From a virus: a DNA stretch of 64,000 bases. Every line of letters starts with the position of its first letter. Within the stretch, counting starts at the first letter, position 1. The stretch covers positions 1 to 64,000 of the IMG/VR virus record IMGVR_UViG_3300029999_000002; one strand, given 5' to 3'. Below the pieces are notes generated by a model. That model did not search any database. It was given only the letters and a program-made list of their open reading frames with translations, and was not told the origin of the DNA. Positions 1 to 64,000 of this stretch are shown here, one piece after another. Both the position numbers and the translations under genes were made by a program.

Positions 1-56
1 GGACGCTGGAACAGTCTCTTTGCCCTGCCTTGTTTGGATCTCAATAGTTTTCTGTG

Positions 57-257
57 TCATGCCAACACCTCAATCATGGAATCATCCTGTAAGGAAAAGT
101 AAACAAAACTGAATCCAAAGTAGCAGCTGTGGAACTGCCAGAACTCACGCTGCACGCAATCAGGATTCCAGAGGATCATGAATGCACGTTTGGATGTCGC
201 GAGATTGCAGATTGTTTTCAGGTTGGCTGCAGGATTGAATCGTTTGGAGATTGTCAT
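57..257 (-). CDS. hypothetical protein
   Basis: 66 aa ORF co-oriented with and just downstream of the 306..449 ORF and its promoter. Confidence 0.4.
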   Translation of the reverse strand: MTISKRFNPAANLKTICNLATSKRAFMILWNPDCVQREFWQFHSCYFGFSFVYFSLQDDSMIEVLA

Positions 258-305
258 ATTTTCACCGTGTTTTCTTGTCCTGGTTCCGGACTGTGTTCAG
301 GTTGG

Positions 306-449
306 TTACTTTGCGTAGAATGTCATTTTGCCGTGTTGAGAGATTACCATACCGATATTCGCTTTGCGGTAACCGCCATTCTCAATATAGAGTAGCAATC
401 CCTGCGATGCTAACTCATACTGTTTGGCTTTGCTCTTGATTGTTCGCAT
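306..449 (-). CDS. small hypothetical protein (47 aa, MRTIKSKAKQYELASQG...), below the ORF-track cutoff
   Basis: ATG at 449 preceded by GAAAGGA RBS and a TTGACA-17-TACCTT promoter. Confidence 0.55.
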   Translation of the reverse strand: MRTIKSKAKQYELASQGLLLYIENGGYRKANIGMVISQHGKMTFYAK

Positions 450-475
450 TGTGTGTTCCTTTCTGCAACTTCTCT

Positions 476-504
476 AAGGTAATTGCACACTGTGCGGATG
501 TCAA
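476..504 (-). promoter_or_regulatory. sigma70-type promoter
   Basis: TTGACA (504-499), 17 nt, TACCTT (481-476). Confidence 0.65.
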
Positions 505-772
505 TAACTATTTTCATCTATTCACACTTTTATTTCATGCATACCCAATTGCACCCAATGATAGCCAATTCCTGCCACACCTGAAACACTGCACACAATC
601 CCATCCGGAACCTGCAGCGATAGCACTACGGTCCACCAGGTGCCGGCAACAGGCATTGAGATCCAATCAACTAGAACCAAAACGCATACTATGCGCAACC
701 ATGCCAGATACCTGAAATCGCGCCACATAAAAGAGACGGAGCATATAGTACGTATGGTATCGGTTGGCTTTG

Positions 773-1293
773 TGGGAACAGAGTGCTTCGCTGTTGTGTT
801 CAATCAGACACAGCTGGAAACAGAAGTGTGTCTTTCTTACCACACTAGATAAGCACTCTGAAACACTACCCCAAACACGCAGCGAAGCACTCTGCCCTAG
901 TGCGTCTGCCCCAACATCTAGTGTGTCACACCTGGTATCAGTGGAGATCAGTGTGGCCGGAACTGTAACCAATATGGAATCAGTCTCTTATCGCTGTAAC
1001 CAGGTTGGATTCAGAGTGGGAACAGCTGATCTCTTGTGGTGGACAATCATAATAGAATCATACACATAGCATATTGACACGCTGCAGCACCACAAGACAA
1101 TGGATACCTTATGGTTGCCTACCTGTGCCTATGAATGCTGCTATGTGTTGATAACAATAGGGATATGGTTGGGTTCAGGATGGGAACAGGTTGGGATTCT
1201 TATCATGATAACAGGATGAGACCACAACATATAGTGTATGGGGCATGGCTGTACCACTAGGGGTAGGGGTATGTGACTTCAGGGTGGGAACAG
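773..1293 (+). repeat. four dispersed copies of TGGGAACAG
   Basis: exact 9-mer at 773, 1017, 1181 and 1285 in a non-coding region. Confidence 0.6.
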
Positions 1294-1345
1294 GTAGTCG
1301 CGACCGACTGACCAACCAAATTTTTATACCCACACATGAAAAATG
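1260..1345 (+). other. putative cos / packaging-initiation region
   Basis: GGGGTAGGGG...GACCG...CAAATTTTTATACCC...GAAAAATG resembles the arrangement recalled at the left end of HK97-like cos phages. Confidence 0.45.
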
Positions 1346-1418
1346 TGGTAAGATGGACACATAACTGTGCCTAACCTACCACAAAGTGTGTCTAAATTGT
1401 GAATCTATGCCTGAACCC

Positions 1419-1447
1419 AATATACATCCAAACCTCAAGCATGTCAA
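1419..1447 (-). promoter_or_regulatory. sigma70-type promoter
   Basis: TTGACA (1447-1442), 17 nt, TATATT (1424-1419). Confidence 0.55.
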
Positions 1448-1592
1448 GGACTTTCTCAATCTCTAAAACAGCTTCCCAAAACTGAACCCAGATTGGACCC
1501 GAATAGCCTCACTGGAACCCTGATTGGCTGCGTTCAGGTGACTCATGTGCTCATTTGTCCGAGATTAGGTATCCCAGCACCCTGAATAGCAC

Positions 1593-2183
1593 CTAGACGC
1601 TGTGAGCTACCACATGAGCTGCTGAGTCCATCTGCTGCTTCTGGAACTCACCAACATCCACAACAACCAGTTCTTCTCTATTGCTCCCAGCAATCCACCG
1701 ACTGTGAGCATCCTGGATGATGGCCATGTCTGCCTTGGTCTTCCGGAGCGGCCCCCAGCCCTGGTTCACGAATGTGATCTGGCTGGGTCCCTCGGTAGCA
1801 TCAATGAAGTCTAGGCAGAAGCCGGCGAGGCTGATCTCATCTGTGGACTTGTCTTCAAACAGGATGTCGGTGATGTTTCCCATAGGAACAGTGATGCCTT
1901 GTGGGTGGATTGTGATCTCATCATGCTTCACGCATACTATGCAGGTCTTCAGCTTGCCACCCACTGTGAGCAGATGTGAACAGAAGGACACGCTCTGTGA
2001 CTTATTCGCCACACCTGGAGTCCTAGGAGTTAGTGACTTGAAAATGAAGTGCAGGACCACGATCCAGACCGGTGCCCAGAGAATGTTCCAGAGAGACAGG
2101 TAGAGGGTGTAGAAGAATCCCGCTGCGCTGAGGAGCAGGATGGCTGCACCGATTACGTCTTTGCTGCTCTTGAATCCCTTCAT
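1593..2183 (-). CDS. membrane protein, two N-terminal TM helices plus soluble beta-rich domain
   Basis: 196 aa ORF, hydrophobic N-terminus, ATGA overlap with upstream gene. Confidence 0.7.
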   Translation of the reverse strand: MKGFKSSKDVIGAAILLLSAAGFFYTLYLSLWNILWAPVWIVVLHFIFKSLTPRTPGVANKSQSVSFCSHLLTVGGKLKTCIVCVKHDEITIHPQGITVPMGNITDILFEDKSTDEISLAGFCLDFIDATEGPSQITFVNQGWGPLRKTKADMAIIQDAHSRWIAGSNREELVVVDVGEFQKQQMDSAAHVVAHSV

Positions 2184-2404
2184 TGATTCCCTTTCTTTCG
2201 TATGGTGCCGTAGCGCAGAAAGTGATCAAACTGCTTCCTGAGGTCCATGGTGTCATCACTCAGCATAGTTGTGCTTCCTACTCTGATGCCATAGCAGTTC
2301 TTCTGGCTTTCCGGATACTTTCTGGCGAACACCCCGAAGTAAACAGTCCTCTGCTCCTTGGTCATCTTCTTGACCTCAACAAGTGAAAGTCCGTGGAGTG
2401 CCAT
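2180..2404 (-). CDS. hypothetical protein
   Basis: 74 aa, tightly packed in the operon. Confidence 0.6.
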   Translation of the reverse strand: MALHGLSLVEVKKMTKEQRTVYFGVFARKYPESQKNCYGIRVGSTTMLSDDTMDLRKQFDHFLRYGTIRKKGNQ

Positions 2405-2408
2405 GGCT

Positions 2409-2759
2409 TTACACTACTCCCCTCTGAACCAAGATGAAAACCTTCCGATTCCTCATCTGAGCCTCTTCTATCATGTGCCTGGTCCCAGGGGAACCATTTG
2501 TGATTGCGATCAGGGCGTCTGCATACTCTGCCATCTGGGTGTTGCGTCGGAACCCAGCCTGTTTCCCAAAGGCAGCCCAGCTGGCTGGGAACAGCTTGTA
2601 CGGGATACCATTCTCGATGGCCCACCTCATGCCCAGGCTGTCGACACCTCTGGCGCCACCGCAGACGACTTCTGTGATCTTGAACCCACTACGGGCGACG
2701 GCCAGAGGGACCAGGCTGTATTTCAGGATGGTTCGGGAGCCTGCGATTATGACTTTCAC
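2409..2759 (-). CDS. SLOG / YspA-like (DUF2493) protein
   Basis: KVIIAGSR...VVCGGARGVD...AGFRRN..MAEYADALIA...SPGTRHMI motifs; GTG start at 2759 overlaps upstream stop. Confidence 0.85.
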   Translation of the reverse strand: MKVIIAGSRTILKYSLVPLAVARSGFKITEVVCGGARGVDSLGMRWAIENGIPYKLFPASWAAFGKQAGFRRNTQMAEYADALIAITNGSPGTRHMIEEAQMRNRKVFILVQRGVV

Positions 2760-3085
2760 AGACCTTCCTCGATCTCTGCCTTCGCTGCTGGAACCAGAAA
2801 TGGTCCTCCTGCCTCGACCTCCATGTTGAGCGCAAGACGGATATGGTCTTTGACCCACTTGGTGCCCGTAGCAGTCAGGTAGCCAGCATTGCTGAACCTT
2901 TGAAGCAGGATATCGGCGCGATCACACGACTCAAGAGGAACAGGCTTCAGCGCTCGGTACAGAGTCAGGAGTTTGTCGTAATCTTCTGACAACACATAAT
3001 AGCCATCTGGCGAGACCCACTCTTCACCTTGGTCTGTGTCGAAGCGGTCTACCTTCTCTGGATCTAACTCGGATTCAGAAGCCAT
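2756..3085 (-). CDS. hypothetical protein
   Basis: 109 aa with AGGAG RBS. Confidence 0.65.
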   Translation of the reverse strand: MASESELDPEKVDRFDTDQGEEWVSPDGYYVLSEDYDKLLTLYRALKPVPLESCDRADILLQRFSNAGYLTATGTKWVKDHIRLALNMEVEAGGPFLVPAAKAEIEEGL

Positions 3086-3324
3086 TGAAACTCCTTGCTA
3101 ACGCTTTGTGAATACGCTTCCACGTAATCTTCTTTTTAGCCTTCATTCCCTTGCGGAGTGGGAACCAGGACAGATGCCATGTTCGGTACCGGCGCGCCAC
3201 TACTTGGTCTCCTTCTTCAGGTACCAGTCCGCCGGCCGGATATACTCATCGAAGGTGCCAAGCTTGGGAGCAGGAGGTCCAGGCTTCAGGTTCGGGTTGA
3301 TCACAACTGGGAATCCTAGAATCT

Positions 3325-4098
3325 TCATGCGCCCAACTTCCAGTGCTTCAGATAGGCTTCAGTGATCAACTTTGAGATCGCAACACGATCCACATATCGA
3401 GGCAGATTGGACTCAACTTCAGCGCGGAGAACCTGGAGCTCAAGCTGACAGAACAACTGCTCCACATAGGTCTGAGTGAACTCACCCTGCCTGATGCTCA
3501 GAAGTAGATCGACATCCGGACGAGGGTACGTGATGATTCCTGTCTCCAAGAACTCTAGACATTCACTCATCATCCGGATCATGTGCATGGCTGCCTTTGT
3601 GTCATATCCCTTGGAGTCATCTCGCTGCCCATGCTTGCCGGCACCCTTGAGCCCCTGCAGCCGGTGCAACTGATTCCTGCCCATACCCAAGAAGCCCTTG
3701 GCGTGGGACGAGGCGAGGAACAGATGCCGGTTTGGCAGAATGACTTCCTTCCAGACACCCTCGATGGTAGTTGGCGCGAACAGATACCCGAGAACAGTTG
3801 GGTTCCCTTTGGCAGCCAGTGTTGCCCATTTGCGTAGAGTGTAAAGCTGGTAGTCCACGTCGGCCGAAGTGTTCTTGCTGGTTTGGTCCGAAGTGCTGGT
3901 GACAAAATGCTCTTCACGGTCCAGCCCAAGTGCCATCACTGGACTCTCGATGAACACACCGTAGACATCCAGATCCATCTTGCCGGGGAGCATGGCACCG
4001 TGCAGTTGGCTCCCACCTGCGAACACATGGAGCAACTTGTCTTCATGTTTGAAGCCTCTATCAGCCAGGGCTGAGAGCAGGATGTCATTAGTTACCAT
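3325..4098 (-). CDS. DNA polymerase beta-superfamily nucleotidyltransferase (RlaP/YcgL-like)
   Basis: GSQLHG...DLDVYGVF, LAAKGNPTVL and GYDTKAAMHMIR motifs. Confidence 0.8.
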   Translation of the reverse strand: MVTNDILLSALADRGFKHEDKLLHVFAGGSQLHGAMLPGKMDLDVYGVFIESPVMALGLDREEHFVTSTSDQTSKNTSADVDYQLYTLRKWATLAAKGNPTVLGYLFAPTTIEGVWKEVILPNRHLFLASSHAKGFLGMGRNQLHRLQGLKGAGKHGQRDDSKGYDTKAAMHMIRMMSECLEFLETGIITYPRPDVDLLLSIRQGEFTQTYVEQLFCQLELQVLRAEVESNLPRYVDRVAISKLITEAYLKHWKLGA

Positions 4099-4320
4099 TT
4101 AGTCCTCAATGAATTCTGATGTCTCAAAGTCAACATCGTCGACGTTCTCTGCACCAACCATCTCTTCAGCGAAAGCGCGCTTGCCCTCAGGTGAATTGTC
4201 GTAGCAATGTGCAAACTGGAATTCGAACTTTATAGGGTCACCAGGTTCTGTCTCCACGGCATGGCCACAGCATCCTGAATCACAGCCATAATCAGTGTGG
4301 TAGATCCTAAGCTTGCTCAT
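4099..4320 (-). CDS. hypothetical protein (YGCDSGCCGH motif)
   Basis: likely start MSKLRIYH at 4320 overlapping the upstream stop. Confidence 0.6.
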   Translation of the reverse strand: MSKLRIYHTDYGCDSGCCGHAVETEPGDPIKFEFQFAHCYDNSPEGKRAFAEEMVGAENVDDVDFETSEFIED

Positions 4321-4862
4321 CGGTTGGAAACCGGAGCAGGCCATACTACTGTGAACTGCCTTTTCGCATGGCAAATTCTGCACCGTCCAACACAGTCAGC
4401 AATTGGTCCCGAATACCTGAACCAATGATTCACAATCTTGCACAACCAGAGCAGACGGGTTCCATTTGCAATCTTGATGGTCATCACAGGCTGTTCCTCC
4501 ACTGATCCCTGAAACTGCTCCCACCGAATGCGCATAATGTGCACACGCAGAACAGGAACCGTGTCACCTGAAGTGGGATGTACCAGGCCAGGTTCCAGAT
4601 GATGCGAGGCAGAGGAAAGCTTCCTGTTTGCCTGTCTGATTTCCAACCCCACCACTTGAGTTTGAACTTACTCATCTTCATCTGCTTCCTTGAGGATAGT
4701 GACCTCAGAGAGTTTCAATTCGTGCCAACGCGCCCCATCAAAGTAATCCTTGAGATGCTCTTCAGCAATCTCAACGGCTTCATCGCGAGAAGCAATGTCG
4801 ATTCGCCGGAAAGAGCAATTGGCGCACTTCAGTTTGAACTTCTGTACGACTTGGATTTCCAT
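4317..4862 (-). CDS. three small hypothetical ORFs (about 4317..4487, 4484..4681, 4668..4862; the last with CxxC...H)
   Basis: overlapping start/stop chain typical of a phage early operon. Confidence 0.5.
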
Positions 4863-5194
4863 CAGACCGTCACCGCCTTCGGGTGATAACTGAACACGAA
4901 GCAAGGATAGTAATCATCATAATCCGACGTACCAATCTCCAACCAAACATGACCGTCGTCAATATCAACCAATTGGTGACCATCAATGTTGGGAGCGTTC
5001 TCGACCCGAACACGCGCGATGACAGTCTGGAAGAAGATGAGCCCCTCAGGGTCCTTGACCTCGATGCTACCCAAGCTAGAACGATAACCATCATCTTCGT
5101 CTTCCAGGGCCTCGAACACAGTGTCACCCAGCTTGAAGGAGTTGTTGTCCACTCCGTAGAAATCAAATTCTTGTCCAACCAGTTTATCTAGCAT
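4862..5194 (-). CDS. acidic hypothetical phage protein
   Basis: 110 aa, GAGGG RBS, EDEDDGYRS motif. Confidence 0.7.
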   Translation of the reverse strand: MLDKLVGQEFDFYGVDNNSFKLGDTVFEALEDEDDGYRSSLGSIEVKDPEGLIFFQTVIARVRVENAPNIDGHQLVDIDDGHVWLEIGTSDYDDYYPCFVFSYHPKAVTV

Positions 5195-5346
5195 CTACTT
5201 CCCTCTCATTGAGAACAACTTATAAATCATTCCACCCAGCTTCCGTTGCCGGCCGCTCTTCGTCAGAGGAATCCCAATCTTCATTCCCAGGTTCCTCTTC
5301 ATCCTAGTTATGCCTGTCAATCGCTTCAGGCTGAATCCGCCTCGGT

Positions 5347-5709
5347 TCATGAGTCACCATACTTTCCGCCAGCCTTCTGCATCTCTTCAACCGTCGCCCA
5401 CGTGCCACCATTATTCACAGTAGTGAAAGTCTTTGGCTTCTTGGCCGGTACAGGAAGACTGTTGAACGTCCAGCACTCGGAACCATCATATTCATCGCGG
5501 TCCAGCCAGAAATCATCTCCAACTACTACAAGGTCACTTGCAATGAGTTGAGACCCATACCCTGCGTTGTAGTCAACGTCAGCGATCTTGGCAAACTCTG
5601 CCCAAGTGATGGAGAATTTACCGTCACTGGAACCGACCCAGATTACATCTTCTGAGCAGCGATCATTTGACTCCAACTGGTTCAACGTTTCCTGCAAAAG
5701 ATTAGTCAA
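5347..5709 (-). CDS. hypothetical phage protein
   Basis: 120 aa, own promoter and GAGG RBS; YNAGYG...R.EYDGSE.W motif. Confidence 0.75.
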   Translation of the reverse strand: MTNLLQETLNQLESNDRCSEDVIWVGSSDGKFSITWAEFAKIADVDYNAGYGSQLIASDLVVVGDDFWLDRDEYDGSECWTFNSLPVPAKKPKTFTTVNNGGTWATVEEMQKAGGKYGDS

Positions 5710-5732
5710 TGTCTATCACCTCACTGAACCCA

Positions 5733-5780
5733 ACACTACACACCATCAGGCAGCATGTCAAGACTTTTCTTCCTGTATAG
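5733..5780 (-). promoter_or_regulatory. sigma70 promoter with upstream ATRCAG box
   Basis: CTATACAG, 11 nt, TTGACA, 17 nt, TAGTGT. Confidence 0.7.
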
Positions 5781-5782
5781 CT

Positions 5783-6049
5783 CTAATGAGAAAACTTCTT
5801 TGTGAGCCAGATTGCAACCAGTGAGCCACATGTTCCGCCCAGGGTGAATCCAGCCAGACCCAAATGGCTCTTGTCACCTTCAGTTGAAATCTTCCTGATG
5901 ATGAAGTAACTGTTCAGTCCGTAAGCAGTATCCGTCAGGATGATCCCAAGATAGCTGCCCTTTGATAGCACAATGATGCTGAGGCAGAAGAGAAGATACT
6001 GTGTGAACTGTACTGCGAACAGGGTGAGGAACTCGCGCCACTTAGCCAT
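5783..6049 (-). CDS. small membrane protein (about 3 TM)
   Basis: likely start MAKWREFL at 6049; hydrophobic. Confidence 0.6.
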   Translation of the reverse strand: MAKWREFLTLFAVQFTQYLLFCLSIIVLSKGSYLGIILTDTAYGLNSYFIIRKISTEGDKSHLGLAGFTLGGTCGSLVAIWLTKKFSH

Positions 6050-6473
6050 TACAGATGCACTCATCAAGGAGCTTGTCAGTGATCGTATCGTGGGACCAGA
6101 GGAGCAGTTGCTGAAATTGGTCACCAATTTCAGCAACTGTTACTGGGTGCGTGCAAATAGCCGTCATAAACCCCAATGCTGACCCATACACTTCAAGATT
6201 TGTATCGAAGAAGGTTTCCACGGGAATACCCTCCCATCCCTCTTTCAAAATGCAGTAGAGGTCATGCAGACTATGATTGCTCGGAGCCGACAGCACAATA
6301 GTAGTGATGGGTTGATAGACTAAATGACCAGTAGCTCTCGCAAGCACCATGCGCATCTTCGACACGACGTGCGCACACTGTGCAGCAATCCGTCCGCAGG
6401 GTTGAACGATCACGCCATTAGGCGTGTCAACAGTCCCGGCCACCACGACGTAGATTATTTTCTCTTCGCTCAC
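6042..6473 (-). CDS. peptidyl-tRNA hydrolase, Pth2-like
   Basis: GRIAAQCAH matches the PTH2 GKxAAQxxH signature; also IYVVV, TTIVL, D...E, TAI elements. Confidence 0.7.
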   Translation of the reverse strand: MSEEKIIYVVVAGTVDTPNGVIVQPCGRIAAQCAHVVSKMRMVLARATGHLVYQPITTIVLSAPSNHSLHDLYCILKEGWEGIPVETFFDTNLEVYGSALGFMTAICTHPVTVAEIGDQFQQLLLWSHDTITDKLLDECICNG

Positions 6474-7783
6474 GCTGTCTCCAATGTCATTACAAGATCA
6501 TGCATCGCTGTCAACGCTTCATCCCGAGTTGAAACCTTGCCCTCAAGCTGAAGTGTCTCGATACCTTCCAGAACCTCTTTGAATCTCGGACCAGGCGTCA
6601 GACCGTAGGCAATCAAGTCCTCACCTGTTACCAACCGAGCCGGCCGCAACACAGCAGGAGGCAGATCGACCAGCATCTTTGTGCAATGCTCGTAATTCCC
6701 CAGGTTTCCTGATCCAGCAGTAGCATCCAGCCTGTGGAGTTCCAGCAGCTCACTGAAGTTGTCCTGACGCAGAAATCTCATCAGCTTGGCCTTCCGCATC
6801 AGCTTCGAGACACGGAATGTCATGTGCTGGGCAACATGGCTGACAACAACCTCGATCACCTCGTTCGGGTACTTGAGCCGGCGCAGGATGTCCTCAGCAA
6901 TTGGCGCTCCTGCCTCTTCGTGCCCATGGAACGTAGGCTGCCCATCTTTGAGGGCAAACGTGGCAGGCTTCCCAATGTCATGCAGGAGAGCAGCAAGAGC
7001 CAAAGTCAGGGAGCAACCTGGTTCCAACTGTTCAAGCAACTTGAGTGTGTGGATTAGCACATTGCCTTCAGGATGGTACACAGGGTTCTGCTCACAGTGG
7101 AACAAGTTATTGAACTCAGGTAAGAAATGATGCAGCAGCCCTGAGCAGTAGAGAGCCCACAGACCATCCGCAGCCATGCCTGATGTCAGGATCTTGCTGA
7201 GCTCCATCTGAACCCGTTCTGCGCTCACCTTTGTGATCAGAGGGGAACAATCCTGAATCGCTTTGTATGTCGAATCCTCAACCCTGAACCCAAGCTGGGC
7301 AGCAAACCTGATTGCACGTAGCATCCGGAGTGGGTCCTCGATGAACCGATCACTGGGATTGCCCACAGCGCGCACGAGACCCAGCGCGAGATCCTTCTCG
7401 CCATGGAGTGGGTCCAGGATGTGACCATCTGCGTCCATGGTGATTGCATTTATCGTGAAATCTCTTCGCAATAAATCTTCCCGCAAGTTGCGCGTGAATG
7501 TTACAGTGTCTGGATGCCTAGAATCAGAATAGTTGCCGTCCGTGCGGAATGTCGCTACCTCCGCTGAGGCGCCGTCATAGTTCACTAGCACTACGCCGAA
7601 TGCTGCCCCAACTTTCTTCGTGTCCGAAAACAGGTCGGCAATTTCCTGTGAATCTGCTGATGTAGCAATGTCAACATCCTTGCTCCAGCGCTGCAGCAGA
7701 TGGTCACGAACGCAGCCGCCGACGAAATACGCTTTGTGTCCCGCCTGGTTCAGTTCGCGCAGAATTGATTTATGCTGTTGCAT
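6470..7783 (-). CDS. cca: CCA tRNA nucleotidyltransferase (class II) with HD domain
   Basis: VGGCVRD, DVD, EDLLRRDFTINA, EDPLRMLRAIRF, HPEG..HT and LLHDIGKP; lacks the GRRF poly(A) polymerase motif. Confidence 0.9.
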   Translation of the reverse strand: MQQHKSILRELNQAGHKAYFVGGCVRDHLLQRWSKDVDIATSADSQEIADLFSDTKKVGAAFGVVLVNYDGASAEVATFRTDGNYSDSRHPDTVTFTRNLREDLLRRDFTINAITMDADGHILDPLHGEKDLALGLVRAVGNPSDRFIEDPLRMLRAIRFAAQLGFRVEDSTYKAIQDCSPLITKVSAERVQMELSKILTSGMAADGLWALYCSGLLHHFLPEFNNLFHCEQNPVYHPEGNVLIHTLKLLEQLEPGCSLTLALAALLHDIGKPATFALKDGQPTFHGHEEAGAPIAEDILRRLKYPNEVIEVVVSHVAQHMTFRVSKLMRKAKLMRFLRQDNFSELLELHRLDATAGSGNLGNYEHCTKMLVDLPPAVLRPARLVTGEDLIAYGLTPGPRFKEVLEGIETLQLEGKVSTRDEALTAMHDLVMTLETA

Positions 7784-7849
7784 CAGTTCCCTTTCAAAAG
7801 CTACCTAACGTCTGTAGACGGGTATTCATAAAGTCGGCAGTATCATATT

Positions 7850-8077
7850 GTGCCCGGTAACCAAAAAACTATGCCCAAGCTTCGCGGCACCCTGGCACGA
7901 AATCTCCGAAGACTCAGGGCAGAACGTAAACTCTCGCAGGATGACTTGGCTGACCTTGCCTGTCTTCATCGCACGTACATAGGCTCAATCGAACGCGGAG
8001 AGCGCAACATTTCTATAGACAACATTGAGAAACTGGCTGTGGCATTTGGTATACCAGCCAGCATTCTTCTGGAGTAA
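7850..8077 (+). CDS. XRE-family HTH regulator
   Basis: NLRRLR...LSQDDLA...LHRTYIGSIERGERNISIDNIEKLA. Confidence 0.9.
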   Translation: MPGNQKTMPKLRGTLARNLRRLRAERKLSQDDLADLACLHRTYIGSIERGERNISIDNIEKLAVAFGIPASILLE

Positions 8078-8098
8078 TAATTCTGCCCTTCTTCAAAT

Positions 8099-8146
8099 AT
8101 AGTAACTAGGCACCCACCTGATGTCAAGGTTTATTTTCCTGTATAG
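8099..8146 (-). promoter_or_regulatory. sigma70 promoter with upstream ATRCAG box
   Basis: CTATACAG, 11 nt, TTGACA, 17 nt, TACTAT. Confidence 0.7.
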
Positions 8147-8378
8147 CAGTTTTGTAAATAGGATGGAAACCATCTTCTAGATCCGGGTACACACGGATCT
8201 CGACGCCGGCCAGCACATCAGTGAGCAGCGCTATGCGTGTAGGTGTGATCCTCTTGAGTTCGGCCCAGGTCTTCTCATTGCACCTGTAATAGAGGGGATA
8301 GTGTGCGCGCTGAGTTAGAGCCATCACTATCTTCTCAACATGCGCCAGCGCCTCAAACGTTATCTCAGGGTCAATCAT
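8124..8378 (-). CDS. hypothetical protein
   Basis: 84 aa, overlaps the RNase H stop. Confidence 0.55.
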   Translation of the reverse strand: MIDPEITFEALAHVEKIVMALTQRAHYPLYYRCNEKTWAELKRITPTRIALLTDVLAGVEIRVYPDLEDGFHPIYKTAIQENKP

Positions 8379-8832
8379 CTCGCCGCTTCCCTTTTAGGGA
8401 ACACACAATCCCATGTCGGTCCATCACACGATTGCACAGTGCGTCTGCCTTTGTGTTGTGTTCACGACGGAACCAAGTAAGTGTCGTAGGACAGACACTG
8501 CACAGCTTGTTGAATGCAGTATTAGCGGATAAGTAATAAGGGCGAAGGTCTACATCCCTCACCTGCCACCTCTGATTGATCTGCTCAACAATCAATTGGG
8601 AATCACTAAATATATTTATTTCATGTACCTTTTCTATGTCTTGCAGATGACATAGAGATATACATGCAGCTTCCAAAGCTCTATACTCAGCTTGGTTGTT
8701 TGTGCAGTGGGGCAGGAACCCAGAATGCTCATGAACACTGTCGTTTTCGTTTGTTAGCAACACAAATGCCCATGCGCCCGGACCCGGATTATCTCTGCAT
8801 CCACCATCTGTCTGTACAACTATTTTTTTCAC
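8371..8832 (-). CDS. rnhA: ribonuclease HI
   Basis: TDGGCRDNPGP, TNNQAEY, SDSQL, REHNTKADAL; likely GTG start at 8832. Confidence 0.9.
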   Translation of the reverse strand: MKKIVVQTDGGCRDNPGPGAWAFVLLTNENDSVHEHSGFLPHCTNNQAEYRALEAACISLCHLQDIEKVHEINIFSDSQLIVEQINQRWQVRDVDLRPYYLSANTAFNKLCSVCPTTLTWFRREHNTKADALCNRVMDRHGIVCSLKGKRRDD

Positions 8833-8872
8833 TAGGTCATCTACCTTTGTACTGTCATTGTGATTTCCACGC

Positions 8873-8900
8873 TTGACAAACTGAAACAATATGCTATTCT
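8873..8900 (+). promoter_or_regulatory. sigma70-type promoter for the HTH gene at 8979
   Basis: TTGACA, 16 nt, TATTCT with extended -10 TG. Confidence 0.5.
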
Positions 8901-8978
8901 GTTGACGGAGAATAAAGGAGAAAGCCGATAGAGTAACACCCTAAGACATAACGCACACCCGAAAGAGAGGTACCAAAG

Positions 8979-9374
8979 ATGTCCCCCGCAAATGAAAAGC
9001 CGCTCAAAAGTGCAAGCCTAGGACTTGTGCTTCAACAAAAAGTCAAGGAGATGGGGTCCAACCCGCGAAGGCTATCTGCTGAAATAGACTATGCTTATGA
9101 CCATGTACGAAAGGTCTACAACGGCAGTGAGTTTCCTGGAAATACACTTCTCAAGAAACTCTGCACATACCTCAAGCTGGACTATGAGGAGATGCTTTCA
9201 CTAGTGGAGGCAGACAGGGCTTTCGACAAAGGCTGGCTTGATCTGGTTCTTGAAGAAGATCCTGCTGTCACCGATCTGAAGCGCTTCTGGCCTCACCTCA
9301 CCACAAATGACCGCGCTGAAATTCTTGACTTAGTAAAGACCAAAGCCGCCAGAGCTACAAGCGGTAAACGCTAG
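8979..9374 (+). CDS. HTH (XRE-like) DNA-binding protein
   Basis: N-terminal HTH pattern (RRLSAEIDYAYDHVRKVYNG..FP....LKKLC..L); GAGG RBS. Confidence 0.65.
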   Translation: MSPANEKPLKSASLGLVLQQKVKEMGSNPRRLSAEIDYAYDHVRKVYNGSEFPGNTLLKKLCTYLKLDYEEMLSLVEADRAFDKGWLDLVLEEDPAVTDLKRFWPHLTTNDRAEILDLVKTKAARATSGKR

Positions 9375-9808
9375 GTCCCTGTGCTACCAAATCCACCAGT
9401 GCCCCGTGCACTGTCTTCCAGGGCCATAACTTCCTCAATGCTCTCACCCGTGAACACTTCGGTTGGGAGCATTTGTGCGATACGGTCTCCTGCCTTGATC
9501 GTGAATGCTATAGCATGGCTCGTCATGATGACCTTGAGCTCACCTGTGTATCCAGCATCGATGACGCCGGCCGATACGGTGACGCCCTTAGCTGCTATTG
9601 AAGATCGATCCTTCAGCAGCAACCCAAACGTTCGTGCATCTTGATGTGACAGATGGAATGAGGCAGACACACCTGTTCTTACAAACGCGCGAACGCCTGG
9701 TTGAAGGAACACATCCTCCAAAGCGTACAGATCAAATCCAAGATCCTTTCCAGGGTGTGCAACTGTGGGCAGAATTGCCCCATCTTCAAGCCGTTTTACT
9801 TTTAGCAT
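9371..9808 (-). CDS. dut: trimeric dUTPase
   Basis: GFDL, RSS, GVIDAGYTGE, GDRIAQ, RGTGGFGSTG. Confidence 0.95.
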   Translation of the reverse strand: MLKVKRLEDGAILPTVAHPGKDLGFDLYALEDVFLQPGVRAFVRTGVSASFHLSHQDARTFGLLLKDRSSIAAKGVTVSAGVIDAGYTGELKVIMTSHAIAFTIKAGDRIAQMLPTEVFTGESIEEVMALEDSARGTGGFGSTGT

Positions 9809-10392
9809 CTTTGTAGCTTCCTCACTTTGGTTCTCATGTACCTAACTCGTTCCTTCACCGCTGTCTCAGTGAGGCCCATTGTGCTACCGATCTGCTCATA
9901 GTCCAGTCCCTGCCGAATGTAGTTGCAAATCAGCAGGTCGTGCCCCTGAATGAAATCAGGAAGCTTTCGCATGTACTGAACAGGTTCATCCCGGTAGAGT
10001 GCAGGATTGTCGTCAATGAAGCCATCCTCTCCCTCGATCTGCAACGGAACCCGCTTTGACACTTCCTTTGTTGAACTACTTTGTGCATCAGCCCCATGTG
10101 TATAGCAAATACGATTTAACCAAGAGTAGAAAATACTACAATCCCCCTTGAATGACGGTAGCTTGCTCCACACGATTAGCACAATGTCTTGCGCAAAGTC
10201 TTCCGCTCCCTCTGCCAGGTCATCCATGTCAAACAACACCGAGGTCATCTTTCCTCTTGCGAACTCGGTGACAGCCTTAAACAGAACTCCTTCAGACCCC
10301 TCTTCCTTTGCGAGGTAGCTTGCAAATGCTTTGTCAATCTTTGCCCGATTTCTTTTATAACCAATCTCGCGCAACCTACTCACTTCTGCCAC
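9802..10392 (-). CDS. phage-encoded ECF-like RNA polymerase sigma factor
   Basis: region 2 AEDFAQDIVLIVWSKL.SF.G...FYSWL.RI; region 4 GLDYEQIG..MGLTETAVK.R. Confidence 0.8.
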   Translation of the reverse strand: MAEVSRLREIGYKRNRAKIDKAFASYLAKEEGSEGVLFKAVTEFARGKMTSVLFDMDDLAEGAEDFAQDIVLIVWSKLPSFKGDCSIFYSWLNRICYTHGADAQSSSTKEVSKRVPLQIEGEDGFIDDNPALYRDEPVQYMRKLPDFIQGHDLLICNYIRQGLDYEQIGSTMGLTETAVKERVRYMRTKVRKLQRC

Positions 10393-12866
10393 CTTTTCGA
10401 GATCATCCCATCTGACTCCATCGGAACCACCTTCACGAACTCGGCGCCTGCGCGAATGATTGCATCTTCAACTGCGTCTGATACAGCCTGACTGTGTTGC
10501 TCCGGAGACTCAACAACAAACTCGTCATAGACATAGTTGAGCAGGAGAGCCAGGTAATCCGGTTCCAACACATGCCACAGATAAGGCTTTCCGTTAGGAT
10601 CAAACCCGCAGCCCATTGCGAGCATCATGAGTCGCGCACCTGTGCCCTGAATCGGCATATTTCCCGCTTCACGTTTCACAGCTGCAATCAAGTTCTGCAT
10701 CATCTGTGTGATCTTGTTCTGATCACACTTGTCACCATACTTTTCATACGCAGACTTCTTCGCTTGCTCATAGGAGACCTTCCGCATGATGCGCCTGCCA
10801 CCAGCTAGGTCTCGCGCCTCGCCCTTCTCATAGCCGTCGCTGCGAAGCTTCTCAAGGGTCTTCTGCGTGATCGCAAACTTTGTCTTCCAGGCATTGAGCA
10901 TGACCTCAACAACGTCCTTCGACTTCCCTAGCTCGTTGGCAAAGGAGAAGGCACTCTTGTCATAAACGACGCCAAAATTGAATGCCTTGTAGTCATTGCG
11001 GACCTCTTTGTGTTTGGGGCATTCACACTTCAACTGACCCTGATAGTAATAGGCACACTGAGGGTACGTCTTGACCTTGCCATGCACCGAGAGAACTGTC
11101 TCTGCATGGAGTGCGGACTTCTGCCACAGTTCAGGACTGATCATCTCGGCCGACATTGAGTGCAGATCCTTCTTGCCGAGGAAGGCAGAGATCCAAGCGG
11201 GTTCCTTTGAATACTCTGTGAGGATGCGAAGCTCTTGGCCGGCGCAATCCTTGCACACCATGTCATGGCCCTCGCGCGACACAAACGCTTCGCGATAGCG
11301 CCCCTCTTGCGGAAGGTTGAGCATGTTTGGGTTGGTGCAGGATGGTCTGCCTGTATCTGCTCCCGACTGCTGGAACCGAGCGTGGATTCGCCCGGTATGT
11401 GGGTCAACGAATCCCTTCTTTCCCGTTCGCTCATCAACCTGGTCCAGCGTAAGAATCCACCTGTACCCATATGTGGACAGAGCCTTTTCCAAACTGCGCT
11501 TCTTGCGTATGGCCTTGATGACAGGCAAGTCCGCGTGCTTCTCCATCGCCTTGTCGTTGGACTCTTTCATGTTGACCTTGTTGAGTCCAAAGTCTCCAGC
11601 CCAGAGTGCATTAAGAAGCTGCTGGGGAGCGTTGTAGTTGATGGCAGCCTGCCCCTGCATCTTGCTGAAGTCACTCTTGGCTTTAGCATTTCCCTTTGCT
11701 CGCTCCGCTGTGTATTCCTCTTTGGCAACAGCCTTGGCTGCCTTCCGCGCTGCCTCATGTGCAGACCGTAGCTCTTTGAGTTCAGCAGTGCGAACAGGGT
11801 CCTTGCGACAAAGGCGCAGTTGGGCGCTGAGATCAATCTCCTCGGGAGACTTCTCGTCATAGGACTTCCACACTGTCTCTAGACGATCAATGGCAGCCTG
11901 GTCCCACATTTGCTTCTGCCCCACAACTGGCAGGAAGTGTTTGTCCATCTCGTCAATGGCGGCTAGCAGGTCTCGTTCGTTGTCCTCATTGATCTTCTTC
12001 CACTGCTCGGGATCAGCCAGCATCCCGTTCAGGTGCATGTCACCGAACGCGGGAATCGCATCCATGGTGATCCGAACAGACCTGTCAAGCTTCGCCTCTG
12101 CCACCTTCTTCAGTTGCGTGCTGTAGATTCCAAAGGGCAGACGAATGTCCAGCGCCATGTAGATGATTTGTTCATCAGTCAGAGGGGACGATAGATCGAA
12201 TGTGGTCTGCGACTCTTTGCTAATCTGCAACTTCTGGTAACGGCGAACGAGGTCAGCGAGTCCCCAGAAGTCTTTCTGGTGGACAGGAATCAGGCCGGCC
12301 GTGAGATCTCGTTCTGCCCTGAGTGTGCACCAGAAGTTCCAGGCGCGAATGCCCAGGCACCACTTCGAGACCGTGTACTCGAACTCAAGGAAGTGGCCAA
12401 TCTTCAGATGGCTATTCGATTCCAACGTGGGACGGATCACCTTGATAACAGGTTCGAGAATTGACCTGTCCTCTGCGGACATGGTATTATTTTCCCTGTA
12501 TAGCCCTTGTCCCCTGATTAGCCGTTCTGGGGTTTCGGCAAATGCAAGGAGATCAATCAGGTACTGCTCATTGCGGTCCCCTATCTGCAGAGTCCGAGCT
12601 CGTCTGTTGTAGAAGGTGTCTACGCAGTTGGTTTCATAATCGAAGACGTACTTGTCAACTCGCGCATAGTATGCAGCCAGCTTGTCAAGTCCTGCCCCAT
12701 CAACCACCATGATGGGATTGAGCGAAGGAACCAGAGTGTACGGGTTCAGTTTGGGAATGTCTGGATACTTGTTCTCTTCCTCTTCGGAGGCATCAAGATC
12801 AAATCCAGGATAGGAAGCAAACCGTTTCAGGTCGAGATCAAATTCGTAAACATCGAGTTTCTGCAT
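10380..12866 (-). CDS. family A DNA polymerase with 3'-5' exonuclease domain
   Basis: exo I FDYET, exo III YMALD; TGRPSCTNPNMLNLP; motif A DCAGQELRIL; motif B KAFNFGVVY; NMPIQGT; motif C VYDE. Confidence 0.92.
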   Translation of the reverse strand: MQKLDVYEFDLDLKRFASYPGFDLDASEEEENKYPDIPKLNPYTLVPSLNPIMVVDGAGLDKLAAYYARVDKYVFDYETNCVDTFYNRRARTLQIGDRNEQYLIDLLAFAETPERLIRGQGLYRENNTMSAEDRSILEPVIKVIRPTLESNSHLKIGHFLEFEYTVSKWCLGIRAWNFWCTLRAERDLTAGLIPVHQKDFWGLADLVRRYQKLQISKESQTTFDLSSPLTDEQIIYMALDIRLPFGIYSTQLKKVAEAKLDRSVRITMDAIPAFGDMHLNGMLADPEQWKKINEDNERDLLAAIDEMDKHFLPVVGQKQMWDQAAIDRLETVWKSYDEKSPEEIDLSAQLRLCRKDPVRTAELKELRSAHEAARKAAKAVAKEEYTAERAKGNAKAKSDFSKMQGQAAINYNAPQQLLNALWAGDFGLNKVNMKESNDKAMEKHADLPVIKAIRKKRSLEKALSTYGYRWILTLDQVDERTGKKGFVDPHTGRIHARFQQSGADTGRPSCTNPNMLNLPQEGRYREAFVSREGHDMVCKDCAGQELRILTEYSKEPAWISAFLGKKDLHSMSAEMISPELWQKSALHAETVLSVHGKVKTYPQCAYYYQGQLKCECPKHKEVRNDYKAFNFGVVYDKSAFSFANELGKSKDVVEVMLNAWKTKFAITQKTLEKLRSDGYEKGEARDLAGGRRIMRKVSYEQAKKSAYEKYGDKCDQNKITQMMQNLIAAVKREAGNMPIQGTGARLMMLAMGCGFDPNGKPYLWHVLEPDYLALLLNYVYDEFVVESPEQHSQAVSDAVEDAIIRAGAEFVKVVPMESDGMISKRWQK

Positions 12867-12874
12867 GAGGTTCT

Positions 12875-12922
12875 AGTATGGAGCAAGTCCTCACGCATGT
12901 CAAGGTTTTTTATACTGCATCA
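12875..12922 (-). promoter_or_regulatory. sigma70 promoter of the replication operon with ATRCAG box
   Basis: ATGCAG, 11 nt, TTGACA, 17 nt, CATACT. Confidence 0.6.
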
Positions 12923-12934
12923 AGGGAGTGTCAA

Positions 12935-13237
12935 ATGGCAGAAGATTTCAATAACGTAAAGGTATGGATGGAAGGCAAGCTGAGGGATCGTGGGCTGAGC
13001 ACCAGTCGACTGACACACCTAACTGGATACAAGATTTCCAGTGCTTCAGTCTTCCGATGGTACAACGACACATTCCGGCCGACTGAGAACAATATGCAAT
13101 TGATTTGCGATACGCTCAACCGGGTACCGCTGGTGACAAACAGTGCCACTCCTAAGTTTCAGGAAGTTCCCCTAGCCGAGGGAATGGCACAATTCAGTAA
13201 GCGCCCATGGAAGAACCGTACTAAACAAACACGCTGA
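12935..13237 (+). CDS. HTH (XRE-like) regulator
   Basis: LRDRGLSTSRL...ISSASVFRWYN...P...MQLICDTL; GGGAG RBS before ATG 12935. Confidence 0.65.
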   Translation: MAEDFNNVKVWMEGKLRDRGLSTSRLTHLTGYKISSASVFRWYNDTFRPTENNMQLICDTLNRVPLVTNSATPKFQEVPLAEGMAQFSKRPWKNRTKQTR

Positions 13238-13475
13238 CCGTGTATTTCTCTCCAAGTACCAACAACTGCAGCATATCGACCTGAGTGTCACCAAGTTTGA
13301 AACCCCGGTCGGCGACGGGAGGGTTACCCCAGACAGCCAGCTGGTGTGTTTCATACATTGAACAAAACTTTGACTTGAGTTGGTCTGCGAAGATTGCGTC
13401 AAGTGTCGGCGCCCCATCCAGGAGATAGGACAGATCCCCGTCAATAATCTTTAGACCACCAAACTCATCCTCCAC
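13221..13475 (-). CDS. hypothetical protein
   Basis: 84 aa ORF, start uncertain. Confidence 0.4.
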   Translation of the reverse strand: MEDEFGGLKIIDGDLSYLLDGAPTLDAIFADQLKSKFCSMYETHQLAVWGNPPVADRGFKLGDTQVDMLQLLVLGEKYTVSVFV

Positions 13476-13808
13476 TGTAAAGCCCAGGAAAATATGTTCA
13501 TCAAAATGTGCCCGGAGGCTCTCTTTTGCAGAGGCGCATAGGGTAGTGTGAGATACGGTTGCATCACAACTACAGGAACACCGGGAGCAAAAGTGCAGAC
13601 AACAGATGCGGCATTGGTTGAGATCGTCCGGAAGAAACGAGTGGCATCCAGCACAGAAAGCAGATGCTAACGTTATTGTTCTTAGAGAGTTACCTATTTG
13701 CTCTGCAATTGATGGTTTAATGGTTACACCCGAGGGAATGAATTGTGTGCAGCGAAAGTAACTAGATAGTACACTATTTAAATTCTCTGCATAGGGTTGC
13801 CCTGTGGA

Positions 13809-13889
13809 AAACTATTTTGCATCTATTTCACTACTACTTCACACTTGCCTCTTCAAAAAACGGTCTATGACTATAGAGGGATAAATAAG
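13809..13889 (+). promoter_or_regulatory. ECF-type (putative late) promoter, copy 1 of an ~80 bp direct repeat
   Basis: CACACTT (13840-46), 16 nt, GTCTAT (13863-68), then GACTATAGAGGG; homologous to 14413..14492. Confidence 0.7.
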
Positions 13890-14230
13890 TTTGTTCCCTT
13901 CTTTGGCGACTTGAACACCAGTCGCGGATTCCTGAGACAGCCTCACAGATGCCGGAACTCTCCAGAGCGAGAAGGCGTGAGCAACCTGAAACCCAGATGA
14001 TCCCAATACCCTGACGTTTACGATCAGGTCCACCAGACAAAGGTGATGAGGCAGTTTGCCGGCTTTGTACCTGCATGACGGTACCGCATCGATGAGGCTC
14101 GCTTGGAGCTCCGCAACATTCGGTCATGCGTTAAGAGGGAGTGCATTCCTACAAAGGGGAATGGCTGCGTAATGACCGGGATAGCCAAGCTTAGATGGGA
14201 ATACCCATTCCGAAACCCCCTCCCTCTAAT
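13877..14230 (+). ncRNA. putative ~350 nt structured non-coding RNA (RNA-1)
   Basis: many stems, e.g. 13906-11/13920-25, 13960-71/14098-108, 14121-27/14172-78, plus an 8-bp pseudoknot 14134-41/14220-27; no credible ORF. Confidence 0.55.
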
Positions 14231-14412
14231 TGACAGCTAGGTCTTAACTAGGAAACAGTGTTGTTTACTTAATCTATAAACAATGATTGTAAACAACTTA
14301 GTAACATATTGTTAACTACGCGCGAGATAAAAATTTTGTAGATTTTCGCCAAGCGAGAGGCAGAAGAGGCAGAAAGTTTCTTGCATTGTCGGTGTTCCGC
14401 CCCGGCCCCGCG

Positions 14413-14492
14413 AACTATTTTCAAACTATTTCTTTCTAGATTCACACTTAGTTGTCAAAAAAACGGTCTATGACTATAGAGGGGTAATTAAG
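14413..14492 (+). promoter_or_regulatory. ECF-type (putative late) promoter, copy 2
   Basis: CACACTT (14443-49), 16 nt, GTCTAT (14466-71), then GACTATAGAGGG. Confidence 0.7.
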
Positions 14493-15045
14493 TTTTACCT
14501 TCCCGCGCATAGTATGCGCACCCAATAAATACAAATTTGACTTTGCGCGCTGCCATTGTGTTGGTCGGTTCACGACTCCAGGCGCGCGTTCCTATGTGAA
14601 GCCGAAATCCCCACTTCCGGGTGCAACCCTCGTTTCGTGGGTCAGTAGGGCTTTCCCGGTAGAAATCCGGCACATAGGTAAATTCCGAGAAACCCTTAGG
14701 GGATGAAGGTACAGAACGGCTTGATGGAGCTTTGAAGAGCCCTGCCGAGACAAGAAGCAACTCCCATGACACTACTCGACTGTACGAGTGGATCTCAGAG
14801 CCTTATGGTGTCTGACTAATGTGTCTTCTCGATTGACGAGACTCCCTCGGATGGGCTTCAACCCAAAGTGGAGCAAGCGGGGTTCATAGCCCTGCACCCG
14901 TTCACCTGCCATGTGTAGGAGGAATTGGACTGACGCTGCGCGCCGGTCTCAAACAGATGGGGCGTGGAAGTTTGATTACAAAGCATTGACTCCGCGCGAC
15001 ATGATTACTGCTCTGATGCGGATTATCCACGTAGCGCAAATCAGG
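14480..15045 (+). ncRNA. putative ~560 nt structured non-coding RNA or late-operon leader (RNA-2)
   Basis: nested stems 14591-98/14671-78 and 14684-89/14846-51; hairpins at 14774-89, 14827-41 and 14877-95; no credible ORF. Confidence 0.6.
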
Positions 15046-15053
15046 AGGTTCCA

Positions 15054-15221
15054 ATGATCAATCCATTCAAACATACAGGCAAAGTAGTATCGGATGCGTA
15101 TAAGTCCGCCAATGGCAGTGACTGTTGCCCTGGTCTGTGTGTGGCAGCCACCACGGTATTTGTTCTACCTTTTGCAGTTCCCTACTCTCTGGTTAGTGCC
15201 TTCTTCAAGAAGTCTGAGTAG
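15054..15221 (+). CDS. small membrane protein (55 aa, MINPFKHTGK...), not in the ORF track
   Basis: AGGAGG RBS; hydrophobic C-terminal half; stop overlaps the HNH start. Confidence 0.6.
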   Translation: MINPFKHTGKVVSDAYKSANGSDCCPGLCVAATTVFVLPFAVPYSLVSAFFKKSE

Positions 15222-15610
15222 TGGCCCAACGCACCAAGAAGAACTGTGCAACGGCTGGCTGCCCGAATAAGAGCCTCACACGCTGGTGTGATACCTGCGC
15301 TAAGGTTCCAGCCATCGTGCGCCCCTACGACACCCTGAGGGGCAGCAGTACGGCTCGTGGATATGATTACCAGTGGAAGCGCACCAGGCTAGTGGCCCTC
15401 AGGCGGGATCATTTTCTCTGTCAGCGCTGCCTCCAGATGGAGAACCGGCCGACTCCTGCAACTGAAGTCCATCACATCATCGGTATCGACGAGGACCCAA
15501 GCCTGAGGCTGGTTGTAGAAAACCTGATGTCCGTCTGCTCACCGTGTCATAAGGTGCTAACGATTGAGGATCAGGGTGTGTTCGGAAGAGCACCAACAAA
15601 TAAAGCTTAG
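15221..15610 (+). CDS. HNH endonuclease (HK97 gp74-like terminase cofactor)
   Basis: RGY..QW...R...L.RD..LCQRC...ATEVHHI...NLMSVC..CH; directly upstream of terS. Confidence 0.92.
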   Translation: MAQRTKKNCATAGCPNKSLTRWCDTCAKVPAIVRPYDTLRGSSTARGYDYQWKRTRLVALRRDHFLCQRCLQMENRPTPATEVHHIIGIDEDPSLRLVVENLMSVCSPCHKVLTIEDQGVFGRAPTNKA

Positions 15611-16006
15611 GTGGGAACAATGGCACCAAGAACTAAAACGCTTGATGAGGCACTGCTTTCCGGTGCAGTAGCTAAGAATCCCCAGCGTTACACTGATAGA
15701 CCCCCAGCCGTTCCCAAAGAACCTCTAGGTCGCGCCCCACGTCACTTGAACGCTAAGGAGCAGAAGGTTTGGCGTGAGCTCATTGCTCAGGCCCCTGCCG
15801 GATCTCTCGGAACCTGTGACACAGTGGCCATCGAGGTTGCTGTCCGGATGACGATGATGATGCGCGAAGGCAAGATGCTGAAGACCAGCGAACTTGCCAG
15901 TTACTTCAAGGTGCTTACTTCCCTTGGGATGACGCCGGCCGACCGTGGGAGAATCGCAGTAGCACCCCCACCAGAAAGTGATGACGGCCTCAGCGATCTT
16001 GACTAG
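15611..16006 (+). CDS. terminase small subunit (P27-like)
   Basis: APRHL...EQKVW and LGMTPADR motifs; position between HNH and terL. Confidence 0.85.
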   Translation: MGTMAPRTKTLDEALLSGAVAKNPQRYTDRPPAVPKEPLGRAPRHLNAKEQKVWRELIAQAPAGSLGTCDTVAIEVAVRMTMMMREGKMLKTSELASYFKVLTSLGMTPADRGRIAVAPPPESDDGLSDLD

Positions 16007-16023
16007 GCACGAAAGGATTATCT

Positions 16024-17763
16024 GTGCCTCGACTTCTAAACGGCCTCACACATCCTGAGGCTGCAACTCAGTATGCGCGCGACGTTGTAGACGGCACGAT
16101 AGTAGCCTGCAAATTCGTAAAGCAAGCGTGCCTACGCCACTTGAACGACCTGGTTAGATCCGAGACCACAGATTATCCGTACGTGTATGACCACAAGAAG
16201 GCGCAGAGATTCTGCACGTTCTTTGAAAAGCTTCCACATGTTGAAGGCAAGTGGGCAGCGCGTAAAGAGCTTCTGGTCATGGAGCCATGGCAGTGCTTCA
16301 TTGCATGTTCCATATTTGGGTGGGTGAAGAAGTCAGATGGCTACCGCAGATTCAAGCGCGCCTACTGTTGTGTACCTCGTAAGAATGGCAAGAGCGCGTT
16401 TGCGGCTGTCATTGCTGATTTCATGTTGGTTCTCGATGGTGAGCATGGAGCGCAGGTATACTCTGGTGCCACTTCAAAGGATCAAGCATCATTCGTATTC
16501 AATCCAGCCAAGAAGATGCTGGAACAGTCCCCTGCTATCTGCAAGAAGTATGGTGTGGTAGTCAATGCAGACTCAGTAACTGTAATGAGGACAAACTCAA
16601 AGTTTGTCAGACTCATTGGCAATCCTGGTGATGGTTCCTCACCCCATGGATATATTTGTGACGAGCATCACGAGGCCGAAGACTCGCTTCAGTATGACAC
16701 AATGACTTCCGGAATGGGAGCTCGTGAGCAGCCCCTTGCCTTCGTCATTACCACTGCAGGCTTTAACACGGCTGGACCTTGCTACCTACTTCAGAAAGAC
16801 ATGGAGAAGATACTCGAAGGTTCTATGGTTGCAGAGACTAGATTTGCAATCATCTACACCTGCGATCTTGAAGCTTATACATTCAATGGGCAGGACTTTG
16901 AGCCTGATGACTGGACTTCGGAAGCCGCGCTAATAAAGGCCAACCCCAATTGGGGAACTTCAGTCAACATTGCTGACGCCTTGGAAGAGCAGCGGGAAGC
17001 CATTATCTCCACAGAGAAGCAGAACCTCTTCAAGACTAAGAAGCTGAACATCTGGTGCTTTGCACGTAATGGTTTCTTCAATGTTGCCAAATGGATTAAC
17101 TGCTTTGACAAAGAGATGAAGCGTGAAGACTTCCTGGGCAAGCCGTGCATCAAGGGTCTTGATCTAGGATCTCAGATTGATCTCACAGCCGACGTGACTG
17201 TGTTCCAGAAGATGAATGAGGCAGACAACACTCTGCACTATTACATCTTTGGTCGCTACTATGTTCCTGAAGCCACTGTTGAACTCCCCACGAATCAGCA
17301 CTATCAGAAGTGGGTTCACGACGGCGCACTAATTGCTACGCCTGGTGACGAGATTGATTATCCAACTGTTCGCACGAACATTCTAGTGGATGTCGCCGAG
17401 TTTGATGTCAAGGAGTTTGCATTTGACTCGCACCAAGCAACGCTGATGAAGCAGGAGATCATTGAAGAGACTGGGATCGAAGCTGGTGTTGTTACCCAGA
17501 ACGCTCAGACACTCAACATCCCCATGAAGTGGTTGCAGGCCATGATGACATCCGGCCGACTTCACCACGATGGGAACCCTGTACTCACCTGGTGTGTGTC
17601 GAACACGATCTCCAGAGAAGACCGCAACGAGAACGACTTTCCAAACAAAGAGAGACCCGAAAATAAGATTGACGGTGTGTCTGCGATGTTGTGTGCGTTC
17701 AGTCGAATTCGCGCAGTGCTTGGTGAGACTGGTGACGGAAAATTTGTTTATAACGGAATGTAG
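16024..17763 (+). CDS. terminase large subunit (HK97-like cos type)
   Basis: PWQ, Walker A PRKNGKS, Walker B ICDEHH, ITTAG, GLDLG, KIDG. Confidence 0.97.
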   Translation: MPRLLNGLTHPEAATQYARDVVDGTIVACKFVKQACLRHLNDLVRSETTDYPYVYDHKKAQRFCTFFEKLPHVEGKWAARKELLVMEPWQCFIACSIFGWVKKSDGYRRFKRAYCCVPRKNGKSAFAAVIADFMLVLDGEHGAQVYSGATSKDQASFVFNPAKKMLEQSPAICKKYGVVVNADSVTVMRTNSKFVRLIGNPGDGSSPHGYICDEHHEAEDSLQYDTMTSGMGAREQPLAFVITTAGFNTAGPCYLLQKDMEKILEGSMVAETRFAIIYTCDLEAYTFNGQDFEPDDWTSEAALIKANPNWGTSVNIADALEEQREAIISTEKQNLFKTKKLNIWCFARNGFFNVAKWINCFDKEMKREDFLGKPCIKGLDLGSQIDLTADVTVFQKMNEADNTLHYYIFGRYYVPEATVELPTNQHYQKWVHDGALIATPGDEIDYPTVRTNILVDVAEFDVKEFAFDSHQATLMKQEIIEETGIEAGVVTQNAQTLNIPMKWLQAMMTSGRLHHDGNPVLTWCVSNTISREDRNENDFPNKERPENKIDGVSAMLCAFSRIRAVLGETGDGKFVYNGM

Positions 17764-17777
17764 TTCCGACGAGGCTC

Positions 17778-17936
17778 ATGCAAAACATTGTTACGGCAAT
17801 AGGCGTTGCCCTGATCACTCTGGGCATCGCCTTTATTTATTGGAAGGCAGCACTTATCTTCCTCGGAATTTTCTTGGTGGTTGCAGCAGTGAAGGGTTTT
17901 GATGATCCTCCTCGGACCACACCTAACAACAGCTAG
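17778..17936 (+). CDS. small two-TM membrane protein between terL and portal (52 aa)
   Basis: MQNIVTAIGVALITLGIAFIYWKAALIFLGIFLVV; GAGG RBS; usual position in HK97-like phages. Confidence 0.75.
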   Translation: MQNIVTAIGVALITLGIAFIYWKAALIFLGIFLVVAAVKGFDDPPRTTPNNS

Positions 17937-17999
17937 ATAAGGATGGACTCCCATGCCTGAATTAATCATGAGCGGGATAGTCACGGGAGGCACTTCACA

Positions 18000-19676
18000 T
18001 TGTCTAAATTTAGCCTAGCAAAGGTCTTCCGTAGTAACCCTTTCAATCAGGCCGGCTACCCGATGACTGAGATGAACGTAAACACGTTCCTCGCATCACT
18101 TGGCGGCACCAACCGGAGCCCGAGTGGAGAGGTAGTGAATGTAGAGACAAGTCTCCAGACATCAACAGTCTGGGCTTGCCTTAACCTCATCTCCACACAG
18201 ATTGCTATCAACCCTCTGAATTTGTACCAGTACGACGCAAAGGGCAGTCGGTCACTGGCGGTTGATCACGATTATTTTGACTTGATCAACAGCAATCCGA
18301 ATCCTCACCAGGACGCAATTGCATTCCGCACTGCTGTACAAGTTCATATTGATCTTACTGGCAATGGGTACATTGAGATTCAGCGAGACGGTGCTGCTCG
18401 TGTAGTTGCCCTCTGGCATCGTGCGTCGAACAGGACAAAACCTGTTCTGCAGCCAAATGGGGTTCTCTTCTACGAGACCACTGATAGTGCCGAAGGCTCT
18501 CCACGCCGCATTGAAGCCTACAACATGGTTCACATCATGGGTATGACAATGAATGGCTATATTGGCCTGGACCCCCTGTATTACTTCAAGGGTTCAATTG
18601 GTGCCAAGCTGGCTATGGATAAGTTTGCCGCACGCTTCTTTGCGAATGATGCAACTCCGTCTGGAATTCTTAGCACCGCAGCCTCAGTAAAGCCTGAAGA
18701 CAAAACAAAGATGCGCGAGGACTGGCAACAGTTGCAGTCTGGGTCACAAACCCATAAGACTGCAATTCTTGATAATGGTCTTAAATATGACAAGATCAGC
18801 GCCACTCAGGATGAGTCCCAGTATCTGCAGACTAAGGTTGAAGTCTCCAAAGAGATAGCAGCCTTCTTCGGCGTGCAAGGATATGCAGTAGGTCTTCTCG
18901 ATAAAGGCATCAAAGCCAACGTTGAACAGCAGGCTCAGGATCTCTACAACTATTGCTTGCGCCCGCGCATGGCTAAGTGGGAGAAGGCATTTAGCCACAA
19001 ACTGTTCTCCACCAAAGGTAGAAGTGCCGGCCGATACTTCGTTGAATATGATGTGTTCAAGTTGTTGCACCCTGATGACACCAGCCTGGAGCAGACGATT
19101 ACTTCTGCTACTCAGAATGGCGGTATGACCCCGAATGAGGGACGTGCGCTTCGTGGATTCAACCCAGTTGGACCTGAAGGTGATCAGCTTTACATTCAGT
19201 TGAACATGCAGACTCTTGAACAGGCTAATTCTGTGGTTCCTGTTGTTGGTCAACCTGACACTGAGCTATTGCTTGAACAAGAAGAGAACAGTTTGAGTCG
19301 CACTGGTGCAACATATCGTGGCCTGTTCAAAGATGGCGTGCAACGCGTCATGAAGGGCAATCGCGACTACAAGGCTGTCTATCGCTGCCTCTGGCCAACA
19401 CTCGAATCAATCTCTAAGGCTGCCCAGATGGGTAAGAAGCTTGATGACTCCGCTGAGTGCAACAAGGCTGTTGAGAAACTGATTGAGGGCATGGAGCACC
19501 GCGCCAAGAAATGGGCAGAAGAGGACATTGAGTCTATCTGCTCCGATGAGCTACGACGGGTTGCCAAGAGCCTCATTTTCGCAGTCAACCAAGATGTAGC
19601 CAACCAAAAATCTAGGGCCGATGTGGCCCAGCTTGAAGCTGATGCAGCTGAGCAGGAGAGTGAAGATGTCGAATAA
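18000..19676 (+). CDS. HK97-family portal protein with C-terminal extension
   Basis: TVWAC..LIS, PNP, LTGNGY, FFANDATPSGIL, MTPNEGR; about 140 extra C-terminal residues. Confidence 0.93.
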   Translation: MSKFSLAKVFRSNPFNQAGYPMTEMNVNTFLASLGGTNRSPSGEVVNVETSLQTSTVWACLNLISTQIAINPLNLYQYDAKGSRSLAVDHDYFDLINSNPNPHQDAIAFRTAVQVHIDLTGNGYIEIQRDGAARVVALWHRASNRTKPVLQPNGVLFYETTDSAEGSPRRIEAYNMVHIMGMTMNGYIGLDPLYYFKGSIGAKLAMDKFAARFFANDATPSGILSTAASVKPEDKTKMREDWQQLQSGSQTHKTAILDNGLKYDKISATQDESQYLQTKVEVSKEIAAFFGVQGYAVGLLDKGIKANVEQQAQDLYNYCLRPRMAKWEKAFSHKLFSTKGRSAGRYFVEYDVFKLLHPDDTSLEQTITSATQNGGMTPNEGRALRGFNPVGPEGDQLYIQLNMQTLEQANSVVPVVGQPDTELLLEQEENSLSRTGATYRGLFKDGVQRVMKGNRDYKAVYRCLWPTLESISKAAQMGKKLDDSAECNKAVEKLIEGMEHRAKKWAEEDIESICSDELRRVAKSLIFAVNQDVANQKSRADVAQLEADAAEQESEDVE

Positions 19677-21633
19677 ACGAGAACGTAGGTTCCTGCAAAG
19701 TGATGTAAGCGTTCAAGGTGATGGTACTCCAAAGATCACGGGTTATGCGGCCGTATTTAATCGGCGCAGTCATAATCTTGGGGATTTTGTCGAGGTCGTG
19801 GACCCGCACGCGTTCGATGCCTGCTTAGCCACCAACCCAGACATCAAGGGCCTTTATAACCATGATGAGGGCCAGGTTCTAGGGCGCACAACTTCCGGCA
19901 CGATGAAAGTATCAGTGGATGCAACTGGTCTCAAGTACGAGATTGATGCTCCTGAAACCTCATATGCAAAGGATCTTCTGATCTCGATGCGCAGAGGTGA
20001 CGTTGACGCTTCTAGCTTTGGTTTTTATTGCGAGAAGGACGTATGGTCTTATGACCGCGAAGCGAAAGTAAATGTTCGCACCCTGTTGCAGTGCAGTGTG
20101 TTTGACTGCAGTGTTGTGACGAATGGTGCGTATCCTGATGCTTCCAGCCAATTGCGCTCTCTTTTCCCTGATGACAAAGGCAATATACCTGAAGCCATCA
20201 CAGAGAAGCTTGCTGAGCTCCGCAATGCACAGCGTAAAGAGAAGCGCGGCCGCAATGTTCTGGCTACTGTCTCTTCCACCAAATGGGCAATCCTTCCTGA
20301 GAAACTTGAAGCCATCTGTGCGTTCCTGAACGCATGGTCTGAAGGTAAGGGACCGAGCAAAGCTGAAGTTCAGGCTGGACTCATGGGCTATGACGAAGAT
20401 GAGTTCGATGACCTCAACGAGGACTCACCTGTTGCTCAGATTAAGGTTTATGGCTCCATTGGTCAGAAGATGAACATGATGACTGAGTTCTCTGGTGGCT
20501 GCTCTTGCGAGAGCCTCACGAAGAGCTTCCGCGCTGCGCTGGCTGATGACTCGATCACTTCAATCGTGTTCGACATTGACTCGCCTGGTGGCACTGTCAC
20601 TGGCGTCCCTGAACTCGCTGCTGAGATCCTCGCTGGACGCGGCAAGAAGCCCATCATCGCTGTTGCTAATGGAATGGCTGCTTCTGCTGCTCTCTGGATT
20701 GCTACTGCTGCTGATAAGTTCTACTGCATCCCGAGTGGTGATGTTGGATCGATTGGCGTCTATATGACGCATCAGGACGTTTCGCAAGCCATGGACAAAG
20801 CCGGTGTGAAGATGACCTTCATCAAGGCGGGCAAGTACAAGACGGATGGTAACCCCTATGAGCCAGCTTCCGCCGAGTTCCTCGCAGACGCCCAACGAGG
20901 TGTTGACGAGTTCTACGAGATGTTCGTTGCTGGTGTTGCTGCTGGTCGCAATGTATCAGCGGCTAAAGTAATGTCGGATTTCGGCCAGGGCAGAATGCTT
21001 ATGGCTAAGGATGCACTTGCTGCGGGTTTGATTGATGGAATCCAGACATTGGATGAAGTTGTTGCTGGACTGAGTGCTGTAGATAGTTCGGCTAGTTCTT
21101 TTGGAGGAACGCAGATGAGCGCAGCAAAGATTTCTGAGACTGGCTGCACTTGCATGTGTCCCCAGTGTGTGGGTGGAGATCACCCCAATTGTACGGGTCC
21201 TGTTGATGGAACCTGTGACTATGACGGTGACAAGGACGCTCCGGACGACAACAACGATGGTCAGCAGGCTTCCAAGCAGGCAATCATGGATAGTGGCTGC
21301 AATTGCCCCTGTCCCGAGTGCATGGCGGGTCTTCATTCGCAGTGCACAGGTCTGGATGGCGCGTGTGATCAAGATGGTGACAGAGATGCGCCAGATGATG
21401 CCAATGACGGCCAACAGGCTTCCAAGGTAGTAAAGACCGTGATTGATACGTGTGGTTGCATGTGCCCCGAATGTATGGATGGCGACCACGATGATTGCAC
21501 CGGTCAAGAAGATGGCTGCGATTGGGATGATGACGATGAAGACTTCGATGATGACGATGAGTTGGCAAAGGCTGAAGCTGAGGCCAATGCGAATACTCTA
21601 GCCAAGGTCAAAGTCATGCAGATGAGTCAGTAA
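19666..21633 (+). CDS. fused HK97-type prohead protease + S49 (SppA/ClpP-like) peptidase + Cys/Asp-rich repeats
   Basis: GYAAVFN, LYNHD, LGRT, SSFGF, SVVT.AY; then DIDSPGG, MAASAA, VGSIGV, GKYK; AGGAG RBS before ATG 19666. Confidence 0.9.
   Translation: MSNKRERRFLQSDVSVQGDGTPKITGYAAVFNRRSHNLGDFVEVVDPHAFDACLATNPDIKGLYNHDEGQVLGRTTSGTMKVSVDATGLKYEIDAPETSYAKDLLISMRRGDVDASSFGFYCEKDVWSYDREAKVNVRTLLQCSVFDCSVVTNGAYPDASSQLRSLFPDDKGNIPEAITEKLAELRNAQRKEKRGRNVLATVSSTKWAILPEKLEAICAFLNAWSEGKGPSKAEVQAGLMGYDEDEFDDLNEDSPVAQIKVYGSIGQKMNMMTEFSGGCSCESLTKSFRAALADDSITSIVFDIDSPGGTVTGVPELAAEILAGRGKKPIIAVANGMAASAALWIATAADKFYCIPSGDVGSIGVYMTHQDVSQAMDKAGVKMTFIKAGKYKTDGNPYEPASAEFLADAQRGVDEFYEMFVAGVAAGRNVSAAKVMSDFGQGRMLMAKDALAAGLIDGIQTLDEVVAGLSAVDSSASSFGGTQMSAAKISETGCTCMCPQCVGGDHPNCTGPVDGTCDYDGDKDAPDDNNDGQQASKQAIMDSGCNCPCPECMAGLHSQCTGLDGACDQDGDRDAPDDANDGQQASKVVKTVIDTCGCMCPECMDGDHDDCTGQEDGCDWDDDDEDFDDDDELAKAEAEANANTLAKVKVMQMSQ
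21142..21530 (+). repeat. three tandem ~50 aa Cys-rich coding repeats
   Basis: CxCxCPxCxxGxHxxCTGxxxGxCD three times, DGDxDAPDDxNDGQQASK twice. Confidence 0.9.
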
Positions 21634-21655
21634 CCCACAACCAATAGAAACACCT

Positions 21656-21684
21656 AAGCCCTCCTGATCACTCGGAGGGCTTTT
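21656..21684 (+). terminator. intrinsic terminator
   Basis: AAGCCCTCC-TGATCACTC-GGAGGGCTTTT. Confidence 0.75.
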
Positions 21685-21819
21685 CAGTTTGGCAAAAAGT
21701 TAGTCCGCGAGTCGGTGCCTTTGAATAGGCAACTGCGATTTTGTCTGCGTTGAAGAAAGTCCCAGGTGGGCTTCTCTGTCCCGCGCTGCAACACCAATCT
21801 GTAACACCTAAGGAACCAT

Positions 21820-23037
21820 ATGAACATTGTTGAAATGAAGGAAAAGCGCAACCGACTCGTAGTAGAAGCCTCCAGCCTCGTCAAGGGCGACATGAACGCC
21901 GAGACGCGCGCCAAGGTTGATGCGATCTACGCTGATGCGGATGCAATCAAGGGCGACATCGAGCGCGCTGAGCGTTCTGAGGCTCTCGAAGCCGAGATGC
22001 GCAAGAGCACTCCCCCGCCTCCGACCTCGCTGGGTGATTCGGCCCAGGCTGAGTCTGCTGCGAAGGAAGTTCGCGCGGCGAAGTACAAGGAAGCTTTCTC
22101 CACCTATCTCCGCAAGGGCGAGCGTGGCGTGAATGCTGAGCAGGCAAGCATCCTCTCTGAGTACCGTACTCAGTCGGCTGCTACGCTGGGCTCTGGTGGT
22201 TACACCGTGCCAATCGATCTGGCTGACCAGATTGAAGTGGCGTTGAAATACTTCGGTGGAATGCGCGCCGTCTCCAAGAACATCAAGACCTCTGGCGGTG
22301 GAACGTTGAACTGGCCTACGAACAACGACGTGACCAACGTTGGTGCGATTCTGAGCGGTTCTGCTGCAGAGCAGGATCTGACGTTCAGCAACGTGCCGTT
22401 CGGTGCGTTCACGTACACCACGAAGCAGATCCCGGTTCAGAAAGAGCTCCTGCAGGATTCGGCGTTCAATCTGGAAGAGTTCATTCGTGAGGCGTTCGTC
22501 AACCGTATCGGCCGTATCCAGAACACTCATTTCACCGTGGGAACTGGTACCACGATGCCTAATGGTGTTGGCGTTGTCTGTCCGACTGGTGTGACTGCTG
22601 CGACCGGTGGAGCGACCTCGATCACGTATGGCAATCTTGTGGACACTCTCCACTCGGTTGATGTTGCGTATCGTTCGGGCGCGAAGTGGATGTTCAATGA
22701 TCTGACCCTTGCGGCTCTCCGTAAGTTGGTTGATACGCAGAACCGCCCTCTGTTGGGTCTGGGAATCAACGGTGGCGATCCTGACACCATCTTGGGCTAC
22801 CAGTATGTCATCAACAATGACGTACCGGTAATGGCTGCTTCTGCTAAGTCTGTTCTGTTCGGCGACTTCAGCAAGTATCTCATCCGTGACGTTGCTGAGT
22901 CGCTTCAGATCGTTCGTTTGGATGAGCTCGGCGCATTAAGTAACCAAGTTATTTTTGTCGGTTTTACTCGTGCTGACGGACAGCTGCTCGACGCGGGTAC
23001 CCACCCGATTCAGGCGTTCGCCAACAGCGCGACTTAA
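21820..23037 (+). CDS. major capsid protein, HK97 fold with N-terminal delta domain
   Basis: coiled-coil N-terminus, GGYTVP, ELLQDSAFNLE, GTGT..P.G, FGDFS, RADG. Confidence 0.95.
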   Translation: MNIVEMKEKRNRLVVEASSLVKGDMNAETRAKVDAIYADADAIKGDIERAERSEALEAEMRKSTPPPPTSLGDSAQAESAAKEVRAAKYKEAFSTYLRKGERGVNAEQASILSEYRTQSAATLGSGGYTVPIDLADQIEVALKYFGGMRAVSKNIKTSGGGTLNWPTNNDVTNVGAILSGSAAEQDLTFSNVPFGAFTYTTKQIPVQKELLQDSAFNLEEFIREAFVNRIGRIQNTHFTVGTGTTMPNGVGVVCPTGVTAATGGATSITYGNLVDTLHSVDVAYRSGAKWMFNDLTLAALRKLVDTQNRPLLGLGINGGDPDTILGYQYVINNDVPVMAASAKSVLFGDFSKYLIRDVAESLQIVRLDELGALSNQVIFVGFTRADGQLLDAGTHPIQAFANSAT

Positions 23038-23068
23038 TTCCTAGTAACTAACACATAGTAAAGCACTT

Positions 23069-23118
23069 ACGGGCTTACCCTCCATGCGATAGCGGACGAG
23101 GGTAAGCCGTACTTGTTT
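23069..23118 (+). terminator. hairpin / probable terminator after the capsid gene
   Basis: GGCTTACCCTC...GAGGGTAAGCC followed by ACTTGTTT. Confidence 0.6.
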
Positions 23119-23139
23119 GAAGAATAAAGGCAATCACAA

Positions 23140-24081
23140 ATGAACGGATACATCTACAAGATTACGAACACTATCAATGGCATGGTGTATGTTGGCCAAA
23201 CTGTATCTCAAGTGAGATCAAGGTTTGCTTCACATAAGAGAAATGCAAAGAACCTCTCAAACAATTTCAAGATCACATTAGCAATCGCTAAGTACAAACC
23301 TGAGAACTTTACCGTAGAAACACTCGCGCAGGTTCCTCGTGAATGGCTTAATGCAGCAGAGGTTTCTTTCATAGCTGCTTGCAAGTCCAACGACCTTTTA
23401 TTTGGGTACAACATAAACGCTGGTGGGAGCGGGTATGCAGAGTGGACATCAGAAAAGATTAGTAAGGCAATGGCTGGGCGAATTCCTTGGAACAAGGGAA
23501 AGCAGGGACCGCCCGCATGGAACAAAGGTCTCCCGTGGGACGAGACTACCAAAGCAAAGATGGCAGGTCCCAGAGGCCCTATCACGCAGCAGCGTCGAGA
23601 GGCTAATGCTGCTCGCAATATGTCACCCGATAAAGTTCTAGCCAGAGAAACAAAAGCTGCAAACAGACTCGCAGAACGACTGGCTAAGAAGGCTGTCAAG
23701 AGTGAGGCCGCAGTCATCGCGCGCCAAAAGAGATTAGAAGAAAAGCCCGTCTTGGAACCAAGGCAGTTTCTCCCCGGAGCAATTCCGTGGAACAAAGGTG
23801 TGCCAGCTTCCGAAGAGCACAAGCTGAAACTCAGTGAGTCCCACAAGGGAATCATTCCTTCAGCAGAGTCCAATGCCAAGCGTGCTGCTTCCCTTCGTGG
23901 TCAGAAGCGCACAGAAGCTCAGCGCAAGACGATGAGTGAGTCGGCTATAGGACGAAAGAATTCAGATGAACATAAACAGTCTTGCAGAGACGCCATCAAG
24001 GCGTTGTGGGCAGACCCTGTTTACAGAGAGAACATGCTTCAGTCTCGTCGAGATAAAGCAGCGCTGCGCAAAGCGGCATAA
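23140..24081 (+). mobile_element. free-standing GIY-YIG homing endonuclease with NUMOD3-like repeats
   Basis: GYIYKITN...VYVGQT..R...H, GYN; PWNKG repeats; SEEHKLKLSESHKG. Confidence 0.9.
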
Positions 24082-24089
24082 GGAGTTTT

Positions 24090-24296
24090 ATGAAAGTAAA
24101 AATTGAGCAGTCCATCGCTGGACACGAGTTTGCATATGCACCAGGTGACATTGCTGATCTCGAACCTGAACTAGCTTCTGCTTGGATCGAATCAGGCGTT
24201 GCAAGTCGCATCGCGCCGACTGTTAAGACCAAAGAATTCGCAGTGCCCGCAAAAGCCGAAACCCCTGAGAAGCCTAAGACTGAGACCGTAGCCTAA
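24090..24296 (+). CDS. small virion-associated protein
   Basis: MKVK..QSIAG....Y.PGD......A..WI.SG.A; AGGAG RBS. Confidence 0.7.
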   Translation: MKVKIEQSIAGHEFAYAPGDIADLEPELASAWIESGVASRIAPTVKTKEFAVPAKAETPEKPKTETVA

Positions 24297-24310
24297 GGAG
24301 GGCCACCAAG

Positions 24311-25240
24311 ATGCCCTTTCCTCTACGCAGGACACTCGACCCGCTTGTGGAACCCGTATCCCTCGCGGCGATGAAGAATTATTTGCGTGTTGACATTGAT
24401 GACGATGATGATTTTATCTCAACGCTGATTAGTGTTGCACGGGAACGCGCGGAGGACATGACAGGCAGGTGCCTGTTGGCTCAAGAGTGGACATTCTCCA
24501 TGGACCGTTTCCCATGTTATTGGGGAGAAGGGCGCGGTGAGGGATTCTTTGGGCAGCATCATGAGTTCCATCAGTCGTTGTTCAGACGCAATGATCTCGC
24601 TATCACGCTGCCTCGCGGACCTGTCATCAGTGTTGAGAGCATTCAGTATGTTGACAACACGCAGACTTTACAAACACTGAACCCTGAGAGCTATGAAGTT
24701 GATTACCTGTCACAGCCAGCTAGGATCACTCCTGTTTACGCAGGAAGCTGGCCGACTGCCCTGTGGGATACCAACTCTGTAACCATCATGTTCACAGCAG
24801 GCTATCAGCAGACTGTGACAGAGATCCTGAACTTGGTTCCAGTGTACGCAGTTGGTACAACACCCCCAGTGACTGCATACTCTGCAACGCTTCAGCGTGC
24901 AAGTACGGCTATTGCACTTGTGTCTTGCTCTGACTTGACTCTTGGTGCAGCAACTAACCCAGTATCTGTGGTTCCTGTTGCTGGTGTGACATTCAGCAAT
25001 GGCGTCTTGGTTCTACCTTCCACTGTGAATCCAGATGATGTTATTCAGGCTGTTTACACAGTCACCAGTATCCCTCAGAGCTTCCTGCATGCAATCAAGC
25101 TTATCTGCAGCACCTATTACGAGAATCGCGCGGAAGTCATTCAAGGTGGAGGAAACTTCAATTCTTTTCCATTGCCGTTTGGTGCAGCTTCACTCTTGAA
25201 GACCTATGAATTGTTTCCGCTTGGATACCCGAAGGGATAA
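24311..25240 (+). CDS. head-tail connector (gp6-like) with internal insertion
   Basis: EPVSL..MK.YLRVD..DDD.I..LI..ARE.AE..TGR, F.AGY, IP.....AIK......YENR. Confidence 0.88.
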   Translation: MPFPLRRTLDPLVEPVSLAAMKNYLRVDIDDDDDFISTLISVARERAEDMTGRCLLAQEWTFSMDRFPCYWGEGRGEGFFGQHHEFHQSLFRRNDLAITLPRGPVISVESIQYVDNTQTLQTLNPESYEVDYLSQPARITPVYAGSWPTALWDTNSVTIMFTAGYQQTVTEILNLVPVYAVGTTPPVTAYSATLQRASTAIALVSCSDLTLGAATNPVSVVPVAGVTFSNGVLVLPSTVNPDDVIQAVYTVTSIPQSFLHAIKLICSTYYENRAEVIQGGGNFNSFPLPFGAASLLKTYELFPLGYPKG

Positions 25241-25246
25241 ACAAAT

Positions 25247-25600
25247 ATGCAAGCAGGAACCCTTCGACATCGCATCACAATTCAATCCCCTCCCCCTGCT
25301 TCAGGTGATCCGTTCGCGTCTCTGCCTTCAGGTTCTCCCCCGGCATGGATACCTGTTGTCACTATGTGGGCAAGCATTTCTCCGCTGACTAGCAAGGAAG
25401 TCTTCCAGGCAGGCCAATTGAACATGAAGGTCAGCCATAAAATCATGATCCGCTATCCAGGTGCAGCTTACACAGTGAGCGCCGGTGACCAGGTTGTGTT
25501 TGGATTCAGAGTTTTCAATCTTGCAACTGGGATCATCAATCCCGATGAGCGCAACATTGTGCTTGAACTTCTCGCCTATGAGATCACCGCTAACCAATAA
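25247..25600 (+). CDS. head closure / head-tail adaptor
   Basis: MQAGTLRHRITIQ...W....WASI.PL...E....HKI.IRY. Confidence 0.9.
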   Translation: MQAGTLRHRITIQSPPPASGDPFASLPSGSPPAWIPVVTMWASISPLTSKEVFQAGQLNMKVSHKIMIRYPGAAYTVSAGDQVVFGFRVFNLATGIINPDERNIVLELLAYEITANQ

Positions 25601-25611
25601 AGGAGGACCTC

Positions 25612-26046
25612 ATGGACGTGCGTTGTGAAGTTCGACTGAATGGTATCGAGGAGATGCTCAATCAGATTGGACCCAAGCTGGCAAAGTCTCATCTCCGCAA
25701 GGCAATGAAGCAGTCAATGATGCTGATCGAGGCAGATGCCAAAGCGAGAGCCCCGGTGGACACAGGCTCTCTCAGGGACTCGATCACTACTGTGACCGTG
25801 CTGAATGCTAACAAGGAGTCGGGAAGAGCCTCTGTAGGCCCAGCAATGACACCTGGATTGAAGAAGTCTGGTAATGATCCCACACAAGACCCAGGGTTCT
25901 ATGGTCGCCTTGTTGAGTTCGGCGTACCAAAGAGGAACATTCAGAAGCAGCCATTTTTGCGGCCTAGTTTTGACGCGCAGGCTGAGAACGTTGTGGCCAA
26001 GTTCGCAGAGGTTCTCAAAGAGGGTCTGTTGGAGGCAGTCAAATGA
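25612..26046 (+). CDS. HK97 gp10-like tail completion protein
   Basis: APVDTGSLRDSI, YGRLVEFG, QPFLRPSF. Confidence 0.9.
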   Translation: MDVRCEVRLNGIEEMLNQIGPKLAKSHLRKAMKQSMMLIEADAKARAPVDTGSLRDSITTVTVLNANKESGRASVGPAMTPGLKKSGNDPTQDPGFYGRLVEFGVPKRNIQKQPFLRPSFDAQAENVVAKFAEVLKEGLLEAVK

Positions 26047-26471
26047 CTCTAACGCCGCTCATCCTTCTTGAACAAGGCTTACTGCAGTTGCTGAAAGCCG
26101 ACCCTGATGTATCTGGTTTCGCTACTGTAGCAGGAATCTTCCTGAACTCAGTACCAGAGACCGCTCCTGATCCCTCTTGTTGCTTCTCAAAAATCTCCGC
26201 AACACCGGATACCACGAATGATGGTCCGTCTGGTCTGAATTTCAGGCGCTATCAGTTTGAAACATTCTCGAAAGACTACCCGACCGCTTTATTGCTTGCG
26301 GCATACATCCGCAAAGCAATCGACGGGTTCAGTGGAACTTTGCCGAATGGCAAGAGGGTATTCAACATCATCCGAGATAACGAGATTGATGGCTTTGATG
26401 ATGTCACAGGTGAGAGCAGAGTGATCACTGACTACTTCATTCACTATTTGGATGCGAACACTCTTGGCTAG
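26043..26471 (+). CDS. tail terminator (DUF3168-like)
   Basis: position and R.Q...FS.DY..A..LA..IR.A.DG pattern. Confidence 0.75.
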   Translation: MTLTPLILLEQGLLQLLKADPDVSGFATVAGIFLNSVPETAPDPSCCFSKISATPDTTNDGPSGLNFRRYQFETFSKDYPTALLLAAYIRKAIDGFSGTLPNGKRVFNIIRDNEIDGFDDVTGESRVITDYFIHYLDANTLG

Positions 26472-26556
26472 TATCTCGCCGTAATCTCCGCACATTTTAC
26501 CCAGTAACACCAACAGCCCACCTCAAGTGGGCCATTCAAGTTTAAGGACAAAACAC

Positions 26557-27015
26557 ATGGCCGATCTCGTCAGTAAAGCATTTACAGGAAAAGGAACAGT
26601 ATTCTCCATCGGCACGGCCGGTGTCACTCCTACCTACACCGGGGTTAGTGAACTAAAGACGTTCTCTTTCTCTGGAACCAAAAATGATACGGAAGATGTC
26701 ACCAACAGTGACTCGGCCGGTCGCGCACGTGAGTTCCTTGTGACTCTGCTCGATAGCGGTGAAATCTCGGTATCAGGCAACTACGTTGCTTCTGATGCTG
26801 GGCAGATCGCGTTTCGCGCAGCTTTCAATTCAGGCGTCATTCTTCCTTTCAAGATTCAGCTTCCGCTTGCACCTGGTCAGACGACCCTTGGTGACTTGTT
26901 TACGTTTCTTGGTCTTGTTACTGAGAACGCACTTGATTTGCAGTTCGACAAGGCCACGTCGTTCGCGGGTAAGGTAAAAATTTCTGGTTTGATTACCTAC
27001 ACGGAAGGCTCTTAG
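26557..27015 (+). CDS. major tail tube protein
   Basis: EDVTNSDS...REF...L.DSGE.S..GNY...GQ; start MADLVSK with AGGA RBS. Confidence 0.88.
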   Translation: MADLVSKAFTGKGTVFSIGTAGVTPTYTGVSELKTFSFSGTKNDTEDVTNSDSAGRAREFLVTLLDSGEISVSGNYVASDAGQIAFRAAFNSGVILPFKIQLPLAPGQTTLGDLFTFLGLVTENALDLQFDKATSFAGKVKISGLITYTEGS

Positions 27016-27023
27016 AAAATAAA

Positions 27024-27059
27024 GGGCTATTTATCAACTACTTAGAAGGTAAATAGCCC
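27024..27059 (+). terminator. hairpin after the tail tube gene
   Basis: GGGCTATTTATC...GGTAAATAGCCC then GTTGTTTT. Confidence 0.55.
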
Positions 27060-27110
27060 AGTTGTTTTACCGAAACACAAAATTAGAAACACCCAAGGAC
27101 ATTACACCCA

Positions 27111-27494
27111 ATGGCATCTCGCAAGTCAGTAGCAGGCATTCCCGGTAAAGACCCAACTCTTCCCAACGTCCCACTCGAACTCAATGGCAAGGTGTATCAC
27201 TTGGCATTCAGTTTTAATGCGATGGCGAAGGTTGAAGAACTCACTGGTCTTAAATTGCTGAACGCAATTGAGTTCAATGACCTCAGCGTCACCCAGTATA
27301 GAGCCCTCCTGTTCTCTGCCCTGCTTACCGAGAACCCAGACATCACACTCGAAGAGGTGGGCAACTTGATCAACCTCAAGACGTTGGCGCCTATCACTGT
27401 TGCTCTCGTCCATGCGTGGACAGGAAGCCAGCCTGAGGTGGTTGCCCTAGGCAAAGATGAAAACCCTCCAGTGGAGCAGCCGGCCCAGAGTTAA
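27111..27494 (+). CDS. tail assembly chaperone (gpG-like)
   Basis: position between tail tube and tape measure; slippery site near the 3' end. Confidence 0.8.
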   Translation: MASRKSVAGIPGKDPTLPNVPLELNGKVYHLAFSFNAMAKVEELTGLKLLNAIEFNDLSVTQYRALLFSALLTENPDITLEEVGNLINLKTLAPITVALVHAWTGSQPEVVALGKDENPPVEQPAQS

Positions 27495-27859
27495 GCCCTG
27501 CTGCTCATTGGTCGCTCCTGTGGTCGATGGCGAGATTTGATCTGCGCCTAAGTGATGATGAGTTCTTCTCACTTACGCCCAGGCAATTCTGGGCGCTCAC
27601 CCAGAGGAAAAAAGAAGAGAACGAGCGCGCCGAACTACTAATGGGGATTCAGACCTCAGTTCTCGCCAATCACTCAATGAGTCCTCCGAAGAAGCCATAC
27701 GCGCCCCATGACTTCATGCCCTCAAAGCAGAAAGAAAAGGTGCAGAAGCCGAAGCGCTTCAATAGGCAGAAGTTTGCAAACGAGATCCGAACAGTCATGA
27801 AGATGCTGCCTGCGGATAGAGTGAAGTTCATTCCCGCTGCACCCAAGACTGAAGACTAG
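27461..27859 (+). CDS. tail assembly chaperone extension (gpGT) reached by -1 frameshift
   Basis: A-AAC-CCT heptamer at 27461-67 in frame; the -1 frame is open into L.LS..EFFSLTPRQF. Confidence 0.8.
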   Translation, partial: KPSSGAAGPELSPAAHWSLLWSMARFDLRLSDDEFFSLTPRQFWALTQRKKEENERAELLMGIQTSVLANHSMSPPKKPYAPHDFMPSKQKEKVQKPKRFNRQKFANEIRTVMKMLPADRVKFIPAAPKTED

Positions 27860-27868
27860 GAGGAAGCC

Positions 27869-28639
27869 ATGCTCGACCCAGAAAGCGGCATCGAGTATGG
27901 CTTTATCTACCGACTGACAAATACGGTCAATGGGAAGGTCTACATAGGGCAAACCCTGTACTCCGTGAAGAGGCGCTGGCAGGGCCATTGTCAAGTTGCT
28001 GGAAAGAATCCTAAGTGGAGATTATCCAAGGCAATTGTAAAGTATGGTGCGGAAGTCTTCAAAGTTGAAGCATTAGCTTACATACCAGGAACGTGGCTTA
28101 ATCATGTTGAGACAGCCTGCATTGACATTTATGACTCGATGAGGAATGGCTACAACATGCGCGCCGATGGTAGCAGGATCTCGCCCGATGTTCGGAAGAG
28201 GATGAGTGAAGCGCATATTGGTAGGCCCTCTAATCGCAAAGGCAAGAAGAATGATCCAGTACAGATGGAAGCCCTTAGACAATCCAATATAGGTCGGTTA
28301 GCTTCCCCAGAGACAAAAGCAAAGATGGCTGCCTCCCAACGGGCTCGGCGTATATCTAGTCCTGAATCCTATAAGAAATCAGATGAGCAAAAGGAACGTG
28401 CGAGGGTCACCCAGACAGGAAAGAGGATGTCTGCTGAGACTTTGGTTCGCATGAGTCTTGCAAAACTAGGTAAGACGAAGAGTGAAGAGACCAAACAGAG
28501 AATGAAGGATGCCTGGAAGCTCCGCGCTCCACGTAAGCCTATAACGGATGAACAGAGACGCAACCTGAGTGTAGCCATTCAAGCAGCGTGGGATAGGCGA
28601 AGAGCCGCTAAGGAGATCGTCCAATGTCAATCCGTCTAG
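27869..28639 (+). mobile_element. second free-standing GIY-YIG homing endonuclease with NUMOD3-like repeats
   Basis: GFIYRLTNTVNGKVYIGQT...RW..H, NGYNM, SEETKQRM repeats. Confidence 0.9.
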
Positions 28640-31600
28640 GCCAAATTGTTGTCGATCTTACGGCGAACACTGTGTCATTTTCGCAAGGAATGGACAAAGC
28701 ATCACAGATTGCGCTCAACAGTTCTAAGAATATTCAGCGTTCTCTCAACATGGTATCCGTAAGCGCAGCCGCAATGGCTTCCTCCATTATTGGATCGTTT
28801 ACGATTGCTATTGACAAAGCTCAGAACTTTGCATTCCAGATTCAGAAGTCTGCACAGCAAGTAGGCTCCAGTTCCGAGATGTTCTCCAAGCTTGCATACA
28901 ATGCAAAGCTCGTCGGTACGCCGATGGAAACACTCTCGATGGCCATGATGAGAATGGCTAGAACGTCGACTGCTGCTCAGGCTGGTACCAAAGAGTCAAT
29001 TGGAGCCTATGCTGCACTCGGTATCACGGTCAAGATGCTCCAAGGTCCTCTCAAGGACTCTGGTAACCTCTTCGTTGCTGTTGCCAAGGGCCTAGATAAG
29101 TATGCTGACTCCAGCGCCAAGACTGGACTGGAGCAGAAGCTCCTGGGTCGCTCTGGCGCCATGTTGGCACCTCTCCTGAAACAAGTTGCTACCGGATTTG
29201 ACACAGCTTCTCAAGCAGCTACTATCTTCGGGGTAGTCGTTGGTGACAAGGCTGCTGCCCAGGCACTCCAACTGCACCAATCTCTGGAGATGCTGGAATC
29301 AATCTCAATGGGCTTTGCTCTCAGATTGCTAACAGGTGTGTCGCCTGCTCTGCAGGATGCAGCCAGTAAGATCATCAAGTTTGCAACAAGTGCCAACGGC
29401 ATGAAGACAGTGGCGAACATCGCTGAAGGCATCTCGAAGACAATCTATGGTGTGGGTAATGCTTTTGTGTTTCTGGTGCAGCACGCTGGGGCAGTGAAAG
29501 CTATTCTGGAAGGTATAGTTGCCGTCAAGGTAGCCTCGTTCTTCATTCCTCTGATTGCCAGTGCTGCTACAGCAGACGGTGCCCTCGTGGGTATGGGCAT
29601 GGCTGCTGTAGCAGCAGTTGGAAGAGTATCAGGCATTGGAGCAATCGCCAGGGTATTTGTACCAATCATCGCTGGAGCGTGGGGAACGACAACCGCGCTG
29701 CTCAGTCTTGCAGCCAGTGAAGGTGTTGCTGCGACCGCGTCCTATGCGTTTAGCACGGCATTCGGTTCCATCAAGGCTGCCCTGGTAGCAAACCCGATCA
29801 CAGCCATTCTGGTTGGTTCGTTTGCGGTACTCGCTGGGGTCTTCCATAGCACGCTGAAGGAAGCACAGAGCCTATCTGGTGGCGCAGCACAGTCCACGGA
29901 CATCTGGACAGCTGCAATCAACCAGTTGACAGACAAGTACCGGATGCTCCATCTTGCGATGGACAAGGTAACAGGCAAGCCGCTCACAATTGATGACAAG
30001 AGCGCACAGGACACGATTGCCAAGTATGGTCTACTCGGTAAGACCATGGCTCAGGCCACGGCTGATGCAGCAAAGGATCGTCAGGCTGCACAATCAAAGT
30101 CACAAGCAGATGCTCCAAAGCTTCCTGATACCAGGCCTGATGCCCCAGTTGTTCCCAAGGCTGCTTCCGATAAGACAGACCACCTAAAGTTGAAGATGCT
30201 TGAACTGGCTGAAGCGGCTAAAGCTGCTCACCAGACGCTGGCTGATGCCGGCAAGGGTGTGGACTTCGAGCGCGCCGGGGACATCACCAAAGAGTACACG
30301 AAGGTCATTGCTGAACTCGACCCACAACTCAAGAAGCTGAACGCAACACAGCGTGCAGCGGCCGAGGCTGCGATCAAGGCGAGTGTCACGACCATTGTCA
30401 ATGATAACTCTCAGGCAAAGTACAAAGATGAACTCGACAAATCCACTGATTCCCTTCTGGGACAGGCTGCTGCACAGCGGATACTCACTGATGCCATTGG
30501 CAAGGGTGCTGCTGCTGTTCGCGCTGCACAAATGGCAGCTGCAGCCGCGCAGAGGGATCAGGGTAAGAGCAAGGACTGGGCAGCCGCTAATTCTGGATTG
30601 CTCAAGACGAACGATGATGCCACGCAGGCTGTCAAGGATCAGTCGAATGATACCACTGACAAGACAAACCTGCTAGGAATCACGCGTCAGATTGATGCTC
30701 AGAAATTGCTCAATGCGGCAATCATGCAGGGCAAGGAAGCAAGAGAACAAGCTGCTCAGACCAACGAGGAGCAGTCTCTCCGCAATGCCTACGCTGATCG
30801 CGGTGATAAGGACAAAGATGGTTCCCTTGAGTCGCAGCTTGCGATGAACAAGGAACTATTCAACATCAAGAAGCAAGAGGCTGCTCTGGAGAGCGCCCGT
30901 GCGATGAATCCTGCTGCAGTTTATCAGGAAGAAGCAATGGCGCTGGAACGTGTCGCTAAGGCCGCGCGTGATGCTGGGCAGGCTGTTGACACTATGCAGC
31001 TTGCTGCTGCCAGCAAACGAAGCTGGGATGAATATCTGTCATCTGTTGATAGAGTGAATCTGGCTGTTGGTAATCTTGGTGACGGTGTTGGTACCTTCTT
31101 CCGGCAGATGGCAAGAGAGACTGAATCGGCTGCTCAGCAGATACACGATGTGCTCTCTAAGGCTTTCGATTCGATCAATGATGTGCTTGTGAGAATGTTG
31201 GACGGGCAAAAGAACAGTTTTGCTCAATTCTTCCGTTCTATCTCGCAGCAGTTAGCCAAGATTGCACTTCAGAAGACTGAGGCTGCAGTTGCTGGCTCTA
31301 TTACCAAGGCTATAGGCAGTGGAGACCACACGAAGCCCACAGGCCCAGCCAGTGGCATTATGGCTGCGCTGACAGGTGGTAACAAGCAGGGTCCAAACCC
31401 GCTCATCGCATTACAGAAGACCGCTAACGATTACCTGAAGATGATTGCAGAGAAGATGACTGCTGCGACGGGTACCGGAACTGGAACGACAGCTGGTGCC
31501 GTAGCTCCCCCAGCGGGTGCTGTAGGTGCTGGTCTGGGAGCCATAACAGGTGGTCTGAGTACGTCAAGCAATTCAGCAGTGGGTACAACGGCATCTGCTG

Positions 31601-31941
31601 TGCGAGGGTTCCTTCCTCTACTCAGCCTGATCCCAGGCATGCCAACAGGTCTGTTTGGTGGTCACTTCGCCACTGGTGGTGATGTAACGGCCGGCATGTC
31701 ATATGACGTGGGCGAGATGGGACGTGAGACGTTCACTCCTTCTGTGAATGGACGAATCACTCCTAACAGCAAGTTGGGCGGTGGTCACACGATCAACATT
31801 GATGCTCGTGGTGCAAATGATCCAGCGCAGGTTAACGCAGCTGTGCACCGTGCCATGGCTCAGTATGGACCGCTGCTGGTCAAGGCAAGTGCAACAAGCC
31901 AGCATGATCGGCAACGAAGAATGCCGAGTGGTAGTAGGTAA
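28624..31941 (+). CDS. tape measure protein
   Basis: 1105 aa Ala-rich helical protein; LGQIVVDLTANT..F start; FATGG.V......VGE.GRE.F.P...G.I.PN end. Confidence 0.92.
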   Translation: MSIRLGQIVVDLTANTVSFSQGMDKASQIALNSSKNIQRSLNMVSVSAAAMASSIIGSFTIAIDKAQNFAFQIQKSAQQVGSSSEMFSKLAYNAKLVGTPMETLSMAMMRMARTSTAAQAGTKESIGAYAALGITVKMLQGPLKDSGNLFVAVAKGLDKYADSSAKTGLEQKLLGRSGAMLAPLLKQVATGFDTASQAATIFGVVVGDKAAAQALQLHQSLEMLESISMGFALRLLTGVSPALQDAASKIIKFATSANGMKTVANIAEGISKTIYGVGNAFVFLVQHAGAVKAILEGIVAVKVASFFIPLIASAATADGALVGMGMAAVAAVGRVSGIGAIARVFVPIIAGAWGTTTALLSLAASEGVAATASYAFSTAFGSIKAALVANPITAILVGSFAVLAGVFHSTLKEAQSLSGGAAQSTDIWTAAINQLTDKYRMLHLAMDKVTGKPLTIDDKSAQDTIAKYGLLGKTMAQATADAAKDRQAAQSKSQADAPKLPDTRPDAPVVPKAASDKTDHLKLKMLELAEAAKAAHQTLADAGKGVDFERAGDITKEYTKVIAELDPQLKKLNATQRAAAEAAIKASVTTIVNDNSQAKYKDELDKSTDSLLGQAAAQRILTDAIGKGAAAVRAAQMAAAAAQRDQGKSKDWAAANSGLLKTNDDATQAVKDQSNDTTDKTNLLGITRQIDAQKLLNAAIMQGKEAREQAAQTNEEQSLRNAYADRGDKDKDGSLESQLAMNKELFNIKKQEAALESARAMNPAAVYQEEAMALERVAKAARDAGQAVDTMQLAAASKRSWDEYLSSVDRVNLAVGNLGDGVGTFFRQMARETESAAQQIHDVLSKAFDSINDVLVRMLDGQKNSFAQFFRSISQQLAKIALQKTEAAVAGSITKAIGSGDHTKPTGPASGIMAALTGGNKQGPNPLIALQKTANDYLKMIAEKMTAATGTGTGTTAGAVAPPAGAVGAGLGAITGGLSTSSNSAVGTTASAVRGFLPLLSLIPGMPTGLFGGHFATGGDVTAGMSYDVGEMGRETFTPSVNGRITPNSKLGGGHTINIDARGANDPAQVNAAVHRAMAQYGPLLVKASATSQHDRQRRMPSGSR

Positions 31942-31944
31942 ACA

Positions 31945-31973
31945 AAAGACCCACCGTGACTATACCGGTGGGC
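31945..31973. repeat. hairpin A1 (homologous to A2 at 33935)
   Basis: CCCACCG-TGACTATAC-CGGTGGG; no plus-strand U tract. Confidence 0.7.
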
Positions 31974-31990
31974 ACGCATTGGAGACATAA

Positions 31991-33910
31991 ATGAAGAAGC
32001 TGATGACACTGCTGTTTGCAGTCGTGATGTTGTTTGGTGCACAGTATGCGCGCGCAACAGGACCCGCTGGGACACTCAATGTCGTGGCTTACAACGTCCT
32101 GGATTCAACGGGGACTCCGCTCGTTAGTGGTACTGTGTACTTCGCGCCAGTGGATGGCAGTGGTAACCCTTTGTCATACAGGCTGGGCAGCTTGGGGCAG
32201 GCAATAAGTTCTCCGGTCTCGGCGCCAATTGTCAATGGAGCTTTTTCACTCAATCTTCCTAACGTATCGCTCACAAACCCTGTGAACGTTTGCTTCAACA
32301 CGACAATCATCAATAATAGCAATGGGCAGAGTGTGCTGGGCGGAGGATATACTTGTGTCCAACCAAATCCCTCATTGGGGTGGTGCAATACAACGACTTG
32401 CGACTTTGATAACTATCCCCCAAACGAAGCGGGTATTGGGATCGTCTACCCTGCTACTGTTTCAATTGGCACTGTGACGACAGGAACGCCTGGGTCTTCG
32501 GCGTCTGCAACAATGAGTGGTACACCTTCAGCAGCTGTCTTGAATCTCACGTTGCCTCAGGGCATTCAAGGACCGATAGGCGCTCCTACCAGTGGCGTCA
32601 ATTTGTCTACAACTTCTTTGCAGATGATGCTTGGCCCTTTGAATAGTGCCGGGTTCAATGGTCTTGTAAATGCTGCTGTGCTGACAGGTTCAGACATCGG
32701 TGCAAAGATCAATAGCTTCGGCCCAACCGGAACACTATGGATTCCCGAAGGCACTTATAGCTTTTCCACGCCTATCTCCATCACACTCACCAACACGAAT
32801 AATTTGCATATCATCTGTGCCTCACACAACACTATCCTGAATTACACGGGAACGGGTGACGCAGTATATGTAAATGGGCAATTAGCCAATGGACAGTTTC
32901 ACATGGAGAACTGCCAGCTTAACGGTAACTCCGGTGCAACAAACGGTGTCCACTTATTTGACACAGCAAATGCAAGATTAACAAACATGGTGGTTTCAGG
33001 ATTCACTCTTGGTTCTGGTATATATGGCCAGGGATCTCTGCTGGGTATGTTTATTGGCAATGGAGTGACGAGCAACAAGTATGGTGTGCGGTTGCAACCC
33101 GATACCACTAACAATTATGCAGCCAACCGCAATAGTGTTATAGGGGGCTCGCTTGGGTACAACACATCCTTTAATTTTTGGGATGAGGGAAACTCCAGCA
33201 ACTATGGTGGGGATAGCAGTAATGTCTTGGATGGTGTAACGCTAGAAGAGAACGCTAATGTTGTTCAGTTCCTGGTTGAAGGTACATGGAACGATGCTAT
33301 CGTAAATAGCTATATTGAAAACAATTTTGGCACATCTACATCCAGTTTACCCACCGGAATTGTAGGCAACATTGCGAGCAGTGGGTACGGGTCCAATGCA
33401 ACATACACGGCAGTTGATTTTTCGTTCTCCAATAATTATGTAACTTCAGTATTAGCCGGGTCAGGGTTTGTCACTGAGACTTTACTTGCGGAGAACACAA
33501 CTGCATTAACTGTGACAACTATATCTGACACGGGATCTCCTAGTTACTTTGTAAACTTCAACGCTAGCGGTACTAATTCCTATACATCAATTGGAGTTTC
33601 TGAGGACAGTTGGAAAACTGCACCCTACTTGAATTTACCGACAGATGCGATAGCTTGGACGTTTCAGCAGACACCAGGGTCTTCAGGGTTTACAGGGTCA
33701 CCAACAGGATTGATTCTGGGTAGCTTGACAACGACAAAGACGGTCTCAAATGCCCTCATCCAGAATGGTGCAGCGCCTACAGTGGGTAGTGGTCAGATTT
33801 CTATTGGTGCTACTACAAATGGGGCCGCAGCATGTGGTTCTATTGTTGGAGCGGCCGGTTGCATTGTTTTCAATCTAGGTGGGGTAACTCACTATTTCCC
33901 TTACTGGTAG
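31991..33910 (+). CDS. fibre/spike-like protein with Sec signal peptide and beta-helix (pectin-lyase-like) domain
   Basis: MKKLMTLLFAVVMLFGAQYARA; IPEGTY and LNYTGTGDAV beta-helix cap; C-terminal GC.V.N..G..HY.PYW. Confidence 0.7.
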   Translation: MKKLMTLLFAVVMLFGAQYARATGPAGTLNVVAYNVLDSTGTPLVSGTVYFAPVDGSGNPLSYRLGSLGQAISSPVSAPIVNGAFSLNLPNVSLTNPVNVCFNTTIINNSNGQSVLGGGYTCVQPNPSLGWCNTTTCDFDNYPPNEAGIGIVYPATVSIGTVTTGTPGSSASATMSGTPSAAVLNLTLPQGIQGPIGAPTSGVNLSTTSLQMMLGPLNSAGFNGLVNAAVLTGSDIGAKINSFGPTGTLWIPEGTYSFSTPISITLTNTNNLHIICASHNTILNYTGTGDAVYVNGQLANGQFHMENCQLNGNSGATNGVHLFDTANARLTNMVVSGFTLGSGIYGQGSLLGMFIGNGVTSNKYGVRLQPDTTNNYAANRNSVIGGSLGYNTSFNFWDEGNSSNYGGDSSNVLDGVTLEENANVVQFLVEGTWNDAIVNSYIENNFGTSTSSLPTGIVGNIASSGYGSNATYTAVDFSFSNNYVTSVLAGSGFVTETLLAENTTALTVTTISDTGSPSYFVNFNASGTNSYTSIGVSEDSWKTAPYLNLPTDAIAWTFQQTPGSSGFTGSPTGLILGSLTTTKTVSNALIQNGAAPTVGSGQISIGATTNGAAACGSIVGAAGCIVFNLGGVTHYFPYW

Positions 33911-33934
33911 TAGCTGTTCTTAGCCTGATCAATC

Positions 33935-33972
33935 AAAGCCCACTGTGAGTATCCCGGTGGGCTTTTTGTTTT
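33935..33972 (+). terminator. hairpin A2, bidirectional terminator
   Basis: AAAGCCCACTG-TGAGTATCC-CGGTGGGCTTTTTGTTTT. Confidence 0.8.
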
Positions 33973-34019
33973 AACCACCGCTTATCGCGGAAAAGGGGAT
34001 CGCCATCACATACCAACCT

Positions 34020-34676
34020 ATGACCATTCCGGACTTCACAGCGGTCACTGTGTTCAACGGCTGGAACGTGATGCCGATGCCTCTCTATCCCGGCTTCAGA
34101 GATGTTGAGTTCACAGTCAATGACACGGTGGCGCAGGTTGCCAACCCATTCACGCAGCAGAGTCAGTTTCAATCATGGCCCGGTGGTGACTTTTGGGCTG
34201 GAACACTCACACTTCCCAAGATGAATCGTGCCTCGGCCGCTCAGTGGATTGCATTCCTGATGGCAGCACGAGGCTCAGCTAATTGCTTCCTGGTGGGTGA
34301 CCCTTCCATGAAGAACCCACAGGGATCTCCCACAGGCTCCATGGTGGCCAACACGACTGGCTCTAACAACGCAGCCATGACTACTTCCCTGTTCGTCTCT
34401 GGCCTCGTAGCGCTATCCACTCGCAACCTCCTGCCTGGAGATCAGATTCAGGTTGGTAACAGGCTGCACACATGTTTGAACACGGTGAACGCTGATGCAA
34501 GTGGTAATGCCAACATCGGAATTTGGCCAAGCCTCAGAGAGATTCCAACTAATGGAGAGGCCATTATCACCAACCATCCAAAGGGACTCTTCAGATTGGC
34601 GACTAACGCGCGCACATGGAGTGTAGATGAGACTCGTCTGTTCGGGTTGAGCTTCAAGATTGTAGAGGCCAAATAG
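34020..34676 (+). CDS. distal tail protein (Dit-like)
   Basis: NPFT.Q.Q...WPG..W...LTLP.M....A..W.AFL...RG; IWP.LR; position. Confidence 0.8.
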   Translation: MTIPDFTAVTVFNGWNVMPMPLYPGFRDVEFTVNDTVAQVANPFTQQSQFQSWPGGDFWAGTLTLPKMNRASAAQWIAFLMAARGSANCFLVGDPSMKNPQGSPTGSMVANTTGSNNAAMTTSLFVSGLVALSTRNLLPGDQIQVGNRLHTCLNTVNADASGNANIGIWPSLREIPTNGEAIITNHPKGLFRLATNARTWSVDETRLFGLSFKIVEAK

Positions 34677-34677
34677 C

Positions 34678-35232
34678 ATGTCACGACAACTGGACCCCTC
34701 TCTAGCTTCTGCGCTGTCTGATGGCATCATCTATCCCATCGTTCTTGTGATGCTGACCTTCGCATCAAGTACGAAGTATGTGTGGAGCGGCGTAGGCAAT
34801 TTTGTCTATAACGGCAACACCTATCTGGGTGTTGGATCTCTGGGCAGCATCAGCACGATTAGTGAAGGCTCCGAAGTGCAGGCAGATGGAATCAACCTGA
34901 AGCTATCAGGTATCGATCCTGTCTTCATGGGCGAGTGCATGGCTGACATTCAGCTGGGTGCACCTGCAAAGGTGTGGTTTGCCCTCGTGAGTGAAGGTGC
35001 CATTATTGGCTCCCCATATCTCATCTTCAGTGGCAACGTAGACCAGCCAAAGTTCAACACTTCTGCTGATGAGTGCTCGATAACTCTTTCACTAGAGAAC
35101 GAGTTGGTGAACCTTCAGAGAGCTAGTCAGCGCAGGTATACGAGTGCTGACCAAAGAAATTTTTATCCCAACGACACTGCATTCGGTTGGGTAGAACAGC
35201 TAAATGACCAGGCGCTTGTCTGGGGAACCTAG
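34678..35232 (+). CDS. minor tail / hub protein
   Basis: W.G.G....G.TY.GVG.LG.I..I.E, L.LSGI, RYT..DQ...YP.D..F. Confidence 0.8.
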   Translation: MSRQLDPSLASALSDGIIYPIVLVMLTFASSTKYVWSGVGNFVYNGNTYLGVGSLGSISTISEGSEVQADGINLKLSGIDPVFMGECMADIQLGAPAKVWFALVSEGAIIGSPYLIFSGNVDQPKFNTSADECSITLSLENELVNLQRASQRRYTSADQRNFYPNDTAFGWVEQLNDQALVWGT

Positions 35233-35242
35233 AGGAGACATC

Positions 35243-35683
35243 GTGGCATTAGTACGCAAAGATCATTGGGCCACGCGCTCCTATCATCAGTTCCTTATAG
35301 ACAACAAAGACAAGACATTCGAGTGGGGGTCCTGGGACTGCACAACATTCTGCGCCAATGCAATTGAGGCTATGACAGGTGTCGACATCGCTGATGAAGT
35401 TCGTGGAAAGTACACAACCGCTATTGGTGCCATGAAGCTAATCAAGTCACTTACTGGTGGAACTACTGTTGCTGATGCGGTTGCATACTGTGCGCAAAAG
35501 CATGGCCTTCCAGAACTTGAGAAGCCCAAGTTTGCAAAGCGTGGGGACGTGGTTGTCATCAAGAATGGTGATGACTTGATTGCAGGCATGGTGCACCTCA
35601 ATGGCAGGCATGTGATCTGTGTATCTGAGACGGGACTTGTTCGTCTATCGATTGAAAACGTACAGAGAGCATGGAGTGTATAG
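35243..35683 (+). CDS. NlpC/P60-like tail tip assembly protein
   Basis: FEWGSWDC..F.A..IEAMTG.D, A.RGDVV; GTG start with GGAG RBS. Confidence 0.8.
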   Translation: MALVRKDHWATRSYHQFLIDNKDKTFEWGSWDCTTFCANAIEAMTGVDIADEVRGKYTTAIGAMKLIKSLTGGTTVADAVAYCAQKHGLPELEKPKFAKRGDVVVIKNGDDLIAGMVHLNGRHVICVSETGLVRLSIENVQRAWSV

Positions 35684-35686
35684 GCT

Positions 35687-38587
35687 ATGAGCAAGGCACT
35701 TATGTCCGCTGCAATTGGCGCTGCGCTCATCGCAGGCGCAGCGGCTATCTTCATTGCTACGGGTGGCGTAGCAGCTGTCGCCGCCATCGGACTAGAAGCC
35801 ACCCTCGGAGCAACATCATCAGTAGTTGTCGGATTGGCTGTAGCTGGCATCTCGATGGAAGCAGCGTCGATTGCCAATGCTCTGACCACCAATCGTGGTA
35901 TGAATATCACCACGAGAGCAGCAGCAAGTTACAGACAAGTCATCTATGGGCAGCAGCGTGTTGGAGGCGTGACTATTTACCGCAGCACAACCGGCTCCCA
36001 TAAAGATCAGTACAATTATGTCATTGTTATAGCAGGGCATGAGATTGATAGCATTCAGAACCTATACCTGGATGGAAGACAAGTCTACTGGGATACGTCT
36101 TCGGTTGGTAACAGCACTCGCAACGGTGTGAACTTTGGCGGTAATGCTGATAGTAATAACCACGAGGGACCCAACGGAGTTCAATACAACTTCGGTTCTG
36201 GTAACGGTTATGCTGCTCAGGTCTTCTGTGACGCCTATTATGGCGACCAGGCTCCTAACACTGTTGACGGCCACCTCACAGCGAATGACCCTGTATGGGC
36301 ACCGGATGGTGCTGGTGGGTATCCCTGGGTCGCAGGCTGTGCCTATGTATACCTCAAGGTAGAGTCAAACGCCACCGAGTTCCCTGGTGAGCCTGAGATC
36401 AGATTCACGGTCAACGGTAAGAACAACATTCTTGATCCCCGCGAGCCGGCTGTTGATGGAATTCCCTACACTGGATTCACCTCTAACTGGGCGCTGATAG
36501 CAGCAGACATCATCACTGATCCCATCTTTGGTCTCGGTGATCCTACAGTAAATCAGGCTCAACTGATCGCAGCTGCAAATGTCTGCGATGAGCAGGTAGA
36601 TATTGCTATCGGTGGTACAGAAGCCCGATACCATATTGGACACCACTACGACACCTCAACGTCCCCAGGCGATGCCCTGAACTCAATCATGGCCTCGGCC
36701 GCTGGGCGCATTAGCCGTATTGGTGGTGAGTGGTACTTGTGGCCGGCTTATTGGCAGGGACCATCCTTCAGTTTCTCTGATACCAACTTCACGGGCGCTG
36801 TTGAGTGGAAGCCATATCGTAGCTATCGGGATCTCATCAATCGGGTGAACGGTACTTACACCGCTCCCAACTTCCCCTGGAATGTCACAGGCAATCTCTA
36901 TGATGCCAATGGCTTCTACAACGGGTTCACGCAGAATAACTTCGCGTTTGCCTTCCAGCCAACAAATTATCCCCAGTATGCGGCCGACGTGCTCCATGGG
37001 TACGCTTCGGATCAGTACCTGATAGCAGATGGCGGTAAACAGCTTCCACTTGAACTCACGCTGAACCCAGTGCTGTCAGTATCACAGGCGCAGAGAATTG
37101 CGAAAATCGCGCTACTGAGAAATAGGCAGCAGGGTATGGGAACCTTCCATCTCAATCTTGCTTGTTGGCAGATGCAGCCTGTTGACGTGTTCCTGTTTGA
37201 TTACGCTAACTACGGCTGGACGAGCAAGGTGCTTGAAGTTGGTTCTGTCAAATTCTCCATTTCTTCTGGATCAGATGAGTCGGCGCCCAGTGTGCGCGCC
37301 GAGTTTGAGGTTCACGAGACCGCCGAAACGGTTTATGAGTGGAGCACGGTTGAAGAGCTAACTGTCTATGACGTTGGTGCTACACCGACTCAGTATTCGG
37401 GCATTGTTGCACCGCCAACATCGCTCACAGCCGTGTCCTCAGCAGCAACCGCTCTTGTATCTCCAGATGGCAAGACAGTAACGCCTCGCATTGAGGTCAC
37501 CTGGGATACCCCGCTGGACACATATGTTTCGCAGATTCAGATTCAGTATCAGGTGGCTGAGACTACAGCTTGGCTGGATGGTGGCATCGTGTCCGTGGAG
37601 GCAAATCTCGCGTACATTGCCAACATCGTTGCTGGTCAACAGTACAACATTCAGATAGCTTCAGTCCGCGCCAATGGCAACACTTCAGCGTGGGTTGGTC
37701 CTGTGACAATCACTGCTGGCTTGGTTCTCTCAATTGAGACGGTAGCTGGCCTTGATCCTGGGTCTCTGGTTGGAGATGCTTATGATACGGGCTACGGAGC
37801 AGTAACCTGCAACCCGTTCACAGCACTGATTGGTCAAGTGTCTCTGCCAATCCTTCCTGGAGGCGCAGTCACTGTTTCCGTTGATGGAACAAGTGGACTC
37901 GCACCGCTAACACCTGTGTCGCAGCAGACCCTGTACTACGTGTACTACATTGACCTAACGTCGTCCGGTGGAAACATCACGCCAATCGTGACCACGAATC
38001 CAGTCGACTTCCTTGGAAAGCTTGGGTACTGGCTGATTGGAACAGTGACCACTCCCTATGCTGCTGTTACAGGTAGCGGTCCTGGTGGCAGCACTCCTGG
38101 GTCTTTGTATCAACCTTCAACCTCTACGAGTGTAGGAACCAGAACACCAACAAATCCCTCATGGGCATATGACGGTAACACGTCTACTTCTGCAGGGGTT
38201 GGTAGTAGTGCTACCAGTATTTATCGTCTTGGTTCTACAACTTCATCTTCATCATATGGGAATGTCACCTGGGGTGTATTCCCTAGCTATGTTGCTCCAT
38301 CAGGGGGAATGACGCTATCGATAAACCTGTCCTCAGTGGCGTCAGCAACTAACAACCCATTTGGTGCATGGACGTTGACAGCGGTTATCAATGGTGTTTC
38401 CTCAACGATAGCCTCTGGTACCAACACAACGCAACAGATATTTACGGCCGCAATCGCTGCTGGAGTGAATCTCAACACAATCTCAGTGACGTTGAATGTC
38501 GCGCCCGGTACTCCAGTTGCAAGCTCTGGAACAACAGTCGCAAGTGCGTCAACGAATGTATCTGTGTTCGAGATATATGCACAGTAA
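35687..38587 (+). CDS. central tail fibre / tip attachment protein (J-like, FN3 domain)
   Basis: RQVIYG..RVGG, AGHEID.I, AAANVCDE, AQRIAKI.L.R.R; Ser/Thr-rich C-terminal domain. Confidence 0.88.
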   Translation: MSKALMSAAIGAALIAGAAAIFIATGGVAAVAAIGLEATLGATSSVVVGLAVAGISMEAASIANALTTNRGMNITTRAAASYRQVIYGQQRVGGVTIYRSTTGSHKDQYNYVIVIAGHEIDSIQNLYLDGRQVYWDTSSVGNSTRNGVNFGGNADSNNHEGPNGVQYNFGSGNGYAAQVFCDAYYGDQAPNTVDGHLTANDPVWAPDGAGGYPWVAGCAYVYLKVESNATEFPGEPEIRFTVNGKNNILDPREPAVDGIPYTGFTSNWALIAADIITDPIFGLGDPTVNQAQLIAAANVCDEQVDIAIGGTEARYHIGHHYDTSTSPGDALNSIMASAAGRISRIGGEWYLWPAYWQGPSFSFSDTNFTGAVEWKPYRSYRDLINRVNGTYTAPNFPWNVTGNLYDANGFYNGFTQNNFAFAFQPTNYPQYAADVLHGYASDQYLIADGGKQLPLELTLNPVLSVSQAQRIAKIALLRNRQQGMGTFHLNLACWQMQPVDVFLFDYANYGWTSKVLEVGSVKFSISSGSDESAPSVRAEFEVHETAETVYEWSTVEELTVYDVGATPTQYSGIVAPPTSLTAVSSAATALVSPDGKTVTPRIEVTWDTPLDTYVSQIQIQYQVAETTAWLDGGIVSVEANLAYIANIVAGQQYNIQIASVRANGNTSAWVGPVTITAGLVLSIETVAGLDPGSLVGDAYDTGYGAVTCNPFTALIGQVSLPILPGGAVTVSVDGTSGLAPLTPVSQQTLYYVYYIDLTSSGGNITPIVTTNPVDFLGKLGYWLIGTVTTPYAAVTGSGPGGSTPGSLYQPSTSTSVGTRTPTNPSWAYDGNTSTSAGVGSSATSIYRLGSTTSSSSYGNVTWGVFPSYVAPSGGMTLSINLSSVASATNNPFGAWTLTAVINGVSSTIASGTNTTQQIFTAAIAAGVNLNTISVTLNVAPGTPVASSGTTVASASTNVSVFEIYAQ

Positions 38588-38611
38588 CCAGTAGTCCGCA
38601 AAGAGGAATTG

Positions 38612-39163
38612 ATGAACTATCTTCAGATAATCCAATATCTCTACCCTTCATCTGTCCAGGGTGCGGACTACTACTTCTCTCTCATGCTTGATGGTGTCAC
38701 TCCGATTCTCACGAATTGGAACACCACCAAGCTGGGAGTGCAGCCAACTGCTGCCACCCTGCAAGCAGCTTGGGCCGCAACGCAACTAAACTTGGCTCAG
38801 CAGCAGCAGCTTTTACTGTTGCAGTCCTGTGCAGCGGCAGCAATTACAAGCGGGTTCACATCCTCTGCGTTAGGCAGTCCGCACACATATCCATCACAGA
38901 CAACAGATCAGTTGAACTTGACTGCTTCAATAGTGGCTTCGATGATCCCAGCTGTAGAGACTGGCTATACCACTCTCTTCTACTGCGCTATCGGCAGCCC
39001 TCTCGTGTGGTCATTCACTTCACACACAGCAGCACAGATTCAGCAGGTTGGCATCGACGCCAAAGCGTGGATTCAATCTCAGCAAGCAATACATGCAACA
39101 CTCGCTGCCCAAGTAGCAGCAGCAACCACAGTCGCGACCGTCCAAGCAATTGTTTGGCAGTAG
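38612..39163 (+). CDS. tail fibre assembly-like protein (DUF4376-like)
   Basis: I.SGF.SSALG.PH.YPS...DQLNL, HTAAQIQQVG.D. Confidence 0.8.
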   Translation: MNYLQIIQYLYPSSVQGADYYFSLMLDGVTPILTNWNTTKLGVQPTAATLQAAWAATQLNLAQQQQLLLLQSCAAAAITSGFTSSALGSPHTYPSQTTDQLNLTASIVASMIPAVETGYTTLFYCAIGSPLVWSFTSHTAAQIQQVGIDAKAWIQSQQAIHATLAAQVAAATTVATVQAIVWQ

Positions 39164-39204
39164 TAGTTCAGGCCCTCTAACACAGCAATGCAGTCTGTTA
39201 CTGC

Positions 39205-39579
39205 GTGGGGAGAAACCATGTCATGGTCCCAGTAGATGTAGTTTTAGGAATAGCAGCCGCACTTGGTGGTATAGGAACATTCGTATTTGGTGGGGGTATG
39301 TTTCGCCAGATGTTTTCCCATAGCAACAAGATGGCAATTCAGTCGCACCGACAAGATCAGACTGAAGTGTTAGTCAAAGATAACAACAACTCCATTATCT
39401 CTCTTCAGATGACTGTGGCTTTGCAGAACCAAAACATGGAAGGCTTCCAGCGCCAGTTAATCAAGCTAGACCTTATTCCAGACATTAGCGCAAAGCTGAA
39501 CAGTTTTGGCCAAGTCATGGATGATGTCAAAGACCAACTCAGAGAGCTTCGCGAAGATCGCATTAGAGACAGAGAGTAA
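39205..39579 (+). CDS. holin-like or TM coiled-coil protein
   Basis: one N-terminal TM helix, coiled coil, charged C-terminus. Confidence 0.5.
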   Translation: MGRNHVMVPVDVVLGIAAALGGIGTFVFGGGMFRQMFSHSNKMAIQSHRQDQTEVLVKDNNNSIISLQMTVALQNQNMEGFQRQLIKLDLIPDISAKLNSFGQVMDDVKDQLRELREDRIRDRE

Positions 39580-39603
39580 GAGACAACACCGGAGATCCAC
39601 ATA

Positions 39604-40623
39604 ATGAGTTCTAACACTCGGACGGACCTCGCAACTCGCGAGTCCGTCATGGCAGAGGTGCGCGCCGGCATAAGCAACAGGCAGGTTGCCAGCAATCATG
39701 GAATTGATGAAGCAACCGTTCGTAGGATTCGCGCAGCATCTTTGCCGAAGCCTACCACGAATGTTGAGTACCTTGACAAGAAGATTGGTGGGTTCAACTG
39801 GCGTGATGCAATCGCTCCTATCCAGGAGATGCAGAAGCTCCACCGTGAAGCCTCTTGGTCCCAGCAGACTGCGACAATTCGTGTTGGCACTGGCCCTGGT
39901 CCCATTGGCATCCTTGTTTGGGGTGATCAGCATGTCGGCGCCAGAGGCACTGAGTATGACACGTTTGTCCAACTGACCGATCTCTTGCTTGAGACTCCAA
40001 ACTTGTACGCGATGCTAACGGGTGATGTTGCAGAGTGGGCAGTCAAGCTTCGAGGTGTTGCTGAAGTCTGCGCACAACTCCTTGATCCTTCTCTCCAGCT
40101 TCAGTTCATTGAGTCGTGGTTTGACGAGATCAAGCACAAGGTCATTGCCAGTACCTGGGGCAATCACACTGATGACAGATCAGAAGCCGGAATCGGTGTA
40201 TGTCCTCTCAAAAACATTATTGCCAAGCACGTTCCTTATTTCAGTGGCATCGGCCACATGGAATTGCTGGTTGGAGAGCAGTCATACAAGATTGCGTGCT
40301 CCCACAAGTTCTCTGGTGTGACAGCCCTTGACTCTACGGCGGGTGCGAAGAAATATCTAAGAATGGAAGCCCCAAGCTTTGATGCTGCCATTCAAGGGGA
40401 CTGTCATCGTGCTGGTGTCTCGATGTACAACGAAGGACCCAGCCACCGTATTGCTATTACCAATGGTACACACCATCTGCACAGCGGCTTCGCTGCACGT
40501 TATTTCTCTATCGCTACGAGTGACTGTATGCCTGTTCTAGCGTTGTGGCCAGATACGAAGCGCATGGTTGGCTTCTTCAATGTGGATCAGTTCACAGCAA
40601 CGATAGGTGGTAAGAGTGTCTAA
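39604..40623 (+). CDS. HTH plus calcineurin-like metallophosphoesterase
   Basis: N-terminal HTH (SNRQVA..HGI...TVRR); GDQHVG, GD, GNH, SH, GDCH motifs. Confidence 0.85.
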   Translation: MSSNTRTDLATRESVMAEVRAGISNRQVASNHGIDEATVRRIRAASLPKPTTNVEYLDKKIGGFNWRDAIAPIQEMQKLHREASWSQQTATIRVGTGPGPIGILVWGDQHVGARGTEYDTFVQLTDLLLETPNLYAMLTGDVAEWAVKLRGVAEVCAQLLDPSLQLQFIESWFDEIKHKVIASTWGNHTDDRSEAGIGVCPLKNIIAKHVPYFSGIGHMELLVGEQSYKIACSHKFSGVTALDSTAGAKKYLRMEAPSFDAAIQGDCHRAGVSMYNEGPSHRIAITNGTHHLHSGFAARYFSIATSDCMPVLALWPDTKRMVGFFNVDQFTATIGGKSV

Positions 40624-41236
40624 GTCATTAGTGATTGGGTTTAGTGGTTTGGCCCGGTCGGGAAAAGACTCTTGTGTTGATCACTTGGTCAGCAAATATA
40701 AGAGCAGCAAAATTCTAAAGACCTCATTTGCGAAAAAATTACGCAGTGAAGTTCACAAAGCTATGCACGCGGTAATGGAAGAGCAAACCTGCTCCGAGCG
40801 TGAAGGTCTTAGAGTGCTCTGTGAGCGTGAAGGTGTTGAGTATGAACCCTTCGCTTGCAGAGACACGATGGACCCTTTTGGCAAGCAACGTTATCTCCTT
40901 CAAGCCTGGGGAATGAAGCGAAGAAATGAACATGCTGATTATTGGGTTGAGAAAGTAGAAGAAGAGATTGCTTCTAGGCAGCCTGATTTCGTGCTCATTT
41001 CTGATCTCCGTTTCGAGAACGAGGCTGCCTACATAGCCAGCGTTGAAGGAAAGACTGTAAGGGTAAATCGTCCCAATAGTGGGCTTACTGGACAGGCAGC
41101 AACTCATGTGTCCGAGCACGCGCTTGCACACTATGCATTTGATTACGAGATTGCTAACACGGGCACAATCAAGCATCTTCACCAGCGAGTGGAGCAGGTG
41201 TTCGGGGCAATTCAGCAAACGAGGTTCAAATGGTAA
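40607..41236 (+). CDS. deoxynucleoside monophosphate kinase
   Basis: GLARSGKD P-loop, SFA..L, R.LLQ.WG, ISDLRF.NE, H.SE. Confidence 0.9.
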   Translation: MVRVSKSLVIGFSGLARSGKDSCVDHLVSKYKSSKILKTSFAKKLRSEVHKAMHAVMEEQTCSEREGLRVLCEREGVEYEPFACRDTMDPFGKQRYLLQAWGMKRRNEHADYWVEKVEEEIASRQPDFVLISDLRFENEAAYIASVEGKTVRVNRPNSGLTGQAATHVSEHALAHYAFDYEIANTGTIKHLHQRVEQVFGAIQQTRFKW

Positions 41237-41487
41237 TAGAGACAGCCCTAGCCGCCTTGGTTGGCGTCTTCGCTGCACAGTCCCTGAACGCAGCAGTGTC
41301 TGCAATGTCCAAGCCGAAGCGGGACGACGGAGCTTATGCCTACTGGTTTAAGTTTTTGCATGCCGAGGCATCCATAGTTACTTCTCTGATCGAGAAGAAG
41401 GTAGATGGACTTGATGTGCAGACAAACACGTTCGTAAAAACTGAGACCGCGATTACACCGGCCTCCTCAACAGACCCAAAAAGCTAA
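41230..41487 (+). CDS. small membrane protein, possible holin
   Basis: hydrophobic N-terminus; A.SAM..P.....Y.YWF.F.H. Confidence 0.5.
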   Translation: MVIETALAALVGVFAAQSLNAAVSAMSKPKRDDGAYAYWFKFLHAEASIVTSLIEKKVDGLDVQTNTFVKTETAITPASSTDPKS

Positions 41488-41501
41488 CAAGGAGTAACAC
41501 T

Positions 41502-41915
41502 ATGAGTTTGATCACTGATTTGAAGTCGTTCGCATCGAAGGTAGAAGTTGCTTTCAAGAAGCTCTTCGGTGATGCGCCCGAGTGGATCACTATTGCACAG
41601 GGTGTGCTCACCTACCTGGGACCGGTCGTTGTCACGATCCTGACCATTGGTGGTGGCGTGGCTCTGGGCACGGAAGCGAACACCATCATCGCTGGTATCA
41701 AGTCCGATCTGGCTACTGCCATGGCAACTGTGACTACGGTCAACGCTGCTTCCAGCCTGCCTGCATTGCTGACTGGTATTCAGGCTCAGTTGCCTGCGCT
41801 CTTGGCTGCGGTCAAGGTCAGCAACCCGACGAAGGCTGCTGAGATCGAGAACTACACGAGCATCATCTCGACGGAGCTCACGGCTGTTGTCAATGCCATT
41901 CCTTCTGTTGCCTAA
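41502..41915 (+). CDS. hypothetical amphipathic / membrane protein
   Basis: 137 aa, AGGAG RBS. Confidence 0.7.
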   Translation: MSLITDLKSFASKVEVAFKKLFGDAPEWITIAQGVLTYLGPVVVTILTIGGGVALGTEANTIIAGIKSDLATAMATVTTVNAASSLPALLTGIQAQLPALLAAVKVSNPTKAAEIENYTSIISTELTAVVNAIPSVA

Positions 41916-41937
41916 GAACTATCCAAGTAATTCCTCA

Positions 41938-41961
41938 GGGGCGCGCTAGTACAGGCGCCCC
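41938..41961. repeat. hairpin B1
   Basis: GGGGCGC-GCTAGTACAG-GCGCCCC; homologous to 46302 and 49626. Confidence 0.8.
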
Positions 41962-41988
41962 GACATTTTGTAACAGATAAGGACCCTC

Positions 41989-44900
41989 ATGAACCGTTTG
42001 TTTAAAGCAGTTCTCGCCCTCGTGTGTCTGTTTGGCCTGGGCCAAATGGCGAGTGCGCAGACCACCACCGTCACGGCTGCACATTTGAAAATGGGTGGCT
42101 ACCTTATTTCTACAGGACAGGTTGACATTACACCTGTTAATTTGCAGGGTGTTCCCATTGCTTTCGCTGATGCCACTGGTGCCCAGAACGGACCCACGGC
42201 GTATTCTTGCCAAGTTGTAGCCGGCGTGATCACTGGCGCCATCGGTGAAACCGGAACTGTTAGCGGAACCTGCGTCGTACCCGATGCGTCCCTCACGACT
42301 CCTGCCAACATCCTGTACCAGATTCAGGTTCTGGATCAGTCCACTGGGCAGCGCACCTCTGGCTTGGCTTACACCATGCAGGCTGTTGTAGGTGTCACAG
42401 GCTCTACCTGGGCTCTGGATCACTATGGTCCCCCGGCTCAGACTTCTGCTGTAAGCTCGCTTCAGGCTACTCAGGGCTCTACCTTGCCCACGTCCTGCGT
42501 CTCGCCCTCGGTGTTTACCTACTACAACACAGGTGGTTCATTTCTTGGCTTCTATACCTGCGTGGGTGGCGTTGAAGTTGCCATCACTACAGGCAGCACA
42601 GGTCCAACTGGTCCTGCTGGACCTACAGGTCCCGCTGGTACGGCTGGTGCAACGGGTCCCACGGGAGCAACAGGTCCAACTGGCCCAACTGGATCAACGG
42701 GTGCCACTGGTCCTACAGGCTCAACCGGCTCCGCTGGCGCTGCTGCCACCATCGCTGTTGGCACTGTGACCGCGCTGTCTCCTGGTGCAACGCCTACCGT
42801 TGTCAATGCAGGCACATCGAGTGCGGCCACTTTCAACTTTGGTATCCCTAGCACTTCTAGCTTGACTCTGGCCAACATTGGGGCAGGGGCAGCAGGCGCT
42901 GGTCTGTTTGACTTCTCCGCTGCGACCGCGCTGAAGGTTCCTATTCATGCAGGTGCAACAGCTGCCGCTGCTGGTGAGTTGATCTATGACTCGACCAACG
43001 GCAACCTACACACGAATGTTGTTGGCACTGATTTGATCCTTGCTGGATTCCCTTCTGCGTCCCTGCCTACAACCGGCCATTGCGCTCAGTTCACTGAAAT
43101 TGGCGCCTGGTGGGAGATCACGGATGCTGGGGCGGCTTGCGGTAGTGGCTCTGGTGGTGCGCCCTATCCGTCTGGTTCTGGTATTCCAGTTGTCGCTGGT
43201 GGTGCATCGTGGGGAACCACCGTAGCTGCCCCCGCTGGAGCCATCGTTGGTACCACTGATACCCAGATGCTGACCAACAAGACGGTCGATGGTGTAACTC
43301 CTGCGACCTTGGCGTTCATGGATGCCACGAGCAGCGTTCAGACTCAATTGAATGCGCGCACGTCTAGCACAAAGGCTAAGTATGTATCTACCGTCACCGG
43401 TGTAACATCATACCCGTACACAAATTGTGCACCTGGAGCTTCAGCAACTGGGTTGACAGACAGTTGGTCTGTGATAAACGCTTATGCTGCCACTGCTGGC
43501 CAGCGATTGGAGTTTGACGGCTGTTTTGCGTTGAGCCAAGCACTAACTCCCAACTCTTCCACCACCCTCCATGGCGCATTTGGTGGCGCGGGCGTCATTA
43601 TGCTCACGGGTGCCAACACTCCAGCCATCCAGAACCTCCATCAGGCCGGACCCACCACCGCCAGCGGCACGGGAGGGTATGCCGTTTCTAACATCACGGA
43701 CACCAACATCAGCGTGTCTGACATGATGATCAACTGCAACTCAACGCAATCCGTCACCGGCAGCGGCAACGGCCAGAGCGTAGCACACACTACCAACAGT
43801 TCAAACGTGTGGATCTTCTGTGAACAGTACCTTGGCGTTAGCGGTCTGTTCCACGATCACAACTACGTCTACGACGCAGGCACATATAGTGTCATGTACT
43901 CCAACGTGGAGCATGCTTGGTTTGGTCATGACCAATTGATCCAACCCACACCGTTGGTGCTGAAAAAGAACACGGACGGACTGCATTGCACCGGGCCATG
44001 CACGGACATTCACATCAGTGATGAGCGGATTCTAGCTGGCGACGACGCTATGGCCATCAACTGTAATGACGGCAACCAAACAGACCCCGGAGCCTACCCG
44101 ACCGGCTTCAAGTTCGGCCCGTGCCTGGGCTTCTATATCAACAACGTCAACATAGACGGTAGCTTGTCCGGCCCGCTCATCTATAGCAGCACTGAGCTAG
44201 CAGACGACATCCACATGAATAACATCGGCGGGACAGTCCTCGGTAACGGTCTAGAGATTGCACCGTTCACCACCGGCCCGGGTAACGTTGGCAGTGTCTA
44301 TATCAGCGGCTACAGTTCGCAGTCCAACGGTTCACAGAACCCTTGGTCGCAACCGTATCCCTTCCTCATCACGGCCAACTACAAGCTTATCGAGCTTGGC
44401 ATCCAGTACAAGAACCCCGCAGCCGCCGTTGCGACGTGGCCGATTCTTACCCATAACGTCGCGACCCCGGGCATCCTGTCGTTGCGGAACTGGGACGTGA
44501 ACACCTCCACCACGACCCTAACCGTCCCTTTGATTGACATAACGGGTGGAGGCGCTCCGCAGGTCTCTATCAGTGGCCTGAACTGGCAGGATGTCATCAC
44601 GGGCGGGACCGCTACCGTGTTCGGCGGCTCGACCGTACCGGCCACGCTCAACTGCTCCAACTACAACGGTCCGAACCGTCTGCTCGCGTCTGGGTTCGCT
44701 CCAGCCCAGCAAAACGGCGACTGCTTCACCAACACCTATCCCTCTACCCACACCATCGGTTTGATTCCCGCGATGACGGGTGGAAACACCACGATAGCTG
44801 CAGACCAGGTAACCCTTTTGGGAACTCCCTTCCCGGTGTCGGGAACACTGTCCTCGATTAGCTTCCAATATGGAGCTGCACCCGGCAGCACTACTCCCAT

Positions 44901-45204
44901 AACGATAGCAATCTTCAGCGGTACGCTGCCTAACCTAACCGTTGTCAACAGCTTCACCGTCACTCCAGCAAATGTAGCGACAGTGCAAACGATGACAGGT
45001 GGCGGTGTCAACTTCCCAACGACAGCTATCACAGCAGGGGAGTATATCGGATACTGGGGAACAACCGTAACGCCAGGCTTCGGTGTGGCTTCGGGGTATA
45101 ACATCTACTACTCACCGTCACACACAACCCTGCCCACCGGCTCGGTCGCGTATACGCTGCTAGGCGGGGATGCGATTGCTTTGACTGCAACCACAACTCC
45201 CTAA
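41989..45204 (+). CDS. fibre/adhesin-like protein with signal peptide, collagen GXY repeat and beta-helix glycosidase-like domain
   Basis: [23 protein letters not shown]; (GPT/GAT)n repeat; NTDG.H...GDD..A resembles GH28/pectin-lyase active-site motifs. Confidence 0.75.
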
Positions 45205-46241
45205 GAGCTATACCAAACCGCAGTACGTTCAATGGACTCAGCCAGAGAATAATGCTGGCTGAGTCCAAGTTCGTGTTGCACCCGCTGCGTTGCTGGAACA
45301 TAGCGCGTGGGTGCAACACCTTCCTTTGGATGTTGAGCAATGCTGATTGGCAAAGAGGGGTTGAGGGTGTCTGCTGTAAGGCGTGCCAACTCAGCGATGC
45401 TGATTGCCTCATCTGAACCCACGTTGAATGGGCGAAGAGTAGGAGCTTTGAAAAGAATAGTCCACAACCAAACTGCGAGATCAGCCGCGTAGAGATATGA
45501 ACGTAATGGTGTGCCATCCCCACCGATCTGAATTGGTGATCCTTTGATAGCATCTCGAATGAAGTTTCCAACAGCAAAGTTGCTGTCAAGAGGCAGATTG
45601 GGACCTACGAAGGCAAAGCAGCGCGCAATCTTGAACTCAATAGATGATTGCTTTGCGTACAGTGCGCACATCAGTTCTGATGCCCTTTTCCCTTCACCAT
45701 AAGCAGAATTTGGGGAAAGCACATCCGGCGCACCGAGGAATTCTTCTGAAACGTTGCTGAGATCAGTTGGTTGTACACCATAGACAGCACCCGAGCTAGT
45801 GAGAAGAAACTTCTTAGTTGCATGGGTGGCTGCAAACTCTAACATATGTGCAGTGCCCTCTGTGATAGCAGTGTATCGCTCAATAGGATTGCTATTTTTA
45901 GTGATTGTAGAAACCTCTGTTGCAGCGTGGATAACAAATTCAAATTCACCTGGAGGTATCTGGAACGACCTTATATCTCCAGAGACCATAGTTACGGATG
46001 GATCACTAGCAAGATGAGGTGATTGTGTTCTAAAACGTTCTGGGTAACGTGTGAGTACAGATACCTCAGCGTGTAAAGTCAACTTTTTGTTGATATGCAG
46101 GAATGTTGAGAGTAGCCATGTGCCGAAGAATCCAGTACCACCTGTGATGAAGAGTCTCTTATTCCTAAGCTCATCCCACAGTGGGCGGGTCTGCTCAAGC
46201 ACAAAGTTTAGGTCATCAGTTGCAAAGGGCTTGTTAGTCAT
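45201..46241 (-). CDS. NAD-dependent nucleotide-sugar epimerase/dehydratase (moron)
   Basis: [24 protein letters not shown] (YxxxK), [11 protein letters not shown]. Confidence 0.92.
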
Positions 46242-46261
46242 AGTTATTCCTCACTGCGCCC

Positions 46262-46290
46262 ACCATACAGCATTAGAAACAATTTGTCAC
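46262..46290 (-). promoter_or_regulatory. promoter of the epimerase moron
   Basis: GTGACA, 17 nt, TATGGT. Confidence 0.55.
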
Positions 46291-46301
46291 AACCTGAACC
46301 C

Positions 46302-46340
46302 AAGAGGGACGTGCTTGTATAGGCGTCCCTCTTTTCTTGT
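46302..46340 (+). terminator. hairpin B2, terminator-like
   Basis: AAGAGGGACG-TGCTTGTATAGG-CGTCCCTCTTTTCTTGT. Confidence 0.75.
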
Positions 46341-46365
46341 ATGACACCAGATAAGGACACAACTC

Positions 46366-49300
46366 ATGAAATTTTTGTATCGATTCGCCCTTGCCCTTGT
46401 ATGTCTGTTCGGCCTGGGACAAGTTGCAAGCGCGCAATCTACAACTGTTACAGCATCACAAATCAAGATCAGTGGGTTTCTCATCCCAACAGGACTGGTG
46501 ACCTTTGCCCCAGTTGACATCAACGGCGCACCCATCTCGTTTGCAGACGGTACCGGCGCCCAGAACGGTCCTAAGGCCATCGCGTGCCAGATCGTCAACG
46601 GTGCCATCACTGGAGCCCTCACTGAATCCGGGTCCGTTAGCGGATCGTGCGTAGTCCCCGACTCCTCGCTGACCACTCCTCAAAACATTATGTACCAGAT
46701 TCAGGTCACCGATCAGTCCACAGGACTGAGAACAAGTGGCATTAGCTACACACTGCACACGGTTGTTGGCGTGTCTGGATCAACCTGGGCGCTAGACCAT
46801 TATGGCCCCCCTGCTCAGACGACCAACGTGAGCCCTCTTGAGTCCAGTGTGGGCACCGTGCTTCCCAGCCCCTGCGTGGTGCCGTCCGTATTCACCTTGA
46901 TGGCTTCAGGTGTGCTCTCAGGCTTCTACACATGTGTTGGTGGTACAGAAGTTCTCATCACTAATGGAACTGGTAGCGGCTCGGTAGGCCCTATGGGACC
47001 GACCGGACCTACTGGTGCAACCGGCGCTGCTGGATCAAATGGTGCAGCCGGCCCCAACATTGTTACCACGTCGACCTCAACCACGATCACAGGATTGCTA
47101 AAGGGTAATGGCAGCAATGTGGGTCTTGCGGTTGCAGGTACTGATTACATGCTGCCCACCAGCAACATCACAGGCACGGCCGCAGGCTTGAGTGCAGCTT
47201 CTGCTCTACCTAATGGCACCACGGTCACAACGCAGTCAACAAGTGACACAAGTGGACAGGCTGCTTCTGATGAGTTCGTAGCTGCTGCCATTACAGCCTC
47301 AGGTGGTGCTGCTCCCGGAGCCTATCTTCAGACAGGTGCAAGTGGCAGTCAGACCATGGTGATCCCAGCTGCTGGCGGTCTTTTCGAAACGGAGACAAAC
47401 AACACTCTAGCTTCTATGGTCATGCACAAACTGACGCTGCTCAATGTGGGTCAAGGATACGATCTCGGCAGCCCTTGGAGCACGCATAACACGCTGACTC
47501 TCAACGAACTCAACACTGTTCGCGGCAACAACCAGATGATCCCAATCACGTTCAACAATTGGGCCGTGGGTGATGCGGATGGTTTGTATATTGCCATGCT
47601 GAACTTTGGTGGTAAGAAGTTTGCCAGCGACGAGGGTGTAAATACACAGACTTTGCAGATGCATCAGGCACCTGAGATTTATGGGCCACTAGCCACACCA
47701 CAAGCAGGCAATCTGTTTGGGGCATTCGGTGCGCTAGTTGCTGGTAATACATTCATTTCTATTGGTGCTGTGTTCCCGGTCACGGGTCAAGTGCAGACTG
47801 TGAGCATCCCGTTCCCAAGTGGTTCCACTGCGCAGACAGCTTATGTCGGTGTTGGAACTTTGGGTACAGCAAACAGCATCACAATCACTCAAGTTGTTCC
47901 CATCAGCATCCCTACGACGGTCGGAAACAACACCCAGGTTTACACTGCTGGGTCCACACTTCCTACCTTGTTAGCTTCAGGTGGGCAGGTGCTGCTCTAT
48001 TTCCAAGCTACGGGTGAGGGTCCATCTGGCACCTCTGTTTCTCCAAACTGTCTTCCTGCATCTGGAGTTCCGACTGTTGGAACCTACACGATGTCAACCA
48101 CGAATGCTGCCTGCAACATCGGTGGCTATTATGGTGGCCTTGTTATTGAAGCAACCCAAGCTGCACCCACAGTTGGTGCAACGACCATCTGGATCAATCC
48201 TGTTAGCTACTATGGCTATCTGGACTACAATCTGAGCCCGCCAATGTTCTCAGATGATCAGATCGTCTATGACACAGCTTCAGTTGCAACGGGTACCATT
48301 GGTTCGCAGTCGACGCTGGAAGGTCTTGCTACTGGGTTCACTCTTAGTTCAGGAACGGTTCCAGTTTCTACCGCGTTTGGGTTCCTGTCTGCTTGCTCTG
48401 GTTCGGGCAATGGTCAGACTCAGGTTGCAGCACTGGTGACCTGCACGGTTACACCCTCTACCTCACCAGCGAGCGGTGCGTTCGTTGCACCCATCACGCT
48501 GACAGGTTCGACAACCAGTGGCAGCACGACGGTACCAGTATCTTCCACCACTGGCATGATTGTTGGGCAGATGTTGATTGGAACAGGAATCCCGGCTTGG
48601 GACACGATTGCTTCCATTGGGTCTGGTTCAGTAGTCATGACCACGGCCGCAACTGCGACCAACAGCACTGAAGCAATGCACATCAGGACCACTGTGGCTA
48701 TCTCCGGATACTTCGGTGAGACCGCTGCGATGTCAACTGTCACAGCTTTGTCTGGTGGAACGCAGACCATTGCATTCTATTCGACGTATCCCCCCGTTGC
48801 TCACGATGGCGAGTTCATTGGACAGGGTGGTATGGCTGGTACCGGCATGACAATTGCGAACACAGGCTGGGCTCCTATGTGGCAGATCATTGCTTCTATA
48901 TCCAGCACTCAGTTCATTCTCAGCAACTGCGTCACTGGAGGCTGCTTCACTACCGGTTACCTTCCTGCTGCTACCAATAGTGCTTACTTCTATCCGATGA
49001 GCTATGTGAATGGCACCAACGGAGGAATCTCCGGATCGGCAAATCTGTTAGCAAATGATATGCCTGACAATCCAGGTGATGGCATCGAAGGTGCGCCGTC
49101 AACTGAGTATTCAGGCAACATCACCTTTGAGGTGTTTGGGCAGAATACCCCAATTGATTACTCGCAACCAAGCGGCATGCACTACATGTTGCATGATGGC
49201 CCGATTGGTCCTGCTTACGAGTGGGACATTCAGGAGAATGGCAGCCTGTTCACAAACACCATGATGTTGAACGGTGTTCACTACGGGTCTGTGTTCAGCT

Positions 49301-49602
49301 TCTCTCACTATCCGACCACTTGCTTTGCATGTTGGAGCAGTCAGTCTTCGGGTGCAGTCTTCACTCTGTTCGGTGTCTACAACGTGGGCAACTTCAGTGT
49401 TGATTACAGCGGGTTCCACTTCAACACGCCTCTGAGCTCTAACAACATTGTGTTCAGTGCTGCTGCTCCCACGACCACTACGGGACAGGTTGGCTTTGGA
49501 TCAACAGTCGTTGCATCTAGCTTCTGCGGATCACTGAGTGGAGCAATTGGATGCACTGTGATTAACGTCGCAGGAACTGCCCATTATCAACCATACTGGT
49601 AG
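46366..49602 (+). CDS. fibre/adhesin-like protein with signal peptide and short collagen repeat; paralog of the 41989 gene
   Basis: [23 protein letters not shown]; first ~195 aa closely match the 41989 product; C-terminus matches the 31991 product. Confidence 0.75.
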   Translation: MKFLYRFALALVCLFGLGQVASAQSTTVTASQIKISGFLIPTGLVTFAPVDINGAPISFADGTGAQNGPKAIACQIVNGAITGALTESGSVSGSCVVPDSSLTTPQNIMYQIQVTDQSTGLRTSGISYTLHTVVGVSGSTWALDHYGPPAQTTNVSPLESSVGTVLPSPCVVPSVFTLMASGVLSGFYTCVGGTEVLITNGTGSGSVGPMGPTGPTGATGAAGSNGAAGPNIVTTSTSTTITGLLKGNGSNVGLAVAGTDYMLPTSNITGTAAGLSAASALPNGTTVTTQSTSDTSGQAASDEFVAAAITASGGAAPGAYLQTGASGSQTMVIPAAGGLFETETNNTLASMVMHKLTLLNVGQGYDLGSPWSTHNTLTLNELNTVRGNNQMIPITFNNWAVGDADGLYIAMLNFGGKKFASDEGVNTQTLQMHQAPEIYGPLATPQAGNLFGAFGALVAGNTFISIGAVFPVTGQVQTVSIPFPSGSTAQTAYVGVGTLGTANSITITQVVPISIPTTVGNNTQVYTAGSTLPTLLASGGQVLLYFQATGEGPSGTSVSPNCLPASGVPTVGTYTMSTTNAACNIGGYYGGLVIEATQAAPTVGATTIWINPVSYYGYLDYNLSPPMFSDDQIVYDTASVATGTIGSQSTLEGLATGFTLSSGTVPVSTAFGFLSACSGSGNGQTQVAALVTCTVTPSTSPASGAFVAPITLTGSTTSGSTTVPVSSTTGMIVGQMLIGTGIPAWDTIASIGSGSVVMTTAATATNSTEAMHIRTTVAISGYFGETAAMSTVTALSGGTQTIAFYSTYPPVAHDGEFIGQGGMAGTGMTIANTGWAPMWQIIASISSTQFILSNCVTGGCFTTGYLPAATNSAYFYPMSYVNGTNGGISGSANLLANDMPDNPGDGIEGAPSTEYSGNITFEVFGQNTPIDYSQPSGMHYMLHDGPIGPAYEWDIQENGSLFTNTMMLNGVHYGSVFSFSHYPTTCFACWSSQSSGAVFTLFGVYNVGNFSVDYSGFHFNTPLSSNNIVFSAAAPTTTTGQVGFGSTVVASSFCGSLSGAIGCTVINVAGTAHYQPYW

Positions 49603-49625
49603 CTTATATAAATCAACTTCATACC

Positions 49626-49662
49626 GAGGGGCGCGCTTGTACAGGTGCCCCTCTTTTCTTGT
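49626..49662 (+). terminator. hairpin B3, terminator-like
   Basis: GAGGGGCGC-GCTTGTACAG-GTGCCCCTCTTTTCTTGT. Confidence 0.75.
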
Positions 49663-49780
49663 TTATCGAGGTCTCATGGCAACGATCACCGCAGCACAGG
49701 TTGGCTCGATGTGTTAGAGAAGCTACAACATTGTTCAACTTGTCGCGAACCCAGTATTACCGAATCAAAAGAGGCGAGCA

Positions 49781-50299
49781 ATGGAAACCGCAATAACTGC
49801 AGAACAGGTTAGTGTTTTACTGGGAGTTGCTCCTAGCAAGAACATACCTCTATTTTTATCGTTGATCGCATTCAGCGAAGGTGCAAACTACAACACCATT
49901 GTCACAGGCATTCACGGCCCTGAAGTCTTCACGGATTACAGCACGCACCCATTTGCTAACGGACGGCCTCCACAGGTTGTCAGACTGAACCCGCTCCTGG
50001 AGTCAACTGCATCCGGCCGCTACCAATTGCTGGAGCGTTACTGGGTCGCATACAAGAAGCAACTGAACCTGCCAGACTTCTCGCCCTTGTCTCAGGACAA
50101 GATTGCAATCCAACAGATTGGTGAGCACAGAGATGCCAACCATGTAGGCGCCCTGACTCACATCATAAACGGTGACATCCAGACTGCGATCCAGTTGTGC
50201 TCAGCAACGTGGGCGAGCTTTCCGAACAACAGCTATGGACAGGGTGGAAAATCGATGGGAACTCTGTTGACCAAATGGGCAGAATTGGTGGCAGCATGA
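49781..50299 (+). CDS. endolysin, lambda R-type lytic transglycosylase
   Basis: FL..IAFSEG, F.DYS.HP, STASGRYQLL..W..YKKQL.LPDFSP.SQD, WASFP...YGQ. Confidence 0.93.
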   Translation: METAITAEQVSVLLGVAPSKNIPLFLSLIAFSEGANYNTIVTGIHGPEVFTDYSTHPFANGRPPQVVRLNPLLESTASGRYQLLERYWVAYKKQLNLPDFSPLSQDKIAIQQIGEHRDANHVGALTHIINGDIQTAIQLCSATWASFPNNSYGQGGKSMGTLLTKWAELVAA

Positions 50300-51018
50300 T
50301 TCCTCAAATTATACCCCAGCAAATCCTAGCCTGGGCAAAAGCCACGCTAGTTGTGTTTGTTTGCATACTTTGCATTCCGGCCAGCTACTTGATGTTCCAT
50401 GCTAACAAGACTCTGACCGGAGTTGACACAGCGGTAGCTGGTCTGAACGCAGCCTTGGTCACTATCAACAAGCCGAAGTCCGGAACGCTGTCCATGCTGG
50501 ATGACACGATCCTCCAGATACGACTCACAATTGATTCTCTGAACAAGGTTGCACTCCATGAGCAGAACCAGTTGACGACTTTGGACTCAGACCTGGCCCA
50601 ATTGGTGTCCCACACCAATGGAGCGCTGACTGCAGTCACGGGGACCGCTAATCAGGCGACTACAACCCTCTCCAGCGTGTCTCACAGCGTCCAGGACGTT
50701 TCCGACCATGTAACCCCTGCTGCCGACGCTGTGACGAGCACCACGGTCAAGCTGGGAGCAGCGATAGACGCTCTGAGCCCCTCTGAGGTAGCCCTGGCTA
50801 AGTCTGTGAAGGACTTTGACGAGCTAGTCACGAGTTCCCCAGTGCAGCAGATACTTGTCAACATGGCGGATGGCACAAAGACCGGAGACCACATCCTGAT
50901 TACAACTGATGCCCTGGAGACCAAGATGGCACAGTGTACACTTCATCCGAACTTCGGTTGCTTCGTCAAACAGGATCTCTTGTTTGGTGCTCAAGTCGGT
51001 GGCTACCTATTGAAGTAA
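50296..51018 (+). CDS. membrane-anchored coiled-coil protein, possible spanin
   Basis: start MIPQII overlaps the endolysin stop; one TM helix followed by a long helical region. Confidence 0.55.
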   Translation: MIPQIIPQQILAWAKATLVVFVCILCIPASYLMFHANKTLTGVDTAVAGLNAALVTINKPKSGTLSMLDDTILQIRLTIDSLNKVALHEQNQLTTLDSDLAQLVSHTNGALTAVTGTANQATTTLSSVSHSVQDVSDHVTPAADAVTSTTVKLGAAIDALSPSEVALAKSVKDFDELVTSSPVQQILVNMADGTKTGDHILITTDALETKMAQCTLHPNFGCFVKQDLLFGAQVGGYLLK

Positions 51019-51032
51019 TTGAAAACAAACCT

Positions 51033-51069
51033 GCTCCCCAGTTGCCCTAACAGGCGCTGGGGAGCTTTT
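51033..51069 (+). terminator. end-of-late-operon terminator
   Basis: GCTCCCCAG...CTGGGGAGCTTTT. Confidence 0.8.
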
Positions 51070-51080
51070 GTGTTTAAGTG

Positions 51081-51128
51081 TTATGCAGTATTTATTTCCT
51101 TGACATCATTGAAGGAGTGTGTGATTCT
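51081..51128 (+). promoter_or_regulatory. sigma70 promoter with ATRCAG box
   Basis: TTATGCAG, 11 nt, TTGACA, 17 nt, GATTCT. Confidence 0.6.
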
Positions 51129-51165
51129 GAATGGGCGATACAAAGCTTCAAGGAGAACCACCAGA

Positions 51166-51372
51166 ATGGCATTCAAGAAAGCAGTCTCCACATTCAGTTT
51201 GACTTCAGACTTCCAGCGTATGGCCGACACTGAGGACAAGATCAATCGCAGAGCGACCAAAGATGCAGCCAATGCGCGCAACAAAGCAAACCAGAAGGCA
51301 CTCGGAGCATGGCATGGGAGCAGCAGAGGGAAGATGAACGAGATCCCGATGCCAGCGAGGCGCACAACCTAA
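51166..51372 (+). CDS. small basic hypothetical protein
   Basis: start MAFKKAV with AGGAG RBS. Confidence 0.6.
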   Translation: MAFKKAVSTFSLTSDFQRMADTEDKINRRATKDAANARNKANQKALGAWHGSSRGKMNEIPMPARRTT

Positions 51373-51545
51373 TGGCTGACATCCGGGTTGAGCTCAAGAT
51401 TTGTGAAGCCTGTGGGGCGCTGGGATTGCGTCCTGTTACCAGCCTGAACGCATACTGTGCACAATGCTCTAACAAACTGGGAGCCGTTGTAACACCTGTT
51501 CACAGGACGAGCCCAGGTCGCGCGCCAAGGATGGCAGTAGCTTGA
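51372..51545 (+). CDS. small Zn-ribbon protein
   Basis: ELKICEACG...YCAQC; TAATG overlap with upstream gene. Confidence 0.7.
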   Translation: MADIRVELKICEACGALGLRPVTSLNAYCAQCSNKLGAVVTPVHRTSPGRAPRMAVA

Positions 51546-52334
51546 TTCTCGGTGAGCAACATGCAATCACCTCGATAGCCGATGAGGGATTCGGCCTGAT
51601 GATTCATGGCTTCCTTGTCTACACCGGGCCTGAAGAGGGTAGAGATCACTTCCACCAGTTGCTGACTACGTTCCTAGCTGGTGTCAGGTTCACGAACTAC
51701 GAATGGGAAGATCAGGGCGAAGACGAGGAACAGGAAGGTCACGTCATTCGTCAGTATTCGGTCATCAACAAATCGAAGTTGATTCACTAGAGGAGCCCTA
51801 TGAACGCAAATGATCTCATCCTGTATACACACCGAGCCTATCAGTTCAAAGCAAAGGTGCTGACCGGCCGACCTGATAAACAAGGATTCCTGATCGTTCG
51901 CAGGGATGACAACGGACTGATGTGTTGGGCGAACCCAGAGTTGATGGTAGCGATTGAGCAGCAATTGGAGGCAGCGTGAAGTATTTCATACGAATCAAGC
52001 AACCGGATGGAACCTGGAAGCGAACCAGGTGGACAACCACTGGCGATGCAGCACGGCCATATCCAGTGAAGACCAAAGCTCGGGCAAAGGAATGCTTGAA
52101 GGATGCGCTAAAGATGTACCCGAATGAGAAGTACCGGATCGAGGAAGTGGCATGAGCCATCAAGATGTAGTAGACGAGGTTTCAGACGCCCTACCTAGCT
52201 ATATTCCAAATGCTATCAAAGAGAAGATACTTGATGCCGTTTGGACGATACTTCATGACAATTTACCAGATCCCGCCGATGAAGCATACGAGGCAGAATG
52301 CGCCAAAGACATTCCTCTTCCCAAGGGTAACTGA
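51542..52334 (+). CDS. four small hypothetical ORFs (51542..51790, ~51800..51979, ~51976..52155, 52152..52334)
   Basis: RBSs and overlapping start/stop codons. Confidence 0.55.
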
Positions 52335-52465
52335 TATGTGGTTCTTATGCTCCGTCTCCAACAGTAAGATATGCGGAACTTCTGATTGACCGCGCTCTGT
52401 ATGGCCGTATCAGAGGCGGGATGTAGAAACGGCCAGATTTACCCCAGTACCAGAAGGAGAGAGAG

Positions 52466-52906
52466 ATGAAGGCAATAGCACTCTTGATGTTTAGCGCGGC
52501 ACTCACGGCGGGATGTCGTAGTCAAACAGCGAAGCATAAACCCACGTCAAAAGCGGTGGATGATTCCTGTGGTGCATCTATGATTGGTGCCACAGGTGGG
52601 AGCGACGGGACTCAGTACAAGTGCACCAAGGGTGCTGATGGCAAGGGCCACTGGGTTGAGGATCTGGAGGCCGAAAAGTCAATTCGCGAATTTTACGCTC
52701 ATCGGTCAATGTTGCGGAGCGCTCTAACTACCCGCGTACTTACAAATGTAGAGATGGCAGAGGTGCTTGATATTGGATCGGATATTTTCGTGAACCCCTA
52801 CGAGAGTTTCCGGCAGGAAGACGTGGATCAAAAATATCTCGTGGCCCTAAAAATCCAAGAGGAATTGCGGAACTTACATCTCCCGCCTACAGCCCCAAAG
52901 CACTAA
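52466..52906 (+). CDS. putative lipoprotein
   Basis: MKAIALLMFSAALTAG-C lipobox; AGGAG RBS. Confidence 0.7.
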   Translation: MKAIALLMFSAALTAGCRSQTAKHKPTSKAVDDSCGASMIGATGGSDGTQYKCTKGADGKGHWVEDLEAEKSIREFYAHRSMLRSALTTRVLTNVEMAEVLDIGSDIFVNPYESFRQEDVDQKYLVALKIQEELRNLHLPPTAPKH

Positions 52907-53316
52907 CCCCAGCTACGATAAAGGAATGGAGAGACCGTGAGCGAGAAAATTTGGATAGCGAAGGACGGATTTCCCGTTGAACACATCAAAGGCCGTTGGT
53001 TCACTAATTGGCTGCGCGACCTGATCCACGGTCGAGAATTGATGACGTGGGACGAATGGAATGAGGAGCAGCACAGGCGTCGAGTTGCGAGCGCACTAAT
53101 GGGCGGATCATCCACACGCCTTCCTTGAACCCCCTGTAGCAAAGAACTGATGCGCTGCTTCGACGAAATGAGGAAAAATGGGATGAGCGATCTTTTATTG
53201 GGTCTAATACTTTTTGTTCTGCTGATTATCAACTTTGCGGCTTGGTCATGTGTTGATCTTTTGAAGAAAATTGCCGCACCACCTGAAGCAAAGTAGTCCC
53301 ACCACAAGGAGCAGAG

Positions 53317-54054
53317 ATGGCAGACGTAGAAGAGATGAAGGCGGCACTCAAAGCGGCGGGTATTACGGTTTGGAATGATGGTGACCAATGGACGGGAGTT
53401 CATGACGAACTGACTTGGTTTGCGACGCCAAAGCCTTGGGCAGAAGCTGCGACCGAAGAGGAAGCCATTCGAGTCGCTTACGCCAAGCTCCCAGCAGATG
53501 CTATCCCCTCAGAGCCGCAGGAGCAGGATGAGCCGATACGTTTGGCGCGAACGAGAGACCACGAAGGGAATCCACTAACCGATGAGCTGCGAAAGTGGCA
53601 TGATTGGAGCGAAGAAAAGCTACGCGAGATGGCTGCTGCTGAGGATATGGTCGGCGTGGGTTCAGTAGATGCGGTCATGGAGCAGATATTTGGCAAGCCT
53701 CCCACAGCCCCAACAGCAGCAGGGAGCGAGGAGCCGAAGCCGCTCAAGTTCAACCTTGAGAATCCTGGCGAGATGATTGCCGCGTCTGGAGCGGTGAAAG
53801 CATTACATGATGCTGGATATAGGGCGGCTCCTGTGGCATCCCAAGCCCCAGCCCCGAAGCGGCCTGAGGCTATCAAAGATGCTGGATTGGGAAAGAAGTA
53901 TTGGGCACACGAAGCCGACGCCTACATGGACTATCTAGAGTGCCGCGTAAGGGAGTTGGAGGCCAAACTAGAAAGCGCGATGACCGAAGAAGTGATGCTC
54001 CGCAGCCAACTACTTGATCTCGGGAAAAGACCCGGCGAGGCCAACCATGAATAA
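53317..54054 (+). CDS. hypothetical phage protein
   Basis: 245 aa, AGGAG RBS. Confidence 0.65.
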   Translation: MADVEEMKAALKAAGITVWNDGDQWTGVHDELTWFATPKPWAEAATEEEAIRVAYAKLPADAIPSEPQEQDEPIRLARTRDHEGNPLTDELRKWHDWSEEKLREMAAAEDMVGVGSVDAVMEQIFGKPPTAPTAAGSEEPKPLKFNLENPGEMIAASGAVKALHDAGYRAAPVASQAPAPKRPEAIKDAGLGKKYWAHEADAYMDYLECRVRELEAKLESAMTEEVMLRSQLLDLGKRPGEANHE

Positions 54055-54379
54055 GCCCCTAGACACGCAAGAACTGCCGCCACTGCCTAAGCCGATGATG
54101 TCGAGTAAGCATTGGGACTCTGGAATAGAGTGGTCTCTGGCGGGTGAACGAGCCGTACGCCTAGAGCGCGAAGATCAGCTACGCGAAGCCTTGTCTCGGA
54201 TCTCCCAGCTTGAGAAAGAGAACGCTGCGCTGTATTCCGCCTTGAGTGATTTGGTAGACGGGATCGAAGATGCGGGCGGTCACGATGAGAATGGAGATGT
54301 GTTCGCTATCGAGGATGCTGTATCCGCCTTAGAAATGCACGAAAAACGGCTCCCATCCCCTCCCAAGGAGGCACTTTGA
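54047..54379 (+). CDS. hypothetical coiled-coil protein
   Basis: start MNKPL with GAGG RBS. Confidence 0.6.
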   Translation: MNKPLDTQELPPLPKPMMSSKHWDSGIEWSLAGERAVRLEREDQLREALSRISQLEKENAALYSALSDLVDGIEDAGGHDENGDVFAIEDAVSALEMHEKRLPSPPKEAL

Positions 54380-54422
54380 GCTTCGAGCGCCTATCCGATC
54401 CGCTATTGAGGGAGACTCTAGC

Positions 54423-54614
54423 ATGAAGACTAGAACCATTTCCATTGGTCAGAAGTTTGCTGCAAAGGCTGGACTCATTGCTGAGGTCACGAAGATCAGG
54501 TGGGTGGGTAATGGTCGACATGTGGTGTTCGACTATGACGGCGGCTTCTCCATCCTGCCAGCAGGTGAGTTTCTGCGCCGATTCAAGTTGGTTCCAGATG
54601 AGATTGCTCAATGA
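54423..54614 (+). CDS. hypothetical protein
   Basis: 63 aa, GGAG RBS, ATGA overlap with xis. Confidence 0.55.
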   Translation: MKTRTISIGQKFAAKAGLIAEVTKIRWVGNGRHVVFDYDGGFSILPAGEFLRRFKLVPDEIAQ

Positions 54615-54817
54615 GTAACGCAACTGAGTACCTAACCCCCGAACAGGCCGCTGTCATCCTGAACGTCTCCCCGATGACGGTGATGCGCAAGTTCGAGCAG
54701 CGCAAGGGTGTTCTGGATCTTGGTACCCCGGAGACCAGGCACAAGCGGCGGCGTCGTATACTCCGGATACCTCGTGAGGTATTTGATGCCTATGTCCACG
54801 AGGTTCGCATCCGGTAG
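54611..54817 (+). CDS. excisionase-like HTH protein
   Basis: YLTPEQAA.ILNVSP.TV.R.F....GV.......RIP; adjacent to attP and int. Confidence 0.8.
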   Translation: MSNATEYLTPEQAAVILNVSPMTVMRKFEQRKGVLDLGTPETRHKRRRRILRIPREVFDAYVHEVRIR

Positions 54818-54820
54818 CAA

Positions 54821-55014
54821 ATTGGGAAAATTTTGTGAAAGTCTTCTGTTGGTTGGGTGCTTTGTGTGAGTTGTGTGACTTGTAGAATTTGTAACTTACA
54901 CATTCCATTAGATAGAGGGATGAACGAATCCTTCCGGGCGCACCATTCTAAACTATTGAAAACAAAAGGAATAGCTGGTGGAGCTTGACTTTTGAGAAAG
55001 AATTGTGAAAGTCT
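54821..55014 (+). mobile_element. attP: core matching a tRNA-Arg 3' end, flanked by arm-type repeats
   Basis: CGAATCCTTCCGGGCGCACCA at 54925-45; TTGTGAAAGTCT at 54833 and 55003, each preceded by a degenerate TTGRGAAA copy. Confidence 0.8.
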
Positions 55015-55049
55015 CCAATCGAGGTTGATTCTCGGAATGAGGCTTCACC

Positions 55050-56213
55050 ATCGAACTGCAACCGTCTGTCCCCACCGTCACAGTCTTCGTCCGGCACCGC
55101 GAGAAGTGCGAATTTGCGGACGATGAGGCCTACAAACGCTGTCGCTGTCTAAAGCATCTACGCTGGTATCAGAACGGCCGGCTGATGCGAAGGAAGACAG
55201 GGACCCGCAGCTGGTCCCTGGCTGTGGAAGCTCAGATCAAAGTGACCAATCAGTTACTGGCTGCCGCCCGTCCGGACGCTGTAAAGGTCCAGGCGGATGA
55301 CGCGCGTGATATGAGGCGCACAGTTGATCTCTTCCTTGCTAACCGTAGGGCAGAGGGTGCTGGCAAAGAGACCATGAGCAAGTACGCCAGGGAACTCGAA
55401 CGCTTCGTGGTGTTCATGGGGAAGCGGAACAAGTTCTTTCCCTCTGAGGTCGACCGTGAGCTCCTGATTGAATACAGAGACTCCTGGGACGCCATCTATC
55501 CTGCTAGCATCACTCGGAGCTTGGTCCTGATGCGCCTGAACACACTGCTGGCCTTCTGTGTCCAGATGGGGGATCTCAGGGTTGTGCCCAAGCTGTCCAA
55601 GATCAAGGTCCACAGGGAGCCCACACAGCCTCTCGTAGACGGCCAGTATCCGGCGCTGCTGAAGGCTGTGGAGGCCATGGGCGTCACTGACAGCATCCCT
55701 ACGGCCAAGAGGCTTGCTGTGGTCAAGCTGATGCGCTGGGCAGGCCCCTCGATCACAGATGCCATCATGATGCGCAGAGACAGTCTCAAGTGGGTACCCA
55801 AGCAGAATGAGTACCAACTGACCTACATCCGGATAAAGACCAAGGTGCGCGTGTCGTTCCCCATCCCGAAGTCACTGGGTGACGAACTGATTGAGGCAGG
55901 CAAGTTGTCAGACAGTCCAACGTACCTGTTCCAGATGAAGCATGAAGAAGGAACCGGCCGTGGGTCCAAGAGGCGCTGGGTTGACTTCTTTGCTGCTGCC
56001 TTTGTGAAGGCTGGGCAGCCTGGAGGCCACAGTCATCAACTGAGGGACACGTTTGCAGTCGGGCTGCTGCTCAAGGAAGTGGCCCTGGAAGACGTGTCGA
56101 AGGCGCTGGGTCACAAGTCCATCGTGGTGACAGAGAAGTATTACTCACCTTGGATCGTGGCGAGGCAGAACCGGCTGGATGACAAGATCAGGGCATCTTG
56201 GGATATTGATTAA
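55050..56213 (+). CDS. int: tyrosine integrase (true start upstream of the annotated ATG 55185)
   Basis: HQLRDTFA, LGHKS, EKYY catalytic motifs; frame open from 55041 encoding VFVRH..KC......YKRCRC.KHLRW. Confidence 0.9.
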   Translation: MELQPSVPTVTVFVRHREKCEFADDEAYKRCRCLKHLRWYQNGRLMRRKTGTRSWSLAVEAQIKVTNQLLAAARPDAVKVQADDARDMRRTVDLFLANRRAEGAGKETMSKYARELERFVVFMGKRNKFFPSEVDRELLIEYRDSWDAIYPASITRSLVLMRLNTLLAFCVQMGDLRVVPKLSKIKVHREPTQPLVDGQYPALLKAVEAMGVTDSIPTAKRLAVVKLMRWAGPSITDAIMMRRDSLKWVPKQNEYQLTYIRIKTKVRVSFPIPKSLGDELIEAGKLSDSPTYLFQMKHEEGTGRGSKRRWVDFFAAAFVKAGQPGGHSHQLRDTFAVGLLLKEVALEDVSKALGHKSIVVTEKYYSPWIVARQNRLDDKIRASWDID

Positions 56214-56247
56214 TCCACAGGAAACAATCTGATACTCTTCAGCCTCA

Positions 56248-56321
56248 GGGCGAGTAGTTCAACTGGATAGAGCACGGATCTTCTAAGTCCAAGGTTGCAG
56301 GTTCAAGTCCTGCCTCGCCCA
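56248..56321 (+). tRNA. tRNA-Arg (anticodon TCT), CCA not encoded
   Basis: acceptor GGGCGAG/CTCGCCC, D arm AGTTCAACTGGATAGAGC, loop CT-TCT-AA, T arm GCAGG-TTCAAGT-CCTGC; followed by A-CTA. Confidence 0.95.
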
Positions 56322-56335
56322 CTAAACACAAGAAA

Positions 56336-56367
56336 GCCTCCCTGAACCAGCGGGAGGCGTTTATTTT
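56336..56367. terminator. terminator between convergent units
   Basis: GCCTCCC-TGAACCAGC-GGGAGGC with A-rich and T-rich flanks. Confidence 0.75.
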
Positions 56368-56380
56368 GCACACTGTGCGT

Positions 56381-56719
56381 TCAGGGTGTCACGGTATAGT
56401 GTACCTTGAGTGCCTCGAATACGACCCCGGCAACAGCCTTGGCCTCAGGACTGCGGAAATCAAAGTCAAGCTGACGCTGACCGAAGTGTCCCTGGTCGAT
56501 GACTGCCAGCGTCTCGAATCCCCTGCAGACAACCCAGGCGCCGGTCATGCAATCATACCCGCCCATCTCCCTGAACTCCATTGTGATCCCCTGGGAGTCA
56601 GCCACGCGCTTCTCGATGGCAGAGTAGTCCGTTAGATCCTTCCTCTTGTCAGCAGTGACTTCATCCCAGGTTTGGCCCATGAGGCCATCTGAGGATTGTG
56701 GTGGCTTCTTGTCGCTCAT
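56381..56719 (-). CDS. hypothetical protein
   Basis: 112 aa with its own promoter (nearly leaderless). Confidence 0.65.
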   Translation of the reverse strand: MSDKKPPQSSDGLMGQTWDEVTADKRKDLTDYSAIEKRVADSQGITMEFREMGGYDCMTGAWVVCRGFETLAVIDQGHFGQRQLDFDFRSPEAKAVAGVVFEALKVHYTVTP

Positions 56720-56725
56720 GTGCTC

Positions 56726-56773
56726 AGGATATGCATTGATTCCTACTGTGTCAAGGTAAATTTTACTGTATAG
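56726..56773 (-). promoter_or_regulatory. sigma70 promoter with ATRCAG box
   Basis: CTATACAG, 11 nt, TTGACA, 17 nt, TATCCT. Confidence 0.7.
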
Positions 56774-56821
56774 CTTAAATAAAAATGAGACCCCAGACTG
56801 TTCCCTGAGGTCTCCATGTTG

Positions 56822-57076
56822 CTACTTGCTTGATTTCTTCGCCGCTGCCCTCTTGTCGGCCCAGCGCTTCTTCATCATCTCTGCTATCCGCTTGCGACCC
56901 TCTGGTGTCATGCCTGATCTCTTCTTTGCTGCCTTGCGGGGAGCCCGTGTGACTTTGTGTCCAGAAGCTGACATTGAGTGAACAACTGAGGACGTGTTTG
57001 AGGCAAGGAGATCACGCGCCTGAGTGAGCCGTGCAATCTCAGCATTCAGTTCAAGGACTATTGAATCTGCGTTCAT
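56822..57076 (-). CDS. small basic DNA-binding (histone/nucleoid-like) protein
   Basis: N-terminal helix L.AEIARL.QAR.LL and C-terminal MTPEGRKRIAE..KKRWA; GGAGG RBS. Confidence 0.75.
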   Translation of the reverse strand: MNADSIVLELNAEIARLTQARDLLASNTSSVVHSMSASGHKVTRAPRKAAKKRSGMTPEGRKRIAEMMKKRWADKRAAAKKSSK

Positions 57077-57118
57077 GGTGTTCCTCCGTTAGTGCCTTAC
57101 CACTATAGCACTAGGAGG

Positions 57119-57564
57119 CTACTTCTTGGTGTCAGTGTGCTCCCACCATCCGCCTTCGGTGCTTGCCTGACAGCTATAGGCTTCTCCACGGTTGGTCAGG
57201 TAGAAGTCACCATAGGAACAGGGCGTAGCTGGATACGTGGTGGTCAGTACCGCAGTGACAGGTTGCTTCATCTCACTGATGCTGAACCTGATCCCAATGT
57301 AGAAGCCTGCCAGCACCGACCAGGCAACAATTGAGATCAGTACGGCAATACGGGAAGCTAGTCTCACTCTTCACCTCGGATCTTAGCCAGAGCCCGTGTG
57401 GCATCCGGCCCAACAAACATGTAGCTCTTTAGCAACCTCTTGAGAGCAAGGCGCTCAGCTGCGTCCAGGATGACACCGCCCCGTTCAATGACCGTTAGTA
57501 AGGCAATTCCTCGTGCCAGTGTGTCTCGGTCAGATTGGTGCAGCATTACAGTTAGATCCGGCAC
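57119..57564 (-). CDS. two small hypothetical ORFs (57119..57367 with TM helix, 57364..57564)
   Basis: overlapping start/stop codons. Confidence 0.55.
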
Positions 57565-57715
57565 GTGCCCTTCACTTTCTTGGTAACAGCCAGAGCATCC
57601 CTGAGCTCATCCAGGTCATCAGTCTTGAGGCTCTTTATGAATGCCTTTGCTGCCTTCTCGATACCTTGGAGACGCTTCAGTTCGTTCGACAATAATTCTT
57701 TCGCTGCTGCTGTCA

Positions 57716-59036
57716 TTACTTTCCTGCTTTCTTGATGAGAACTTTGTCGAACAAGTTGTTTTCACAACTGAGCCAGATAATGGAAGTTAGGACTGTGACC
57801 AAACCACCAATTCCTCCCAAGGTCACTGCCGCTATGAGATCGCCCACAGTGATGTCAGTGATTGTCCTTGTGGTGTAGAGCATTGAACTGAAACCAATCA
57901 GCCACCACAGGAGCCCAGCTAGAATCCAGATGATCATAGTGACCTCTTCTTTGCGATCACGATGTCAGGGAACGTTGCTTTGGTTAGTAGCCAGTACAGA
58001 CCAAACATAAGCATGACGGCCGGCCATGTAGCAATGAAGAGAACCACAAGGGGGCAGGTGGGCCAGCTTTACATCACTGTTCTCTGTCATCCAGTGGCGT
58101 GTGTATACACTCCCGATGCAGCCATATAGAGCGGAAAGTGTCCAGATAAAGATGTGGATCATCGCTGCCTCCCCTTGATGATCACCTTGTCCTCAATAAG
58201 AATGGAGAACACCACTCCTGTGGCTATCAGACCCATGATGCCAGCAAAGATGAGCACGGGGAGTTCATTACCGGTGACATCATCACCCTCAACCCAAAAC
58301 CAGTAGACCCACGTTGCAAATCCAATAAACCACCACGCTAGAGCAAACAAGATGAAAGGCAACACTATGCAACCTCCTGAACCAAATATGAATCACCACG
58401 AGTCAAAGCCAGCTTCGCCATTGGGATCAGGAAGGTGAGGTTGGGAATAGCATTGTCAGCAGTGATGCAGTCTGTGCTGTAGATGACAACCTGCTCGTCC
58501 GTGGTTGACTTCAGGGAGCGGATGGGTCCGACGGATGCAAAGAAGTCAACCCGGTAATCAGGGCCTTCGAGAATAGCCAGTTGGACCCATTGGAATATAG
58601 AAGTGTCCAGTCCTGTTTCCTCGCGGAACTCTCGAACCATAGCCTCAAAGGTTACTTCACCCTGCTCAACATGCCCACCAATCCCATTCAGTTTCCCAGC
58701 CTGCCAATCCGGCCGCTTCTTCTCAATGAGAGCAACGTGTTTCAACTCTGGGTCGAACATGAATCCTGCTACGTACAGTGTCTTACTCATGGCTCTCCAT
58801 CCAATCACAATCTGATTCTTGTACTGGGACTTCACTGGCAGCACGTAACCCAGCAAGATTGCAAAGACGGCAGCGAACAGGAGAGTTCCTATTCCGGCCA
58901 TGAACCCTACTGGACCCACAATGGCGAAAATAGTTGCGATCACTGCGCCGTAGAACAAATGAGCCAAAGTGACCCGCCTCAGGGTACAGATGATGCCGAA
59001 GATGAACAACGAGAGTACAATGAAAAATGTGATCAT
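57716..59036 (-). repeat. family of small two/three-TM proteins (57716..57937, 57934..58162 frameshifted, 58159..58365, ~58790..59036)
   Basis: shared TM1-D(V/I)T-TM2 layout and a basic end of the type (K/I)V(I/L)I(K/A/G). Confidence 0.6.
58365..58789 (-). CDS. Nudix hydrolase
   Basis: GGHVEQGE....AMVREFREETGL Nudix box; GGAG RBS before MSKTLYV. Confidence 0.9.
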
Positions 59037-59043
59037 AAGATCC

Positions 59044-60304
59044 TTAGAATTGAGCCCAGACCAGCGGCTTGGATTGTTGACTGCGTGAGACTTGCTGTGC
59101 ACCGCGCCGAGAAGAGTTGTGAACTTCCTCAATGATCTCTTCATCAGTTGAGTCATTGGTCAGGTGCTTGAGGGCATCTGCCAACTCCTGGTGCGTGTGG
59201 AGAGTCTCCCGATACTGAATGACTTCCACATTGGTGCAGCCGGCCTTGACTGTTGCCAGCGCTGTTCTCAGGGCTGCTGCATATTCGTTCCTGAAGATGA
59301 GAGATGTGTAGACTCGGCCGCAGAAGCGACCACGACTGTACTTGACGATGATGTTGCTGGGATCAAAGCGCTGCATGTCAGTCTCTTCTTGGGAACAGGT
59401 TGTTACTGCTCAATGTTCTTCGGTATTTCACCAATTTTGAGATAGTCCAAATCCACCAACTCATGCGCACAGTATGCGTTCTGTGTGTACTCAATTACCT
59501 TGTCCAACTCCTCACCCAATTCCTTCAGGTGTGGTGAGATACGGGTCCTCATGGTCTCCCAGATGTCCAGCAACTCAATGTAGAACTCGCCCCTGGTCAT
59601 CAACTGATTGGGATCAAGTGGCCCGTTGGTGTAGTCAATCTGAACCAGGAAGAAACTGAAGACATCCGTGCAGACTGATTCCAATGTCACATCGTCATCA
59701 GGTACGCGCCGGACGTGGTTCTGATCTGGGTACAGCGTTCCATTGTGCCAGCAGGGTCTGACTGTGATGTTGACCCTCTTGCCAATCTGAAGCTCTCTGG
59801 CGTTGCGGTGGAGAGCAGCACAGTTGACCTCCTTGGCAGCAGTCCGTGAGAGAACACCAGGTGCAATTGTGTTCAAGTCGTTAGGCTGCTCTGACATGTT
59901 CTGCCAACCAATCTGCATACTGTGCATCCAGCTTGCCTAACGTGTAGAGGGTTCCTGATTTGGTGAGGGCTGTGACCTTGTTGAACTCAATCACTCGACT
60001 GGTGTCCACATGGGTTCCGTCAACCTGCGTTGGGTGATCAGTCACGATCCCATTCAGGAACGACTTGGGTCCAGCTTCGGCAACGTACTCGAAGTATTCG
60101 CCACGGAGAGACCATTGCTCAAGATGTGCCATAAGCCTCCTTCAGTAGTGACACCATGCAACGGATGGCAAGCTTGTGAGCCTTGCGTTGGTTCTGGACT
60201 GGCAGCCCTCGGTATAGTTTGAGGAGCCGCCGAATGCTCTTGATCTCGTCTCGAACAGGTTTGGGCAGAGTGCTGCGCTGACGAGTGGGTACCGTTGTGA
60301 TCAT
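59044..60304 (-). CDS. four hypothetical ORFs (59044..59376, 59403..59897, 59881..60132, 60119..60304)
   Basis: co-oriented and closely packed; 59881..60132 has the G.V..HP...DG..V.TS......T.SG..Y.L motif common in phage proteins. Confidence 0.6.
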
Positions 60305-60328
60305 GGGGACTCCGGTGTGGTTACAGGG

Positions 60329-60808
60329 TTAGTTCTTGATAGGAGGTAATTCGTAATTGCCAAGCCCGAGAGCGACCAGTTGCCCAGCCTTGACCAGTTC
60401 AGACACCCGAGACGAGATACCATTCTTGGCAACATCTGGGAACGCAGCCTGAATATGAGATATGTGTGCAAAGCCAACACCTTCAAACCAGTCCAGGATT
60501 CTGCTCTTTGTGGTTGGTGCTGTGGGCAGGCTGAGTTCAGCTACGGCCACATGAGCAACAACTTCCTGTTCCCTGATCGTTGGCGCCAAGGCATCCTGAC
60601 CGTCAGTGAAGAACTCCTCCAGGCTGCCCCTGAAGACATATGTAGGAGACATCGGGTTGAACCTGTCATCATCTGTCTTCAGGGGCAGCGGCTTCTTGAA
60701 CAGGCCCGTCAGCCAAGCTGGTAACCCGAATGACTTCTTGATGCGCTCAATTCTGGGGGTGAGGAAATCGGGATCGGCCGAAGCCTGGATGGTGGGGATT
60801 GTGTGCAA
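60329..60808 (-). CDS. protein with C-terminal winged helix
   Basis: TKSRILDW......HIS.I...FP.V....ISSRVSELVKAG.L....G.YEL; TTG start with AGGAG RBS. Confidence 0.65.
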   Translation of the reverse strand: MHTIPTIQASADPDFLTPRIERIKKSFGLPAWLTGLFKKPLPLKTDDDRFNPMSPTYVFRGSLEEFFTDGQDALAPTIREQEVVAHVAVAELSLPTAPTTKSRILDWFEGVGFAHISHIQAAFPDVAKNGISSRVSELVKAGQLVALGLGNYELPPIKN

Positions 60809-60837
60809 TTGGTGCTCCTTGCTTGATGTCTGAATTG

Positions 60838-60885
60838 AGTGTATCGAATTGCTCACTGCATGTCAATGTATTTCATGCTGCATTT
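60838..60885 (-). promoter_or_regulatory. sigma70 promoter with ATRCAG box
   Basis: ATGCAG, 11 nt, TTGACA, 17 nt, TACACT. Confidence 0.7.
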
Positions 60886-60897
60886 ACCAGAGAGTCA

Positions 60898-62805
60898 TTA
60901 CTTGATGGGACAGGCTCCAGATGAGCACTCATCCGTATCCAGTAAGTCAGCCTCTGAAACCTCAACCGAATGGATAGGCTTGACACTGGCTGCCATCGTG
61001 TTGTACTGCTCCTCGGTGATCTCCTCGTAGGGAGCCTGGACGAACCCATGCTCCTGATAGAGCAGGAAGCTGACAGTCTTGACACCATCATTGAAGTTCT
61101 TCGCCAACCACTTCTGGATCTTCGGTAGCTCAGACTTCTTGTAGTAGACCGTGCATGAGACAGAGTTATCACTCCACTCAGTCTGCAGGCGCCTGACGAA
61201 CTCCAACTGGTCAATTGCTGTTACATCTTTCGCGCAGACTGTTCCCTCTGGATACCGAGATGGGAAGCTGACCACAACAGTGTTCTTGTCGTTGGTGCCA
61301 TCGAAGTTCTTCTGGAACTCGACTGGGTAGCCATTCTTCTTGCAGAGGTCTACAAGAGGGATATTGGCTGCCATACGGATGCGCCGGATGAAGAACATGC
61401 TGAACCCAGGATGGACACCTGGAGTCACACCTGGGAGCAGGCTGAGCGTTCCTGATGGCTTGCAGGTTGTGATCTTGATGGAGACAGGCCAATTGTGTGC
61501 GGCCGAATACTCCACGTCGAATGCCCTGAGCTCTGTGTAGACCTCAGAGAGCCACTGCTTCTTCTCTTCGCTAGCCTGAAGGTAGCCTGTGACACCTATG
61601 CCCATCCGCATGTTCTTGTGAACAATGGCAGCAGTCTCGGCCGAGTGCGAGGGCAGCGCCAGTGAATGCTTGTTTATCCGGTAGAGATACTTGGCAACCT
61701 TTAATAGCTCAGCCTTGCTATTAATGTTTGGCAGCACGATCTCAGCTAGGCAGCATGTCTCATAGTTCGCAAGACTCTGCTCACTGCAGGGGTTAAATAC
61801 CTCAACATCCGGATCTGGGTACTGCGTCTCACCAAGTCTGCCCACCTTTCGAGACAGACTAAGATTTATCAGGCCGTACGCCTCACCGTTGCCCAGGTAC
61901 CCTTCCCAGAACTCCTTGGGCAGCTTGCTGAAGTCATTGCAGACCACAGAGTTGTTCGACATCGCGCGCCAGTTGGGAATACCTGTAGGCACGCCGTCAA
62001 CAGTCCAGGTCTTTGCAGATAGGAACTGAAGATCATCCATGTCACCGATTGCGATCTGAGCAGAACGGCGAACATTTCCAGACACTACGACAAACCCAAT
62101 GATATTCATAATGTCGAGAGCATCAATCGTCCGGATGCGTTTTCCTGCGCGTGCGTTGAGCAGTTTGGAAATCTCTAGCATGCCCCACACGAGTTCTTCG
62201 GGTCCAGATGCAACACCACCGAACCCCTTGATGGTTGCACCCTTGCTCCGAATGCACACCGTGCTGAAGCTGAACCCTTTGCCACCAATGAAGTGGGCCT
62301 TGAGAACCTTGCCCAACAACCGCACCCAACCCTCGCGCGAATCGGGAACAATAAAGTCAGCGTCGTTCGTGTCCAGGCGTGTGATCTTGGCACGCTTCAC
62401 AACAGGAAGCTGATACACGTTCTCACGTTGAATGTTGTAGCCCACACCTGCACCCAGCATGAGGGCATCCATGGTCCAGGTAAACGGACGAACAGGCTCA
62501 TTCACAACAACCGCTGCGCAGTTCTGCAGTGAGAACATGCCTAGCTGGTCTACGGTCTTTGTTCCAAGCTGCCACAGGAAGCGGCCGGCTACGGAACCTT
62601 TGAGGTTCAGGAAGATTTCACGTAAGTCATCTTCTTCGGTAGGAGTGAATCCTACCTTGAGTTGTGTTCTGCATCCCTTAATGACCCGTTCAATGACCTG
62701 ATCGAATTCCTCTGTGGGACTGTTGGGTGTGTCCTTGAGTCGTCGCGCATATGTGCGCTTCATGGTGATATAGCCGGTGCTGCCAAAAGGTGTTACGTGT
62801 TTCAA
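60898..62805 (-). CDS. nrdJ: class II (adenosylcobalamin-dependent, monomeric RTPR-type) ribonucleotide reductase
   Basis: KRTYAR, GRFLW, LQNCA, GNVRRSA, NPCSEQ, KPSGTLS, DNSVSCTV, C-terminal C...ACPIK. Confidence 0.93.
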   Translation of the reverse strand: MKHVTPFGSTGYITMKRTYARRLKDTPNSPTEEFDQVIERVIKGCRTQLKVGFTPTEEDDLREIFLNLKGSVAGRFLWQLGTKTVDQLGMFSLQNCAAVVVNEPVRPFTWTMDALMLGAGVGYNIQRENVYQLPVVKRAKITRLDTNDADFIVPDSREGWVRLLGKVLKAHFIGGKGFSFSTVCIRSKGATIKGFGGVASGPEELVWGMLEISKLLNARAGKRIRTIDALDIMNIIGFVVVSGNVRRSAQIAIGDMDDLQFLSAKTWTVDGVPTGIPNWRAMSNNSVVCNDFSKLPKEFWEGYLGNGEAYGLINLSLSRKVGRLGETQYPDPDVEVFNPCSEQSLANYETCCLAEIVLPNINSKAELLKVAKYLYRINKHSLALPSHSAETAAIVHKNMRMGIGVTGYLQASEEKKQWLSEVYTELRAFDVEYSAAHNWPVSIKITTCKPSGTLSLLPGVTPGVHPGFSMFFIRRIRMAANIPLVDLCKKNGYPVEFQKNFDGTNDKNTVVVSFPSRYPEGTVCAKDVTAIDQLEFVRRLQTEWSDNSVSCTVYYKKSELPKIQKWLAKNFNDGVKTVSFLLYQEHGFVQAPYEEITEEQYNTMAASVKPIHSVEVSEADLLDTDECSSGACPIK

Positions 62806-62814
62806 ATTTGATTC

Positions 62815-63366
62815 CTATCTATTCGGTTGGTTCGCTTTGAACGAAGTTGAATGGTCCACTGACGCCCGCCGAGAACCTCTCTGCTGCCTCAAGAGCAATC
62901 GGATGTGCGCAACTGGGTCCAAGGTGGGATCAAGTGCAAACATCGCGCCCAGTGCCAAGTCCTGACCACAGCCAACTGCTGCATATGGCTGGGCCTGCAT
63001 AGCTACCTGGTAGTCTCCTTCGATCTCATATAGCTTGCCCCTGTACCCAACGAGGAACGTGCCACCCTCTTCCACCTCGTTACTCTTTGAGGCAAAACCT
63101 ACGTTCTTCAAGCACTCTCGAACGTTGTCGATGAAGCGTGTGACCATGAACGCGAAGTCATCCATTGATGCAGGATGCTCAGGTGTCTGCAGTTTGTGTT
63201 GAAGGATCTGCCCCATGCGGAATGAGGATGTGAATCCGATAACGAATGGGCCTCTCTTGAATACCTTTGGGTCCAGGCGGCTCTGAATTCTGTAGCCACC
63301 AACACCAGCGGAGTCACCACCTATATGGACGATGCCCTTCTCTACTACTCCTACAATGCAAGTCAT
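62815..63366 (-). CDS. Ntn-hydrolase (proteasome beta / HslV-like) with apparent frameshift near the 3' end
   Basis: MTCIVG...GGDS, FLVG, AVGCG...ALGA; ALEAAERFSAGVSGPF tail lies in another frame. Confidence 0.75.
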   Translation of the reverse strand: MTCIVGVVEKGIVHIGGDSAGVGGYRIQSRLDPKVFKRGPFVIGFTSSFRMGQILQHKLQTPEHPASMDDFAFMVTRFIDNVRECLKNVGFASKSNEVEEGGTFLVGYRGKLYEIEGDYQVAMQAQPYAAVGCGQDLALGAMFALDPTLDPVAHIRLLLRQQRGSRRASVDHSTSFKANQPNR

Positions 63367-63632
63367 TCTGCTCCTAAGTCTTCAAATTCGAGTTCAGGGT
63401 AGGCAACGAACTTCACATCCTTGAGTCCAGGAGTGAAATCAACTTCGCCTTCAACGTCATCAGGCTCTTGGATCTCTCTGCTCTCAAGAGGAATCTCCAG
63501 GGCCTGAAAGATGTCACTTGGGCTCAGGCTGTGACCATCTGCAACCTTAACACCGTTCAAGTAGAGAGCCTCCCAGTCGCCACTGCTGTTGCTGACTATT
63601 ACTGCGTTCGGGATAGGCATTATTGCTGACAT
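63363..63632 (-). CDS. acidic hypothetical protein
   Basis: GDWEALYLNG.....GHSL motif. Confidence 0.65.
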   Translation of the reverse strand: MSAIMPIPNAVIVSNSSGDWEALYLNGVKVADGHSLSPSDIFQALEIPLESREIQEPDDVEGEVDFTPGLKDVKFVAYPELEFEDLGAE

Positions 63633-64000
63633 TTCTTGGTCCTCGCTGCAATAAAAGCCATGACCTCTGGCCAGTTACGATTGAAGTGAATTCCCTTGTC
63701 ATCAACCAGCCAGGTGTAGTCAGCCTTGCCTCGGCTGCCATCATCGATCTCGTCATAGGCATAGCCGTGTTCATCGAGCCAAGTCTTCATGGCAACAACT
63801 GACTCACGTTCAAGTGTTGGTGTCTCACGCTTGATATTCGGGTAGAGATCATAGTGCCAGTGACACGTCCTGCAGCTGAAGATCAGGATGAGGTAGCCAA
63901 GGTCTCTGAATAGCTGCAATGCCTCTTTGCCGCCTGGGATCGGTAGGCCACAGAGAGGATAGTTCGAGTCGCAGAGTGTCTTGTCGAAGTCGACAGCAAT
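63620..64000 (-). CDS. HAD-superfamily phosphatase, 5' end outside the window
   Basis: frame open to the window edge: IAVDFDKTL (DxD motif I), IFSCR, K.....VDDK. Confidence 0.8.
   Translation of the reverse strand: MAVDFDKTLCDSNYPLCGLPIPGGKEALQLFRDLGYLILIFSCRTCHWHYDLYPNIKRETPTLERESVVAMKTWLDEHGYAYDEIDDGSRGKADYTWLVDDKGIHFNRNWPEVMAFIAARTKKCQQ

Follow-up and report, generated by a model that had tools for sequence, protein, structure and literature searches.

The window analysed here is a stretch of 64,000 nucleotides (positions 1 to 64,000) of the IMG/VR record IMGVR_UViG_3300029999_000002, an 89-kb record of siphovirus type from an uncultured phage of a soil bacterium. Three genes on its plus strand, P0001, P0002 and P0003, encode fibre-like proteins that begin with predicted export leaders; their positions and those of the tail genes are:

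28624..31941, plus strand: tape measure protein gene, tail module
31991..33910, plus strand: P0001, 639 amino acids, leader-bearing, fibre- or tailspike-like
34020..38587, plus strand: distal tail protein, two small tail proteins and J-like central fibre
34020-34676, plus strand: distal tail protein gene
41989..45204, plus strand: P0002, 1071 amino acids, leader-bearing, fibre-like
46366..49602, plus strand: P0003, 1078 amino acids, leader-bearing, fibre-like, with a body that matches no known family

The P0001 gene is flanked by the genes for the tape measure and the distal tail protein, and no promoter- or terminator-like break was seen between the tape measure gene and P0001. The products encoded from the distal tail protein to the J-like fibre (34020..38587) are the parts near which a side fibre would dock. 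P0002 and P0003 start 3.4 kb past the J-like gene, beyond two non-structural genes (an exonuclease and a kinase), with an epimerase gene on the opposite strand in between, lysis genes adjoining, and hairpins 5′ of P0002, 5′ of P0003 and 3′ of P0003, a layout that looks like that of accessory cassettes. A consensus scan of the plus strand found no sigma-70-like site directly upstream of the fibre genes and, likewise, none of the six ATRCAG-type sites found precedes one of them. When the phage-record collection was searched, neither the DNA nor the N-terminal domain (N-domain) protein returned a match.

We scored leaders with our own rule-based heuristic rather than a trained predictor; it asks for basic residues in the n-region, for a hydrophobic core without charges that spans ~7–15 residues or more, and for small residues at both -3 and -1. 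Of the 293 ORFs of at least 60 amino acids in the window, 17 were flagged, and the top three scores belonged to P0001, P0002 and P0003, followed just below by an 82-amino acid minus-strand ORF (57119-57367). The three leaders are:

31991..32056, plus strand: Sec-type leader of P0001, residues 1-22, predicted cut between ARA and T
41989..42057, plus strand: Sec-type leader of P0002, residues 1-23, predicted cut between ASA and Q
46366..46434, plus strand: Sec-type leader of P0003, residues 1-23, predicted cut between ASA and Q

The signal peptides that the original prediction had placed on all three genes are thus present, as the best three scores that this heuristic gave. All three open with basic residues, followed by a core free of charges and a small-x-small site; a lipoprotein signal is excluded by the residue at +1 (T, Q and Q in P0001, P0002 and P0003, not Cys), and a Tat signal by n-regions that lack RR. 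Furthermore, a Shine-Dalgarno-like AAGGA or GGAGA is positioned 5–6 nt before each leader ATG, and in none of the three genes is there an in-frame start between the leader and the conserved domain. The ribosome sites at the leader ATGs, together with the lack of internal starts, rule out a true start downstream of the leader as far as sequence can show.

Behind the leaders lies a shared domain, in two subtypes:

32072..32503, plus strand: shared beta-sandwich N-domain of P0001, P0001 subtype, 4 cysteines
42058..42570, plus strand: shared N-domain of P0002, P0002 subtype, two sub-domains, 4 cysteines
46435..46944, plus strand: shared N-domain of P0003, P0002 subtype

P0002 and P0003 are 65% identical over residues 1-216 and have unrelated bodies, the N-domain being the best conserved part of both, and P0001 aligns to them at 30% identity over 134–175 residues (E 4e-8 and 9e-10), which confirms the claim of a homologous domain behind the leaders of all three. 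Since the three copies in the record all carry a leader and there is no leaderless one, P0001–P0003 are the only candidates for depolymerase fibres in this phage. The fold is a transthyretin-like beta sandwich, which Foldseek matched to the N-terminal parts of minor tail proteins and fibre proteins of phages (E 1.7e-5 to 4.6e-4); VIA-align ranked the lambda Stf collar chain and the Bxb1 tail tip among its top matches, with Z ~6. The Ur-lambda tail tip chain aligned with a Z of 5.9 and an rmsd of 2.7 Å over 85 residues, values of Z <8 being common according to the tool; as described in the Ur-lambda paper, the Stf collar wraps the junction of tube and tip from outside. Complex prediction for the distal tail protein with the N-domain scored 0.00 in two runs without controls, which has no bearing on binding either way.

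Beyond the N-domain, the three proteins diverge into stalks and bodies, and two share a C-terminal module:

42592..42741, plus strand: collagen triple-helix repeat of P0002, residues 202-251 (PF01391)
46978..47058, plus strand: nine Gly-X-Y triplets of P0003, residues 205-231
32660..33562, plus strand: right-handed beta-helix of P0001, residues 224-524
43966..44070, plus strand: sub-threshold GH28-like stretch of P0002, residues ~660-694, a lead only
33746..33907, plus strand: C-terminal 54-residue module of P0001, with a Cys-x8-Cys loop and the end HYxPYW
49438..49599, plus strand: the same C-terminal module in P0003

Collagen-like linkers had been noted in all three proteins, and this holds for P0002, where PF01391 scored 32.4 bits against a cut-off of 27.2. 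Pfam gave no collagen match in P0001 or P0003; read from the translations, P0003 has nine Gly-X-Y triplets, below the Pfam level, and P0001 only three, so that the claim is borne out only in part. Of the two glycosidase-like beta-helix bodies proposed, that of P0001 stands, as residues 224-524 were modelled with a pLDDT of ~90 and Foldseek matched them to tailspikes and to polysaccharide lyases or epimerases (E down to 1.1e-7). For P0002 there is the sub-threshold GH28 match only (residues 458-870, 15.7 bits, under the Pfam cut-off of 22.9), and for the body of P0003 a search for family or fold relatives matched none. All seven homologues of the P0001 beta-helix begin with a leader, and several of these have no match to the N-domain profile. 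The C-terminal module, a feature absent from the original prediction, is 46% identical between P0001 and P0003 over its 54 residues, with no relative found outside this record. Searching the sequences of solved structures returned nothing for P0001, matches through the collagen repeat alone for P0002 and chance-level matches alone for P0003, while NCBIfam gave only collagen-adhesin matches, all sub-threshold, and the ESM Atlas only virus-like clusters with scores <0.8.

The N-domain defines a family of 1301 clusters. Among the representatives of the best 150 of these, a leader was present in 126, whereas 20 genuinely lack one, a ratio skewed by the use of leader-bearing sequences to build the profile. 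Of the 126 leader-bearing members, 125 have a -3/-1 site bordering the conserved domain (Ala at -1 in 117) and 124 have Lys or Arg in the n-region; the median core is 15 residues, and Gln stands at +1 in 80/125 predicted cut sites. The survey of homologues proposed alongside the original prediction found the leader to be widely kept, with the n-h-c layout and the Ala-x-Ala site conserved while the sequence drifts. The 20 leaderless homologues start with M-P-T-G, directly before the conserved motif that elsewhere follows the leader, which suggests that the fibre is complete by itself and that the leader was added to it; as their ORFs were called from the first start past the upstream stop, a hidden leader is impossible. 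Joined to the N-domain in the family are SGNH esterase domains (in many members), collagen, beta-helix and other bodies.

Of the 20 distinct loci with readable context, 17 adjoin tail-gene homologues, within tail modules of phages and prophages of Terriglobales (Acidobacteriota). Some family members are flanked by the tail chaperones on one side and the tape measure gene on the other, and some by the genes for the tape measure and the distal tail protein. The same slots in tail modules are also taken by leaderless homologues that carry this N-domain. Given these tail-module loci and the likeness of the N-domain to the N-termini of phage fibres, P0001–P0003 are, on comparative grounds, true relatives of tail fibres. 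An N-domain match was found in 13 of 201 family genomes (a tally that includes one unpublished genome), with one or two copies each, and in three cultured genomes there is one copy each, in every case inside a tail module, a distribution among hosts like that of phages. We considered whether the N-domain could be a captured host housekeeping family and rejected this on the single copies in tail modules and the 13/201 genomes matched. Leader-bearing copies are present in Tunturiibacter gelidiferens M8UP28, T. psychrotolerans X4BP1 and Edaphobacter modestus DSM 18101, family members with a leader-like N-terminal start in Granulicella sp. 5B5 and Granulicella sp. dw_53, and a leaderless copy adjoining the tape measure gene in a Granulicella tundricola prophage. 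In one prophage locus (L045) a leaderless and a leader-bearing copy are adjacent, an arrangement compatible with a division of labour in which the leaderless copy alone joins the particle. A 1759-amino acid protein from a read assembly, in which a tape measure is joined to a leaderless fibre, was set aside as probably an assembly or indel artefact, the join consisting of a frame change near the end of the tape measure with the spacer read through.

The mature parts of P0001, P0002 and P0003 contain 8, 16 and 14 cysteines, respectively, all even numbers and mostly near neighbours, in agreement with the paired cysteines first noticed. Across the family, even totals were counted in 116/126 leader-bearing and 9/20 leaderless members (Fisher p 2.8e-6), a link that on the tree comes down to as few as 1–2 changes of state, or 1–2 independent pairs, which is too few for a sign test. 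The N-domain of leader-bearing members has four cysteines in 87, six in 25 and two in seven, whereas leaderless members mostly have one (13/20), with the partner cysteines absent; leader-bearing sisters of the leaderless clade retain the first cysteine, at which position the leaderless proteins have Gly. Because even cysteine totals track the leader, we infer that the leader functions in the cell and that disulfide bonding is periplasmic, and the fibres very probably fold outside the cytoplasm, the compartment in which phage particles are built. Export with oxidative folding, as originally suggested, is thus supported by comparison, through the leader kept in 126 of the best 150 representatives and the even totals that accompany it. 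Comparison likewise establishes the homology to tail-module fibres.

Among the closest known systems are the leaderless side fibres of siphophages that have an N-terminal collar or anchor domain, such as lambda Stf and the Granulicella tundricola prophage protein. These share the tail-module position and the order of parts, in which a conserved N-domain leads into a stalk and then into distal domains for catalysis or binding that vary from fibre to fibre, but they lack the cleavable-looking Sec leader and the extra paired cysteines described here. The small beta sandwich of the N-domain has the Stf collar chain among its fold matches, a likeness in fold at the level of a weak match (Z 5.9, rmsd 2.7 Å, 85 residues). 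The MAT fibres of Bdellovibrio bacteriovorus have a signal peptide, a conserved beta-rich N-domain of ~130 amino acids and then a long trimeric fibre, whose exchangeable tips are related to phage spikes (PMC10769870). By architecture, the level at which we compared them, the order of leader, N-domain and fibre with variable tips is the same, although MAT genes are chromosomal genes of a predator whose fibres have been shown on its surface (PMC10769870), and ours lie in phage tail operons. Pantoea stewartii WceF is a trimeric right-handed beta-helix of tailspike fold that has an export signal and cuts the bacterium's own exopolysaccharide (PMC7949094); the body of P0001 is of the same fold type, but WceF has a Tat signal and belongs to a polysaccharide synthesis cluster (PMC7949094), unlike these phage proteins without a twin arginine. 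In Porphyromonas phages, genes with signal peptides obey the Bacteroidetes 'Q rule' (PMC10367356), a comparable adaptation of phage genes to host secretion in which Gln is exposed after cleavage, as it would be at 80/125 sites here. The genes named in that paper, its supplementary gene table aside, are for capsid, spanin and unknown proteins and not for tail fibres (PMC10367356), and in the main text of the Tunturi virus paper (PMC11924767) the terms 'signal peptide' and 'tail fiber' are absent. Within the literature searched, no description of leader-bearing fibres of tailed phages was found (the supplementary tables of PMC11924767 and PMC10367356 could list some), and to that extent the system can be called undescribed.

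We propose, with a probability of roughly 0.35, that P0001–P0003 are Sec-exported relatives of fibres and tailspikes that mature in the periplasm and are docked onto finished tails at lysis through the N-domain. From the comparisons above we infer actual export, cleavage and disulfides and, above all, docking at lysis. Relatives of side tail fibres or tailspikes would have been placed on the Sec route: the leader would take the chain, still unfolded, through the inner membrane and be cut off by signal peptidase I, to leave a new N-terminus a few residues before the conserved domain, where leaderless homologues begin. In the periplasm the chain would then fold, trimerise and gain disulfide bonds. 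The transthyretin-like N-domain, which by weak fold matches resembles the collar or anchor domains that begin other phage fibres, would dock the matured fibres onto the outside of tails built in the cytoplasm, once the action of holin, endolysin and spanin joins both compartments at lysis, and the distal beta-helix and other domains may then act on the thick surface polysaccharide of the host. We know of no tailed phage that adds periplasmic parts to its particle. More tentatively still, a widespread group of tailed phages of soil Acidobacteriota may build their particles in two compartments in this way, with Sec-exported, disulfide-bonded side fibres clipped on at lysis. Head and tail would be cytoplasmic, and the side fibres for host recognition and depolymerisation exported; this resembles the classic in-vitro complementation with fibres, occurring naturally in a bursting cell.

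Free or envelope-bound exo-enzymes are nearly as likely as docking on tails. It is somewhat doubtful, if quite conceivable, that the proteins are exported and never enter the particle, acting as fibre-derived depolymerases or lectins free in the periplasm and, after lysis, in the surroundings, where they would trim or de-acetylate host surface polysaccharide and so loosen the matrix for release, keep progeny from being lost to debris, or prevent superinfection. This reading and docking share their evidence for export, and free enzymes would suit the cassette-like setting of P0002 and P0003 next to lysis genes, the prophage with both kinds of copy, the leaders on 7/7 P0001 beta-helix homologues, several of them outside the N-domain profile, the SGNH esterase domains of many family members, and the precedent of Pantoea WceF, an exported tailspike-like glycanase that shortens the exopolysaccharide of the cell that makes it (PMC7949094). 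For a free enzyme, however, an N-domain of 130–200 residues and a collagen stalk would be superfluous, yet these are conserved in >1000 clusters; genes of the family lie deep within tail operons, and the particle would be left without a fibre-borne depolymerase.

Retention in the envelope of the infected or lysogenic cell through the N-domain, as adhesins, decoys or exclusion factors modelled on the Bdellovibrio MAT fibres, appears distinctly improbable. Lambda-type phages do carry exported accessory genes, lom and cor, in their tail-fibre regions, but here leaderless homologues with the same N-domain fill the same tail-module slots, so that the N-domain more probably has a component of the tail as its partner than one of the envelope. 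Furthermore, a route across the outer membrane is not evident, and expression of P0001 in a lysogen is unlikely, as nothing like a promoter or terminator separates it from the tape measure gene. We give even less credence to ordinary cytoplasm-assembled fibres whose hydrophobic N-terminus is unused for export or stays uncleaved. Such assembly is the default in every studied tailed phage and the leaderless homologues show that a fibre can work without a leader, but the n-h-c layout and Ala-x-Ala site have been kept while leader sequences drifted, and the even cysteine totals of leader-bearing members (116/126 vs 9/20) speak against this reading as well.

To our knowledge, all textbook assembly pathways of tailed phages are cytoplasmic. 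As related prophages are present in cultured strains, the question of where these fibres mature and act is open to direct test. If periplasmic maturation is true, disulfide-stabilised receptor-binding proteins would form a distinct class, the secretion and oxidation machinery of the host would be host factors for phage infectivity, and in many soil phages the receptor-binding proteins would escape annotation pipelines that drop genes with leaders as 'non-structural'. Should the proteins act off the particle instead, they would be a large class, so far unrecognised, of exported enzymes that act on polysaccharides and are encoded by phages in carbon-rich acidic soils.

The leaders of the original prediction proved to be present on all three fibre-like proteins, P0001, P0002 and P0003, each opening with one or two basic residues, followed by 15 uncharged core residues and a small-x-small site. 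Using our own rule-based leader scan of the 293 ORFs of at least 60 aa in the window, 17 were flagged and these three took the top three scores, with an 82-aa ORF on the minus strand (57119-57367) just below them. An AAGGA or GGAGA motif lies 5-6 nt upstream of each fibre ATG, and no further in-frame start was found ahead of the conserved N-terminal domain (N-domain) in any of the three.

The IMG/VR record is 89,140 bases long with an estimated completeness of 81%, the window being its first 64 kb, which holds terminase-, portal- and capsid-sized genes as well as a tail module. Searches of cultured phage records gave no match to the window DNA or to the N-domain protein. The genes around the fibres are arranged as follows.

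Gene order from the tail module to the lysis genes
27111 and 27527: small tail proteins, start of the tail module
27869-28639: homing-endonuclease-like gene (PHROG E 1.6e-26), inserted after the tail chaperone-like genes and ahead of the tape measure
28624-31941: tape measure protein
31991-33910: P0001, flanked by the genes for the tape measure and the distal tail protein
34020: distal tail protein, followed by two small tail proteins
35687-38587: J-like central fibre
38609: small fibre-family protein
between the 38609 gene and P0002: exonuclease gene, then dNMP kinase gene
41989-45204: P0002
45201-46241, minus strand: NAD-dependent sugar epimerase/dehydratase family gene (Pfam E 4e-33), between the P0002 and P0003 cassettes
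46366-49602: P0003
directly after P0003 in gene order: endolysin-like gene with a membrane-anchored neighbour

The epimerase gene may be an accessory gene that modifies surface sugars. There are three GC-rich hairpins whose loops resemble one another: one upstream of P0002 (41938-41961), one upstream of P0003 (46303-46332) and one behind P0003 (about 49633-49648). After each of the first two comes an identical CAGATAAGGAC ribosome-site block, suggesting that the P0002 and P0003 cassettes arose by duplication. Elsewhere, the J-like central fibre begins with a long Gly/Ala-rich hydrophobic stretch (35687-35800), as does its homologue in an Acidobacteriaceae-family genome (L047). Beyond the portal gene lies an ORF of 670 aa (19621-21633) that contains 26 cysteines; its C-terminal third accounts for 18 of these, arranged as three nearly identical C-x-C-x-C-x2-C-x7-C-x6/7-C blocks. 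The lysis-region cluster begins with the endolysin-like gene, and about 1.4 kb past the cluster's final ORF lies a 146-aa ORF (52466-52906) with a lipoprotein-type start (LTA↓GC), which could encode an exclusion lipoprotein or an outer-membrane spanin.

Comparison of the three fibres bore out the expected homology of their N-domains, which occur in exactly three copies in the whole record: identity between P0002 and P0003 is 65% across residues 1-216, beyond which the bodies are unrelated, while P0001 shows 30% identity to both over its first 134-175 residues. Collagen-like linkers had been proposed for all three, and P0002 does contain a Pfam-grade repeat, but the signal is weaker elsewhere, with nine Gly-X-Y triplets in P0003 and three in P0001. 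Likewise, a beta-helix had been proposed for two proteins and holds for P0001, where the AlphaFold model (pLDDT about 90 for residues 224-524, poor elsewhere) predicts a right-handed beta-helix across those residues, but P0002 gave only a sub-threshold GH28 match. The best structure match of the P0001 helix was Geobacillus virus E2 ORF18 (E 1.1e-7), further top matches being the AlgE4 and AlgE6 epimerases, the RbmB lyase and the Sf6, CBA120, AM24 and Fri1 tailspikes; the P0003 body had no match in family, structure-sequence or cluster searches. The mature proteins contain 8, 16 and 14 cysteines, respectively. P0001 (33746-33907) and P0003 (49438-49599) also have in common a C-terminal module of 54 residues (46% identity) with a Cys-x8-Cys loop and a terminal HYxPYW, and no further carrier was found among 5.8 billion clusters or 165 collected proteins.

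A word-based search with P0002 residues 1-200 matched 21 proteins, including those from Granulicella sp. 5B5 and Granulicella sp. dw_53, whose bodies comprise SGNH esterases, collagen repeats and other domains; 20 have a similar leader, the exception being a representative with a short start. We then scored a mature-domain profile, built from 25 sequences, against 1.84 billion representatives and obtained 1301 clusters at E <=0.001 (1021 at E <=1e-10). The leader is conserved: among the best 150 of the 1301 clusters, 126 have a hydrophobic leader ahead of the domain and 20 are leaderless, a ratio biased by the profile having been built from leader-bearing sequences, with three N-terminal fragments and one shortened start making up the remainder. 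A -3/-1 site falls at the domain border in 125 of the 126 leader-bearing representatives, with Ala at -1 in 117, Ala or Val at -3 in 107, and Lys or Arg within the n-region in 124. Leaderless members have Met and three to five residues before the conserved motif, so that the predicted mature N-terminus of the leader-bearing proteins corresponds to the natural N-terminus of the leaderless ones.

The two groups also differ in their cysteines. Leader-bearing N-domains contain four (87 members), six (25), two (7), five (4), eight (2) or three (1), and leaderless ones contain one (13), two (6) or four (1). Counted from domain start to protein end, totals are even in 116/126 leader-bearing (binomial p 5e-24) versus 9/20 leaderless members (Fisher p 2.8e-6), and body cysteine density is about 1.5 versus 0.9 per 100 residues. 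When 83 domains were placed on a tree with their cysteines masked, the leaderless members fell in a single region and one or two changes of state suffice, so the leader-cysteine link rests on very few events. This caveat is softened by the persistence of even counts across leader-bearing bodies of many unrelated kinds, and by three leader-bearing sisters within the leaderless region that retain a pair's first cysteine at the position occupied by Gly in leaderless members.

Related loci were found in seven genomes (Tunturiibacter gelidiferens, T. psychrotolerans, Edaphobacter modestus and four assembled genomes, Terriglobales among them) and at 16 viral loci; as three viral loci duplicate others, two of them genome loci, 20 are distinct. 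In 17 of these 20 the fibre gene adjoins homologues of this phage's tail genes, most commonly 0.5-3.5 kb downstream of the J-like gene, or alternatively immediately after the tape measure gene (loci L010 and L012, and P0001). Every member seen in loci L003-L025 has the leader once upstream over-extensions of ORF calls are discounted. The viral contig L025 (10001-15996) has two leader-bearing fibre genes between the tail chaperone and tape measure genes, interrupting a gene order that is among the most conserved in siphophage tails. In genome G195, three large ORFs with leaders separate the tape measure gene from that of the distal tail protein. Each of the three cultured genomes carries a single copy. 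A sample of 201 same-family genomes gave 17 matches in 13 genomes, 11 leader-bearing (one from genome G005, included in the tally) and six leaderless, and this patchy spread is the pattern of prophage genes. One ORF of 1759 aa (P0164), from a read assembly related to the Granulicella tundricola prophage, joins the tape measure protein to a leaderless fibre through a frame change close to the tape measure's end; this is probably an indel artefact, a programmed shift being the alternative.

In the article texts searched, we found no description of leader-bearing fibres in tailed phages. Judged by the portions of each source available, the nearest published items are three. A Porphyromonas phage paper (PMC10367356) notes that capsid, spanin and unknown genes bear signal peptides, and it presents Gln at +1, the 'Q rule', as characteristic of signal peptidase I substrates in Bacteroidetes; this is matched by our family, with Gln at +1 of the predicted cut in 80/125 leader-bearing representatives, here in Acidobacteriota phages. 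In a survey of CAZymes from soil prophages, which left out tail fibres by design, 5% of the enzymes had signal peptides, and the main text of the Tunturi virus paper on Acidobacteriota phages (PMC11924767) does not mention signal peptides.

Of the fates proposed for such fibres, docking of the exported proteins on tails at lysis is our preferred reading, at a probability of roughly 0.35. It is favoured by the retention and strong conservation of the N-domain and stalk, by the same N-domain on leaderless fibres of tail modules, by the position of fibre genes deep within tail operons, and by this phage having no other candidate for a fibre-borne depolymerase. The estimate also takes into account that side fibres are known to be late, external attachments. 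A role as free exported enzymes is only slightly less probable; it would fit the cassette-like setting of P0002 and P0003, with hairpins, a reversed epimerase gene and adjoining lysis genes, as well as one prophage in which a leaderless copy neighbours a leader-bearing one, and leader-plus-beta-helix relatives without a match to the N-domain profile, and Pantoea WceF, an exported tailspike-like glycanase in the part of the source available (PMC7949094), is a precedent. Retention on the envelope is unlikely, even with Bdellovibrio MAT fibres as an architectural twin in the accessible part of their description (PMC10769870), and we think it very unlikely that the leader is not used, a question on which the cysteine contrast bears.

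In the predicted N-domain fold (pLDDT 83.8), the leader forms a helix, after which come a beta sandwich and another, smaller sheet. Among predicted viral structures the N-domain matched the N-termini of minor tail proteins from actinophages, of a collagen-like protein from a siphovirus and of several proteins named tail fibre, five of the hits reaching E <=0.001. The best solved chains were a cyanophage neck fibre, a Bxb1 tail-tip chain, pilins, an Ur-lambda tail-tip chain (94 residues) and transthyretin-like domains, all at Z 5.5-6.6, a range rated common by the alignment tool. According to the available part of the Ur-lambda paper, Stf residues 1-94 form a collar domain, twelve copies of which encircle the tube/tip junction from outside, each joined by a flexible linker to a trimeric shaft. 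The likeness of the N-domain to this collar is only suggestive, and the collar geometry described there would be compatible with docking on a finished tail.
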